A stretch of DNA of 64,000 bases from Thalia democratica (Eukaryota). This document shows, piece after piece, positions 1-64,000 of the stretch. The notes under the pieces were generated by a model. The model saw only the letters and a program-made list of their open reading frames with translations, had not been told where the DNA came from and searched no databases. The translations under genes and the position numbers were made by a program. Positions within the stretch are counted from its first letter, which is position 1. Every line of letters begins with the position of its first letter. The DNA lies in the NCBI GenBank assembly GCA_965202585.1, contig OZ241829.1:18290001-18354000 (forward strand). The letters are read 5' to 3'.

Positions 1-16
1 CCTACGTGCTCAAGAG
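1..16 (+). CDS. End of CCP exon G0 (paralog of exon 6323-6517)
   Basis: CCT ACG TGC TCA AGA G|gttg (PTCSR) matches 6502-6517 and its downstream intron. Confidence 0.75.
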
Positions 17-3000
17 GTTGCTGGTTTTTTTAATACTTCTTTTTTTCGAGCTAGCTTCTTTAGAGTTTTGCTTTTTGAGTGGGTTAGTCTCGGTGCTCTT
101 GTTAAGATTTTTGCAAAAATACCATTTTATTTGACTATTTTAGTAATTATTTTTTGATTTATTGCAGTTTGTTATTTATGATTTAGAATTATGATTTTTT
201 GTAAATTGTTTTTATTTAAGATTAGCTAACTTCTTATGGTTTTAGTATAGTAGAAGTTAACTTTTTGTTAAGAAACATAATTTTTTTATGTGAATTTTTT
301 TCTTCTAGAAATAAAAACAAGATTGTTTATTTTCTCTAGCCTTATATTTTTAAAGGTGTCAATTATATACCATTATATGTCAATAAATAAATTTAAATGT
401 GTTTATCAAATTAAAACTAGTCAACAAATAGGTAGTTCATTAAACGATTATATTAAACTGGAGTTATGTCATGTTAAACAACTTTCTAAAATTATAAATT
501 AAAATACTATATATATTCATATAACAATGCGCCAAAATAGCGATATGAATGAAGTTATTAAACGATTAAATTTTGAGTGCTATTCAGGTTTCTGAATGTT
601 ACTTAATTTCTAAGTGTAATCCAATTAATGAAAATACAACAAATTTTCACATAATCATAAGACAAAAGTCCTTGAACTAATATAAATAGTGTCTGACAGA
701 ATTAACTTTAAAACTTTTTTTTGTATGACTATCTTCAAATATAGTAGTGTTATTTAAACTGTTTTTTTTTTAATAAAACAACCTGGCTATTTTTACTGAA
801 CTAAGGATCGAGGATCAAAATGACAATAAAAAAAATTTTCTAAAAATAAAATTATCATTGTTACTGTAACTTAAATAAATTATTCTAACTATAGTGAATC
901 ATAGTTGGTACTTGTGAAACTATGATCCATTTTGATAGAATACATTACTGAACATATCACCCAGCATTGTATATAAAGTTGAAGAAACGATTGTTTACCC
1001 TATTATAAAATAAGCTCAAATAACTGCTTCCATTAGATTAGTTTTTCATAAATATTTGGTAAACTATGTATGATTATTTATAATCATCAAAAGCTGTTAT
1101 TTTAAACAGTTTTTGTCTTTTTTAAAACTTCTTACTTCAATATTTTGGAAATAGTTACGATGCATTGTGACAATATAGTCGGTACGGAGAAACATAAACT
1201 AACTAAAATGCAGAAACCTATAAAACCTAAAATTTTTGTTTTTAGCTTTTTTAAGATATTAACTTTTTGACACAAAAACAAAATAGAGCTAACTTTAAAT
1301 ATTTTTCACATGCCATATGACGATATCACGCTTCGCATTAGTTGCATACTTTTAATCATCCTTCAAAGCGACTTTAATAAAACGGTTGAAAGTCTTAATA
1401 TAGAAATTTTTTTTTTTTTTTAAATAACTATACTTTTTGTAAAAAGTTAGTATTATAAAAATTTTAGTTTATTTTAAGTCTAACAACCTCTGTAAAATAA
1501 CTATTAATCTAAATAGAATATTCTCTTCCCGTTAGTTTATAATGCTAGTCTAATCAACACGTAAAAAAACAATTCATTTTAAGTTATACACTACCTACTT
1601 ACTCTATTGCCTATTGAGAAACTTGTTGTTTTTACGTAATAAAAGTTTTGTTACTATTTTATAACTTTTGTTACGTTTTGCTTAACTTTGTGTTTTAAAA
1701 TTTACAAATTTTTTTCTAAAATATCTAGTGTTTTTGTAGATTGTGGCCCATCACCAACAATACCAAATGCAGAAAAAACTATTAACTTAGAGTATCAAGT
1801 TAATTCAGAAACAATTGAGCAAAGAGTTACTTACACTTGCAGAAATTCGTACTTTTTGGTGCCAGAGTCTGTGAGCACAACTTACAACTGTGTAAATGGT
1901 GGAGACTGGGAGAAGAATGAATTTGAATGTTTAAAAAGTCGGTCAAATTGTTTGTTTCATATAAAACATTACTTTTTCTTTAATGTTGTTGTTAATCAAA
2001 ATAAACAAATTGAACATGTTATAATCTAAAATAAAACTTTAGTAAAGTACTAAAATTTTTAAAAGTTAAACCTGATATTTAACTTATTATGTTTGCTTTT
2101 AGTTGTCAAGAAAATTCAAAACCTTAAATAAATATTATTTTGATAATTGATCCTTATAATAATGCTCAATAGATATATCTGATGTTTTTGTTTTAGGTTC
2201 TATTTCTGAAAAAAAAGTATAATCTAGATGTTGTTTAAGTCGGTCAAGATTACTTAAACCTTTTATTTTTTGCCATGTTTTTATTTTGTAAATTTTCTTG
2301 ATTATGCTTTGAAAAACTATATCATAACGTAATTGTAAAACTTGCTTGTTTCCAAACCAGTGTGCCCATACCCACCTCTCGTAGGCCGGTCCAGCTACAA
2401 GATAATGTACAGCACGGAGGACAAATTGATGATTCCTGGCACAAGAGCCGTCTACTCATGCGATGCTCACCAGACCCTGGAAGGTTCCGACACGATCACT
2501 TGTCAGGACTCAGGCAATTGGGATCGCTCCATACCTCCCGGCTGCACGCCAAGTCAGTTGATGTTTAATTCTGTTTTTTAAGAGTATGGTTAAAAATAAC
2601 TATATGTTTTTAGTTTTATGTTATGTTCAAATTTGCTCTCCAAGTCAGTTTAGTTGAGAGTAAGCTTAAAATAGTAGTCATTACAACTATTTACAAAAAA
2701 AAAACATTTTTTTGTTTTGAAGTTCCATTTTCTTGTTAAATACGAATTAATACCTAGTATTTACAATTTGAAATTATTTCAAGGAATGAAAAAAGTTATG
2801 TAGTTATTAAACACGACTTTACTACGAGTTACATGACAATTCGAATTCGGACAACTCAAATTCCGTCAATTCAAATTCTTAAAAAAATTGTTTAAAAGAT
2901 TATATCTCAAATAGTAATATAAATTTGGAAAAAATAAAATATACATATGTAGATTTTATTAATATCTAAAAGCAACTTATTTTAATTTTTGTAAAATATA

Positions 3001-6000
3001 AAATACTTATCAAGATATTTTAAAATAACTAAAAATAAATATGTATTTTACTTTATTGAAGTCATATCTCAAAAAAAATTTAATTTTTTGCAAAAAGATA
3101 AAAATAGCATGTAAATACTAATATTATTAACATATGTCTTTTTTATTTTCGAGAAATATACATTACATTTTTTTTGTAGCCGTTTCAATGTTTTTTTAAG
3201 AATTTGAATTGTCGGAATTTGAATTGTCCAAATTTGAATAGACGTGCACCCCTCTGCTACTATATAAATAAAATTTAAGAAGTTTTACTAAAAGTCAAAC
3301 TTCTAGTTATCCATTGTGCGCAGGTTGTTAAAAAGCTAATTTGCTTTATATTTGTACGCGTTGCAGTTTTATTTGCATAAGAGGTGCAAGCAAAGCATGA
3401 CAAGCCAAAAAGCTCGGATGAAATTTAAGAAATTCCGTAAAACACGATGGGCTAGGGGTTAAATCAAGCATCAGTTTGTGATAGTTAAAAAAATATGTTA
3501 TACAAACAGCATGTATCTATCATACAATAGATTAAACTAACAATAGGTTAACCACATTTTAGGTAAAACAAGTACATATGTGGTCTACTGACTTACATAT
3601 GTTCTGGAAATATTATAAATATACAAGTTAGGAACATATTAAATCAAACACTACAAACAAAGCTTTGAATAAAAGAGCAAAGAGCAGCACGTTTCAACAA
3701 GCTTCTTGGGAATATCTCACACAACATCCCACTGTGACTTCAAACCATAAAAAAATAGCACTTTTTAGAGATTTGATTGGCAACTAAGAAAATGCAAGTT
3801 AAAAGTTTTACTAAAAATCAGTTAGTTTACATTGTAGGACAAGTCAACCAAACAGAACAAATTATACTCAATATCAAATTAACGTTAAAACTAATATTTA
3901 TAAATATCACTAAACAACTTACATAGACGGTCACAATTAAAAAGATTTTTTTTTAGTTTTGTATAAAATTAATTGATAGTTAGTTACTTTTAAAACTAGT
4001 AAGGTTTTTTATTGATCTTTATAGTACACTTTGTAGTTTTTGTTATTCTTACATTTTTCATAGTATTCTACCTTCTCAGTATGAAAAACTAAACAATACA
4101 GTTAATTATAATTACTAGTACACAAAACTAAATAAGTTAAAATTTTAGTGAAAATAAACCTTTATCTGATTTGAAGCATTTCGAAAAAAATCGCTGCATC
4201 TATTTTTTTTTTTGCAGAGACTTTCCACGTTTACGCATTATCAGCGGGATATCAAGCGTCAACGCAAAGGAACGGAATCATAAAGTGGCAAGGATCCGAT
4301 AATTTGTTCGGGAGCGAAAGAGGCACTGGCGTTGCAATCATAAACCCTTTGACCGACACTGTCCAATACAACAGGTTCGACACCATGCTGGATGAAATTA
4401 TAGTGGGTCATTTTGAATTTATTAGTACATTGATTAAAATATAAAGTAAGAATAAACGATTATGCTAAAACAATTTTGAAGTTTTTTGTCAATTTTAGAT
4501 TAATTGTTTGTTTTTATTTTGTAGAAGAGAACAAAAAGATATGAGAGTGTCGTAATAATTTAACTTTAAGCTTTAAAGGTACCTTAGTTAAATTGTACTT
4601 AGTTCAACAAATTTTATCTCTAGTACCGTAGGATAAAATATTAAAAACGGTTTATAATCAATAATTTTTAATCAGCTTGAACGCATGGCTGCTTTTATCG
4701 AAAACAATTCGACTTACGGTGACGTGATAGTCATGGCAGTCAGAGGAGCGCAAAACCTCCGTCAAAAATTTTCACAAAACTCCAACAATATAATGGCGAA
4801 AATCGGAGTAGACAGAATTGATAGATGCTCATTGGAAACCCTCGGTTATTACTCGTTGTATCATTTTACTGTATTTTTGAAAGTCTAAAAAAATTGTTTA
4901 TTTTTGCATCGTCAAATAAACTCGTATCTAAACTAAAAGTGCAACTTCTTGGCTTAATTTTTTTTAGTTATATTTTTAAAAGTTATTTTTTGATTTATAT
5001 TCATATTTTAATTGCTTATAAATATTGCTCTTCAACAATAAAAATTTTGTAAATACTATAGTTTCTGTACAACTTTTATATAACATATAGTAGTATCAAA
5101 TTTTTACATAGATTTTACCTTAGTCCTTGTAGATTTTTTTAAGAGTATTTATTGCTAAAAAAATAATAAAAAAAGATAAATTATTCTTTCAAACCTATTA
5201 TTTTTCTACACAATTCTACAACTAAAAGCTTCGAAAAAGATAGCTCAATTTCATCACTAAACTTAATTTATTGATAATAAAAAATATATATCTACAAGGA
5301 CAGCAAATGTAAGAATTAGAGCTGATTATTCTAATACAGATGTTGAAACGTTTTTCCAAACATAGGGTAGTAGATTATGTTATAATAAACATTTTAATGC
5401 AATAACTGGCTAAGTAAAACTAAACTTTTTATTGAAAACTACAATTATCAATACCTGCTTCAACAAAAGTATTATTTCAAACAGACACACACCACTCTTG
5501 GGTTGTGGTAACCGGCAGATTTCCAGAACACGCCCCTGTTCCCAGCTGGGCAGAATGCAAAACGAACAGTCTTGTAGCTCTTGAGATCAACAAAACGTTC
5601 TCCTTTGACGGTGAGATTTTTGTTGAACTTTGTACTGTACATTTTCGGCTGGCACAGGCAGTTTTTGTATTTGTAAAACAGAAATAAAAAGTTTTCATCA
5701 AAGTTTTATAAAGCTTGGTATGACAGATGTCAAGGGTAACATATGATGACGTCATAGCGACTACGAGGAAGGTTGAACTACTTTGAACTTTGTTAAAATT
5801 TGTGTTTCGAAACTATATTGTATTAAAACTGTAATAAATATTAATATGAAATGCATCAGAGACCCATGTACTCATGTTGTCTGCACATGACGTCATCTCG
5901 CGAATATTATAATCACTGAAAGTTAATTTTTTTCAAGCTGTCAGCTCCACCTAAAACTTTGACCTATTCGAAAATTATTTAATAAACTAGACTTTTAAAC

Positions 6001-9000
6001 TACTTGTTTTCAGCTTGCCAAAACCCGCCGCCAGTGCTGTACAACGGAGTGTACAGTGACGTAAACCCGGATGAAGAATACTTTGACGGTGAGCTCCTGA
6101 ACTTTACCTGCAACACTGATGCTACTCCCCATCCGTCGAACAACCAAGTCGTCTGCACCACGATGGGATGGAAACACGCTGTCGGCTGTCTCAGAGGTCC
6201 TTTTTAAATTCAATATTTTTCTTTGCAACTTATTAAAAACATCACGCTTTAAATGGCTTTATTTAAATGCTACAGCATTTTGAAAGACAGCTTTTTTACG
6301 TTTAGTTAAATAACCACAACAGAATGCGCTGACCCACCCGAAGGACAAAACGTAGACGTGACAATCACCAAAAAGCTGGAAGGGAAGTGGTTGCCGATGC
6401 CAGAGGCCACCTACCGCTGCATCAACGGTTTGGTGGCTGTCCCCGGTACCACCTATACTTTCACTTGCAATGAGGACAGAAGCTGGCCTCACACTGAGGC
6501 TCCTACGTGCTTAAGAGGTTGCTGGTTTAGTTAATACTTCTTTTTTTTGAGCTAGCTTCTTTAGAGTTTTGCTTTTTGAGTGGTTTTGGCTCGGTGCTCT
6601 TGTTAAGATTTTTGCAAAAATACCATTTTATTTGACTATTTTAGTATTTTTTTTTTGATTTATTGCAGTTTGTTATTTATGATTTAGAATTATGATTTTT
6701 TGTAAATTGTTTTTATTTAAGATTAGCTAAATTCTTATGGTTTTAATATAGTAGAAGTTAACTTTTTGTTAAGAAACATAATTTTTTTATGTGAATTTTT
6801 TTTCTTCTAGAAATAAAAACAAGATTGTTTATTTTCCCTAGCCTTATCTTTTTAAAGGTGTCAATTAAAATAAATTTAAATATGTTTATCAAATTAAAAC
6901 TAGTCAACAAATATGTAGTTCATTAAACGATTATATTAAACTGGTGTTATGTCATGTTAAACAACTTTCTAAAATTATAAATTAAAATACTATATATATT
7001 CATATAAGAATGCGCCAAAATAGCGATATGAATGAAGTTATTGAACGGCAGTAATAGGAATAAATTACAAAACTCCTCATTTTAGTTTGGCGAATAACTT
7101 ACAAATAAAAAACGTGATCTTATTAGTTATCGACCAATATCTACAACAAAAAAATACACTCATGTCAGATATACAGTACAGATGTAAAATGCAGTTAACA
7201 TAAGTTAACAAAAGTAAAAAGTTTATAAGCTTGTGCAAAATTATAAAAACTTACTTTTTGTTTTCTCATTGATTTGAAATTTTATAGTTAGTTTTTTTTT
7301 TCTATTAAGTTTTAAAACTAGTTTAAATACTTATAAAAACAAGTGATGTGTGGTTAAATTATAAAAAGTTGTCAGTAGTGTCGATTAAAATCACTTTTAT
7401 GAAACTTTAATTCTACAATAGCCTAAATAACACATTAAATTTACAGATTGTGGTTTATCACGAGCTATTACAAACGCATTGAAGAGTGTGGATGTAACAG
7501 CTTCAGTTGATTCAGGAGAAGAAGTTGAACTTGAAGTTTCTTACACTTGCCAACAACCGTACTTTTTAGTCCCATATGATCAGGACACCACTCATAGTTG
7601 TGTCAATGGAACCTGGGTTTTTAAAGAATTTGAGTGTTTGAGTGGTAAGTTGGAAATATAAATTATCAAAGTAGTTTTTATTCAAACAATGTGGTAAATG
7701 GTCAAGTATTACACTTTTTTAGTATTTATCTCCAAAAGATTATGACGTTTTGTCACTTTTATATATATTTAGAGTTCTAATTTATTATTATCATTTTATT
7801 GTTTGTTGTGCAATATTGGACTTAGGCATCAGAACATTGGCCTCTTATATAGGACACAAAAAAAGAAAATAAAGACAAAATGAGTTTATATTCAACAGTT
7901 TAACATAAACCAAAAAAAAAAAAAAAATTAAATCTGTAAAGAACTAATTAAAGCTTGAATTTAATGGTTAGTATAAAAGGCGATAACTTGGTATACACAC
8001 AAAAAAGAAAGTACAACTTTATAAATGATTTTTTTATGACATAACACATTTGTATAAATTGAATATAAGAAAAATAATAGTCTGTTAGGGAGGAGGCGTA
8101 GGGAAATAAAAATAATTAAAATTATATACAGAAAATAAAAGTTTCAGTAGTTAATTTAGATGAGATACATATTATAAAAACATAGTTTTTTTATCGGGCT
8201 AACATTGAATTTTACAGATATGTATGATATTTAAAATCAAACTTTATTAGTTTTAACTAAAAATATTCCACCCTTTCACACGATACAACATCTTGTGGTA
8301 ATTTTGCCACATAGTCATTGCTCCGTGAAAAAAATGAACCTTGTCACTGAATGTTGACAAAATTATGTTTACTTCTCATTTTCTATAATTTCTTCTTAAC
8401 TGATATTTATTATGGAAAAACTGAAAAATTGACTGTGAAAAACCTTGTATTTGCTATTTGAAATTTTATAAAGAGTAAATAGACCAAATTTACATCTTCG
8501 ATATTCTAGAGGTTTCAATCTAAGTTTAACTAATCTATCATTATATGATGCATTTATGTTTCACCGATTACACATAAAACTTTGCACAGAATCAGTTTTA
8601 ATAATGTCTTTTTTTTATTTAGGGTGACCGAATTTGGGTACTGTATTCAAGATTAGGACGAATGTATATTTTAAACAGTTTTGTCAGAATAGTAGCTTAA
8701 CTAGTTTTAAAAGTTTTCAATATTTGATGAGACAAACTTTGTGGGATTTTATATAAACAATTTATCTGTTTATTCAATTTTAAATTTTTAGAAGTATATA
8801 TTTCTAAATATTTAAAAATTTTGCTGTTGGTATCTTAGTGTTATTGATTATAAGGTCAATAGAGCATGGTTTGTTTTTTTTAATAGTTAGAGTTTTACAT
8901 ATCTTAGGATTTAAATCAAGTTTTGTTTTTTTTTTAATCATTTGTGGATAGTATCTAGATTCTAAAGTATAATGTCATGAAATATTTGACTCACTAAAAA

Positions 9001-12000
9001 TGTTTGCATCATCTGAAAAAAAACTCATATGACTCTGAATATCAATGTTTGAATTAATGTCGTTAATTTAAATTTAAAAAAGAAGGGGACCAATTACACC
9101 ACCTTGTGATACTCCACTGTACATCGTAAATGGGTCTGACAGAGTACCACACTTTGTGACCTCCCAATTAAAATATTACTGAACCAATTCACTAGGTATT
9201 AATGTAGTCCGTACTAACTCAGAAATTTTAATAACTGCTTGCTTGATACTGAATCGAAAGCTTGTTTAATATTAGCGTAAACTACTTTAATATATTCGTT
9301 TTTTAGATATGGAAATATCCATGAATGTAAGCGTGTAAACCGATGAATATTTTACGAGCGGTTAGGGACAAAACCAAATTGTACATTAGATTGTAAACTA
9401 CAGTCAAAATGTGGTAATGAATTTTTATAGATATAAAGTGTTAAAAAGTTCGAGAAAAGGCACTAGTTAAAGATATTTGCTCACAGTTAAATGTGTTGCG
9501 TTTGTAACATTTCTTATGGACTGGAATGAAAAAAATACATTTTATTTTGTTTTGGTTACTTCTGCTAATACTATTGAGTAATTTAATACTAATGAATGTG
9601 GAAAAATTATTGATGGAATTGTTTACTTAATAAAATAGGACGGGATATTATCTGGGGTTCTAATGATTTTATTTTTTAGGTGGATAATTGAATTTTTAGT
9701 GTTTTTATAAGTTTTAAAAAGTTTTCCATTTCAATATTTTTTTTGACCTAGTTTAAAACTTTGGTTGTTATCATCTTTTTTGAGTAATTTTTGGAAACTT
9801 TTCTTAAAAGTTGAGGTTGTTTAAAATTTCCAAGTTACTATTTTATCTTTATTACTGTCATATAAAACGCAGTTTTGCAATACTTACTTTGAACTTAGAT
9901 ATACGTAATATTAAACTTTTTTTTAATTTAATATTTTTGCAAAATTTTTCCTTAATGTTTAAAATTGTGTTTTTTAACCGGCTAATTGATATTCTATTGA
10001 TTTGTTTTTGTGGTCTTTAGAAAATGATGTATTTATCTTAGGTTTTTTGTTTAGGGTAAATTTTTCTTTTACTAACTTTTTAATGTGAGACGGGTATTTT
10101 TTACTTTTGTTATTTTTAAAATAAGGTGCCAAAAAATTTAAATTGAGGTTTAAATTAAGCTGATGGATTGTAAAAACTATAGTAGACTTATGGTTTTAAT
10201 CTTAAAAATGATTATACTTAGTTTATATGTAACTTTAACGATAAAAATGGTTTTATAAAGTTTAGTTACCTTAATTTTTGGCTTAATTACAGTTATGTTA
10301 CAATTTAAAAAAATGTTCGTTGGTGTTTCAGTTTTGCTTCTATAAAAGATTTTTTTCAATATTTAAAATGTTATTTACCTAGTTAGTCAGCTTTATTATG
10401 TATAAAAATGTTTTTTAAATTAAGTAAAATCTAAAAAAAAACATAATTTTTTTCTTTACTTTTATAAACACATACCAGTATAGTTGTTTTGTATATTGTG
10501 CTTTTATTTAAAGTTTGTCTATTTTCAATTAGAATAAAACTAATATTATTTTTAGATTGTGGATCATCACCAAATATAACAAATTCTGTAAAAAGTAGGG
10601 AAAAAGTTGTTAACGTTAATTCAGATACAACAGTTGAACAAATTGTATCTTACACTTGCGAAGATCAGTACTTTAAAGTACCAGAGTCTGCAGACACTAC
10701 CCATACTTGTGTAAATGGATCTTGGGTTAACAATGAAAAGTTTAAATGTCTGAAAAGTAAGTTAAGTAAAAATACTATTTCCTACCAAACTACTTTTAAT
10801 ATCTACGCGATAAAAGTATTTTAATTAAAAATTGAAAAAAAAATCATTTTTTGAATATGATAACTGAAAGAGAAGTAATTTTTTTAAAGTGAATTTAAAT
10901 TGCTTAAACATCAATACTTAGAATGCAATGAAGTACCAACTATACCAAACACTCATTCTTTCGATATCGTTAATCCAATAAGAAGTGGAGGCTACGATTT
11001 AAGTGGAAGTGAGCTTGAGTATTCATGCAGAGAATATTTCGTGCCAAGAGTTTCAAGAATGACTTGCGGCAAAAACGGTGAATGGACTCCAACTTTTGAG
11101 TGCTATTCAGGTTTCTGAATGTTACTTAATTTCTAAGTGTAATCTAATTAGTGAAAATACAACAAATTTTCACATAATCATGAGACAAAAGTCCTTGAAC
11201 TAATATAAATAGTTTCTAACAAAAGTAACTTTAAAACTTTAATATTTTGTATCATTATCTTCAAATATAGTAGTGTTATTTAAACTGTGTTTGTTTTCTA
11301 ATAAGACAACCTGGCTATTTTTACTGAACATAAGGATCGAGGATCAAAATGACAATAAAAAAAATTTTCTAAAAATAAAATTATCATTGTTACTGTAACT
11401 TAAATAAATTATTCTAACTATAGTGAATCATAGTTGGTACTTGTGAAACTATGATCCATTTTGATAGAATACATTACTGAACATATCACCCAGCATTGTA
11501 TATAAAGTTGAAGAAACGATTGTTTACCCTATTATAAAATAAGCTCAAATTAATTCTTCCGTTAGATTAGTTTTCATAAATTTTTGGTAAACTATGTATG
11601 ATTATTTTTAATCATCAAAATCTGTTATTTTAAACACTTTTGTCTTTTTCAAAACTTCTTACTTCAATATTTTGGAAATAGTTACGATGCATTGTGACAA
11701 TATAGTCGGTACGGAGAAACATAAATTAACTAAAATGCAGAAACCTATAAAACCTAAACTTTTTGTTTTTAGCTTTTTTAAGATATTAACTTTTTGACAC
11801 AAAAACAAATTAGAGCTAACTTTAAATTTTTTTCACATGCCATATGACGGTATCACGCTTCGCATTAGTTGCATACTTTTAATCATCCGTTTAAACGTCT
11901 TTAATAAAAGAGGCGAAAGTCTTAATATAGAAATTTATATAATTTTTTAAAATAACTATACTTTATGTAAAAAGTTAGTATTATAAAAATTTTAGTTTAT

Positions 12001-15000
12001 TTTAAGTCTAACAACCTCTGTAAAATAACTATTAATCTAAATAGAATATTCTCTTCCCGTTAGTTTATAATGCTAGTCTAATCAACACGTAAAAAAACAA
12101 TTCATTTTAAGTTATACACTACCTACTTACTCTATTGCCTATTGAGAAACTTGTTGTTTTTACTTAATAAAATTTTGTTAATATTTTATAACTTTTTTTA
12201 CGTTATGCTTAACTTTATGTTTTAAAACTTACAAATTATTTCTAAAATTTCTAGTGTTTTTGTAGATTGTGGCCCATCACCAACAATACCAAATGCAGAA
12301 AAAACTATTAACTTAGAATATCAAGTTAATTCAGAAATAATTGAACAAAGAGTTACTTACACTTGCAGAAATTCGTACTTTTTGGTGCCAGAGTCTGTTA
12401 ATACAACTTACAACTGTGTAAATGGTGGAGACTGGGAGAAAAATGAATTTGAATGTTTAAAAAGTCGATCAAATTGTTTATTTTCATAAAAAACATTACT
12501 TTTTCTGTAATCTTGTTGTTAATCAAAATAAATAAATTGAAAATGTTGTAATGTAAAATAAAACTTTAGTAAAGTACTAAAAATTGTAAAAGTTAAACCT
12601 GATATTTAACTTATTATGTTTGCTTTAAGTTGTCAAGAAAATTCAAAACCTTAAATAAATAGTATTTTGATAATTGATCCTTATAATAATGCTTAATAGA
12701 TATATCTGATGTTTTTGTTTTAGGTTCTATTTCTGAAAAGAAAGTATAATCTAGATGTTGTTTAAGTCGGTCAAGATTACTTAAACCTTTTATTTTTTGC
12801 CATGTTTTTATTTTGTAAATTTTCTTGATTATGCTTTGAAAAACTATATCATAACGTAATTGTAAAACTTGCTTGTTTCCAAACCAGTGTGCCCATACCC
12901 ACCTCTCGTAGGCCGGTCCAGCTACAAGATAGTGTACAGTACGGACGACAAATTGATGATTCCTGGCACAAGAGCTGTCTACTCATGCGATGCTCACCAC
13001 ACCCTGGAAGGTTCCGACACGATCACTTGTCAGGACTCAGGCGATTGGGATCGCTCTACACCTTTCGGCTGCACGCCAAGTCAGTTGATGTTTAATTCTG
13101 TTTTTTAAGAGCATGGTTAAAAAAACTATATGTTTTTAGTTTTATGTTGTGTTCAAATTTGCTCTCCAAATCAGTTTAGTTGAGAGTAAACTTAAAATAG
13201 TAGTCATTACAACTATTTACAAAAAAAAAAACATTTTTTTGTTTTGAAGTTCCATTTTCTTGTTAAATACGAATTAATACCTAATATTTACAATTTGAAA
13301 TTATTTCAAGGAATGAAAAAAGTTATGTAGTCATTAAACACGACTTTACTACTAGTTACATGACAATTCGAATTCGGACAACTCAAATTCCGTCAATTCA
13401 AATTCTTAAAAAAATTATTTAAAAGATTATATCTCAAATAGTAGTATAAATTTGGAAAAAATAAAATACAGTACACTACCGCTTAAGTACGCAAATTGAA
13501 CCCGACCAAAAATTGCGTACTTAGCAGGATAGTGCGTACTTTTTGATGACATAGTATAATATAAAATTTAGTTGTTGTTTTCTTTTTTACAACTAGCCAC
13601 CAAATAATTAAGCCAAATAAACAAGTCTTTTTACTTTAAATAACATTTAATACATAATTCTAATTTGCAAAATTTTTTAATAGATTTTAAAATGATTTAT
13701 TTTATCTATAAAAAGCTTCTACATAATTAATACATACATTTAATATAGAAGGTCAATGTCAGTCAATGATTAAAAAAAAATATTAAGCTACATTTTGTTT
13801 TGTTAGAGGAAAAGTACCAAACTAAATTGTGTTTACCAAACATTTTTAAAACATCAATGTATGTACATTTAAATTAAATTATGACTTAACTATTTTGTAT
13901 TTGTAGGTTTTTTAACTTTGTCATCTAGATTTATTTATTTTATAGCATTACAGCTCAAATATCATTATTTTTTTTTACTTTTCTGCAACCACTACATGAG
14001 TATTTAGTTTTTTAACATCTAATAACAGGACTGTCACAATCTCAGGCCACTTAGACTATTCAGGATTACTCACCCTAGTTTAAAAGTTGTGAAAAGCTAA
14101 GTCAGCAGGTTGGCCATTCTACCTGGAAAATAAAATAATCTGGAAAAACTTGATGATTGAAAATTTAGGCAAAAAAACAGGAATTTTTTAGAAGTTCTAG
14201 TATAACATCCTTTACTTTGTCTTTCTGGATAAGTGCGTACTTAAGGCGTGATGCGTACCAAAAAAAGTGCGTACTTTAGCGGTAGTATACTGTAGACATA
14301 TGTAGATTTTGTTAATATCTAAAAGCAACTTATTTTAATTTTTGTAAGATCTAAAATATTTATCAAGATATTTTAAAATTACTAAAAATAAATATGTATT
14401 TTACTTTATTGAAGCCATATCTCAAAAAAGATTTAATTTTTTGCAAAAAGATAAAAATAGCATGTAAATACTAATATTATTTACATATGTCTTTTTTATT
14501 TTCGAGAAATATACATTACATTTTTTTTGTGGCCGTTTCAATGTCTTTCTAAGAATTTGAATTGTCGGAATTTGAATTGTCCAAATTTGAATAGACGTGC
14601 ACCCCTCTACTACTATATAAATAAAATTTAAGAAGTTTTACTAAAAGTCAAACTTCTAGTTATCCATTGTGCGCTGGTTGTCAAAAAGCTAATTTGCTAT
14701 ACATTTGTACGCGTGGCAGTTTTATTTGCATTAGAGCTGCAAGCAAAACATGACCAGCCAAAATGCTCGGATGAAATTTAAGAAATTCCGTAAAAAAACG
14801 GTGAGCTAAGGTTTAAATCAGGCACCAGTTTGGGAAAGTTCTAAAAATATGTTATACAAACAGCACGTATCTATCATACACTATTAGCTGGTAGCAGTCC
14901 AGGATGGTTAACCACATTTTAGGTAAAACAAGCTCATATTTAGCTTACCGACCAAATATATTGCCTACATATGTTCTGGAAATATTATAAATATACAAGT

Positions 15001-18000
15001 TAGGAACATATTAAATCAAACACTACAAACAAAGCTTGTTATATAAGAGCAAAGAGCAGCACGTTTCAACAAGCTTCTTGGGAATATCTCACACAACATC
15101 CCACTGTGACTTCAAACCATAAAAAAATAGCACTTTTTAGAGATTTGATTGGCAACTAAGAAAATGCAAGTTAAAAGTTTTACTGAAAATCAGTTAGTTT
15201 ACATTGTAGGACAAGTCAATCTAACGGAACAAATTTTACTCAACACCAAATTAACGTTAGAATTAATATTAGTAAATATCAATAAACGATCACAATTAAA
15301 AACATTTTTTATAGTTTTGTTATTAAATGAATAGTTAGTTAGTTATATTTAAAACTAGCAAGGGTTTTTATTAGTCTTTATAGTATACGTTTTAGTTTTT
15401 GTGATTCTTACATTTTTCATAGTATTCTACCTTCTCAGTATGAAAAACTAAATAATACAATTAATTATAATTACTAGTACACAAAACTAAACACATCAGT
15501 TTAAAAACAGTTAACACATCAAAATTTTAGTGAAAATAAACATTTATCTGATTTAAACCATTTCGAAAAAAATCGCTGCATCTATAATTTTTTTTTTGCT
15601 GAGACTTTCTAAAAAAACTGGACATTTCTCAGGACCATAAGATTTTATGTAACATTATTTGTTCAATTCAGTTTGAAAATCTTTATCAATCAAAGGGTTA
15701 GGATATCCGTTTTTTAATGGTATTCTTTGTTATAACAATAAGTTTATTTCGAAAAACTTTTTTAGATCATATTTTATTTGCTCTATGAAATAACGTTTAA
15801 GTAAACTTATTTTTCTTCTCCTACTATTTTTGTGTTACAACTGTATTACGCTAATGAAAATTGTTAGAATAAAATTTTGTTGAATAAAACAAATATTGTC
15901 TGAAGTTTTAACTTTATGTTAAGTTTTTATTTTTCAATATTTACCAAAATCTAGCACTAGAAATTTTTCAAACTGCTCAATAAATATTCCTGTTTTTTAC
16001 GCTATAGATAAAAACAGACATATTTTTAGTGAACTTGTAAAGTTCAAAACAAAATAATAAAATGTTAATGAAAAAATTGCGAACATCATTTTGAAACAAG
16101 TACATAAGCTCTTACTTAAAGTTATTTTAATTATAGCTGTGTGGCTTCAGCTTTTGTATAGGTAGAACAAGTCTAACATGCTTAAAAAATAAGAAAAAAA
16201 ACATAAAAACTCTTTCAATTTGAATAACTTCAATAGCTACTTAATACATAAAACTTTATAAACAGTAAGTTGTTGAACGCAGTATGATTAACTTTCATGT
16301 AAGAATAATTGAAATCAGTTTTTTAAGAAAGAGGTCAGCAGTATTTAGTAAGTTACGGGCCAAGTTTCCTAGAAAACAGTATAATTTTAGTTGAAAAGTA
16401 CATGGTGGGCCTCATTTTGCCTACCCCTGTTTTAAGAGTTTAAACTCATTGTATTAAAGAAAAAAGAATTTAATACGAGTTCGGTTATCACACATTATAA
16501 TTTTTTTAGATTGTGACATTAATAAAAAGTTTCATCTGACTATTTACGGTGATAATTTATCTTTAAAAATCATTGATTTTTGTCACAGAGTGCAGCAGTA
16601 TTCCTCCAGTAGATTATGCCACGGCAACAGTAAATGGATCACCACCTAATCCACCGATCGAACACGGTACTCAGGTTGACTTTAAATGTCAAAGTGGTTA
16701 CGCTTCCAACACTGATCTGATGGCAGCATGTGGTGGGACAACACCTGGTGTAGTTGACGTATCCAGCTTAATATGCTACAAAGGTAACGTTTTGTGTAAA
16801 AATAACTTTCAAGACTATTTAATTCCATTCGAAAATTTTAATCATAGCCAATTACCTTAATAGTTGTTAATAGTAGGTCAAATATATGTATTATTTTCGG
16901 GACACGCTTAGTTGTAGTTGAAAATAATTTAGTAAGAAAATTGATATGAATAAAAATTACAAGGTAAGGATTAAGGGTAACTGTGATAGTAAAAACAAAT
17001 GAGAAAATAAATAAAGAGGAAAAGAAATAAAAAAATGTTTTGGATGGGAATTGTGAGCATACCACTGTTTTCATTTGTAATGTTTTACAAACTTTTAAAC
17101 AACTTTGCACAGTAAGGTGCTTATAAAAACAGCGACTATTGTGTTTTCAGCTAATTTTTATTGCAATTGGCAAATATTACAAGAACTTCTTGTGAAAATT
17201 TTTGGATGATTTGAAAAAACTTTCACGCAGGCACCATTTGATTTTTTGAAAGCCACCCCAATGCGAACTGTCTGGGATCCAGAAATGCAACCTTAAAGTT
17301 TTTAGCTTTTAAATATTTTACATATGGAAATTATAACAAAAAAATTTGGTACAGTTTAAGACGATTTAACTTAAGTTTGTGAAGGCACTTCTTGATTAAA
17401 AAAGTAGCTAGAAATTCAAGAAAACTTACAAAAAGTCATGAAAATTACATCAAATCTAGTAGCACTTTTATAATACTTTCTTACACAGTGTTGAATAGCT
17501 TTATGCATTCATTGTATAATTTTTGGGTGCACGTCTGTTAAAGTTCTGACAATTGGAATTTAATAACTCAAATTTCAATATTTCTGTGTTGTTGATGATC
17601 ATCTCTTTTAATGAATGTTTAAAAGCCAAAGTAAATTACTATTATAATCTTATTGTTAGACCTACAATAGCATTTCAATCTATTTAAAAATTAATCTAAT
17701 GAATAAAATTTAGCTTAAATAAGTTTTAAAACTCACAAAAATATCGTAATTATTAATGTTCTGTTATATAGTTTTTTTAAGTGTGTTTTTTACCATTGTG
17801 ATCTTAGACCTACCATAAATTTTTTTTTTAAATATAACTTATTGATATATGGCTACTTAAAATTTTTTTATAAGAGTTTGAATTGTCATGTAACCATTGA
17901 TTTTCAAAAACAGTCTCTACAAACAATTATAATTAAAAAAAAGGATATTTATAAACATGTTGATGGACCTTTTGAGGAAATGTATATTTTGGTCAAAAAT

Positions 18001-21000
18001 TAAACGTGTATTTTATATATAATTAGAACAAATCAGAAAATATATTTTTAATGTGTATATATTTGAGGCTGTAAGTAATTAATCTCACAGTATCAGAAAC
18101 ATTGAGTGTAATTAAGATGCAGTTTTCACAAAATAGATTAATCTTTTTAGATTGCGTTAATTTTTGATGTTTTGAAGAAACTTTCACGTAGGCACCATTT
18201 GATTTTTTAAAAGCCACCCCAATGCAAACTGTAAATTAGATATTATATAAGGAAAACTGCAATTCAATTTATTTATTGTATATCAAAATAACAAATGGTG
18301 AAAATATCTTTAATAAAAGCTCATATAGAGAGTGTTTGTTAATTATATAGACTGTGACTTGACTTATTTAAGCACTTGATCTAAAGTATAAAATATAAAA
18401 ATTTATTTTGTTTTTTTGTAACTTCAACATCAATGCCAAAAGTAGACCTTTAGTTATATACCCTTCTCAACATTTAAATTAAAGTAAAGTATTATGTATA
18501 AAAAGTTTCTTATCAATTCAGATTACTAAATCTATTTAAATACTTTGCTTATCTTTGGGCGTTCAAATTTAAAAATTGTTGTAATCATTGGAGTCATTCT
18601 TATTTTTGATATATATTTTTTTGTGTTGTAAAAAATAACTGCGTAAACGTTGTTCATTTTTTACTGAATTAGTTTCTTTTATAATATTATTAACAGATAT
18701 TTAAGTTACAATTAAAATAAATCTGAATTGATCACTCAGCTGTAGTCTTGAAATTATCTTTTTCAAAATTTTAAAATAATCTTTTTTATCTGGTTTTATA
18801 TTCACTTGCAAATTATACTTATATCTGCTTAATAATATAATAGTAACGATTTTTTATTAGTTTTGATTAGTGACACGGATCAGTTACTTTATTGTTTTAT
18901 GTACAAAATAAAGATGTTTTCTATAATTTATAAGATATCAAAACGGTTACGAATTTCGCAATTATTTTTTTTTTAATCTGGTTTTGTTATAAAAGCGATA
19001 AATCTTAATCGATTTAGTGATAAGTTTGCATTCGTGATGTATGACTAAAGTGGGTTTTTTAAAGTAAATATTTTTAGGCTCATACCGTAGAAATATTATT
19101 TACCACAAATAGCTAAAGTCTTAATGTTTGATTTCTGCAAACAAATTTTGCAAAATAGCTTGATAAAATGTGAACGTCATTGAGTAGTATATCACAGTTA
19201 TTGATTATGTGGGTTTGCCACAAATTTCTCTTTATTTGATAGCACAGAAATAAATAAAAATGTTTTTTATCAAAAAACTTTCACTTTAAATAAAGTCTAA
19301 AAAGTTGTATGTAGAAAAATGTTGCTAGATTCATTGACCCGAAAAAAATTATATATTTTGTTCTTTTTAGAAGCTTATTGAGTACCCTTATGTGTGTATT
19401 AGTTACACGATATATAATACACTTAACTTGATGCCAAGTTTTGTACTTGATTTTTAAAACATAGTTTTTTTTCAAAATTTCCAATTTGTTGTCGATTTTC
19501 AAACTAATAAAGTTTCACTTAAATTATTTAATGTTGCGTATATTGTTATAGTTTCCTGAACTAATTGACTAAGCTATACAAACCTAGACCGTATGAGTCG
19601 TTCATTACAGATTGTCCTGAAGTTCCATCATTTAACAACACACAATTATCAGTGACCGACCATGCTTCTTATCATCGCGTAGCAACTTTCGTGTGCGAAG
19701 GTGGTTCTTCGCTCTTTTTAGAAGACGGGAGCAGCGCAGGATCGTTCCAACTTACTTGTAGCAAGAACGCAACGTGGGCCGGTGTAGGAGGAAAATGTAG
19801 AAAAGGTGATATATGAAATATTTTCTATTAATCTTGCTCTGTAGAATGTTGAGTAGAGTTATTACTTATTGAACTGTTTAATTCTACCAGGCAATGCTTT
19901 TAAATTATGCGTTCCTTTAAAGTTTACTAGCGATATAACAAGTTGTATCAAATTAAGAGTATTTCGTCAAGTTTGCAAACAGGTTAATTAGTTTTAAAAT
20001 GCTTCAATTTTTTGTGCTGAAAGTTTTAAATGTTAATTTAAAGTTATCAATTCATTCGTTAAAATTTTTATTGTTCTTTGTAAAACAAAAGTAAAAATAT
20101 TATCAATATTTTGTCGTTTTTATAAAAATCAAAGTAAAATATCTATGCAATTTGCTTGGTTTAAGAAATTTTTAAGTTTTATAATCTTTGAAATATCCTG
20201 TTTTTGTTTTAAAAAGTCATATGACCAAACTTAAAAGTAAAGTTATTTTGAAAAGTCGTTTTCACAAATAAAAGTTTTTCCCTAGATTAGTTGTTGAAAC
20301 TAACACATAATTAACTTGCTTTGAAGAACTATATACTAAAGTATTAAAAACCCCGCCTAGTCCCTTACCTAATCTACTTGATTCAAAATCAGTATACAAC
20401 TGTTTATAAAACACACTTTGAAAGATATTTTATATGCATTTTTGCAACAAACTAAAATGATGTTGCTTATATCAATTTAAGTTTTTAACTTTTTGCGAAA
20501 CGCGAGAAATCTGAATGAACATTTAGAACTGTTTGTTTCTGAAAAGTCACTTTAACATGCACCGCAATGTTGCAGACTGCCCGGATGCAATACCCGATAA
20601 TAAGCTCGATAATTACAACATTGAAATGGTAACGAAAACGAAAGCGAGTTTTGACGAGGCGCTGCAAGTCGAGTATGTGTGCAAAAGTGGTTACGACAAG
20701 CTGTATTTGGGTGACTTTGTTTATAAGTGTCAGGAAGATGGTATGTGGAACAATAAAAATGTGCTCCAGTGTCGTAACAGTTAGTTGCTTTTAGTTTTCA
20801 GCGTCTGCACGGTTACCACTCTTCTAAGGATAAAATTTTGTTTTCAAGTTTTGATATTTTGCATACAATACAAAATTGTTTTTAGTACTGTGATTTGATT
20901 GCCTTTTAGTTGTAGTCAGTTATTAAAGTTCCACCATTTTTAATAAACGTACTCAACTCATAAAACTTTTGTTTTGTGCAAAAGGAGAATAGCTGATAGT

Positions 21001-24000
21001 CATAAATACTAGCTTAGTTTTGTCTACCTCTAAATTATTAGATTTATTCTATTCTAGAATTCAAAAATATTTACTTTCAGTTGAGACTTATCTTATTTTT
21101 TTTTTTTCAAATATTGTAGGTTTATACAGTTCAATTAGTTTTAAGTTATATAATTAACTTTTTGAAAAACTATTTTTAACAATAAAATTATTTAGTAGAG
21201 GAACTCACATTTTAAATTAATTAATAGTTTTTTTCGCCTTTATGTAAATTTTTAATCTATAAAGTTTGTTTATAGATTATTATGACATTTTTTACTAAGG
21301 TAGGTGATAGGATTTGACTTTTAGTATGATGATTTTATATTTACTGATATCGTAGCACTGAAAATTTAAGATTATTAAATTAGGTTTGAAATAACTAAGT
21401 ATGATGGTTTTCAATGTGGCATTTTTATCATTAAAAATAGTTACAACTCTATAATTTCGTTATCAAAAAATGCATTTTCGAGTCAAACTAAATAAATATA
21501 AACAAAATCATTTAAGTAAATAAAAATATGGGTAAACTTAAGAAACAATTAATAAATTATGAATACTAATCGAACACCAAGTAAATAGTAATTAGAACAA
21601 AATAGATTTAAAAAAAAAATTAACTGGCTATTTAAAGACATTTTGCGGAATCCTAGATCCTTTATAAGGACCTAGTTAAGAATTATCTTTCAGTTTGTTT
21701 TACTTAATTATTATTGCTGATAAACTGCTGCGTTTTAAGTTGGCCAATAGCCCGACATATCGATAATTTTTTTTGTTTTTGTTTTTTTAAGTTAGTAGGT
21801 AGAAAGCCAAGACCCTTGCGCATATAAAGCCTCAAAACAAATTTCAAAATTCGGTTTACAACGGTAGTTGGCGCGAGACGATTAGGAAAAGTTGAATAAT
21901 GATGTGTTCAAAAATTTATATTAAACCGCCAAAGCAAATTTAATTTGTTTTCCATAACTTAAAAAGGGTGTTTAAAAGTTACGTTTAATAAGTAGTTTAA
22001 TCAGATATTTCTGACTTTTTTTAATTGTTTTTCTAAAAATTTGATAAAATAAGATATTTTGGGGAGAAACTAAAGATGCATATATATTTATTCCTATAAG
22101 CCTTAGACTTAAAACATTTTAATAAAGTTGTAAATACTATATTAACTTAATTTCAAACTACTGTAACTACTGTTTACTTTCAGATTGCTTTCAGTTCATC
22201 ACGTCTGAAAAACTGGAGAACTTTGGAGACGCTAAAAGTCATTGTGAAGAAAATAGTGGACGTTTGCTAGAGCAAAGTATGAAGCTTAGGTGGAAAAACT
22301 ATCATAAGTAAGTTGCTTAAAAGAAATTCAATTTTTTAATTATAACTACTTGTTTTTTTATTTTTCAACGTTGGACCTAAGAATCAAAAATTTATCAACT
22401 TCAACAGTATACATAAACACACAATCTTTAGAAAATAAGCAAATGTATAATTTGTAAAGCAAATTGTTGTTAAACTTTGGTCACTTTTGCATTAAAACTT
22501 GGAAATATAGGAAACTTTTATCTAAGCTTAGTATATAAAATAGCATAATATTTTTAAACAGGTAAGTATTTATATGAACTGCACTAAAAACTTTGATAAA
22601 CCCACTTACTTTCTCAGTTGTAAAAAGTAATTGCTTTTTTGAACTAAGTACAAAATTATTGTTACATTTTAACGAGCTTGTTTAGTTTGAATCTCTAATG
22701 AGAATTTATTTTACACTTTTATGCAGTTTATAAACTCAGTTATGGAAGTTTCTACCTCAGGTTGTAAAATACAAAAACAGTTAATAAAAAAAATGGTTTT
22801 CAGGGAGAGGTGCTGTATAGAAAATATAATCATTAAGATTTAACAAATATCAGGAGTATTTAATTAAGATAAAGTTTTCCTAATTAGGTTATTTTCGTAT
22901 TTACTTTTTGGGTACATTTCGAATTTTTCTGATAATTATTTTACTTAGCTTTATTGTTTTTAATTTCAGTCGAAAATGTTGTCCTGCGACGCAAAGCTGT
23001 CGAATAAATAATATAAAACAAATTATTTTATTAATAAGTATATACCAACTTTAATTTACTGTTTTTCTCCATTGACTTTAAGCTTATATGTGAAATGTAA
23101 ACTATATCACTTCTTGCAAAAATAATAAGTTGTTTTATTGATTTAGTTTTTTCTAACAACGAAAACATCGGCGAAAGTCTACAGAGGCTAAGCGTGGACT
23201 TTCGTATGCCGTAAGACAAGCTCATGTTTAACATAAGGTTTGATCATGCCGATTAGATCATCAGACCACAAGCCTTCGGTAGACTGAGACCGGATTCTCC
23301 TTATTGGTACTCATCAGTCTGTGATGACTGCAAGTTTTTTGGTTGTGAGTGACTGATGAGTCCTAATAAGGACGAAACCGGTCTCAGTCTGCCATGTAAC
23401 AATGTAATTAGCCTTAAAGTTTACTTAAAACTTAATTTATATCAAACTTGTAATTTTAATGATTTTTTATGTTTATTTGTATACTACAAACTTTTTTAAC
23501 TAAACATAAGTAGCGGCCCGAATAAAATTGCTCAACGGTCCTTTATATAGTGTTAGTATCGGAACGAACAAACATTGTATGTTTAATGTTCATAATTTCT
23601 TTTGAATGAGTTTAATTAAAGCAAGCAATCTAAAATATCTACGACAAAAAATAATTACAGAGCCAAAATATTTAACAGCCAGTATAAGTTGCAGTTCCGA
23701 TAACTCCGTCACTGCTCTTTCGGGTTAACTAAAGTTTAATTGCATTCTGTTTCAAAAATATTGACGCTAATGTTTTTTACAGTGTGATAGAAAACACTCT
23801 ATCAGGTTTCACCTGGGAGTGCTGGACCGGTATAAGTGACTCGGAAACCGAACAAGTCTTCAAGTTTGTGTCAGACAACTCAATAGCGTACGAGACAGAT
23901 AAAGATTCAAGAATCAAGGTTCACGGTGAGACGCCGACAAAAGAAGAAGATGTGAAGTACACTTGGACATTTGGTGAGCCCAACCACGTTTTTCCTGCTG

Positions 24001-25789
24001 AAGACTACGTAACCCTCTCAAAACAACAAATGTTAATCGACCGAAGCTCTACGTTTGAAATGAATGTGCTCTGTGAAATACCAACACCGGAATGTCATGA
24101 AAGTACTAATCTTGTTATTTACATAAAAGATTAAATTTCTACTTAGTATGTGTAGAGTTTTTTAACACTTGAGATGTTTGTATTAGTTTTTATTTCTGTA
24201 TGTGACACTATTGATAAAAAATAGATGTGAGGTGTCCAGCAATACCTAATGCATCTTATAATATCGAAGAGAGATATTTAGGAGATCAGCTTGTACGGGG
24301 CGTCAAAATAACTTACGAATGTAATCAAGGATTTATACGTATTTCTGGAAGCAACTCTATTACATGCACTGTAGATGGGTGGTCAGAAAACGCAGAATGC
24401 GTTAAAAGTAAGCAAAAAACAACAAACAAAAAAAGTTTGAACCAAAACTATTGCTTTTTTAGAGTTTTTTATAAAAGTTTTAAACGTTAAAATTTGTATA
24501 ATCTTTAGCCTATAGATAAACACAAGCATGTTTCAACAATGTGTTAAAACTATTGGATTTTAAACTACAGTTTTATTAAGTTTGTCCTCCCCTACCAACC
24601 CCGGACGATTTCAATGTGAAAATCGTAGAACTAGACTTTACTGACTACACCATGACTAGATACGCTTGCGATAATTCAAATTACCAGTTTTTGTACTTTA
24701 TTCATCTAAACATCACTAATTGATGAGTATATTTCAAGTTAAAAATCATTAATTAAATTAAGGTTTTTAGTTTCACCAACATAAAAAGCATAATTACGAA
24801 ATAAACCACATAAACATAACGACCAAATAAAAGCTTAATTTGTATAAATTAAAACCTTTGTTACTAAAATTGTACCTTGACCAAAATGCTTAATATGTTG
24901 GTTTCTTATTGAATTATTTTTGACTCACTAACAACTCACAGGGGAATACGAGTTCAGCTTAACGAGAAAAAAGGGTACGTTTAACCAGGCTCGGGAGCAA
25001 TGTCAAGAAATGAGTGGAGACCTAATATATGAAAACTTAGGACCCGACGGGAAAATGTATCACCCGTAAGTTGTATTTTAAATATATGTATATGTATGTC
25101 TATAAAACAAAACAGCATTTCGTTTGACAACTTGATAATGACTTGAATTTGTGTGAAAGTACTTTTTTACGATAAAAAATATTTCTTTTTTACCAACTTA
25201 AAAAATCTCGATTAATTCTGTGTGTTTCACTATTTAACTAACCTATCCTAAGAATATAACAGACAACTTAAGTTTTGGTTTAGTTAGCAAAATAACAACA
25301 ATTTTTTGAGTTACATCGGACATACACAACTTTGCATATAAAATTAAATCCAACTGACATGCTTAATTTTTTCTTCATCTCGTTTACCGCAAAAAATCAC
25401 AACGGATTCATTTGAACTTTATTACCGCGTAAATCTGAAAATAAAAAAACAGAGAAATCAGGGATTTGGTCGTGGATAATCCAGCGTGGATCGGCCTGAC
25501 CGACGAAGTTGTTGAGGGTGAGTGGCGGAAACCGGGATCTTCAGCTTCAGATGAGGTGTTTGACACTAGAATGAATGGAAACTTGTTCTCGTGGGTAATG
25601 CCTGAGCCCAATAACGGCCGTGTTAATAGGATCACCGCAGTTTACCAGGACTGTGTGTATGTCGGTTACAAAGGCCCACTGAATATGGACGACACCAACT
25701 GCTGCACCGATGTTCCGGTTGGAACATGCACATCTTTTTACTCGGGCGACAAGTTTGGTCTTTGCGAGATAAAACCGCCCGAAGGTTGA
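1..25789 (+). CDS. 3' part of a multi-exon gene for a modular CCP(sushi)/ILEI-like/C-type lectin protein (5' end outside window)
   Basis: Exons 1-16, 1740-1937, 2361-2552, 4218-4402, 4676-4844, 5485-5610, 6014-6196, 6323-6517, 7447-7644, 10556-10756, 10922-11110, 12266-12463, 12888-13079, 16589-16783, 19611-19805, 20576-20779, 22184-22307, 23783-24102, 24225-24407, 24942-25065, 25453-25789. All internal junctions are AG/GT, phases are compatible, and the sum is 3924 nt in one open frame. The exon joining is inferred, with no transcript data. Confidence 0.8.
1740..1937 (+). CDS. CCP exon A
   Basis: tgtag|AT TGT...AAA A|gtcggt, phase 1-1; DCGPSP..YTC..TYNCVNGGDW..FEC has 4 Cys plus Trp. Confidence 0.85.
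2361..2552 (+). CDS. CCP exon B
   Basis: ccag|TG TGC...CCA A|gtcagt; CPYPP..GTRAVYSC..LEGSDTITCQDSGNW..PPGC is a canonical sushi domain. Confidence 0.9.
2835..3243. mobile_element. MITE-like element with ~55-bp TIRs made of ~12-bp subrepeats; second copy ~13363-14583 hosts the 824-bp element
   Basis: gacaattcgaattcggacaactcaaattccgtcaattcaaattcttaaaaaaa pairs with ttttttaagaatttgaattgtcggaatttgaattgtccaaatttgaatagac. No TSD established. Confidence 0.7.
4218..4402 (+). CDS. ILEI/FAM3(GG)-like domain, exon C (absent from ORF track)
   Basis: ttgcag|AG ACT; TFHVYALSAG..NGIIKWQG..RGTGVAIINPLTDTVQYNRFDT matches the S-x-G / RG-x-x-V / FDT pattern of ILEI/PANDER domains (recognised by eye). Phase 1-0, donor gtgggt. 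Confidence 0.7.
4676..4844 (+). CDS. ILEI-like domain, exon D
   Basis: atcag|CTT GAA CGC ATG; LERMAAFIENNSTYGDVIVMAVRG..IMAKIG. Phase 0-1, compatible with exons C and E. Confidence 0.7.
5485..5610 (+). CDS. ILEI-like domain, exon E
   Basis: acag|AC ACA CAC CAC TCT TGG; HSWVVVTGR resembles the ILEI SW-x-x-x-G motif; donor G|gtgaga. Exons C+D+E total 480 nt, phase 1-1. Confidence 0.7.
6014..6196 (+). CDS. CCP exon F
   Basis: ttcag|CT TGC; CQNPPP..YFDGELLNFTC..VVCTTMGW..GC. Confidence 0.88.
6323..6517 (+). CDS. CCP exon G (absent from ORF track on + strand)
   Basis: acag|AA TGC; CADPPEG..ATYRCINGLVAVPG..FTCNEDRSW..APTC; donor G|gttgct. Confidence 0.85.
7447..7644 (+). CDS. CCP exon H
   Basis: tacag|AT TGT...AGT G|gtaagt; same subfamily as exons A and I. 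Confidence 0.88.
8280..9700 (-). mobile_element. Decayed non-LTR retrotransposon ORF2 (CR1/L2-like RT), probably extending to ~8090 and ~10100
   Basis: Minus-strand motifs in canonical order: PDNIP, ISLTS, QFGFVPNRS (~9352-9381), VYANIKQAFDSV, WFSNILIGRSQSV, SGVSQGGVIGPLLF (~9086-9118), FSDDANIF, YIRPNLEY, LEYRR, with stops and frameshifts. Confidence 0.85.
10556..10756 (+). CDS. CCP exon I
   Basis: tttag|AT TGT...AAA A|gtaagt. Confidence 0.88.
10922..11110 (+). CDS. CCP exon J
   Basis: cttag|AA TGC...TCA G|gtttct; CNEVP..SGSELEYSC..MTCGKNGEW..FEC. Confidence 0.88.
12266..12463 (+). CDS. CCP exon A2 (duplicate of A, not in ORF track)
   Basis: Near-identical to 1740-1937, 198 nt, open frame. 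Confidence 0.85.
12888..13079 (+). CDS. CCP exon B2 (duplicate of B)
   Basis: Near-identical to 2361-2552, 192 nt, open frame. Confidence 0.88.
13469..14292. mobile_element. 824-bp non-autonomous Tc1/mariner-superfamily-type DNA element
   Basis: 25-bp TIRs CAGTACACTACCGCTTAAGTACGCA / TGCGTACTTTAGCGGTAGTATACTG (2 mismatches), TA TSD (13467-68 and 14293-94), subterminal TGCGTAC repeats. The empty site is visible at ~2939-2940. Confidence 0.9.
16520..18732 (+). repeat. Segment duplicated at ~57756-58974 (exon K plus flanking intron)
   Basis: Colinear match; the second copy lacks ~960 bp between two ~70-bp direct repeats. Confidence 0.9.
16589..16783 (+). CDS. CCP exon K
   Basis: cacag|AG TGC...AAA G|gtaacg; CSSIPP..HGTQVDFKCQSGY..CGGTTPGVVD..C; lacks the usual Trp. 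Confidence 0.85.
19611..19805 (+). CDS. CCP exon L
   Basis: tacag|AT TGT...AAA G|gtgata; CPEVP..ATFVC..LTCSKNATW..KC. Confidence 0.85.
20576..20779 (+). CDS. CCP exon M
   Basis: tgcag|AC TGC...AAC A|gttagt; CPD..VEYVCKSGY..YKCQEDGMW..LQC. Confidence 0.85.
22184..22307 (+). CDS. CTLD-1 first-half exon N (not in ORF track)
   Basis: ttcag|AT TGC...CAT AA|gtaagt; CFQF..NFGDAKSHCEENSGRL. Phase 1-2. Confidence 0.85.
23345..23390 (+). ncRNA. Minimal type I hammerhead ribozyme motif (Penelope-like-element type)
   Basis: CUGAUGA (23353-59), stem II GUCC-UAAUAA-GGAC, GAAA (23374-77), palindromic stem III C-CG-G, then GUC with predicted cleavage after 23383. Stem I is only ~3 bp (UGA/UCA). Confidence 0.8.
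23783..24102 (+). CDS. CTLD-1 second-half exon O
   Basis: tacag|T GTG; CWTGISD..EQVFKF..WTFGEPN..VLCEI; donor A|gtacta. Phase 2-1. Confidence 0.82.
24225..24407 (+). CDS. CCP exon P
   Basis: atag|AT GTG...AAA A|gtaagc; CPAIPNA..GVKITYECNQGF..ITCTVDGW..EC. Confidence 0.9.
24581..24723 (+). pseudogene. Half-CCP exon Q0 (truncated, or an alternative terminal exon)
   Basis: taag|TT TGT; CPPLPTP..TRYACDNSNYQ contains only 2 Cys and then runs into TGA. No phase-1 donor before the stop. Confidence 0.55.
24942..25065 (+). CDS. CTLD-2 first-half exon R0 (only intact copy)
   Basis: cacag|GG GAA...CAC CC|gtaagt; YEFSL..GTFNQAREQCQEMSGDL. Phase 1-2. Confidence 0.87.
25453..25789 (+). CDS. CTLD-2 second-half terminal exon, class S, copy 1
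   Basis: acag|A GAA (phase 2); WIGLTD..EGEW..EPNN..DCVYV..MDD..C..GLCEI; TGA stop; AATAAA at 25897-25902. Confidence 0.85.
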
Positions 25790-25896
25790 AAAGAAATTTG
25801 AGCTGTGCGAAGCAGAGCGCAGCGCTTGAAGGTGTTGGAGTTTTGTATTTATTTTATGAGCTTCCGTTTTTAAATTATTTTGTTTTTGCTCCTTTT

Positions 25897-25902
25897 AATA
25901 AA
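25897..25902 (+). terminator. Polyadenylation signal after the S exon; equivalent at 26934-26939 after S2 and in later copies
   Basis: AATAAA about 105 nt after the stop, in a U-rich context. Confidence 0.55.
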
Positions 25903-26547
25903 ACTTTGTACTTTTTTCATTTAGATTTTATGGCTCTGTATTTTTTTCTTAGTTTTTAAAGTTTAGTTTAAACCTAGTTAGATATATATCATTAAAATGC
26001 TGTAGTAAAACATATTTTCATATTTAAATTACCTAATAAGTCATCGTAACACTGTAGAATATTTTAGTATAGACTAGAATATTTTATAAGGTTATTTATT
26101 GCATTTGTTTAAAATCTAAAAGTAAAAGCTATATGCATGTTTGTCTGCTGTACAGTGAAAAGCTGTAAGTTTTATTTTAAATATATTTGTCTTTAAAACA
26201 TAACAGCATTATGTTATACAATTTGATTATGACATGAGTTAGTGTAAAAATGCTTGTTAACAGTAAAAATATTTCTTTTATTACCAGCTTAAAAATCTCG
26301 ATCAATTATGTGTGTTTCACTAGTAAACTAACACATCCTAGGAATATAATAAACAACTTAAGTTTTGGTTTAGTTAGCAAAATAACGACATCAAAAAAAT
26401 TTGAGTAACATCGGACGTACACAACTTTGCATATGAAAATAAATCCAACTGACATGCTTGATTTTTTCTTCATCTCTTTCACCGAAAAAATCACAGCGGA
26501 TTCATTTTAACTGTATTACAGCGTAAATCTCAAAGTAAAATAAACAG

Positions 26548-26830
26548 AGAAATCAGAAAATTGGTCCTGGATAAGGAAGCGTGGATCGGCCTGACCGACG
26601 AATTAGTTGAGGGCGTGTGGCGGAAACCGGAATCAGATGTGATGTTTGACACTGAAATGGCTGGAAACTTGTTCTCGTGGTCATCAGGTGAGCCAAACGA
26701 CGGCGGTGAACACACCATCCAAAACTGCGTGTATGTCCGTTTGAAGTTTGGACGGCTGGGTATGGACGACAATCATTGCTCGATTCCTTTAAAGTTGGGT
26801 CTCTGCGAGATAAAACCGCCCGAAGAGTAA
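26548..26830 (+). CDS. Alternative CTLD second-half terminal exon, class S2, copy 1
   Basis: acag|A GAA (phase 2); WIGLTD..GEPND..NCVYV..MDDNHC..GLCEI; TAA stop; AATAAA at 26934-26939. Confidence 0.7.
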
Positions 26831-28370
26831 AAAATTGAGCTGTGCTTAGCAGAGCACAGCGCTTGTTGATGTTGCTGTTTTGTATTTATTTTATGAGTTT
26901 GTGTTTTTAGATTATTTTGTTTTTGTTCCTTTTAATAAAACTTTGTACATTTTTTTTCATTTAGATTTTATAGCCCTGTATTTTTTTAGTTTTTAAAGTT
27001 TTGTTTAAATCTTGTTAGATATATATCATTAAAATGCTAGTGTAAAACATTTTTTCTTCTTTAAATTACCTAATAAGTCATCATAGTACTGTGTAATATT
27101 TTAGTTTAGTCTAAATGTTTTGTAAGGTTTTTTTGTTGCATTTGTTTGAAATCTCAAATTAAGAGCTATATGCATGTTCGTCTGCTGTACAGTAAAAACA
27201 AGATTTTATTTCACTTTCTCGTTTGAGATATTTTAGTTGTTTTATCCCGTAAGATACACTTGTGCACAAAACAGTTTTACTGTGCTTAAATTATTTATTT
27301 CTTATTTAAAATTAGCTACTACTAAACATTTAAAAGTTCCTCAATGATGCACTCCTTTATTGTATTTATACTCCTAAAGCAAACTTAAATACAAGGCTTT
27401 GGACATATTTTTAATTGAAACAACCTAAATATATAAAGTTTATTTAGAGAATAATAATAAAGTACTTTTTTTATATTTTAAGTGGTAGAAGCTATTTGGC
27501 TTTAAAAATATTTCAGTAGTACTTGATTGTTTTTTAAAACAATTTCTATTTTTATTAAAACATTAAACGGTCTGCGGTAGACTACGTTTACTTCTAGCCT
27601 ACAGTATATAATACCAAACTTTTGTTTAATGCTTGTAATAAATTTTATTGTTTTGATATATCTCTTTAAGCTTAAATTGTGCTTCATAAGAATAGAGGTA
27701 GTTGTACATTTCAAGGTTACCTAAACAAAGTATGTTTGGCACCGCATAATGATAGCAACTATATTTTTATTTCAAACAAGTAAAGTAGGGTAAAACTATT
27801 TTATATTTATTTGTAAACTAATCACTTAATTTTTTTTTAGTTGTAAAAATAAGTATTCAAACCACTTTTTTTAAATGTACTAAATTAACGATCTAAACGA
27901 CATAAACTAAATTTGCACAATCTTGTTGGCGAGTAATAATAAATTTATTGTTAATCTCAATAAGCCATCTGATATTTTCTGGTGGTCTTTTTAAACAGCA
28001 CAAGTTTGTTGCAGGGGTAGAAAGCTTTTTTATTTAACCGGCTTTCATTATTTAAAACATATATTAAAAAGGTTATACTGAAACTATGACTAAATTTAAT
28101 GATAAAGTAAATTATATCAAAATAACATAATCATATACAAATGAAAATTAGTTTTAGTTGCAAACTATTGTGTTTAAGAGTAAATTTACATGTAAAAACA
28201 ATATGCTGCTTTGAGACAAGCAATACTAGTATGAGACAAGTAAATTTTTAAAAATTACCTTTTAAAAATAACCAGTAGTTATTACGGCCATCATCAACAG
28301 AGTTGAGATGTTTCGCGCCATCAGTAATAATTAATGAGCTTTACCGCAAGATCAACAGCATCCGAGACAA

Positions 28371-28413
28371 TCCTACGACCGGTTTCGTCCTAATTAGGGC
28401 TAATCAGGCAGGA
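28371..28413 (-). ncRNA. Degenerate type I hammerhead motif; copies at 36512-36554, 44647-44689 and 51723-51765
   Basis: Minus strand reads UCCUGC-CUGAUUA-GCCC-UAAUUA-GGAC-GAAA-CCGG-UC-GUAGGA: 6-bp stem I, but G8->U and one stem II mismatch. Confidence 0.65.
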
Positions 28414-28584
28414 ATACTCGCGAGACACCGCTATTGTGAACTTAACCAAGCGGGCTTAAGTACAAAGTACTGATCATCAAACATAGCTAAAGTTATAAAA
28501 ACTCAATAAAAAGTTTAAACTTATTTACTTAATATAAAAGGTGAAAACGTAGTACAAATTACTAATATTAAAATAATATTCTAT

Positions 28585-28800
28585 TAGGGGGAGACGTAGG
28601 GAAATAAAACTAATTAGTATCATAAATAGAAATATGATGAAATCAGTAGTTAGTTTAGATGAGATAATTAATATAAAGGAATTATTTACTTATTTTCTTT
28701 TTACTATCTTTGTGGAAAGTTACTGAGTTTTAATCTATTTGAATTAAATCTGCTCAGTTTTAAGCGAATATCTTCTACCCTCTCACACAATACGACATTT
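28585..28800 (-). mobile_element. 3' fragment of the same LINE family, present in each 8.1-kb unit
   Basis: Diverged match to 8085-8300 (tagggg..cgtagggaaataaaa; cagtagtt..tttagatgagata; accct..cacac.atac). Confidence 0.55.
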
Positions 28801-29848
28801 AATTTTTTTTCTTGGTAAGATTGATTAAAACAAAAGAGTGATTTAATTACCATAACATACTATCTTGAAACTTTTTTTTTTGTCATTGAAAAACAAAAAC
28901 TTTTTCAATTAAATTCATCGATTATTTATTTTTCAGACTAATGAAAAAATATATGCTTAGTTGATCTCTTTTATTGAGTCAATACTCATTGCAAATGCCG
29001 ATAAATACAAACAATAATTGCAATAAAATTGCAATATATAAGTAGACAAAAAAAAACAGTTAGTAAACTACACCACAGTCATAAAATTCGACGTTTTATT
29101 CAAAGCTTTTGAAATAAAAGTTTCACCTACACCTGAGGTTTAGAAAATGTTTAACCTAGTCTGAGTTTTTAAAATTTTAAAACTAGCCTGTTTGTTTGGC
29201 ATCTGTGTTTAAAATAAAATTCACAAAATAAAGAAATGTCGAAGTTTGTTAAGAGTGAATTTGTTATATAGCTAAAAAAATATTTATAAGTCAGCTTTAA
29301 TGAAATACTAAGTTTTATAAATATTTTTAATAAATGTATAAAATTTATTAAGCCATTTATGAAGTAGAAAAACTTATTTTCTATTGAGCATTGTAGCAAT
29401 TTTTTATCTGCAATAAAAATACATATTGCATTTAAAAACAGTAAATGTGATACACAAGACGAGCTATAGGAATAAAAAACTTTAGTTGGGATTTATTGCG
29501 AGAAACGAAAAAAAAATTGCTTAAATCAGTTTTAACATAGTTATCATTAGTAACTACAGACTCATCAGAAAAAACTGTTAAGGAAAGTTATAAAGTAGCA
29601 AAAGTAATTAAAAAAAAACATACCGTTTAGAACTGAAAACTTATTTTAAAAAGTTGTGATGAACGTTGTAAAACATTTTTACTATCTAGTATTAACTAGA
29701 ATAGTTGTTTACTAACTAGAATTTAACCTAGTTAAGCTTAATTAAGCATTTATTTATAGGATAGATTATATTAAACCTTTTGTAGAAGCTGTTAATCGTA
29801 ACGCACACTCACTAACACGATTAGTAGCACTAATCATTCTATTTGAGG

Positions 29849-31123
29849 ATGAGTGCTAGCAGCAAGAGATCCATACCTGTGTCAGTATACGACCGCTCGA
29901 GGTTAGTTACTGATGCTGAAGAGGGTATGGACGCTAGTTACCACATACCAACTATAAACCCTGAGCGGACTAACATATCTCACCAACACAAAGCGATATC
30001 AGAACAACACAAATCGATATCAGACGAAATGAAAGTGTTAGTAGCAAGAGCTGAGGGTTATAATGGCATCCTTCAACGCTACGATCCACTACCTTTCGAT
30101 AACATTAACGAATACACAACGAAAACGAAGACCATTAATAAACAAAAAATGCGCCAAAACTATGTCGCACCGAACAGTTTTGAAAATTTAACGGCGTACA
30201 GTCATCAAACGTCGTTAAAAAATGTTAATGAAATGATTAGAACATTAGAACAAAAAAAAACTCTTCTTCCAATTTACGTCAACGACGGCAGTGTTTTTAA
30301 TAAAGAAACTGGCGCAGATAAGCTTACACGTAAATTTCACCGTTTCACTAAAATTACTACACCACGCCAAACCCTGAATTACTTCGTCGGAGAATTTGAG
30401 CGACTCAATGTGACAGATGATCACACGAAATATAACATTATAGTCGGAAAATGGGTTCCCGACGAGGTGTCACAATACTATACGACAGTCAGCCCTGAAA
30501 AACAAAATTTTCAATCGTTCAAAGAATTTTTTGAAAGACGTGACTGTCCCTTTACGCCAATTCTCGGCAAACGTCCAATACTTACCAGCTCTACTTCGTT
30601 TAGCGCGTATTTGGCCGAGGCTACCGAATGTGCAACAGCTCATGAGGATGACCGTATTAAGTTCTTTTTATAATATCATGCTCCTAGTTCTTTGAAGAGC
30701 AGGATCGAAAAATATGTTGTAGAAGATCTTATACAATTTAAACGCCGCGTACAGACTATGCGGTCACACCAAAGTGACGACCCTCCTGTATCCGATCCAC
30801 CAGTCAATTATAACAAGTCAAGAAAAAACCAAGGCCATCAACGACATAATGGGCGTCACAATAGCGGCAATGACAGGTATGTTAAACAAAGTTATGACAA
30901 TAGCGGTAACTTGAGACAGAACTTTTAAAAGCGTTACCAAAATTACGGTAGTAGTAATAATTACGGGCGTAACTTTAACAATCGAAATCAAAATTGCATT
31001 AATTTTTCTAGATACTTCGTTCGAAATTTTAATATCCGAAACCAAAATTGTTGTAACGGTGGTAGTTATAGGCACGAACTTGATAATCGTTACCAAAACC
31101 ATGGTAACAGTAATAACTATTAG
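29849..31123 (+). mobile_element. Decayed Ty3/Gypsy gag-like reading frame; copies at ~37990-39266, ~46123-47399 and ~53201-54838
   Basis: One frame of ~425 codons with internal TAA at 30671-73 and 30926-28. YFVGEFERLNVTDDHTKYNIIVGKWVPDEV..FQSFKEFF resembles the Gypsy Gag capsid N-terminal region (DUF7041-like, by eye). Asn/Arg/Tyr-rich tail; no pol. Confidence 0.55.
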
Positions 31124-32059
31124 CGCCACCGAAAAAAAATTACGTTAGTAGACCTTATAATAAAAAGTTATTAATAAAATTAAAGCTCTTACTAATTCAC
31201 TTAACTTGAGGTTTAAATTAAACTTTATATCTAAATTGATAAACTTTATGATGTATTTTATCGAAAAAAATGTGCTTAATGCAATTTGAATGAATATCAT
31301 TTTTAATTTAATTTATATTTTGTGATGCTTTATTGTTGTCTTTTTCTTAAGTGTTAAGGAGGTGTTGCAGATTGATATAAATAATAAAAGTGGTATAAAT
31401 AAAGATGCTAACTTTTCAGAAAAAATGAATTTTGAATCAAACATATAATAAAATATGTTTTATCGTTGAGCTTCTCGTATTTCGTTTAAGTTGAGGTTAA
31501 AATTGAACTTTTTATTTATCATGATTAGTTTATTTTTATCAAAAAAATGTACTTAATACAATTTAGATGAATCCCCTTTGTAATTTGATTTAAATTTCAA
31601 GTATATTTTGTGAAACTTGATTATGGAGCATCTTGTAATTCCTATAAGTTGAGGTTTAAATTAAATTTTATATTTATAATGATTAGTTTATTTTCTAAAT
31701 TTTGTTATTCTTTTTTATTATTTTTCTATCATTAGTTGTTCTTAAAATAAAGTTTAAAATTTAAATTCTATAGATTGAATAGAACGACTTTTTGAGAAGT
31801 ATGATACTATTTGTTTGCTTTCATAAAACTTACTCATTAAAAAAAAATAAATAAAGTCGATATTGAACATCGACCTGAAAAATTTATTGTTTTCGCTTCG
31901 ATAGTCAAAATGTCGAGTTAGTTAATAAATAATTTAAATTTTTAATTTTTTTCGTTTAATGATAATTAAATTAAAAACAATTTGGTTTTTTAAAACATTG
32001 TTTCGAACAAATAATAACAATCGCTAGTTAAGCTAGTTGACGCATTTTCGTTAATGCCA

Positions 32060-32638
32060 TGTAGAGTAAACTAACAATCACGCCGGGTATCATGCTTCTA
32101 CCAGCATGTTATAACTAGATAATTAGAACCATGCCTTGATCATGCGGAACTGTTATGCAAACGAGGTGTACATAAGCAGCCGAGCGAATGAGAGAGCAAG
32201 TTTTACCGACTTCATGTCAAGAAGAAAGCAGTTCCACGTCTCTTGGCGCTTTGAGCGTAAGCCGCCATCTTAGAAAAGCTAGATGATCTCCGGAAAATCC
32301 TTCTTATTCAAGTATTTGTTTGTTAATCTAAAACATTTACTTTGTACTTTACTTCATAACTTCGTAGTTTTTATATCTTATTCTATATACATTTTGTATA
32401 CCTACTTTAGCAATGTCGACGGGGCGTACAGCTCGTTTTGAGTTGTTAGCATGCCATACTCATAAGTTTACGCATACTGTAGCAGACAAGCTGTCCTCCA
32501 GCAACAACTTTCAGTTTTGGTCAATTTGAACATAGAACTCAACGTATAAGCCTACACATTCGGTGGCATAAACTTATTACTTCTGTCTTTCTTTTCTTTA
32601 TTTCAATATTTGTGTCTTTTTATTTTGCGCGCTCTACA
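32060..32638 (-). mobile_element. LTR-like segment (579 bp); copies at 40195-40773, 48327-48918 and 55768-56348
   Basis: Ends TGTAGAG...CTCTACA (TG..CA with a 7-bp inverted terminus). On the minus strand it is followed directly by TGG (PBS-like) and has a TATAAAA box. No TSD and no partner LTR within the unit. Confidence 0.6.
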
Positions 32639-33092
32639 TCCGGTGTCACCCGGTTAAATTTGTATAATCTACAGCCTATAGATATACACAAGCATGTTTC
32701 AAAACTATGTTAAAACTATTGGATTTTATTTAGTTTGCCTCTCCTACCAACCCCGGAAGATTTCAATGTGAAAATGGTAGAACTAGACTTTACTGACTAC
32801 ACCATGACTAGATACGCTTGCGATAATTCAAATTACCAGTTTTTGTACTTTATTCATCTAAACATCACTAAGTGATGAGTATATTTCAAGTTAAAAATCA
32901 TTAATTAAATTAAGGTTTTTAGTTTCACCAACATAAAAAGCATAACTACGAAAAAAACCACATAAATAAAACGACCAAATAAAAGCTTAAGTTGTATAAA
33001 TTAAAATCTTCTTTACTAAAGTTTACCTTGACCAAAATGCTTAATATGTTGGTTTCTTATTGAATTATTTTTGACTCACTAACAACTCACAG

Positions 33093-33216
33093 GGGAATAC
33101 GAGTTCAGCTTAACGAAAAAAAAGGGTACGTTTAACCAGGCTCGGGAGCAATGTCAAAGATTGAATGGAGACCTAATATATTAAAACTTGGGACCCGGCA
33201 GGAAAATGTATCACCC
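33093..33216 (+). pseudogene. R exon copy 1, nonsense
   Basis: GAA->TAA at 33182-33184. Confidence 0.85.
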
Positions 33217-33606
33217 GTAAGTTGTATTTTAAATATATGTATATGTATGTCTATAAAACAAAACAGCATTTCGTTTGACAACTTGATAATGACTTGAATT
33301 TGTGTGAAAATACTTTTTTACCGTAAAAAATATTTCTTTTTTTCCAACTTAAAAAATCTCGATTAATTCTGTGTGTTTCACTATTTAACTAACCTATCCT
33401 AAGAATATAACAGACAACTTAAGTTTTGGTTTAGTTAGCAAACTAACAACAACAAAAATTTGAGTACCATCGGACGTACACAACTTTGCATATAAAATTA
33501 AATCCAACTAACATGCTTGATTTTTTCTTCATCTCTTTTACCGCATAAAGTCACAACGGATTCATTTGAACTTTATTACCGCGTAAATCTGAAAATAAAA
33601 AAACAG

Positions 33607-33943
33607 AGAAATCAGGGATTTGGTTCTGGATAATCCAGCGTGGATCGGGCTGACCGACCAAGTTGTTGAGGGTGAGTGGCGAAAACCGGGATCTTCAGCT
33701 TCAGATGAGAAGTTTGACACTAGAATGAATGGAAACTTGTTCTCGTGGGTATGGCCTGAGCCCAATAACGGCCGTGTTAAAGGGATCACCGCAGTTTACC
33801 AGGACTGTGTGTATGTCGGTTATAAAGGCCCACTGAATATGGACGACACCAACTGCTGCACCGGTGTTCCGGCTGGAACATGCTCATCTTTTTACTCAGG
33901 CGACAAGTTCGGTCTTTGCGAGATAAAACTGCCCGAAGATTAA
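33607..33943 (+). CDS. Class S CTLD exon, copy 2 (open)
   Basis: Intact acceptor, open frame and stop; 11 aa differences from copy 1. Use is not proven. Confidence 0.55.
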
Positions 33944-34692
33944 AGAGAAATTTGAGCTGTGCGAAGCAGAGCACAGCGCTTGAAGGTGTTGAAGTTTTGT
34001 ATTTGTTTTATGAGCTTCCGTTTTTAAATTATTTTGTTTTTGCTCCTTTTAATAAAACTTTGTACTTTTTTTTCATTTAGATTTTATGGCTCTGTATTTT
34101 TTTCTTAGTTTTTAAAGTTTAGTTTAAACCTAGTTAGGTATATATCATTAAAATGCTGTAGTAAAACATATTTTCATATTTAAATTACCTAATAAGTCAT
34201 CGTAACACTGTAGAATGTTTTAGTATAGACTAGAATATTTTATAAGGTTATTTATTGCATTTGTTTAAAATCTAAAATTAAAAGCTATATGCATGTTTGT
34301 CTGCTGTACAGTGAAAAGCTGTAAGTTTTATTTTAAATATATTTGTCTTTAAAACATAACAGCATTATGTTATAAAATTTGATTATGACATGAGTTAGTG
34401 TAAAAATACTTGTTAACAGTAAAAATATTTCTTTTATTACCAGCTTAAAAATCTCGATCAATTATGTGTTTTTCACTAGTTAACTAACACATCCTAAGAA
34501 TATAATAAACAACTTAAGCTTTGGTTTAGTTAGCAAACTAACAACAACAAAAAAATTGAGTAACACAACTTTGCATATAAAAATAAATCCAACTGACATG
34601 CTTGATTTTTTCTTCATCTCTTTTACCAAAAAAAATCACAGCGGATTCATTTCAACTGTATTACAGCGTAAATCTCAAAGTAAAATAAACAG

Positions 34693-34975
34693 AGAAATCA
34701 GAAAATTGTTCCTGGATAAGGAAGCGTGGATCGGCCTGACCGACGAATTAGTTGAGGGCGTGTGGCGAAAACCGGAATCAGATGAGATGTTTGACACTGA
34801 AATGGGTGGAAACTTGTTCTCGTGGGCCTCAGGTGAGCCAAACGACGGCGGTGAACACACCATCCAAAACTGCGTGTATGTCCGTTTGAAGTTTGGACGG
34901 CTGGGTATGGACGACAATCATTGCTCGATTCCTTTAAAGTTGGGTCTCTGCGAGATAAAACTGCCCGAAGAGTAA
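34693..34975 (+). CDS. Class S2 CTLD exon, copy 2 (open)
   Basis: Intact acceptor, open frame and stop. Confidence 0.55.
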
Positions 34976-37900
34976 AAAATTGAGCTGTGCGTAGCAGGGC
35001 ACAGCGCTTGTTGGTGCTGCTGTTTTGTATTTATTTTATGAGTTTGTGTTTTTAGATTATTTTGGTTTTGTTCGTTTTAATAAAACTTTGTACTTTTTTT
35101 TCATTTAGATTTTATAGCTCTGTATTTTTTTAGTTTTTAAAGTTTTGTTTAAATCTTGTTAGATATATATCATTAAAATGCTAGTGTAAAACATTTTTTC
35201 TTCTTTGAATTACCTAATAAGTCATCGTAGTACTGTGTAATATTTTAGTATAGACTAGAATATTTTATAAGGTTGTTTATTGCATTTGTTTTAAATCTCA
35301 AATTAAGAGCTATATGCATGTTTTTCTGCTGTACAGTGAAAACAAGATTTTATTTCACTTTCTCGTTTGAGATATTTTAGTTGTTTTATCCCGTAAGATA
35401 CACTTGTGCACAAAACAGCTTTACTGTGCTTAAATTATTTATTTCTTATTCAAAACTAGTTAATACAAAACATTTCAAATTTACTCAATGTTGCACTCTT
35501 TTATTGTATTTATACTCCTAAAGCAAACTTAAATACAAGGCGTTGGACATATTTTTAATTGAAACTACCTAAATATATAAAGTTTATTTAGAGAATAATA
35601 ATATAGTACTTTTTTTTTTAAGTGGTAGAAGCTATTTGGCTTTAAAAATATTTCAGTAGTACTTGGTTGTTTTTTAAAACAATTTCTATTTTTATTAAAA
35701 CAGTAAACGGTCTGCGGTAGACTACGTTTACTTCAAGCCTACAGTATATAATACCAACCTTTTGTTTAATACTTGTAATAAATTTTATTGTTTTGATATA
35801 TCTCTTTAAGCTTAAATTGTGCTTCATAAGAATAGAAGTAGTTGTACACTTCAAGGTTACCTAAACAAAGTATGTTTGGCACCGCATAATGATAGCAACT
35901 ACTTATTTTTATTTCACTCAAGTAAAGTTGGGTAAAACTATTTTATATTTATTTGTAAACTAGTCACTTATTTTTTTTTAGTTGTAAAAATAAGTATTCA
36001 AACCATTTTTTTTAAATGTACTAAATTAACGATTTAAACGACATAAACTAAATTTGCACAATCTTGTTGGCGAGTAATAATAAATTTATTGTTAATCTCA
36101 ATAAGCCATCTGATATTTTCTGGTGGTCTTTTTAAACATCACAAGTTTGTTGCAGGGGTAGAAAGCTTTTTTATTTAACCGGCTTTCATTATTTAAAACA
36201 TATATTAAAAAGGCTATACTGAAACTATGACTAAATTTAATGATAAAGTAAATTATATCAAAATAACATAATCATATACAAATGAAAATTAGTTTTAGTT
36301 GCAAACTATTGTGTTTAAAAGTAAATTTACATGTAAAAACAGTATGCTGCTTTGAGACAAGCAATACTAGTATGAGACAAGTAAATTTTTAAAAATTACC
36401 TTTTAAAAATAACCAGTAGTTATTACGGCCATCATCAACAGAGTTGAGATGTTTCGCGCCATCAGTAATAATTAATGAGCTTTACCGCAAGATCAACAGC
36501 ATCCGAGACAATCCTACGACCGGTTTCGTCCTAATTAGGGCTAATCAGGCAGGAATACTCGCGAGACACCGCTATTGTGAACTTAACCAAGCGGGCTTAA
36601 GTACAAAGTACTGATCATCAAACATAGCTAAAGTTATAAAAACTCAATAAAAAGTTTAAACTTATTTACTTAATATAAAAGGTGAAAACGTAGTACAAAT
36701 TACTAATATTAAAATAATATTCTATTAGGGGGAGACGTAGGGAAATAAAACTAATTAGTATCATAAATAGAAATATGATGAAATCAGTAGTTAGTTTAGA
36801 TGAGATAATTAGTATAAAGGAATTGTTTACTTATTTTCTTCTTACTATCTTTGTGGAAAGTTACTGAATTTTATACTATTTGAATTGAATCTGCTCAGTT
36901 TTAAGCGAATATCTTCTACCCTCTCACACAATACGACATTTAATTTTTTTTCTTGGTAAGATTGATTAAAACAAAAGAGTGATTTAATTACCATAACATA
37001 CTATCTTGAAACTATTTTTTTTGTCATTGAAAAACAAAACCTTTTTCAATTAAATTCATCGATTATTTATTTTTCAGACTAATGAAAAAATATATGCTTA
37101 GTTGATCTCTTTTATTGAGTCAATACTCATTGCAAATGCCGATAAATACAAACAATAATTGCAATAAAATTGCAATATGTAAGTAGACAAAAAAAAACAG
37201 TTAGTAAACTACACCACAGTCATAAAATTCGACGTTTTATTCAAAGCTTTTGAAATAAAAGTTTCACCTACACCTGAGGTTTAGAAAATGTTTAACCTAG
37301 TCTGAGTTTTTAAAATTTTAAAACTAGCCTGTTTGTTTGGCATCTGTGTTTAAAATAAAATTCACAAAATAAAGAAATGTCGAAGTTTGTTAAGAGTGAA
37401 TTTGTTATATAGTTAAAAAAATATTTATAAGTCAGCTTCATTAAAAAAACAACTTTTATAAATATTTTTAATAAATGTATAAAATTTATTAAGCCATTTA
37501 TGAAGTAGAAAAACTTATTTTCTATTGAGCATTGTAGCAATTTTTTATCTGCAATAAAAATACATATTGCATTTAAAAACAGTAAATGTGATACACAAGA
37601 CGAGCTATAGGAATAAAAAACTTTAGTTGGGATTTATTGCGAGAAACGAAAAAAAAATTGCTTAAATCAGTTTTAACATAGTTATCATTAGTAACTACAG
37701 ACTCATCAGAAAAAACTGTTAAGGAAAGTTATAAAGTAGCAAAAGTAATTAAAAAAAAACATACCGTTTAGAACTGAAAACTTATTTTAAAAAGTTGTGA
37801 TGAACGTTGTAAAACATTTTTACTATCTAGTATTAACTAGAATAGTTGTTTACTAACTAGAATTTAACCTAGTTAAGCTTAATTAAGCATTTATTTATAG

Positions 37901-40900
37901 GATAGATTATATTAAACCTTTTGTAGAAGCTGTTAATCGTAACGCACACTCACTAACACGATTAGTAGCACTAATCATTCTATTTGAGGATAAGTGCTAG
38001 CAGCAAGAGATCCATACCTGTGTCAGTATACGACCGCTCGAGGTTAGTTACTGATGCTGAAGAGGGTATGGACGCTAGTTACCACATACCAACTATAAAC
38101 CCTGAGCGGACTAACATATCTCACCAACACAAAGCGATATCAGAACAACACAAATCGATATCAGACGAAATGAAAGTGTTAGTAGCAAGAGCTGAGGGTT
38201 ATAATGGCATCCTTCAACGCTACGATCCACTACCTTTCGATAACATTAACGAATACACAACGAAAACGAAGACCATTAATAAACAAAAAATGCGCCAAAA
38301 CTATGTCGCACCGAACAGTTTTGAACATTTAACGGCGTACAGTCATCAAACGTCGTTAAAAAATGTTAATGAAATAATTAGAACATTAGAACGATAAAAA
38401 AAACTCTTCTTCCAATTTACGTCAACGACGGCAGTGTTTTTAATAAAGAAACTAGCGCAGATAAGCTTACACGTAAATTTCACCGTTTCACTAAAATTAC
38501 TAGACCACGCCAAACCCTGAATTACTTCGTCGGAGAATTTGAGCGACTCAATGTGACAGATGATCACACGAAATATAACATTATAGTCGGGAAATGGGTT
38601 CCCGACGAGGTGTCACAATACTATACGATAGTCAGCCCTGAAAAACAAAATTTTCAATCGTTCAAAGAATTTTTTGAAAGACTTGACTGTCCCTTTACGC
38701 CAATTCTTGGCAAACGTCCAATACATACGAGCTCTACTTCGTTTAGCGCGTATTTGGCCGAGGCTACCGAATGTGCAACAGCTCATGAGGATGACCGTAT
38801 TAAGTTCTTTTTATAATATCATGCTCCTAGTTCTTTGAAGAGCAGGATCGAAAAATATGTTGTAGAAGATCTTATACAATTTAAACGCCGCGTACAGACT
38901 ATGCGGTCACACCAAAGTGACGACCCTCCTGTATCCGATCCACCAGTCAATTATAACAAGTCAAGAAAAAACCAAGGCCATCAACGACATAATGGGCGTC
39001 ACAATAGCGGCAATGACAGGTATGTTAAACAAAGTTATGACAACAGCGGTAACTTGAGACAGAACTTTTAAAAGCGTTACCAAAATTACGGTAGTAGTAA
39101 TAATTACGGGCGTAACTTTAACAATCGAAATCAAAATTGCATTAATTTTTCTAGATACTTCGTTCGAAATTTTAATATCCGAAACCAAAATTGTTGTAAC
39201 GGTGGTAGTTATAGGCACGAACTTGATAATCGTTACCAAAACCATGGTAACAGTAATAACTATTAGCGCCACCGAAAAAAAAATGACGTTAGTAGACCTT
39301 ATAATAAAAAGTTATTAATAAAATTAAAGCTCTTACTAATTCACTTAACTTGAGGTTTAAATTAAACTTTATATCTAAATTGATAAACTTTATGATGTAT
39401 TTTATCGAAAAAAATGTGCTTAATGCAATTTGAATGAATATCATTTTTAATTTAATTTATATTTTGTGATGCTTTATTGTTGTCTTTTTCTTAAGTGTTA
39501 AGGAGGTGTTGCAGATTGACATAAATCATAAAAGTAGTATAAATAAGGAAGCTAATTTTTCAGAAAAAATTAGTTTTGAATCAAACATATAATAAAATAT
39601 GTTTGATCGTTGAGCTTCTCGTAATTCGTTTAAGTTGAGGTTTAAATTGAACTTTTTATTTATCATGATTAGTTTATTTTTATCAAAAAAATGTACTTAA
39701 TACGATTTAGATGAATCCCCTTTGTAATTTGATTTAAATTTCAAGTATATTTTGTGATACTTGATTATGGAGCATCTCGTAATTCGTTTAAGTTGAGGTT
39801 TAAATTAAACTTTTATAATGATTATTTATTTTCTGAATTTTTTATTCTTATTTTTTTTTTCTATCATTAATTGTTCTTAAAATAAAGTTTAAAATTTAAA
39901 TTCTATAGATTGAATAGAACGACTTTTTGAGAAGTATGATACTATTTGTTTGCTTTCATAAAACTTACTCATTAAAAAAAAATAAATAAAGTCGATATTG
40001 GACATCGACCTGAAAAATTTATTGTTTTCGCTTCGATAGTCAAAATGTCGAGTTAGTTAATAAATAAATTAAATTTTAAGTTTTTTTCGTTTAATGATAA
40101 TTAAATTAAAAACAATTTGGTTTTTTAAAACATTGTTTCGAACAAATAATAACAATCGCTAGTTAAGCTAGTTGACGCATTTTCGTTAATGCCATGTAGA
40201 GTAAACTAACAATCACGCCGGGTATCATGCTTCTACCAGCATGTTATAACTAGATAATTAGAACCATGCCTTGATCATGCGGAACTGTTATGCAAACGAG
40301 GTGTACATAAGCAGCCGAGCGAATGAGAGAGCAAGTTTTACCGACTTCATGTCAAGAAGAAAGCAGTTCCACGTCTCTTGGCGCTTTGAGCGTAAGCCGC
40401 CATCTTAGAAAAGCTAGATGATCTCCGGAAAATCCTTCTTATTCAAGTATTTGTTTGTTTATCTAAAACATTTACTTTGTACTTTACTTCATAACTTCGT
40501 AGTTTTTATATCTTATTCTATATACATTTTGTATACCTACTTTAGCAATGTCGACGGGGCGTACAGCTCGTTTTGAGTTGTTAGCATGCCATACTCATAA
40601 GTTTACGCATACTGTAGCAGACAAGCTGTCCTCCAGCAACAACTTTCAGTTTTGGTCAATTTGAACATAGAACTCAACGTATAAGCCTACACATTCGGTG
40701 GCATAAACTTATTACTTCTGTCTTTCTTTTCTTTATTTCAATATTTGTGTCTTTTTATTTTGCGCGCTCTACATCCGGTGTCACCCGGTTAAATTTGTAT
40801 AATCTACAGCCTATAGATATACACAAGCATGTTTCAAAACTATGTTAAAACTATTGGATTTTATTTAGTTTGCCTCTCCTACCAACCCCGGAAGATTTCA

Positions 40901-41227
40901 ATGTGAAAATGGTAGAACTAGACTTTACTGACTACACCATGACTAGATACGCTTGCGATAATTCAAATTACCAGTTTTTGTACTTTATTCATCTAAACAT
41001 CACTAAGTGATGAGTATATTTCAAGTTAAAAATCATTAATTAAATTAAGGTTTTTAGTTTCACCAACATAAAAAGCATAACTACGAAAAAAACCACATAA
41101 ATAAAACGACCAAATAAAAGCTTAAGTTGTATAAATTAAAATCTTCTTTACTAAAGTTTACCTTGACCAAAATGCTTAATATGTTGGTTTCTTATTGAAT
41201 TATTTTTGACTCACTAACAACTCACAG

Positions 41228-41351
41228 GGGAATACGAGTTCAGCTTAACGAAAAAAAAGGGTACGTTTAACCAGGCTCGGGAGCAATGTCAAAGATTGAA
41301 TGGAGACCTAATATATTAAAACTTGGGACCCGGCAGGAAAATGTATCACCC
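41228..41351 (+). pseudogene. R exon copy 2, same nonsense
   Basis: TAA at 41317-41319. Confidence 0.85.
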
Positions 41352-41741
41352 GTAAGTTGTATTTTAAATATATGTATATGTATGTCTATAAAACAAAACA
41401 GCATTTCGTTTGACAACTTGATAATGACTTGAATTTGTGTGAAAATACTTTTTTACCGTAAAAAATATTTCTTTCTTTCCAACTTAAAAAATCTCGATTA
41501 ATTCTGTGTGTTTCACTATTTAACTAACCTATCCTAAGAATATAACAGACAACTTAAGTTTTGGTTTAGTTAGCAAACTAACAACAACAAAAATTTGAGT
41601 ACCATCGGACGTACACAACTTTGCATATAAAATTAAATCCAACTAACATGCTTGATTTTTTCTTCATCTCTTTTACCGCATAAAGTCACAACGGATTCAT
41701 TTGAACTTTATTACCGCGTAAATCTGAAAATAAAAAAACAG

Positions 41742-42078
41742 AGAAATCAGGGATTTGGTCCTGGATAATCCAGCGTGGATCGGGCTGACCGACCAAGTTG
41801 TTGAGGGTGAGTGGCGAAAACCGGGATCTTCAGCTTCAGATGAGAAGTTTGACACTAGAATGAATGGAAACTTGTTCTCGTGGGTATGGCCTGAGCCCAA
41901 TAACGGCCGTGTTAATGGGATCACCGCAGTTTACCAGGACTGTGTGTATGTCGGTTATAAAGGCCCACTGAATATGGACGACACCAACTGCTGCACCGGT
42001 GTTCCGGCTGGAACATGCTCATCTTTTTACTCAGGCGACAAGTTTGGTCTTTGCGAGATAAAACTGCCCGAAGATTAA
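41742..42078 (+). CDS. Class S CTLD exon, copy 3 (open)
   Basis: Differs from copy 2 by K->N (RVKG vs RVNG). Confidence 0.55.
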
Positions 42079-42827
42079 AGAGAAATTTGAGCTGTGCGAA
42101 GCAGAGCACAGCGCTTGAAGGTGTTGAAGTTTTGTATTTGTTTTATGAGCTTCCGTTTTTAAATTATTTTGTTTTTGCTCCTTTTAATAAAACTTTGTAC
42201 TTTTTTTTCATTTAGATTTTATGGCTCTGTATTTTTTTCTTAGTTTTTAAAGTTTAGTTTAAACCTAGTTAGGTATATATCATTAAAATGCTGTAGTAAA
42301 ACATATTTTCATATTTAAATTACCTAATAAGTCATCGTAACACTGTAGAATGTTTTAGTATAGACTAGAATATTTTATAAGGTTATTTATTGCATTTGTT
42401 TAAAATCTAAAATTAAAAGCTATATGCATGTTTGTCTGCTGTACAGTGAAAAGCTGTAAGTTTTATTTTAAATATATTTGTCTTTAAAACATAACAGCAT
42501 TATGTTATAAAATTTGATTATGACATGAGTTAGTGTAAAAATACTTGTTAACAGTAAAAATATTTCTTTTATTACCAGCTTAAAAATCTCGATCAATTAT
42601 GTGTTTTTCACTAGTTAACTAACACATCCTAAGAATATAATAAACAACTTAAGCTTTGGTTTAGTTAGCAAACTAACAACAACAAAAAAATTGAGTAACA
42701 CAACTTTGCATATAAAAATAAATCCAACTGACATGCTTGATTTTTTCTTCATCTCTTTTACCAAAAAAAATCACAGCGGATTCATTTCAACTGTATTACA
42801 GCGTAAATCTCAAAGTAAAATAAACAG

Positions 42828-43110
42828 AGAAATCAGAAAATTGTTCCTGGATAAGGAAGCGTGGATCGGCCTGACCGACGAATTAGTTGAGGGCGTGTGG
42901 CGAAAACCGGAATCAGATGAGATGTTTGACACTGAAATGGGTGGAAACTTGTTCTCGTGGGCCTCAGGTGAGCCAAACGACGGCGGTGAACACACCATCC
43001 AAAACTGTGTGTATGTCCGTTTGAAGTTTGGACGGCTGGGTATGGACGACAATCATTGCTCGATTCCTTTAAAGTTGGGTCTCTGCGAGATAAAACTGCC
43101 CGAAGAGTAA
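42828..43110 (+). CDS. Class S2 CTLD exon, copy 3 (open)
   Basis: Same protein as copy 2 in the ORF track. Confidence 0.55.
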
Positions 43111-46100
43111 AAAATTGAGCTGTGCGTAGCAGGGCACAGCGCTTGTTGGTGCTGCTGTTTTGTATTTATTTTATGAGTTTGTGTTTTTAGATTATTTTGG
43201 TTTTGTTCGTTTTAATAAAACTTTGTACTTTTTTTTCATTTAGATTTTATAGCTCTGTATTTTTTTAGTTTTTAAAGTTTTGTTTAAATCTTGTTAGATA
43301 TATATCATTAAAATGCTAGTGTAAAACATTTTTTCTTCTTTGAATTACCTAATAAGTCATCGTAGTACTGTGTAATATTTTAGTATAGACTAGAATATTT
43401 TATAAGGTTGTTTATTGCATTTGTTTTAAATCTCAAATTAAGAGCTATATGCATGTTTTTCTGCTGTACAGTGAAAACAAGATTTTATTTCACTTTCTCG
43501 TTTGAGATATTTTAGTTGTTTTATCCCGTAAGATACACTTGTGCACAAAACAGCTTTACTGTGCTTAAATTATTTATTTCTTATTCAAAACTAGTTAATA
43601 CAAAACATTTCAAATTTACTCAATGTTGCACTCTTTTATTGTATTTATACTCCTAAAGCAAACTTAAATACAAGGCGTTGGACATATTTTTAATTGAAAC
43701 TACCTAAATATATAAAGTTTATTTAGAGAATAATAATATAGTACTTTTTTTTTTAAGTGGTAGAAGCTATTTGGCTTTAAAAATATTTCAGTAGTACTTG
43801 GTTGTTTTTTAAAACAATTTCTATTTTTATTAAAACAGTAAACGGTCTGCGGTAGACTACGTTTACTTCAAGCCTACAGTATATAATACCAACCTTTTGT
43901 TTAATACTTGTAATAAATTTTATTGTTTTGATATATCTCTTTAAGCTTAAATTGTGCTTCATAAGAATAGAAGTAGTTGTACACTTCAAGGTTACCTAAA
44001 CAAAGTATGTTTGGCACCGCATAATGATAGCAACTACTTATTTTTATTTCACTCAAGTAAAGTTGGGTAAAACTATTTTATATTTATTTGTAAACTAGTC
44101 ACTTATTTTTTTTTAGTTGTAAAAATAAGTATTCAAACAATTTTTTTTAAATGTACTAAATTAACGATTTAAACGACATAAACTAAATTTGCACAATCTT
44201 GTTGGCGAGTAATAATAAATTTATTGTTAATCTCAATAAGCCATCTGATATTTTCTGGTGGTCTTTTTAAACATCACAAGTTTGTTGCAGGGGTAGAAAG
44301 CTTTTTTATTTAACCGGCTTTCATTATTTGAAACATATATTAAAAAGGCTATACTGAAACTATGACTAAATTTAATGATAAAGTAAATTATATCAAAATA
44401 ACATAATCATATACAAATGAAAATTAGTTTTAGTTGCAAACTATTGTGTTTAAAAGTAAATTTACATGTAAAAACAGTATGCTGCTTTGTGACAAGCAAT
44501 ACTAGCATGAGACAAGTAAATTTTTAAAAATTACCTTTTAAAAATAACCAGTAGTTATTACGGCCATCATCAACAGAGTTGAGATGTTTCGCGCCATCAG
44601 TAATAATTAATGAGCTTTACCGCAAGATCAACAGCATCCGAGACAATCCTACGACCGGTTTCGTCCTAATTAGGGCTAATCAGGCAGGAATAGTCGCGAG
44701 AAACCGCTATTGTGATCTTAACCAAGCGGGCTTAAGTACAAAGTACTGATCATCAAACATAGCTAAAGTTATAAAAACTCAATAAAAAGTTTAAACTTAT
44801 TTACCTAATATAAAAGGTGAAAACGTAGTACAAATTACTAATATTAAAATAATATTCTATTAGGGGGAGACGTAGGGAAATAAAACTAATTAGTATCAAA
44901 AATAGAAATATGATGAAATCAGTAGTTAGTTTAGATCAGATAATAAATGTAAAGGAATTATTTACTTATTCTCTTCTTACTATCTTTGTGGAAAGTTACT
45001 GAATTTTATACTATTTGAATTAAATCTGCTCAGTTTTAAGCGAATATCTTCTACCCTCTCACACAATACGACATTTAATTTTTTTTCTTGGTAAGATTGA
45101 TTAAAACAAAAGAGTGATTTAATTACCATAACATACTATCTTGAAACTTTTTTTTTTGTCATTGAAAAACAAAAACTTTTTCAATTAAATTCATCGATTA
45201 TTTATTTTTCAGACTAATGAAAAAATATATGCTTAGTTGATCTCTTTTATTGAGTCAATACTCATTAAAAATGCCGATAAATACAAACAATAATTGCAAT
45301 AAAATTGCAATGTGTAAGTAGACTAAAAAACAAGTAGTAAACTACACCACAGTCATAAAATTCGACGTTTTATTCAAAGCTTTTGAAATAAAAGTTTCAC
45401 CTACACCTGAGGTTTAGAAAATGTTTAACCTAGTCTGAGTTTTTAAAATTTCAAAACTAGCCTGTTTGTTTGGCATCTGTGTTTAAAATAAAATTCACAA
45501 AATAAAGAAATGTCGAAGTTTGTTAAGAGTGAATTTGTTATATAGCTAAAAAAATATTTATAAGTCAGCTTTAATGAAATACTAAGTTTTATAAATATTT
45601 TTAATAAATGTATAAAATTTATTAAGCCATTTATGAAGTAGAAAAACTTATTTTCTATTGAGCATTGTAGCAATTTTTTATCTGCAATAAAAATACATAT
45701 TGCATTTAAAAACAGTAAATGTGATACACAAGACGAGCTATAGGAATAAAAAACTTTAGTTGGGATTTATTGCGAGAAACGAAAAAAAAATTGCTTAAAT
45801 CAGTTTTAACATAGTTATCATTAGTAACTACAGACTCATCAGAAAAAACTGTTAAGGAAAGTTATAAAGTAGCAAAAGTAATTAAAAAAAAACATACCGT
45901 TTAGAACTGAAAACTTATTTTAAAAATTTGTGATGGACGTTGTAAAACATTTTTACTATCTAGTATTAACTAGAATAGTTGTTTACTAACTAGAATTTAA
46001 CCTAGTTAAGCTTAATTAAGCATTTATTTATAGGATAGATTATATTAAACCTTTTGTAGAAGCTGTTAATCGTAACGCACACTCACTAACACGATTAGTA

Positions 46101-49100
46101 GCACTAATCATTCTATTTGAGGATGAGTGCTAGCAGCAAGAGATCCATACCTGTGTCAGTATACGACCGCTCGAGGTTAGTTACTGATGCTGAAGAGGGT
46201 ATGGACGCTAGTTACCACATACCAACTATAAACCCTGAGCGGACTAACATATCTCACCAACACAAAGCGATATCAGAACAACACAAATCGATATCAGACG
46301 AAATGAAAGTGTTAGTAGCAAGAGCTGAGGGTTATAATGGCATCCTTCAACGCTACGATCCACTACCTTTCGATAACATTAACGAATACACAACGAAAAC
46401 GAAGACCATTAATAAACAAAAAATGCGCCAAAACTATGTCGCACCGAACAGTTTTGAACATTTAACGGCGTACAGTCATCAAACGTCGTTAAAAAATGTT
46501 AATGAAATAATTAGAACATTAGAACGATAAAAAAAACTCTTCTTCCAATTTACGTCAACGACGGCAGTGTTTTTAATAAAGAAACTAGCGCAGATAAGCT
46601 TACACGTAAATTTCACCGTTTCACTAAAATTACTAGACCACGCCAAACCCTGAATTACTTCGTCGGAGAATTTGAGCGACTCAATGTGACAGATGATCAC
46701 ACGAAATATAACATTATAGTCGGGAAATGGGTTCCCGACGAGGTGTCACAATACTATACGATAGTCAGTCCTAAAAACCGAAATTTTCAATCGTTCAAAG
46801 AATTTTTTGAAAGACTTGACTGTCCCTTTACGCCAATTCTCGGCAAACGTCCAACACATACGAGCTCTACTTCGTTTAGCGCGTATTTGGCCGAGGCTAC
46901 CGAATGTGCAACAGCTCATGAGGATGACCGTATTAAGTTCTTTTTATAATATCATGCTCCTAGTTCTTTGAAGAGCAGGATCGAAAAATATGTTGTAGAA
47001 GATCTTATACAATTGAAACGCCGCGTACAGACTATGCGGTCACACCAAAGTGACGACCCTCCTGTATCCGATCCACCAGTCAATTATAACAAGTCAAGAA
47101 AAAACCAAGGCCATCAACGACATAATGGGCGTCACAATAGCGGCAATGACAGGTATGTTAAACAAAGTTATGACAATAGCGGTAACTTGAGACAGAACTT
47201 TTAAAAGCGTTACCAAAATTACGGTAGTAGTAATAATTACGGGCGTAACTTTAACAATCGAAATCAAAATTGCATTAATTTTTCTAGATACTTCGTTCGA
47301 AATTTTAATATCCGAAACCAAAATTGTTGTAACGGTGGTAGTTATAGGCACGAACTTGATAATCGTTACCAAAACCATGGTAACAGTAATAACTATTAGC
47401 GTCACCGAAAAAAAATTACGTTAATAGACCTTATAATAAAAAGTTCAGAATAAAATTAAAGCTCTTACTAATTCACTTAACTTGAGGTTTAAATTAAACT
47501 TTATATCTAAATTGATGGACTTTATGATGTATTTTATCGAAAATGTGCTTAATGCAATTTGAATGAATATCGTTTTTAATTTAATTTATATTTTGTGATG
47601 CTTTATTGTTGTCTTTTTCTTAAGTATTAAGGAGGTGTTGCAGATTGACATAAATCATAAAAGTAGTATAAATAAGGAAGCTAATTTTTCAGAAAAAATT
47701 AGTTTTGAATCAAACATATAATAAAATATGTTTTATCGTTGAGCTTCTCGTAATTCGTTTAAGTTGAGGTTAAAATTGAACTTTTTATTTATCATGATTA
47801 GTTTATTTTTATCAAAAAAATGTACTTAATACAATTTAGATGAATCCCCTTTGTAATTTGATTTAAATTTCAAGTATATTTTGTGAAACTTGATTATGGA
47901 GCATCTTGTAATTCCTATAAGTTGAGGTTTAAATTAAATTTTATATTTATAATGATTAGTTTATTTTCTAAATTTTGTTATTCTTTTTTATTATTTTTCT
48001 ATCATTAGTTGTTCTTAAAATAAAGTTTTAAATTTAAACTCTACAGATTGAACAAAACGACTTTTTGAGAAGTATGATACTATTTGTTTGCTTTCATAAA
48101 GCTTACTCATTAGAAAAAAAAAGTCGATATTTGACATCGACCTGAAAAATTTATTGTTTTCGCTTCGATAGTCAAAATGTCGAGTTCGTTAATAAATAAT
48201 TTAATTTTTAAATTGTTTTCGTCTAATAATAGTTCAAATAAAAACAATTTGTTTTTTTAAAACATTGTTTCGAACAAATAATAAAAATCGCTAGTTAAGT
48301 TAGTTGACGCATTTTCCTTAATGCCATGTAGAGTAAACTACCAATCACGCCGGGTATCATTTATATCTATCAGCATATTATAATTAGATAATTAGAACCA
48401 TGCCTTGATCATCCTTGATCATCCGAAACTTTTATGCAAACGAGGTGTTCATAAGCAGCCGAGCGAATGAGAGAGCAAGTTTTACCGACTTCATGTCAAG
48501 AAGAAAGCAGTTCCACGTCTCTTGGCGCTTTGAGCGTAAGCCGCCATCTTAAAAAAGCTAGATGATCTCCGGAAAATCCTTCTTATTCAAGTATTTGTTT
48601 GTTTATCTAAAACATTTACTTTGTACTTTACTTCATATCTTCGTAGTTTTTATATTTTATTCTATATACATTTTGTATACCTACTTTAGCAATGTCGAGG
48701 GGGCGTACAGCTCGATTTGAGTTGTTAGCGTGCCATATTCATAAGTTTACACATACTGTAGCAGACAAGCTGTCCTCCAGCAACAACTTCCAGTTTTGGT
48801 CAATTTAAACATAGAACTCAACGAAAGAAGCCTACACATTTGGTGGCATAAAATTATTACTTCTATCTTTCTTTTCTTTATTTCAATATTTTTATCTTTT
48901 TATTTTGCGCGCTCTACATCCGGTGTCATCCGGTTAAATTTGTATAATCTACAGCCTATAGATAAACACAAGCATGTTTCAACACTGTGTTAAAACTATT
49001 GGATTTTGAACAACAGTTTTATTTAGTTTGTCCTCTCCTACCAACCTCGGACGATTTCAATGTGAAAATCGTAGAACTAGACTTTACTGCCTACACCATG

Positions 49101-49387
49101 ACTAGATACGCATGCGATGATTCAAATTACCAGTTTTTGTACTTTATTCATCTAAACATCACTAATTGATGAGTATATTTCAAGTTGAAGATCATTAATT
49201 AAATTAAGGTTTTTAGTTTCACCAACATAAAAAGCATAATTACGAAATAAACCACATAAACATAACGACCAAATAAAAGCTTAATTTGTATAAATTAAAA
49301 CCTTTGTTACTAAAATTGTACCTTGACCAAAATGCTTAATATGTTGGTTTCTTATTGAATTATTTTTGACTCACTAACAACTCACAG

Positions 49388-49510
49388 GGGAATACGAGTT
49401 CAGCTTAACGAAAAAAAGGGTATGTTTAACCAGGCTCGGGAGCAATGTCAAGAAATGAGTGGAGACCTAATATATGAAAACTTAGGACCCGACGGGAAAA
49501 TGTATCACCC
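49388..49510 (+). pseudogene. R exon copy 3, 1-nt frameshift
   Basis: 123 nt versus 124; the A-run is one base short, giving a TGA. Confidence 0.8.
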
Positions 49511-49896
49511 GTAAGTTGTATTTTAAATATATGTATATGAATGTCTATAAAACAAAACAGCATTTCGTTTGACAACTTGATAATGACTTGAATTTGTGTG
49601 AAAGTACTTTTTACGATAAAAAATATTTCTTTTTTACCAACTTAAAAAACCTCGATTAATTCTGTGTGTTTCACTATTTAACTAACCTATCCTAAGAATA
49701 TAACAGACAACTTAAGTTTTGGTTTAGTTAGCAAAATAACAACAATTTTTTGAGTTACATCGGACATACACAACTTTGCATATAAAATTAAATCCAACTG
49801 ACATGCTTAATTTTTTCTTCATCTCGTTTACCGCAAAAAATCACAACGGATTCATTTGAACTTTATTACCGCGTAAATCTGAAAATAAAAAAACAG

Positions 49897-50179
49897 AAAA
49901 ATCAGAAAATTGGTCCTGGATAAGGAAGCGTGGATCGGCCTGACCGACGAATTAGTTGAGGGCGTGTGGCGGAAACCGGAATCAGATGAGATGTTTGACA
50001 CTGAAATGGCTGGAAACTTGTTCTCGTGGTCATCAGGTGAGCCAAACGACGGCGGTGAACACACCATCCAAAACTGCGTGTATGTCCGTTTGAAGTTTGG
50101 ACGGCTGGGTATGGACGACAATCATTGCTCGATTCCTATAAAGTTGGGTCTCTGCGAGATAAAACCGCCCGAAGAGTAA
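49897..50179 (+). CDS. Class S2 CTLD exon, copy 4, behind a class-S intron (chimeric)
   Basis: The upstream intron matches the one before 25453; the exon body matches class S2; open frame. Confidence 0.55.
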
Positions 50180-53100
50180 AAAATTGAGCTGTGCGTAGCA
50201 GAGCACAGCGCTTGTTGGTGCTGCTGTTTTGTATTTATTTTATGAGTTCCTGTTTTTAGATTATTTTGTTTTTGTTCGTTTTAATAAAACTTTGTACTTT
50301 TTTTTCATTTAGATTTTATAGCTCTGTATTTTTTTAGTTTTTAAAGTTTTGTTTAAATCTTGTTAGATATATATCATTGTAATGCTACTGTAAAACATTT
50401 TTTCTTCTTTAAATTACCTAATATGTCATCGTAGTACTGTGTAATACTTTAGTTTAGTCTAAATGTTTTGTAAGGTTTTTTTGTTGCATTTGTTTGAAAT
50501 CTCAAATTAAGAGCTATATGCATGTTTGTCTGCTGTACAGTAAAAACAAGATTTTATTTCACTTTCTCGTTTGAGATATTTTAGTTGTTTTATCCCGTAA
50601 GATACACTTGTACACAAAACAGCTTTACTGTGCTTAAATTATTTATTTCTTATTTAAAATTAGCTAATACTAAACATTTAAAAGTTCCTCAATGATGCAC
50701 TTCTTTATTGTATTTATACTCCTAAAGCAAACTTAAATACAAGGCTTTGGACATATTTTTAATTGAAACAACCTAAATATATAAAGTTTATTTAGAGAAT
50801 AATAATAAAGTACTTTTTTTTATATTTTAAGTGGTAGAAGCTATTTGGCTTTAAAAATATTTCAGTAGTACTTGATTTTTTTTTTGAAACAATTTCTATT
50901 TTTATTAAAACAGTAAACGGTCTGCGGTAGACTACGTTTACTTCAAGCCTACAGTATATAATACCAACCTTTTGTTTAATACTTGTAATAAATTTTATTG
51001 TTTTGATATATCTCTTTAAGCTTAAATTGTGCTTCATAAGAATAGAAGTAGTTGTACATTTCAAGGTTACCTAAACAAAGTATGTTTGGCACCGCATAAT
51101 GATAGCAACTATTTATTTTTATTTCAAACAAGTAAAATAGGGTAAAACTATTTTATATTCATTTGTAAACTAGTCACTTAATTTTTTTTTAGTTGTAAAA
51201 ATAAGTATTCAAACCACTTTTTTTAAATGTACTAAATTAACGATTTAAACGACATAAACTAAATTTGCACAATCTTGTTGGCGAGTAATAATAAATTTAT
51301 TGTTAATCTCAATAAGCCATCTGATATTTTCTGGTGGTCTTTTTAAACAGCACAAGTTTGTTGCAGGGGTAGAAAGCTTTTTTATTTAACCGGCTTTAAT
51401 TATTTAAAACATATATTAAAAAGGCTATAGTGAAACTATGACTAAATTTAATGATAAAGTAAATTATATCAAAATAACATAATCATATACAAATGAAAAT
51501 TAGTTTTAGTTGCAAACTATTGTGTTTAAGAGTAAATTTACATGTAAAAACAATATGCTGCTTTGAGACAAGCAATACTAGTATGAGACAAGTAAATTTT
51601 TAAAAATTACCTTTTAAAAATAACCATTAGTTATTACGGCCATCATCAACAGAGTTGAGATGTTTCGCGCCATCAATAATAATTAATGAGCTTTACCGCA
51701 AGATCAACAGCATCCGAGACAATCCTACGACCGGTTTCGTCCTAATTAGGGCTAATCAGGCAGGAATAGTCGCGAGAAACCGCTATTGTGATGTTAACCA
51801 AGCGGGCTTAAGTACAAAGTACTGATCATCAAACATAGCTAAAGTTATAAAAACTCAATAAAAAGTTTAAACTTATTTGCTTAATATAAAAGGTGAAAAC
51901 GTAGTACAAATTACTAATATTAAAATAATATTCTATTAGGGGGAGACGTAGGGATATAAAACTAATTAGTATCAAAAATAGAAATATGATGAAATCAGTA
52001 GTTAGTTTAGATGAGATAATTAATATAAAGGAATTATTTACTTATTTTCTTTTTACTATCTTTGTGGAAAGTTACTGAGTTTTAATCTATTTGAATTAAA
52101 TCTGCTCAGTTTTAAGCGAATATCTTCTACCCTCTCACACAATACGACATTTAATTTATTTTCTTGGTAAGATTGATTAAAACAAAAGAGTGATTTAATT
52201 ACCATAACATACTATCTTGAAACTATTTTTTTTGTCATTGAAAAACAAAAACTTTTTCAATTAAATTCATCGATTATTTATTTTTCAGACTAATGAAAAA
52301 ATATATGCTTAGTTGATCTCTTTTATTGAGTCAATACTCATTGCAAATGCCGATAAATACAAACAATAATTGCAATAAAATTGCAATATGTAAGTAGACA
52401 AAAAAAAACAGTTAGTAAACTACACCACAGTCATAAAATTCGACGTTTTATTCAAAGCTTTTGAAATAAAAGTTTCACCTACACCTGAGGTTTAGAAAAT
52501 GTTTAACCTAGTCTGAGTTTTTAAAATTTTAAAACTAGCCTGTTTGTTTGGCATCTGTGTTTAAAATAAAATTCACAAAATAAAGAAATGTCGAAGTTTG
52601 TTAAGAGTGAATTTGTTATATAGCTAAAAAAATATTTATAAGTCAGCTTCATTAAAAAAACAACTTTTATAAATATTTTTAATAAATGTATAAAATTTAT
52701 TAAGCCATTTATGAAGTAGAAAAACTTATTTTCTATTGAGCATTGTAGCAATTTTTTATCTGCAATAAAAATACATATTGCATTTAAAAACAGTAAATGT
52801 GATACACAAGACGAGCTATAGGAGTAAAAAACTTTAGTTGGGATCTATTGCGAGAAAAGAAAAAAAAAATTGCTTAAATCATTTTTAACATAGTTATCAT
52901 TTGTAACTACAGACTGACTAGAAAAAACTGTTAAGGAAAGTTATAAAGTAGCAAAAGTAATTAAAAAAAATATACCGTTTAGAACTGAAAACTTATTTTA
53001 AAAATTTGTGATGGACGTTGTAAAACATTTTTACTATCTAGTATTAACTAGAATAGTTGTTTACTAACTAGAATCTAACCTAGTTAAGCTTAATTAAGCA

Positions 53101-56100
53101 TTTATTTATAGGCTAGATTATATTAGACCTTTTGTAGAAGCTGTTAATCGTAACGCACACTCACTAACACGATTAGTAGCACTAATCATTCTATTTGAGG
53201 ATGAGTGCTAGCAGCAAGAGATCCATACCTGTGTCAGTATACGACCGCTCGAGGTTAGTTACTGATGCTGAAGAGGGTATGGACGCTAGTTACCACAACT
53301 ATAAACCCTGAGCGGACTAAAAAAAAATATACCGTTTAGAACTGAAAACTTATTTTAAAAATTTGTGATGGACGTTGTAAAACGTTGTAAAACGTTTTTA
53401 CTATCTAGTATTAACTAGAATAGTTGTTTACTAACTAGAATCTAACCTAGTTAAGCTTAATTAAGCATTTATTTATACGCTAGATTATATTAGACCTTTT
53501 GTAGAAGCTGTTAATCGTAACGCACACTCACTAACACGATTAGTAGCACTAATCATTCTATTTGAGGATGAGTGCTAGCAGCAAGAGATCCATACCTGTG
53601 TCAGTATACGACCGCTCGAGGTTAGTTACTGATGCTGAAGAGGGTATGGACGCTAGTTACCACAACTATAAACCCTGAGCGGACTAACATATCTCACCAA
53701 CACAAAGCGATATCAGAACAACACAAATCGATATCAGACGAAAGGAAAGTGTTAGTAGCAAGAGCTGAGGGTTATAACGGCATCCTTCAACGCTACGATC
53801 CACTACCTTTCGATAACATTAACGGATACAAAACGAGAACGAAGACCGTTAATAAACAAAAAATGCGCCAAAACTATGTCGCACCGAACAGTTTTGAACA
53901 TTTATCGGCGTACAGTCATCAAACGTCGTTAAAAAATGTTAATGAAATAATTAGAACATTAGAACAAAAAAAAAACTCTTCTTCCAATTTACGTCAACGA
54001 CGGCAGTGTTTTTAATAAAGAAACTAGCGCAGATAAGCTTACACGTAAATTTCACCGTTTCACTAAAATTACTACACCACGCCAAACCCTGAATTACTTC
54101 GTCGGAGAATTTGAGCGACTCAATGTGACAGATGATCACACGAAATATAACATTATAGTCGGAAAATGGGTTCCCGACGAGGTGTCACAATACTATACGA
54201 CAGTCAGCCCTGAAAAACAAAATTTTCAATCGTTCAAAGAATTTTTTGAAAGACGTGACTGTCCCTTTACGCCAATTCTCGGCAAACGTCCAATACTTAC
54301 CAGCTCTACTTCGTTTAGCGCGTATTTGGCCGAGGCTACCGAATGTGCAACAGCTCATGAGGATGACCGTGTTAAGTTCTTTTTATAATATCATGCTCCT
54401 AGTTCTTTGAAGAGCAGGATCGAAAAATATGTTGTAGAAGATCTTATACAATTTAAACGCCGCGTACAGACTATGCGGTCACACCAAATTGACGACCCTC
54501 CTGTATCCGATCCACCAGTCAATTATAACAAGTCAAGAAAAAACCAAGGCCATCAACGACATAATGGGCGTCACAATAGCGGCAATGACAGGTATGTTAA
54601 ACAAAGTTATGACAATAGCGGTAACTTGAGACAGAACTTTTAAAAGCGTTACCAAAATTACGGTAGTAGTAATAATTACGGGCGTAACTTTAACAATCGA
54701 AATCAAAATTGCATTAATTTTTCTAGATACTTCGTTCGAAATTTTAATATCCGAAACCAAAATTGTTGTAACGGTGGTAGTTATAGGCACGAACTTGATA
54801 ATCGTTACCAAAACCATGGTAACAGTAATAACTATTAGCGTCACCGAAAAAAAATTACGTTAGTAGACCTTATAATAAAAAGTTCAGAATAAAATTAAAG
54901 CTCTTACTAATTCACTTAACTTGAGGTTTAAATTAAACTTTATATCTAAATTGATGGACTTTATGATGTATTTTATCGAAAATGTGCTTAATGCAATTTG
55001 AATGAATATCGTTTTTAATTTAATTTATATTTTGTGATGCTTTATTGTTGTCTTTTTCTTAAGTGTTAAGGAGGTGTTGCAGATTGACATAAATCATAAA
55101 AGTAGTATAAATAAGGAAGCTAATTTTTCAAAAAAAATTAGTTTTGAATCAAACATATAATAAAATATGTTTGATCGTTGAGCTTCTCGTAATTCGTTTA
55201 AGTTGAGGTTTAAATTGAACTTTTTATTTATCATTATTAGTTTATTTTTATCAAAAAAATGTACTTAATACGATTTAGATGAATCCCCTTTGTAATTTGA
55301 TTTAAATTTCAAGTATATTTTGTGATACTTGATTATGGAGCATCTCGTAATTCGTTTAAGTTGAGGTTTAAATTAAACTTTTATAATGATTATTTATTTT
55401 CTGAGTTTTTTACTCTTCTTTTTTATTCTTCTATCATTAATTGTTCTTAAAATAAAGTTTAAAATTTAAATTCTATAGATTGAATAGAACGACTTTTTGA
55501 GAAGTATGATACTATTTGTTTGCTTTCATAAAACTTACTCATTAGAAAAAAAAAATAAATAAAGTCGATATTGGACATCGACCTGAAAAATTTATTGTTT
55601 TCGCTTCGATAGTCAAAATGTCGAGTTAGTTAATAAATAAATTAAATTTTAAGTTTTTTTCGTTTAATGATAATTAAATTAAAAACAATTTGGTTTTTTA
55701 AAACATTGTTTCGAACAAATAATAACAATCGCTAGTTAAGTTAGTTGACGTATTTTCCTTAATGCCATGTAGAGTAAACTAACAATCACGCCGGGTATCA
55801 TGCTTCTACCAGCATGTTATAATTAGATAATTAGAACCATGCCTTGATCATGTGGAACTGTTATGCAAACGAGGTGTACAAAAGCAGCCGAGCGAATGAG
55901 AGAGCAAGTTTTACCGACTTCATGTCAAGAAAAAAGCAGTTCCACGTCTCTTGGCGCTTTGAGCGTAAGCCGCCATCTTAGAAAAGCTAGATGATCTCCG
56001 GAAAATCCTTCTTATTCAAGTATTTGTTTTTTTTTCTAAAACATTTACTTTGTACTTTACTTCATAACTTCGTAGTTTTTATTTCTTATTCTATATACAC

Positions 56101-56817
56101 TTTGTATACCTACTTTAGCAATGTCGACGGGGCGAACAGCTCGATTTGAGTTGTTAGCGTGCCATACTCAGAAGTTTACACATACTGTAGCAGACAAGCT
56201 GTCCTCCAGCAACAACTTCCAGTTTTGGTCAATTTGAACATAGAACTCAACGTATAAACCTACACATTCGGTGGCATAAACTTACTACTTCTATCTTTCT
56301 TTTTTTTTTATTTCAATATTTGTATCTTTTTATTTTTCGCGCTCTACATCCGGTGTCATCCGGTTAAATTTGTATAATCTACAGCCTATAGATAAACACA
56401 AGCATGTTTCAACACTGTGTTAAAACTATTGGATTTTGAACTACAGTTTTATTTAGTTTGTCCTCTCCTACCAACCTCGGACGATTTCAATGTGAAAATC
56501 GTAGAACTAGACTTTACTGACTACACCATGACTAGATACGCTTGCGATGATTCAAATTACCAGTTTTTGTACTTTATTCATCTAAACATCACTAATTGAT
56601 GAGTATATTTCAAGTTAAAAATCATTAATTAAATTATGGTTTTTAGTTTCACCAACATAAAAAGCATAACTACGAAATAAACCACATAAATATAACGACC
56701 AAATAAAAGCTTAAGTTGTATAAATAAAAACCTTCATTACTAAAATTGTACCTTGACCAAAATGCTTAATATGTTGGTTTCTTATTGAATTATTTTTGAC
56801 TCACTAACAACTCATAG

Positions 56818-56919
56818 GGGAATACGAGTTCAGCTTAACGAAACTCGGGAGCAATGTCAAAGATTGAATGGAGACCTAATATATGAAAACTTAGGACCCG
56901 ACGGGAAAATATATCACCC
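56818..56919 (+). pseudogene. R exon copy 4, 22-nt deletion
   Basis: 102 nt versus 124; acgaaa is joined directly to ctcggg, causing a frameshift to TGA. Confidence 0.85.
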
Positions 56920-57311
56920 GTAAATTGTATTTTATATATATATGTCTATTCAAAAAAAGCATTTCGTTTAACAACTTGATCATGACTTGAATTAGTGTGA
57001 AAATACTTGTTAACGGTAAAAAATATTTCTTTTTTTTACCAGCTTAAAAAATCTCGATCAATTATGTGTTTTTCACTGTTTAACTAACACATCCTAAGAA
57101 TATAATAAACAACTTAAGCTTTGGTTTAGTTAGCAAACTAACAACAACAACAAAAAAAAATTTGAGTAACATCGGACGTACACAACTTTGCATATAAAAT
57201 TAAATTCAACTAACATGCTTGATTTTTTCTTCATCTCTTTTACTAAAAAAAATCACAGCGGATTCATTTTAATTGTATTACAGCGTAAATCTCAAAGTTA
57301 AAAATAAACAG

Positions 57312-57613
57312 AGAAATCAGGGATTTGGTCCTGGATAATTCAGCGTGGATCGGCCTGACCGATGAACTAGTTGAGGGCGTGTGGCGGAAACCGGGATCTT
57401 CAGCTACAGATGAGGTGTTCGACACTAGAATGAATGGAAACTTGTTTTCGTGGGCCGCAGATGAGCCAAATAACGGTGTAAATAACAACACGCACTGTGC
57501 ATATGTCAGTTTTATGGCCCTACTGATTATGGACGACCAACGATGCTCGTTAGAAATTAAATGTGGCCAAAAGTGTGGTCTTTGCGAGATAAAACTGCGA
57601 GATAAAATTTCAG
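57312..57613 (+). CDS. Divergent CTLD second-half exon, class T
   Basis: acag|A GAA; WIGLTD..DEPNN..HCAYV..MDDQRC..GLCEI. Possible phase-1 donor G|gtttta at 57614; otherwise the frame stops at 57636. No S-type 3' UTR follows. Confidence 0.55.
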
Positions 57614-57822
57614 GTTTTAACAAACATAATATATAGCTTACACCTTATTCTAACATAATTTTACAAATCAATAAAATTTCACTCGAGATACTAAAAAAAA
57701 TAACTTTTATAAGTATGTGGTGATTGTTTGGTAGTTGTTTTTTTCTGCGACCTTTAATAAAAAGTTTCATCTGACTATTTCCGGTGATATTTTATCTTTA
57801 ATATTATTGATTTTTATCACAG

Positions 57823-58017
57823 AGTGCAGCAGTATTCCTTCAGGAGCTTATGCCACGGCAACAGTAAATGGATCACCACCTAATCTACCGATTGAACACG
57901 GTACCCAGGTTGACTTTAAATGTGAAAGTGGTTACGCTTCCAACACTGATCTAAAGGCAGAATGTGGTGGGACAACACCTGATGTAGTTGACGTATCAAG
58001 CTTGTTATGCTAAAAAG
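57823..58017 (+). pseudogene. Duplicate of CCP exon K with TAC->TAA immediately after the last Cys
   Basis: Aligns to 16589-16783; stop at 58011-58013; donor G|gtaacg retained. Confidence 0.7.
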
Positions 58018-58974
58018 GTAACGTTTTGCGTAAAAATAAATTTCAAGACTATTTAATTCCATTCGAAAATTTTAATGATAGCCAATTACCTTAATAGTTG
58101 TTAATAGTAGGCAAAATATATGTATTATTTTCGGGACACGCTTAGTTGTAGTTAAAAATAATTTAGTAAAAAAAATAGTATGAATAAAAGTACATGGTAA
58201 GGATTAAGGGTAACTGTGATAGTAAAAAAAATAATAAAATAAATAAAGAGGAAAAGAAGTGAAAAAAAGTTTTGGATGGGAATTGTGAGCATACCATTGT
58301 TTTCATTTTTTATATTTTTCAAATTTTTAAAAAACTTTGCACAGTAAGGTGCTTATAAAAACAGCGACTATTTTGTTTTCAGCTAGTTTTTATTGCAATT
58401 GGCAAATATTACAAGAACTTCCTGTGAAAATTTTTGGATGATTTGAAGAAACTTTCACGCAGGCACCATTTGATTTTTTAAAGCCACCCAAATGCAAACT
58501 GCAAATAAATATTAAATAAGGAAAACTATAACTCAATTTATTTATTGTATATGAAAATAACTAATTGTGAAAATATCCTTATTAAAAGCTTATATAGTGA
58601 CTTTACTTATTTAAGCACTTGACCTAAAATATAAATTATGAAAATTTATCTTGTTTTTTTGTAACTTCAACATCAATGCCAAAAATAGACCTTCAGTTAT
58701 AGACCCTTCTCAACGTTTTAATTAAAGTAAAGTATTATGTATAAACAGTTTCTTGTCAATCATATCACTAAATCTATTTAAATACTTTGCTTAACTTTGA
58801 GCGTTCAAATTAAAAGTTTTTGGAAAATTTTACTGGAATCATTCTTTTTTTTGATATATTTTTTGTGTTGTCAAAAATAACTGCGTAAGCGTTGTTCATT
58901 TTTTACTGAATTAATTTCTATTATAATAGTATTAATAGATATTTAACTTACAATTAAAATAAATCTGAATTGAT

Positions 58975-59867
58975 GGTGTAGTTACTCCACAGACTACTGA
59001 CTAAGAGGTTGTAGATCCATACTTATTGAATGGTTGTAGAAAAACTATGTCCAGCGTTCATAATGTAAAACCAGCTTCACAGATCGACAAATCGTATACC
59101 TTAAGTGATAGGCCTGACGGGTGCTTATCCACCAACTTGACCAAATGTATTGATTGAACTTCTCCATAGACTACTGATTGAACGGTTATAGAGATACTGT
59201 GTTTAGTGTTCTTGTTACGAAACAAGCTTAACAGATAGACAAGTCGTGTATCATGAGTATTCTTGGTAATGGGTGTTAATCCATCAACTTGACCAGGTGT
59301 AGTTTCTCCACAGATTACTTACTAAGAGAAGTGGACAAACCATTTTCAGCGTTCAAGGTGTGAAACCAAATTCACAGATCGACCGTGTACCGTGTCAGTA
59401 ATCAAACTTGACCAAGATTCTTGATAACTTTCTGAACAAGAATTTTTGGAGAAGCCATGTTTAGCCCCCATTTTGCAAAGTGTTTACCATTAACAATCGG
59501 GATGACGGGTCCTGATTCATCAATTTAATCAGGTGTGTTTTCTCATGAGAATACTAATTGAGAGATAGTGAAAAATCCAAGTTCAGCGTTCATTGTACGA
59601 AACCATCTTTACAACTCAATAAATCGTGTACTTAAAGCAATAGGGGTCACGGGTGCTGATGCCTCCACAGACTACTGATTAAGAGGTTGTAGATCCATAC
59701 TTATTGAATGGTTGTTAGGAGACCATGTCCAGCGTTCATAATGTAAAACCAGCTTAACAGATAGACAAGTCGTGTATCATGAGTATTCTTGGTAACAGGT
59801 GTTAATCCATCAACTTGACCAGGTGTAGTTTCTCCACAGATTACTTACTAAGATAAGTGGACAAACC
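58975..59867 (-). pseudogene. Decayed intronless tandem array of K-type CCP-like repeats
   Basis: Six monomer anchors (ctccacagactactga-like) at 58985, 59162, 59306, 59542, 59663 and 59832. The minus strand reads ICEAGF / CKDGF and CGETTPGQVD, and 59282-59312 matches exon K 16729-16759 at 24/31 nt. Confidence 0.55.
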
Positions 59868-60735
59868 AGACATGGTAACAAGCGTCGCAAACTAAATACA
59901 TCACTATCAAAAAATCCCCGATAGTAGGATTTTTAATCTCAAATGTAACTAAACTTTTTAAAATAATTATAATAATTAAATTTTAATCTTAAGATAGGTT
60001 TTCTCATTTTGAAGATATAAAAATTAATTCAAGCTAAAATCTTTTTAGTTTCATCATTTAAACCTGTGATTTATTTTATAGCCACAAATTACTACTTTAT
60101 AGTTAATTTTTTATAACAGTTTTCAGCCTATAATTTACAACTCTTTTTTGTGGACAAAGCATGTACAAAACAAAACTTATTTTTGTATACTGTAAGGAAG
60201 ATAATAAATTATTTCTCTAAAAATGTTGTTTCTAATTTTTATTGATCAATAAAGATATTAAAACATTTAAATCTAATGTACCTTAAAAAACTTATTTACT
60301 GTATTTAACTTTATTAAAAATTTATACAAAAATAATAATAGTTAAAAAATAATAATGTTTAATAAAAGGTTAAGCTAAAAAAAAATTATATTTAAAAATT
60401 TTTCTTTTTTTTTTTAACTTTAAGCCATAAATAATTTAAGAAGAACTTCATTTTTGTTTATGAAAAAAATAATAAGGTAACATGTATAAATATTATTATA
60501 AACTGTTTCAGTTTAAAAATCAAGGTGTTAAAATTGTTTTAGTTTATTGTTAATTAAACAAATGTTATTTATACTTAAGTAAGTTTATAACAACAAAAGT
60601 AATAAATATTAGCTTATGTAATTTTATCTAAAGTAGAATATAAGAAAAAAAAGTAATACTTTATTACTTTAGCTTTCTGGTTACTATAGCAACAAAACAG
60701 CTGTATTTAGTAGTTTTAAATTTTTACCATGCCTG

Positions 60736-60918
60736 GGACAAACCATTTCCAGCGTTCAAGGTGTGAAACCAAATTCACAGATCGACCGTGTACCGTGTCA
60801 GTAATCAAACTTGACCAAGATTCTTGATAACTTTCTGAAAAAGAATTTTGGAGAAGCCATGTTTAGCCCCCATTTTGCAGAGCGTTTATCATTAACAATC
60901 GGGATGACGAGTCCGATT
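60736..60918 (+). repeat. ~185-bp direct repeat of 59333-59517
   Basis: Near-identical sequence starting ggacaaaccatt..cagcgttcaaggtgtgaaacc. Confidence 0.85.
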
Positions 60919-61028
60919 TCAGATATCAGATTTCTGATTTAGAGGTTAAAAAAAAGTCTAGCGTAATTGCTGCGAAAGCGTGTATTTAGTAGTTAAGTAA
61001 TAACGAGACCCGTTCAGTTCCAACCTGC

Positions 61029-63070
61029 GCACAATTCCCATTTCAATCCCACCCGAATCATTATCCACCCGAATCAAATTCCACCCGAATCAATTGCCAC
61101 CCAATCAAATCGCACCCGATCAAATCCCACCCGATCAAATCCCATCCGATCAATACCACCCGATCAAATCCCACCCGAATCAAATCCCTACCGACCAATT
61201 CCCACCCAAATCAAATTCAACCCGATCGATTGCCACGTGAATTAATTCCCACACGATCAATTTCCACCCAAACTGAATTCCACCTGATCAATTCTAATCC
61301 GAACCTATTCCCAGTCCACTCAATTCCCAACCGATCAACTCCCACCTGCATCAATTCCCATCCAGTTAACTTCCCACCCGGATCATTTCCAACTAATTAA
61401 TTTAAACGTGAATTTTACACAACATCACTTTCACATGGAGAGTTGTTTTTGTATAGTGTCAGATTTGCATAGGTGTCACTTTTCCACAAATTAAAACTTT
61501 TTTATGGCTGAATATTGCACAAAGTGTCCTGTTTGCATGGCATCAAACTTTTACTAGTGCGATATATTGCGCTAGTTGTCATTTTTGCACGTTAGACTTT
61601 TTTCATAAACTTGATAAAACTAAGTTAATGAAACTTATATAACTACATAAAAAAGAAACTAAAATTGTATTAAATGTAAATTTTAACTTTTTAAACAATA
61701 GTTACGTACTAGTGTAAAATTAACCTTCAATATAAATTAAAACTAGTTTGAAATAGAACTAAAACAAAACTAAATATAAGTAAAAGCTAATTTAAAACTA
61801 AACTAATTAGAGTAAAAATGTATATTAAAATTTAAAATTTTTTAAATACGAACGATTTAGAAACAAATTATTTATTTATATTTATTTTTTCGATATAGTT
61901 TTTCTATTTTTATTTTTATTCTAGTTGTTTTAATTCGACTAGGTCCGAATATCCGTACGAAGTTATACGCTGTTAAAGCAACAGTTTTTTCAAAAGATAG
62001 TCAGAAAACATTATAACTTTTAAGACAAGTTAACTGCTAAAAATAAAAGCAATGCACGTTTTTCTATCTTAGAATATGTTCTACAAAATTTATACCAAAT
62101 TTTAATCTTAGTTTGAATTTTAATTCTTAAGATTTCTTCTAGCTAAAATAGTTCAAAGAATTATATATATAAGTTTAAAAAGTTTTAGCCTATCATTTTT
62201 ATTTTTTATTTTTTTGATTTGTTTGTATAAGTAGTTTAAAAATAAGATTGATATTATTGTAAAACAAAAAAAACTAAAAGGCACACTATAAAAAAAATCA
62301 ATACATACATCATACAACAAGTAACTTCTAAGTTGTACGGTAGATTGAGCTTGTAAGACATAAAATTGTTATAATTAAACTTTAAAACAGTAGTTACACA
62401 CGAATTTTGGTAATAATTGTATGACATAAAGTAATTTATTTTATTTATTGCTTAAAAACTGCACTTACACTCGATACGGGGCAAACAGTTATTATTATTA
62501 ACTAAAATACTTTAGAAATTTTTTTTAGACTAAACTTCAAGTTTTTGTTAAAATCATAAGATTTCTTTATAGTTTAATATTAAGTAAAAAGCAAAAAGAT
62601 ACAAGTTTAAGCAAAATTTTAAGCTATATTGATAATTTAAACATTTATAAAAAACTAAAATCCACAAAAATAATATGCTGTTAAACTAACTATAAATAAC
62701 TGAAACTATCTAACTGTTGTTTTACTTTACCATAAAAAGTTTTTAATTATAAAATTTTTTTAAAGACTCTTGGTATTTTACAATTAAACTTGAAAGGATA
62801 TAATATAACTTTATCGTCAAAAATCCTGGTTCGTGCGTGTTTTTGTGCCCCTATGTATTTTATGTTGTAATTTTGGCTTTAAACCGAGCTAATGTCATCT
62901 TTAAGTTGACTTCTATTAAAAAAAGTTTAAAAAATATATAAGCAAAGAGTATATATTTTTCTAAGCTTAAGGGAAATGATTTAGGTGGGAATTGATCGGG
63001 TAAGAAATTATCCGGGTGGGAAATGATAGGGTTGCGAATTGATCGGATGGGAATTGTGCTCGGGTGGAAA
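61029..63070. mobile_element. Foldback-like element with inverted minisatellite arms
   Basis: Left arm ~61029-61390 is ~14-15-bp (a)attccacccgatc repeats; right arm ~62972-63070 is the reverse complement. Outer gcacaattccca pairs with tgggaattgtgc, and the inner ends also pair. Confidence 0.65.
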
Positions 63071-63455
63071 ATGTTAGTATACTATTAACAACACCGTAGT
63101 ACAAAACCCGTATCAGACTTTTTAAGTTTTTGTATACTTCTTACTTAAAAAACTATTATTCTTAAAACAACTAACTTAACGTGAAATAACTCAAACATGT
63201 AAGTTATATGAATTAATCAATCTTTAATCTCTACTTTTTTTAAACTCGCGTTTACACCAATTACTTAACTAGTCAACCAACTTCAACTATAAGATACTTG
63301 ATTCTGTTTTGTTTTAAATAATAATAATGAAAAATAATAACTAAAACTATTCTACTTCTCCTACATGTTTAACTCCTTCTACCGCTTATAGTTTTCATAC
63401 CTCTTTTATTTTGTTTAATATTTTTATCATAATCTTATATAAAATATGGTTGGGT

Positions 63456-63927
63456 GTCATTTTTGCACGAGCGTCAATTTTGCACGCAAGATCACTTTTG
63501 CACGGCGACTCTTTTGCACGAGCGATACTTTTGCACGAGGGGACACTTTTGCACCGCGTCACTTTTGCACGCAGTGTCACTTTTGCACGAGGGGAAATTT
63601 TTGCGCGGCATCACTTTTGCACGGAGGGTCACTTAAGCACGAGGTGACAATTTTGCACGTCGACTCTTTTGCACAGAGGGTCATTTTTGCACTAGGGGAC
63701 ACTTTTGCACGGCGTCACTTTTTCACGACGAGACACTCTTGCACAGTCGTCACTTATGCACGCAGGGTCATTTTTGCACGGCGTCATTTTTGCACGAGGA
63801 GACACTTTTGCTCAGCGACATTTTTTCACGATGACATTATTTTACGGCAGCAATGTTGCACAACAATAATTTTGCACAACGTCACATTTTTACGATGAAA
63901 TTTTTGCACAGCAACATTTTGGCACGG
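63456..63927. repeat. ~18-19-bp minisatellite (gtcacttttgcacgg-like); degenerate relative at ~61410-61600
   Basis: Roughly 25 imperfect copies of the TTTTGCAC core. Confidence 0.9.
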
Positions 63928-64000
63928 AAAATCAACATTGCATTTTGGTAAAAAGTTTTTTAGCTAGTACCAAGTTTGTAACATAAAAAGAAACTGAAAA

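Follow-up and report, generated by a model that had tools for sequence, protein, structure and literature searches.

In the Drosophila genes lola and mod(mdg4), splicing connects constant 5' exons with one out of many alternative terminal exons at the 3' end. These variable exons encode whole zinc-finger or FLYWCH modules, and the use of each of them has been shown by transcripts. Dscam1, the clustered protocadherins and UGT1A also vary part of a recognition domain by means of tandem alternative exons, in which loops vary on a conserved framework. The cassettes of Dscam lie internally, between constant exons, and those of the protocadherins and UGT1A are 5' exons with their own promoters. Among invertebrate lectins, the bivalve CTL expansion (PMC10140915) and the Biomphalaria FREPs (PMC12074976) are rapidly evolving, tandemly duplicated families, and the lectin repeats and chimeric CTL RNAs of prawns provide a case of lectin exons joined at the RNA level (PMC7536079, PMC12541431). 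The targets of diversity-generating retroelements have a C-type lectin fold whose C-terminal region is variable (PMC4372165).

The locus described here belongs to Thalia democratica and lies in a window of 64,000 nucleotides (GCA_965202585.1 OZ241829.1:18290001-18354000), the window being the whole stretch of DNA that was analysed; positions are counted from its first letter. It resembles lola and mod(mdg4) in having a constant upstream part followed by an array of phase-compatible terminal exons, with their own stop and poly(A) signal, for the specificity-determining end of the protein. In contrast to these genes, its cassettes amount to about two thirds of one domain and are known from genomic sequence alone, and its array is a young tandem duplication that includes the “constant” exon, broken four times. 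The conserved framework and variable loops of its tandem exons recall Dscam1, the protocadherins and UGT1A, but the Thalia cassettes are 3'-terminal and therefore follow neither architecture. A Dscam-type cluster of mutually exclusive internal exons was rejected, as every cassette ends in a stop codon. Like the invertebrate lectin families, the locus has diversified lectin recognition surfaces in the germline, through duplication, recombination and conversion; whereas these families vary whole genes or repeats outside the fold, Thalia varies the C-terminal part of a CTLD behind a single giant CCP stalk. A variable C-terminal CTLD stretch, in a framework tolerating massive loop change, is also found in the targets of diversity-generating retroelements, an analogy of fold use only. 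Such a retroelement was rejected for this locus: neither a reverse transcriptase nor a template repeat logic is seen, and mismatches are spread evenly over A, C, G and T, with no adenine bias. Incomplete copies beside one complete gene, and block-wise mosaic alleles, are reminiscent of the chicken pseudo-V and lamprey VLR systems, but these act somatically, while Thalia exhibits germline or population mosaicism only.

Self-alignment identifies 24486-57600 as a tandem array of ~8.15-kb units, 94-97% identical. About five head-to-tail units derive from the 3' end of a giant Sushi/CCP-lectin gene, whose last upstream parts precede them:

22186-24097, plus strand: CTLD that precedes in the same gene, split over two exons (~22186-22308 and 23782-24097; sequence, tblastn)
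24226-24410, plus strand: last Sushi/CCP stalk exon (Pfam Sushi E=2.9e-7; phase-1 donor A/gtaagc), single-copy in the window by tblastn
24486-32652, plus strand: unit 1 (self-megablast and four-unit alignment)
32653-40787, plus strand: unit 2 (four-unit alignment)
40788-48932, plus strand: unit 3 (four-unit alignment)
48933-56362, plus strand: unit 4 (four-unit alignment)
56363-57600, plus strand: unit 5, older and truncated

At an offset of 8167, identity reaches 97.1% over 17.4 kb (self-megablast). Similarity between units is mosaic, with differences of 3-5%. Units 2 and 3, near-identical over their first ~3.5 kb, show a divergence of up to 9% in the second half, and unit 4 misses 1.09 kb and carries an extra 367-bp duplication. 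In the four-unit alignment, conservation of exons does not exceed that of spacers among the recent units. A 1.09-kb sub-duplication has copied 25066-26161, comprising intron, exon and UTR but not R0, the exon that starts the last CTLD, to 26165-27207.

The preliminary description had proposed one constant R0. A single intact R0 is indeed present, but blastn and tblastn on the window reveal five R0 copies, as 24486-57600 is a tandem array; the copies and the repeat had both been missed.

24942-25065, plus strand: R0, the only intact copy, encoding the last CTLD's N-terminal third (EYEFSLTRKKGTFNQAREQC...MYH; acceptor cacag/GG, donor CC/gtaagt)
33093-33216, plus strand: pseudo-R0 of unit 2 (GAA>TAA nonsense codon, splice sites intact)
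41228-41351, plus strand: pseudo-R0 of unit 3 (identical to the unit 2 copy, with the same nonsense codon)
49388-49510, plus strand: pseudo-R0 of unit 4 (1-bp deletion in an A run; the frame shifts to an early stop)
56818-56919, plus strand: pseudo-R0 of unit 5 (22-bp deletion causing a frameshift, acceptor catag, donor weakened to gtaaat)

R0 ends in phase 2, its last two bases starting a codon, and its first codon uses one base of the previous exon. Since four copies are disabled, only one R0 is intact, and this is also the only copy with the CCP stalk upstream. The splice sites are identical across units 1-4, and a pseudo-R0 spliced into a read-through transcript would compete and, by joining a phase-2 donor to a phase-1 acceptor, disrupt the reading frame. 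Alternative last exons would be expected to stand free of competing constant-exon copies; here, four pseudo-R0 lie between the cassettes. Head-to-tail units, spacers about as similar as exons and disabled upstream exon copies, all of them observed here, mark a gene end that was duplicated segmentally and in tandem, pseudo-exons included. Because four of the five R0 copies are broken inside an 8.15-kb repeat, the layout reflects segmental amplification of the gene 3' end and no purpose-built one-to-eight cassette. The dedicated design of one constant and eight variable exons is thus abandoned: duplication of the gene end explains the layout, each unit having brought its own, now broken, R0.

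The variable exons themselves agree with the preliminary description, apart from two corrections, given below, that concern the unit 4 cassette and T. Tblastn finds exactly eight cassette-type exons in the window:

25453-25789, plus strand: cassette S of unit 1 (111 codons followed by a stop; AATAAA at 25897), the terminal exon in proximal position
26548-26830, plus strand: cassette S2 of unit 1 (93 codons followed by a stop; AATAAA at 26934), inside the 1.09-kb sub-duplication
33607-33943, plus strand: cassette S of unit 2, open
34693-34975, plus strand: cassette S2 of unit 2, open
41742-42078, plus strand: cassette S of unit 3, open
42828-43110, plus strand: cassette S2 of unit 3, open
49897-50179, plus strand: single cassette of unit 4 (S-type intron and acceptor, S2-type body)
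57312-57636, plus strand: cassette T (framework intact; KLPED-stop tail replaced by KLRDKISGFNKHNI-stop)

Each starts directly after ...acag, is open in the frame that completes the codon begun by the two R0 bases, and harbors the WIGL/EPN/MDD/CEI framework; the eight acceptors share one phase and a near-identical sequence. Seven exons possess their own stop, right after CEIK(P/L)PE(G/D/E), followed by AATAAA ~107 nt downstream. The eight fall into three classes, with an extra Cys pair in S and T and none in S2. Several terminal exons with stop and poly(A) signal are phase-compatible with one upstream donor, as in an alternative-last-exon layout, T having a secondary stop only. In T, the usual stop and UTR of the family were lost at a rearrangement junction: the homology of unit 5 to the other units stops at the 3' end of its coding sequence. 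Its GC content is 43% vs 49-50% in S and S2, and it most closely matches the single terminal exon of a related taxon (contigs L005-L007). Judged by its composition, the unit 4 cassette is an S/S2 recombinant, the product that an unequal crossover of S with S2, with loss of 1.09 kb, should leave. Cassettes S and S2 of unit 1 are 97% identical to the independent metagenome contigs L001 and L010 and 96% identical to contig L002 from an independent sample, respectively.

Joining R0 to S, S2 or T yields an uninterrupted CTLD. The half-domains alone reach 15-20 bits vs a 22.6-bit cut-off (Pfam PF00059), whereas the joined R0 and cassette align to Limulus mannose-receptor-like CTLDs over residues 4-143, a stretch that spans the splice junction, with E 1e-8 to 1e-10; these alignments and the cassette profile together assign the whole domain to PF00059. 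The profile matches the Mincle CRD (4kzv), EPN to EPN and MDD to WND (W>M, N>D), which supports the earlier proposal that the variable part is the predicted sugar-site half. W-I-G-L, E-P and the Cys residues are invariant in 19/19 cassettes (window and metagenome), the third EPN residue being N in 8/8 window cassettes and N, D or S in those of the metagenomes. The WIGL, Cys and EPN/WND motifs are those of a Ca2+-dependent EPN-type CTLD.

The suggestion of a diversification hot spot also holds. Between EPN and the stop, divergence is 2-4 times higher than in introns, UTRs and the cassettes' own 5' halves. Between classes, the whole-exon JC distance is 0.21-0.28 vs 0.11-0.16 for intron and UTR. 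Relative to a collinear locus of the related taxon, which may in fact be a paralogue from the same genome, it is 0.26 for the terminal exon, 0.07-0.13 for introns and 0.08 for the UTR. The excess is located after FSW, with a dN of 0.3-0.5 and a dS of 0.6-0.8, to which loop misalignment could contribute, and it remains when CpG sites are removed (0.30 vs 0.12-0.14, Fisher 1e-4 to 1e-10). Exon indels between classes or taxa are all multiples of 3, vs 6/16 in non-coding parts, and 24 framework columns are invariant across the 19 cassettes. The dN/dS ratio is 0.4-0.85 within classes (few changes) and 0.5-0.7 between them, which alone does not reject neutrality. These comparisons of genomic sequence show that the cassette loops diverge several times faster than their neutral flanks, and that the hypervariable module is the cassette 3' half, from EPN to the stop, holding the loops around predicted Ca2+ site 2 while framework and frame are kept. 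The C-half of the preceding CTLD likewise evolves faster than its introns.

Metagenome alleles indicate how such cores move. Allele L008 is 99% identical to unit 1 for ~500 nt, then drops to ~65% from ~25590 onward, and its core matches none of the window's cassettes; at the DNA level this shows whole cores exchanged as blocks between otherwise near-identical alleles. S-class variants of other samples mix residues characteristic of different window units. S, S2 and other cassette classes were found in independent metagenome assemblies, and further classes occur in marine metagenomes, while the related locus L005/L006 has a single terminal exon. Matches in the protein libraries are genomic-type ORFs only.

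The reading that we favor, with a probability of roughly 0.5, is that of an amplified gene end carrying a hypervariable module, in which S would be the default end, S2 an alternative last exon and the distal cassettes mainly spares moved by recombination. The locus represents the 3' end, amplified in tandem, of a giant secreted Sushi/CCP-lectin gene, and every 8.15-kb unit comprises an R0 copy, one or two terminal cassettes, 3' UTRs with poly(A) signals and a transposon-littered spacer. Only unit 1 joins an intact R0 to the CCP stalk, the four other R0 copies decaying. The gene would normally end with S (25453) and alternatively with S2 (26548). S2 lacks an R0 of its own, but its frame has survived intact since it arose in an old duplication; splicing of R0 to either S or S2 as the last exon is therefore likely, and alternative use of S and S2 within unit 1 is plausible. 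Unequal crossing-over or gene conversion may bring distal cassettes or cores behind the intact R0, such that individuals would differ in their lectin heads. Read-through splicing to distal cassettes is possible; alternative last-exon use of the distal six exons has weak indirect support from the lesion and framework tests given below.

It is doubtful that only R0→S is made, with S2 and the distal cassettes as unexpressed relics whose open frames were inherited from an expressed allele or paralogue. Four dead R0 copies out of five, a within-class dN/dS compatible with 1, exons no more conserved than spacers among units, the truncated, low-GC T and the single terminal exon of L005/L006 would all agree with it. 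Yet S2, its flanks ~15% diverged from S, has kept its framework, with 4/4 S/S2 exon indels in frame (P~0.02), and its body is open in four units as well as in one other sample (L002). Moreover, disabling lesions are confined to R0 copies (P~0.014), and S-type exons exhibit 0 indels or stops in 620 bp vs ~4.5 expected (P~0.012), an expectation derived from homopolymer-rich spacers that overestimates the indel rate of GC-rich exons. Together with the 18/18 amino-acid differences between proximal and distal copies that fall outside framework columns (P~0.007), these tests hint that distal cassettes are protected while pseudo-R0 decay. This would favor, over spare copies, splicing of the intact R0 to any of the eight cassettes over 33 kb, giving up to eight heads of three classes on one CCP stalk, as would the single intact R0 facing eight open cassettes, their uniform acceptors and the seven stops with AATAAA. 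We nonetheless regard such splicing as unlikely. A young tandem duplication suffices, so that the layout requires no design; the pseudo-R0 of units 2-4, with perfect splice sites, would enter the mRNA and break its frame; transcription would have to pass two to eight poly(A) signals as well as the retroelement remnants of each spacer; and T lacks a normal stop and UTR. Besides the inflated lesion expectation, distal copies are only 3-5% diverged, which makes their intactness weakly informative.

Two further explanations are far less probable. The near-identity of units 2 and 3 over ~3.5 kb could betray a mis-assembled expansion of one or two real copies, which is hardly credible given the mosaic 3-5% differences, the diverging second halves of these units, the rearranged unit 4 and the older, truncated unit 5. 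Three different R0 lesions are also unlike collapsed or expanded haplotypes, and the cassette classes recur in independent metagenome assemblies. That distal cassettes would donate by somatic gene conversion into the expressed one, by analogy with pseudo-V genes, is the most improbable reading. Donors without a usable upstream exon, the sharp boundary of the L008 core replacement and conserved core flanks that could guide conversion are in its favor, but this mosaic allele comes from bulk environmental DNA, making germline polymorphism the simpler reading; its core is absent among the window cassettes, and no finding of this analysis suggests a somatic mechanism.

If the cassettes are expressed, the amplified gene end would offer an invertebrate chordate a compact route by which a single, very long secreted receptor could differ in sugar specificity within or between animals, which is relevant to the diversification of innate recognition repertoires in the absence of somatic recombination. 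Should alternative splicing play no part, the locus is still a clear natural example of a hypervariable half-domain module with conserved flanks, of module block exchange between alleles, and of several ancient cassette lineages detectable in ocean metagenomes too. The boldest version, up to eight interchangeable half-lectin heads on one tunicate CCP-stalk gene with a single intact R0 and cores reshuffled by gene conversion, appears quite improbable; if true, it would bring lola/Dscam-like recognition diversity to predicted C-type lectin sugar-binding loops in the sister group of vertebrates.

Two features of the surrounding sequence complete the description:

29834-31145, plus strand: candidate retrotransposon gag-like ORFs in the unit spacer (weak Pfam DUF7041; atlas Retrotrans_gag 0.86; a lead only)
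57754-58974, plus strand: copy of the upstream gene segment 16519-18732 (93% and 85% identical)

The gag-like ORF of unit 1 is open over 279 codons, whereas its counterparts in units 2-4 are split; this weak lead is the only retroelement-like ORF found in the spacer, where no reverse transcriptase was recognized. In the copied CCP exon beyond the array (~57823-58011), TAA replaces the Tyr codon of the upstream copy, two codons before the donor.

On the forward strand, the first 24,410 nucleotides of this AT-rich eukaryotic DNA (GC 25-36%) hold many Sushi/CCP exons by Pfam, and lead into the following features.

Features of the gene upstream of the array
about 22186-22308 and 23782-24097, + strand: preceding (first) CTLD, in two exons
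24226-24410, + strand: last CCP exon (sequence), single copy by tblastn
24942-25065, + strand: R0, the N-terminal third of the last CTLD, in phase after the last CCP exon

The CCP stalk is itself segmentally duplicated (1-4225 against 6502-7047 and 11091-15609, 89-96% identical), so that Sushi exons are also being multiplied. Two ORF pieces without a Pfam match lie between Sushi exons at 4175-4885 (+). An Rfam scan of the window returned no family at its gathering score; a hammerhead HH9-like match below it (29.4 against 52 bits, E 1.5e-5) falls in the first-CTLD intron at 23337-23403 (+).

Each of eight terminal exons, or cassettes, can complete the last CTLD. They start at 25453, 26548, 33607, 34693, 41742, 42828, 49897 and 57312, each following ...acag, and are open when read so as to complete the split codon of R0; tblastn of the window finds no more. 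Joins of R0 with the three classes S, S2 and T yield 134-152 stop-free residues, and their alignments to CTLDs of Limulus mannose-receptor-like proteins span the junction. Seven of the eight carry their own stop directly after CEIK(P/L)PE(G/D/E), with AATAAA about 107 nt later, while the T frame extends nine codons past the position of the usual stop. A profile of 19 cassette peptides, from the window and from metagenomes, matches the Mincle CRD, with EPN over EPN and MDD over WND. Among these 19, 24 framework columns are invariant, and variability is focused in two segments, one after EPN and the other between MDD..C and GLCEI. HMMER full-library and word-index searches for transcripts with the S cassette returned short ORFs only; the contigs fetched for these matches all proved to be genomic, collinear with the window and containing intron and UTR.

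Exons, motifs, classes and cysteine differences of the preliminary description are thus real, but R0 is not unique: blastn shows further copies at 33093, 41228, 49388 and 56818. Self-alignment resolves 24486-57600 into tandem units of about 8.15 kb; neighbours are 97% identical, with a similarity that is mosaic along the unit.

Parts of one unit, in order
intron, 456 bp, before R0
R0
intron, 387 bp, between R0 and S
S with its UTR
sub-duplication, 1.09 kb: intron, S2 and UTR, without R0
spacer, about 5.4 kb, with gag-like ORFs

Lesions in the R0 copies
units 2 and 3: shared GAA>TAA nonsense codon
unit 4: 1-bp deletion in an A run
unit 5: 22-bp deletion and weakened donor

In unit 4 the 1.09 kb is missing and a single S/S2 recombinant cassette remains. 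Unit 5, an older one, finishes with the T coding sequence; its homology with the others goes no further than the last T codons. Pseudo-R0 copies in units 2-4 retain unchanged splice sites. As R0 is broken in units 2-5 and the last CCP exon is single, only unit 1 can ordinarily make a complete protein end; independent small genes in each unit are ruled out on the same grounds.

Several smaller features accompany the units. The S-to-S2 sub-duplication (25066 / 26165) has its left breakpoint at most 3 nt from the R0 5' splice site and comprises exactly the intron, the terminal exon and about 370 nt of UTR; this position could be a coincidence or a clue to the duplication mechanism. In the pre-R0 intron, at 24545-24700 and at the equivalent position of all units (e.g. 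48966-49166), lies a relic that resembles half a Sushi module, CP.LPT.DDFNVKIVELDFT.YTMTRYACD..NYQF. Units 4 and 5 have it open, whereas in units 1-3 a stop or frameshift breaks it immediately ahead of the Cys-Pro; it has no obvious donor. The spacer ORF at 29834-31145 (279 codons) is intact in unit 1 and split in units 2-4; its gag-like nature is weakly indicated (Pfam DUF7041, E 0.02; atlas Retrotrans_gag, 0.86). Unit 4 alone contains a 367-bp tandem duplication at 52963-53687, its two copies 97% identical.

The hypervariability of the sugar-site cassettes, with a kept framework and excess divergence from EPN to the stop, is well borne out. Between classes, JC distances are higher for the coding exon (0.21-0.28) than for the intron and UTR that flank it (0.11-0.16). 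The same is seen against a related locus, either of a sister species or a paralogous one, represented by two marine metagenome contigs, L005 and L006 (98% identical to each other). At 84% identity they run collinear with window 23393-26177, and they contain the first-CTLD C-half, the CCP exon, an intact R0 and one T-like terminal exon with UTR, followed by unrelated DNA. Here the JC values are 0.07-0.13 for introns, 0.08 for the UTR, 0.09 for the CCP exon and 0.13 for R0, as compared to 0.26 for the terminal exon. When the cassette is divided after FSW, its 5' part diverges like the intron, while the 3' part (EPN to stop) reaches a dS of 0.6-0.8 and a dN of 0.3-0.5. CpG hypermutability is ruled out as the source, since the core excess remains at non-CpG sites (0.30 vs 0.12-0.14, Fisher 1e-4 to 1e-10), and the exon/intron GC difference would, on a rough estimate, raise the rate by no more than about 1.3-fold. 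DGR-like adenine mutagenesis is likewise rejected, as the mismatches are without adenine bias. Every indel that separates the exons of different classes or taxa has a length divisible by three, as do only 6/16 non-coding ones. The high synonymous divergence of the core suggests old cassette lineages within recombination-homogenised flanks. Positive selection possibly adds to it; for the core of T against the related taxon, dN/dS is 1.6, a value that alone is not significant. Between young units there is no exon-specific excess, the exon windows falling inside the range of the spacer windows. Outside the array, the preceding-CTLD C-half exon (23782-24097 vs L005:374-689) shows a JC of 0.18 vs 0.10-0.12 in introns, and two 3-nt indels.

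In a further metagenome contig, L008, identity to unit 1 is 99% through about 360 nt of intron and 140 nt into the exon; from ~25590 to the contig end it falls to about 65%, and the core encoded is a different one. This reads as a direct sign of core exchange, and S-class peptides from other samples (P0001, P0015-P0017), which mix residues typical of different window units, point in the same direction. Additional classes are found in marine metagenomes (P0003, P0020, P0022, P0024, P0025), all with the same framework and nearly all with a common KLPE(D/H)-stop tail. The marine metagenomes that supplied the related contigs include Tara Oceans samples.

How the cassettes might be used is best considered from the proximal end, where S would be the default gene end. 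No unit provides S2 with its own R0, yet S2 has retained its framework, and four indels have all left its frame intact (P~0.02), with flanks about 15% diverged. Since S2 is kept intact and R0 is the only phase-compatible donor, S and S2 are likely alternative last exons of R0; retention of S2 would be hard to explain without its expression. For the distal cassettes, unequal crossing-over and conversion would regularly move them, or their cores, behind an intact R0 in the population, so that each would be exposed to selection in some haplotypes. To the composite of these steps we assign a probability of about 0.5.

The evidence on the distal cassettes is mixed. Three of three independent disabling lesions hit R0 copies and not the longer cassettes (P~0.014). 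The S-type exons (620 bp) have 0 indels or stops, where spacer rates would predict about 4.5 (P~0.012); this is an overestimate because the spacers are homopolymer-rich. All 18 of 18 proximal-vs-distal amino-acid differences lie outside 25 framework columns set without using the distal copies (P~0.007). These signals fit either population-level exchange or the earlier proposal that an intact R0 is spliced by choice to any of the eight. Pure debris, in which S alone is used and S2 and the distal copies are unexpressed relics, is an unlikely reading. Against productive distal use stand the youth of the array, a dN/dS within classes not different from 1, exons not more conserved than the spacer, and the intact pseudo-R0 splice sites, which would break the read-through frame. 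Eight-way splicing is likewise unlikely; of the diversification first envisaged, the hypervariable sugar-site cassettes stand, while a designed one-to-eight splicing system is not supported. An assembly artefact and somatic conversion are each very improbable readings of the array.

The functionally closest logic is that of the alternative 3' exon arrays of lola and mod(mdg4), whose structural prerequisites are present; unlike those genes, this array has competing pseudo-constant exons. The architectures of Dscam and protocadherins are not those of the array. With bacterial DGR targets, it shares a C-terminal CTLD-fold stretch as variable surface, but not the adenine bias. In full-text literature searches, neither tunicates nor other organisms yielded a description of terminal cassettes that encode half a CTLD; the nearest papers deal with expansions of whole lectin genes and, in prawns, with chimeric lectin RNAs (PMC12541431). 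The locus is a variation on known themes: tandem gene-end amplification, alternative last exons and fast-evolving lectins.

T most closely matches the lone terminal exon in the related locus (L005-L007). It may represent the ancestral cassette; it now lies 32 kb away from the intact R0 and lacks a normal stop and UTR. Downstream of it, 57754-58974 is a 1.2-kb copy of 16519-18732 (93% and 85% identical, with a ~890-bp deletion), which suggests a larger and older tandem duplication that has since lost most of its second copy. T was considered as an internal exon, being in frame to the copied CCP exon at 57823 via a weak donor (cag/gtttta), yet in this exon TAA replaces a Tyr codon two codons before the donor. 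With this stop, and homology ending at 58974, the T-to-CCP join looks like a relic. Further downstream lie two minisatellites, at 61045-61385 (periods 15/31 bp) and 63456-63831 (18/34/52 bp).

Follow-up and report, generated by a model that had tools for sequence, protein, structure and literature searches.

This locus, in an AT-rich animal genome, forms the 3′ terminus of a long gene combining sushi (CCP) and C-type-lectin sequences, and it carries a young tandem array in which every duplicated copy of one lectin exon (R) is disabled and every copy of the following exon (S-type) is open. We hold with moderate confidence that the protein is made from the first R exon (R0) and the first S-type exon (S_0), that unequal crossing-over left the remaining copies behind as recent by-products, and that the asymmetry between the two exon types is largely neutral decay. 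According to this reading, the lectin head would be split over two exons, R (124 nt, with the first Cys) followed by one S-type terminal exon. The 8.1-kb tandem array would stem from unequal exchange within a pair of older R-plus-S modules lying ∼8 kb apart, and a 1.1-kb microhomology duplication would have added S2. Copies other than R0 and S_0, differing by 0–6%, would be leftovers. Neutral decay of a few young copies could approximate the observed contrast, with R prone to lesions through an A-run, S-type exons nearly free of homopolymers, and exchange between units keeping the copies alike.

Structure of the array

The window (the whole 64,000-nucleotide stretch of contig OZ241829.1 that was analyzed) contains the array and the following associated features.

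24490–57540, + strand: tandem array, 8.1-kb unit × 4.2, copies 93–100% alike
24490–32655: unit U0
32656–40790: unit U1
40791–48935: unit U2
48936–56365: unit U3
56366–57540: unit U4 (partial)
24225–24407, + strand: last sushi (CCP) exon upstream of the array; single copy, outside the repeat, phase 1 at both ends, Pfam Sushi E = 2.9e-7
25066–27198, + strand: 1.1-kb sub-duplication, source of S2; halves 25066–26161 and 26165–27198, 79% alike
29834–30670, + strand: gag-like retroelement ORF within the unit, 279 aa; open in U0 only, broken in the other units
57823–58017, + strand: sushi-exon copy, derived from the sushi exon at 16589–16783

Five R and eight S-type exons are present in the array. 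Unit-to-unit comparison gives a divergence of 0–6%, and identity is distributed as a mosaic, U1 being almost identical to U2 and U0, across its first 1 kb only, to U3. U3 measures 7.4 kb due to the fusion of S and S2 into one exon. A short shared motif is found at the junction of the sub-duplication, whose first base (25066) is also the first intron base after R0; S2 therefore has no R of its own. The gag-like ORF has at least 146 dispersed matches in the genome, some of them within ORFs of 600–1700 aa. In the sushi-exon copy, TAC is changed to TAA at 58011–58013, and a sister locus on contig C2 (hereafter C2) has TAC at this codon. Each unit also holds one half-sushi relic (starting at 24581, 32734, 40869, 49027 and 56457), whose start is missing 13 nt and, separately, 1 nt in U1 and U2. 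Note that the exon called T in the initial annotation was taken to be the S-type exon at 57312–57636, just beyond the interval 33093–56919; if the half-sushi relic was meant instead, its U1 and U2 copies bear these two deletions.

Lesions in the R exons

The first half of the C-type lectin domain (N-terminal, with the first conserved Cys) is encoded by the R exon, which runs from phase 1 to phase 2.

24942–25065, + strand: R0, 124 nt, intact and open; AG acceptor, GTAAGT donor, weak Lectin_C match at profile positions 2–22
33093–33216, + strand: R1, 124 nt; GAA to TAA at 33182–33184
41228–41351, + strand: R2, 124 nt; same TAA as R1, at 41317–41319, inherited together with R1
49388–49510, + strand: R3, 123 nt; A-run short by one A (A7 versus A8), plus one substitution
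56818–56919, + strand: R4, 102 nt; 22-nt deletion beginning in the same A-run as the R3 lesion

It had been claimed that all duplicated R exons are dead through three independent types of lesion. Reading of the sequence bore this out: a GAA to TAA change common to R1 and R2, a 1-nt deletion in R3 and a 22-nt deletion in R4 disable four of four copies and R0 is intact, with the caveat that the R3 lesion is uncorroborated in another sample. This lesion is a homopolymer length call. The sole contig covering the run in the other sample (X1/X2) has one extra A, with which the exon would be 124 nt. However, this contig may belong to another unit, since the U3-specific letters at 49540 and 49650 are absent from the X1/X2 contigs; contigs of near-identical units also collapse, which makes the shortened A-run of R3 provisional. 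All nine modules with a full S exon in other parts of the genome have an intact R, and the spare R exons of the array therefore look unconstrained.

Open frames in the S-type exons

The C-terminal half of the domain is encoded by S-type exons, which carry WIGLTD, EPN, MDD and three Cys and have coding starts at 25454, 26549, 33608, 34694, 41743, 42829, 49898 and 57313.

25453–25789, + strand: S_0, stop TGA; AATAAA at 25897
26548–26830, + strand: S2_0, open, 93 codons, stop TAA; AATAAA at 26934
33607–33943, + strand: S_1, open, stop TAA; no GT past the last codon
34693–34975, + strand: S2_1, open
41742–42078, + strand: S_2, open
42828–43110, + strand: S2_2, open
49897–50179, + strand: S2_3, open hybrid of S-type upstream intron and S2 body, formed via a 1.1-kb S/S2 crossover
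57312–57636, + strand: T_4, third S-type class, open, stop TAG; array homology stops inside the exon at ∼57537

The absence of stops and frameshifts noted earlier was confirmed for all eight exons, each of which has the acceptor ACAG/A, a phase-2 start and an open frame to its stop. S2 differs from S by in-frame indels only. In T_4, the tail after CEIK is new, the product of a 13-nt local duplication. Because R runs from phase 1 to phase 2 and S-type exons start in phase 2, a second R placed after R0 would shift the frame; the suggestion that only R0 is used is thus coherent with the exon phases.

We read S and S2 as terminal exons because their stops all fall at the same conserved codon. This position is shared by the seven S/S2 copies of the array, four copies at C2 and independent loci of the family (L006, L007 and the Tara metagenome contigs L010–L013); the identity of the stop (TAA or TGA) and the preceding codon vary, and most copies have no GT at the stop position. 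Use as internal exons joined to the sushi exon at 57823 was considered and rejected, as a phase-1 GT occurs only in S_0 and T_4; AT takes its place in S_1, S_2 and the family loci, and the GT of S2 is in phase 2. AATAAA at +104 to +108 was not accepted as proof of a poly(A) site, since an estimated ∼0.5 occurrences per 260 nt are expected by chance at this composition and the whole flank is conserved. Extra AGs upstream of the S2 and T acceptors were likewise dismissed as a splice defect, as L006 and L007 carry one too. With acceptor, frame and stop kept, the spare S-type exons could be joined to R0.

Lectin domain identity

Against Pfam PF00059 (Lectin_C, cut-off 22.6 bits), S2_0 scored 23.5 bits; S_0 (15.4), T_4 (16.8) and R0 (13.6, profile positions 2–22) fell below the cut-off, as expected given that these exons are half domains. 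A profile of 11 S-type exons matched the CRDs of Mincle and langerin with E values of 2.3e-4 to 8e-3, the Mincle match (2.3e-4) having EPN aligned. One conserved Cys lies in R and three lie in every S-type exon. W-I-G-L is near-invariant (at least 90% of sequences), E-P of EPN is invariant and its N near-invariant, and the WND position reads MDD. From these residues, calcium-dependent sugar binding by the lectin head is plausible but not assured.

Tests of asymmetric decay

Neutral expectations for lesions were calculated using rates taken from the non-coding DNA of the units. For the S and S2 exons of U0–U3, ∼3.2 lesions were expected and none was seen (P ∼0.04). For R exons of the same units, ∼0.8 were expected and two were seen, which fits neutral decay (P(≥2) = 0.20). 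The disablement count proposed in the initial annotation thus puts S-type intactness marginally beyond chance and leaves the number of R lesions within it. A test of which exon is hit gave P = 0.014 for the array alone, 0.017–0.05 with the sister locus, and 0.08–0.16 without R3. Homopolymers enter here: of 39 non-coding indels counted, 36 could be interpreted and 12 of these fall within homopolymers, and two of the three R lesions lie within one A-run, a feature for which S2 and T have no equivalent and S-type exons as a class almost none.

The earlier by-eye count for S_0 versus S_1, 11 replaced residues and 6 synonymous changes, was reproduced, with 13 nonsynonymous changes behind the replacements. 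Concentration of replacements near EPN was rejected, as 3 of 11 does not exceed the fraction of the exon that this region occupies. The suggested dN/dS analysis returned 0.60 for this pair (P = 0.23), and 0.59 for pooled young S-type changes (P = 0.038), a pool to which the lineage of S_0, an exon certainly in use, contributes. Fisher's test of R versus S-type gave P = 0.16, and dN/dS lay between 0.5 and 1.2 in every comparison, separate genes included.

The proposal that purifying selection acts on S-type exons and not on extra R exons has every test leaning its way but none that is decisive; P values are marginal and C2 departs from the pattern. The tests are marginal because the copies differ by only 0–6%. 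With copies this young and a conflicting sister locus, selection on the spare S-type exons is no more than a possibility. Counted against the reading of the copies as by-products were S-type intactness (P = 0.04), which exon is hit (P = 0.014–0.05) and pooled dN/dS (0.59, P = 0.038), as well as the open frames of S2, which lacks an R, in five of six copies and of T at both loci.

Sister locus and related loci

C2 is collinear with the array locus over at least 130 kb at 92–97% identity and has 2.4 units against 4.2, a difference in copy number among the two paralogues. The view of C2 as the other haplotype was set aside, as 3–8% divergence over at least 130 kb compared with 1.3–2% between samples (derived from shared 31-mers) argues against it, short of proof. 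R0 is intact at both loci. At C2 the middle R has the same 22-nt deletion as R4, the last (downstream) R is intact, the downstream R-plus-T module is intact throughout, and one S2 exon is disabled by TGG to TAG. An intact downstream R together with a TAG in an S2 exon means that there is no strict rule of dead R and open S. Across the array and C2, S2 is open in five of six copies and also in one metagenome contig (P0001); T is open at both loci, though its flanks are 12–15% from the S and S2 modules.

Across the family, the S exon is, over its 3′ two-thirds, 3–4 times more diverged than its own introns, whereas among young copies S exons are no more diverged than their flanks. Introns and downstream sequence around the variable segment are 85–92% alike between loci. 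Both dS and dN are raised in this segment, suggesting that the variable segments are older than their flanks. Between L006 and L007, for example, flanks differ by 5.5%, and dS is 0 in the 5′ part of the exon and 0.54 in the 3′ part.

Three sequencing runs matched the locus, all of them contig-level DNA-type and none RNA. A word-index protein search gave 6 matches, all exon-sized ORFs, and an exhaustive search of representative proteins gave 14, of which the closest were exon-sized ORFs; no spliced lectin protein was among these matches. The contigs examined for three of the protein matches were marine-metagenome (ENA, Tara) genomic contigs, and a JGI metagenome scan found nothing.

Alternative explanations

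A possible but less probable explanation is that one stalk carries many heads. Transcripts would continue beyond the first poly(A) site, and any of the eight S-type last exons could be spliced to R0. The resulting heads would vary near EPN, the sugar-binding site, with selection keeping S-type exons and not the redundant R, as the initial annotation suggested. The uniform acceptor, phase-2 start and stop of S-type exons and the frame break caused by a second R suit this arrangement, as do the intact R0 at both loci and S2, which arose without an R and is still mostly open. Spare exons, however, lie up to 32 kb past the first AATAAA, and C2 has its TAG in S2 along with its intact downstream R. 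Nominal significance is reached in the tests of asymmetry and of dN/dS, but P values of 0.01–0.05 are post hoc and become 0.08–0.16 if R3 is an assembly slip. Excess divergence of the 3′ two-thirds of S across the family is what a diversifying ligand-binding part would show; it does not extend to the young copies.

We consider it unlikely that the spare modules serve as a DNA reservoir, from which gene conversion or unequal exchange would, in the course of evolution, renew the variable 3′ portion of the terminal exon in use (in a variant, a sushi exon would be joined to a downstream R and then to its S). The mosaic identity among units, the S/S2 recombinant in U3 and the variable segments older than their flanks are consistent with such exchange, as is the failure of exon types to track flanks in L006 and L007. 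Exchange is read from patterns only, though, and conversion into S_0 is putative. The wholly intact R-plus-T module of C2 also counts in favor, but selection under a reservoir would be weak and indirect and open frames are not predicted.

That part of the pattern reflects misassembly (too many units, wrong phasing, or errors in homopolymer length) is improbable: the X1/X2 contigs do have one more A at R3, lacking the U3 letters, and at least one small contig is duplicated in the assembly (C1574 is part of C4), but the TAA is in two assembled copies, the 22-nt deletion is in two loci, contigs of three runs span all bins of the stretch compared, and the divergence between the C2 and C5 loci (3–8%) exceeds that between samples (1.3–2%).

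Comparison with known systems

Alternative last exons can arise by tandem duplication of the 3′ end of a gene. The array resembles them in having homologous terminal exons after one constant exon, each with acceptor and stop. It differs in that the unit also copies the constant exon, the copies of which are broken, and use beyond the first exon is here only putative. The exon 4, 6 and 9 clusters of Dscam are mutually exclusive exons from tandem exon duplication, and are old and diverged. Shared with Dscam are tandem homologous exons usable one at a time (two here would give a frame break or a stop) and a variable part that is a binding surface; unlike Dscam, the exons are terminal rather than internal, the 8-kb units contain a retroelement, and the copies are young (0–6%). 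Pseudo-exons of a young segmental tandem duplication are matched by 93–100% identity, mosaic exchange, and disabling changes in all four spare R exons and one sister-locus S2, but not by the intactness of eight of eight S-type exons, slightly above the neutral prediction (P ∼0.04).

Biomphalaria FREPs are a hypervariable invertebrate lectin family. The prawn Rlecs are reported to be another (PMC7536079). The likeness lies in a multigene lectin family with a ligand-binding part far more variable than the rest; the difference is that variability here sits in a single half-domain exon, over its 3′ two-thirds, with flanks 85–92% alike and synonymous sites raised too.

If the spare exons are unused, as we favor, the locus would be a clean case of unequal crossing-over at a 3′ end scattering intact-looking exons, and a warning against equating “open” with “selected” in copies a few percent diverged. 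If they are used, it would represent a compact diversification of sugar recognition in a tunicate by dividing the lectin domain between one fixed exon and a set of variable last exons to choose from, a lectin counterpart to Dscam-type exon choice. It is conceivable, though doubtful, that in this chordate relative a single gene supplies many different lectin heads, in which a constant R0 on a sushi stalk would be joined to one of up to eight terminal exons, R copies would be free to decay, and the array would be reshuffled by unequal exchange so that individuals may differ in their heads.

Gene and array structure

The window (G+C ∼29%, without N) carries one long gene on its plus strand, in which numerous sushi (CCP) exons are combined with exons of the C-type lectin kind and which includes a tandem array. 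Positions used below are as follows.

Features of the window
24490-57540, plus strand: tandem array, 8.1-kb unit × 4.2 (U0-U4)
24581-24723: half-sushi relic (C-P-x-L-P ... Y-A-C, then stops); also at 32734, 40869, 49027 and 56457
29834-30670: gag-like retroelement ORF of U0; copies at 37975, 46108 and 53626
57823-58017: sushi exon copy directly downstream of T_4, the T-type exon of U4; source exon 16589-16783

In a full unit the half-sushi relic is followed by R (124 nt) and, across a 387-nt intron, by S; next come S2, contributed by a 1.1-kb sub-duplicate, and ∼5.5 kb of retroelement debris. U3 measures 7.4 kb because a crossover fused S with S2. The gag-like ORF is open (279 aa) in U0 only, the U1-U3 copies being frameshifted. 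The family it belongs to matches the genome at least 146 times, in some cases within ORFs of 600-1700 aa. The half-sushi relic, placed after the last sushi exon and ahead of R, is ∼90% conserved with identical stops at four other family loci (L006, L007, L011 and L013); in U1 and U2 a 13-nt and a 1-nt deletion have removed its start.

The element at 51706-51777 (minus strand; one per unit, the U0 copy near 28350) is a very high-copy hammerhead-like repeat. It matches Rfam HH9 with 28 bits (E = 6e-5), under the gathering score of 52, and its contig depth is ∼140,000 in the contig-level sequencing runs X1, X2 and X3, versus ∼200-600 for single long contigs over the window. Outside the array, 568-3432 is duplicated at ∼11100-14785, ∼10.6 kb away, repeating at least two sushi exons of the gene (ORFs 1643 and 12226, 2339 and 12866); the sister gene on contig C2 appears to have just one of the two copies.

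Reading of the lectin exons

R matches the beginning of the Lectin_C profile and contains the first conserved Cys, and the S-type exon profile (S, S2 and T) matches the C-terminal CRD half of both Mincle and langerin, with EPN in register; R and S are therefore read as one lectin domain. R begins in phase 1, as sushi exons do, and ends in phase 2, and the first base of every S-type exon completes a Pro codon. The S and S2 stop falls one codon after ...CEIK-x-P-E-x, at the same codon in all copies of the window and C2 loci, in the independent loci L006 and L007 (C5, the contig of the window, 23.8 Mb) and in Tara and ENA metagenome contigs (L010-L013). The stop itself varies (TAA or TGA), as does the preceding codon (GAT, GGT or GAG), and GT is absent at this position in most S and S2 copies. 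Given the fixed stop position and the missing GT, S-type exons were read as terminal, and their use as internal exons was set aside. AATAAA follows S-type exons at +104 or +108, which proves little alone at this base composition.

T_4 departs from the usual end: a 13-nt local duplication after CEIK replaces it with 13 new residues and a TAG stop. The sushi exon at 57823-58017 and its intron flanks duplicate sequence lying 41 kb upstream, to which they are 87-93% alike. The codon directly behind the final Cys is changed here (TAC>TAA); in the C2 copy, TAC and the donor are retained.

Lesions in R and S-type exons

The initial annotation described all four duplicated R exons as dead and all S-type exons as open. 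Lesions were established from a five-copy R alignment and exact coordinates. R0 (24942-25065) is open with good splice sites. GAA>TAA is indeed common to R1 and R2, and R4 is reduced to 102 nt by the 22-nt deletion, which begins in the A-run where R3 lost its A. The 1-nt deletion in R3 is less secure: the exon has 123 nt (A7 versus A8) in the assembly, but the sole contig over the A-run in X1 and X2, which together represent one other sample, carries one more A (X3 is uninformative there). This contig may derive from another unit, since neither X1 nor X2 shows the letters specific to U3 at 49540 and 49650. All eight S-type exons in the window have open reading frames, and the counts given for S_0 versus S_1 were reproduced (11 residues differ, through 13 nonsynonymous changes, with 6 synonymous).

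X1 and X2 contigs also connect 49741 directly to 50057, omitting 315 nt of U3 intron and S2_3 exon; U3 probably differs structurally in the other sample.

Asymmetry against neutral decay

Neutral rates were taken from U0-U3 non-coding columns, with at least 325 substitutions in 6586 sites and 39 short indels (90% not multiples of three), of which 36 were interpretable, 12 of these lying in homopolymer runs. For S and S2 of U0-U3, 1.3 stops and 1.9 frameshifts were expected (P = 0.04 for none); for R exons, 0.35 and 0.46 were expected (P = 0.20 for two or more). R decay thus fits neutrality, and the excess of intact S-type exons is marginal. If each lineage is granted a single lesion, the probability that every lesion hits R is 0.014; the value becomes 0.017-0.05 with C2 events added (three of four in R) and 0.08-0.16 with R3 set aside (two of three in R), all of these tests being post hoc.

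For S_0 versus S_1, dN/dS is 0.60 (P = 0.23). Young S-type changes pooled, S_0 lineage included, comprise 20 synonymous and 43 nonsynonymous (dN/dS 0.59, P = 0.038), and R changes comprise 1 synonymous and 10 nonsynonymous plus a stop (Fisher's test, R versus S-type, P = 0.16). Note that values near 0.6 say little, because dN/dS spans 0.4-1.7 between clearly separate family genes. One control favours the original proposal: R is intact in 9 of 9 modules elsewhere with a full S exon, and often broken in modules with a deleted S exon. Selection on S-type exons and not on spare R exons, as originally proposed, is coherent with the phases and the complete terminal exons but cannot be shown here. 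That the spare S-type exons are in real use as alternative last exons is possible, though we consider it rather doubtful.

Sister locus on C2

The window has a collinear counterpart at C2:61.33-61.38 Mb (95-97.5%); over the longer segment 61276001-61386920 (L001-L005, L014 versus window 1-64000 and beyond) identity is 92-97.5%. A flank situated ∼45 kb beyond the locus still matches C5 at 94%, extending the homology to at least 130 kb. X1, X2 and X3 have 54-66% of 31-mers in common with the window, or 1.3-2% divergence between samples after conversion. Because C2 diverges by more than this, we take it for a paralogous segment, not a haplotig.

The C2 array has 2.4 units only. Of its R exons, the first and the last, which precedes the T-type exon T', are intact, and the middle one shows R4's 22-nt deletion. 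Among the five S-type exons, an S2 exon is disrupted by TGG>TAG and the other four are open. With an intact downstream R and a broken S2, the claimed pattern of dead spare R and open S is therefore no rule of the gene pair. The two loci also differ by several kb-scale insertions or deletions, e.g. a 1.8-kb GC-rich insert after the first C2 S exon.

Variable 3′ segment

Divergence (K) was compared between the separate loci U0, L006, L007 and L011.

Divergence by segment
Introns, R and first 46 codons of S: K 0.085-0.11
Downstream flank: K 0.07
Last two-thirds of S (EPN to end): K 0.28, many in-frame indels

The last two-thirds of S-type exons (25591-25786 in the window, with homologues in L006, L007, L011 and L013) thus diverge 3-4 times as much as the flank, R or the introns. 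The excess extends to synonymous sites (dS 0.5-0.9), and S-like, T-like and S2-like exon types do not track their flanks; this makes the variable segments older than the homogenised flanks and points to cassette-like exchange. Between L006 and L007 the flanks are 5.5% apart, and dS is 0 in the 5′ part of the exon and 0.54 in the 3′ part. The T-like group has dN/dS of 1.2-1.7, from small counts. The excess divergence of the S 3′ segment was not seen among the young array copies. We think it improbable that the spare exons serve as exchange donors.

Origin of the array and of S2

Array homology extends from the intron that follows the final sushi exon into T_4, where it ends. U4 and U0 are 13-18% apart in the array end region, other units 0-6%. 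R has the form QEMSG in R0 and R3, and QRLNG in R1, R2, R4 and both downstream R exons of C2. These homology limits and two R forms fit an older module pair R(a)-S...R(b)-T with a spacing of ∼8 kb; unequal crossing-over between the two modules would have generated the units.

S2 probably goes back to another duplication, of 1.1 kb, whose left end coincides with base 1 of the R0 intron, so that S2 never had its own R; a short motif at the junction is common with the downstream flank. Many copies of S2-like modules with their own R occur elsewhere (92-94% like the window S2 module), and all those examined have lost 320 nt, including the acceptor and the exon's first 160 nt.

R + S2-type modules with the 320-nt deletion
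C5:6104001-6108000 (L016)
C5:69723501-69727500 (L017)
contigs C239 and C248

These modules have multiplied at C5:6.08-6.52 Mb and 69.7 Mb as well as on small contigs, and a 1-nt deletion close to the 3′ end is common to roughly half of their R exons. Full-length S2 exons are confined to the window and C2 gene pair.

With moderate confidence, we read the locus as a young array driven by recombination, where R0 and S_0 would encode the protein and the remaining copies would be by-products.
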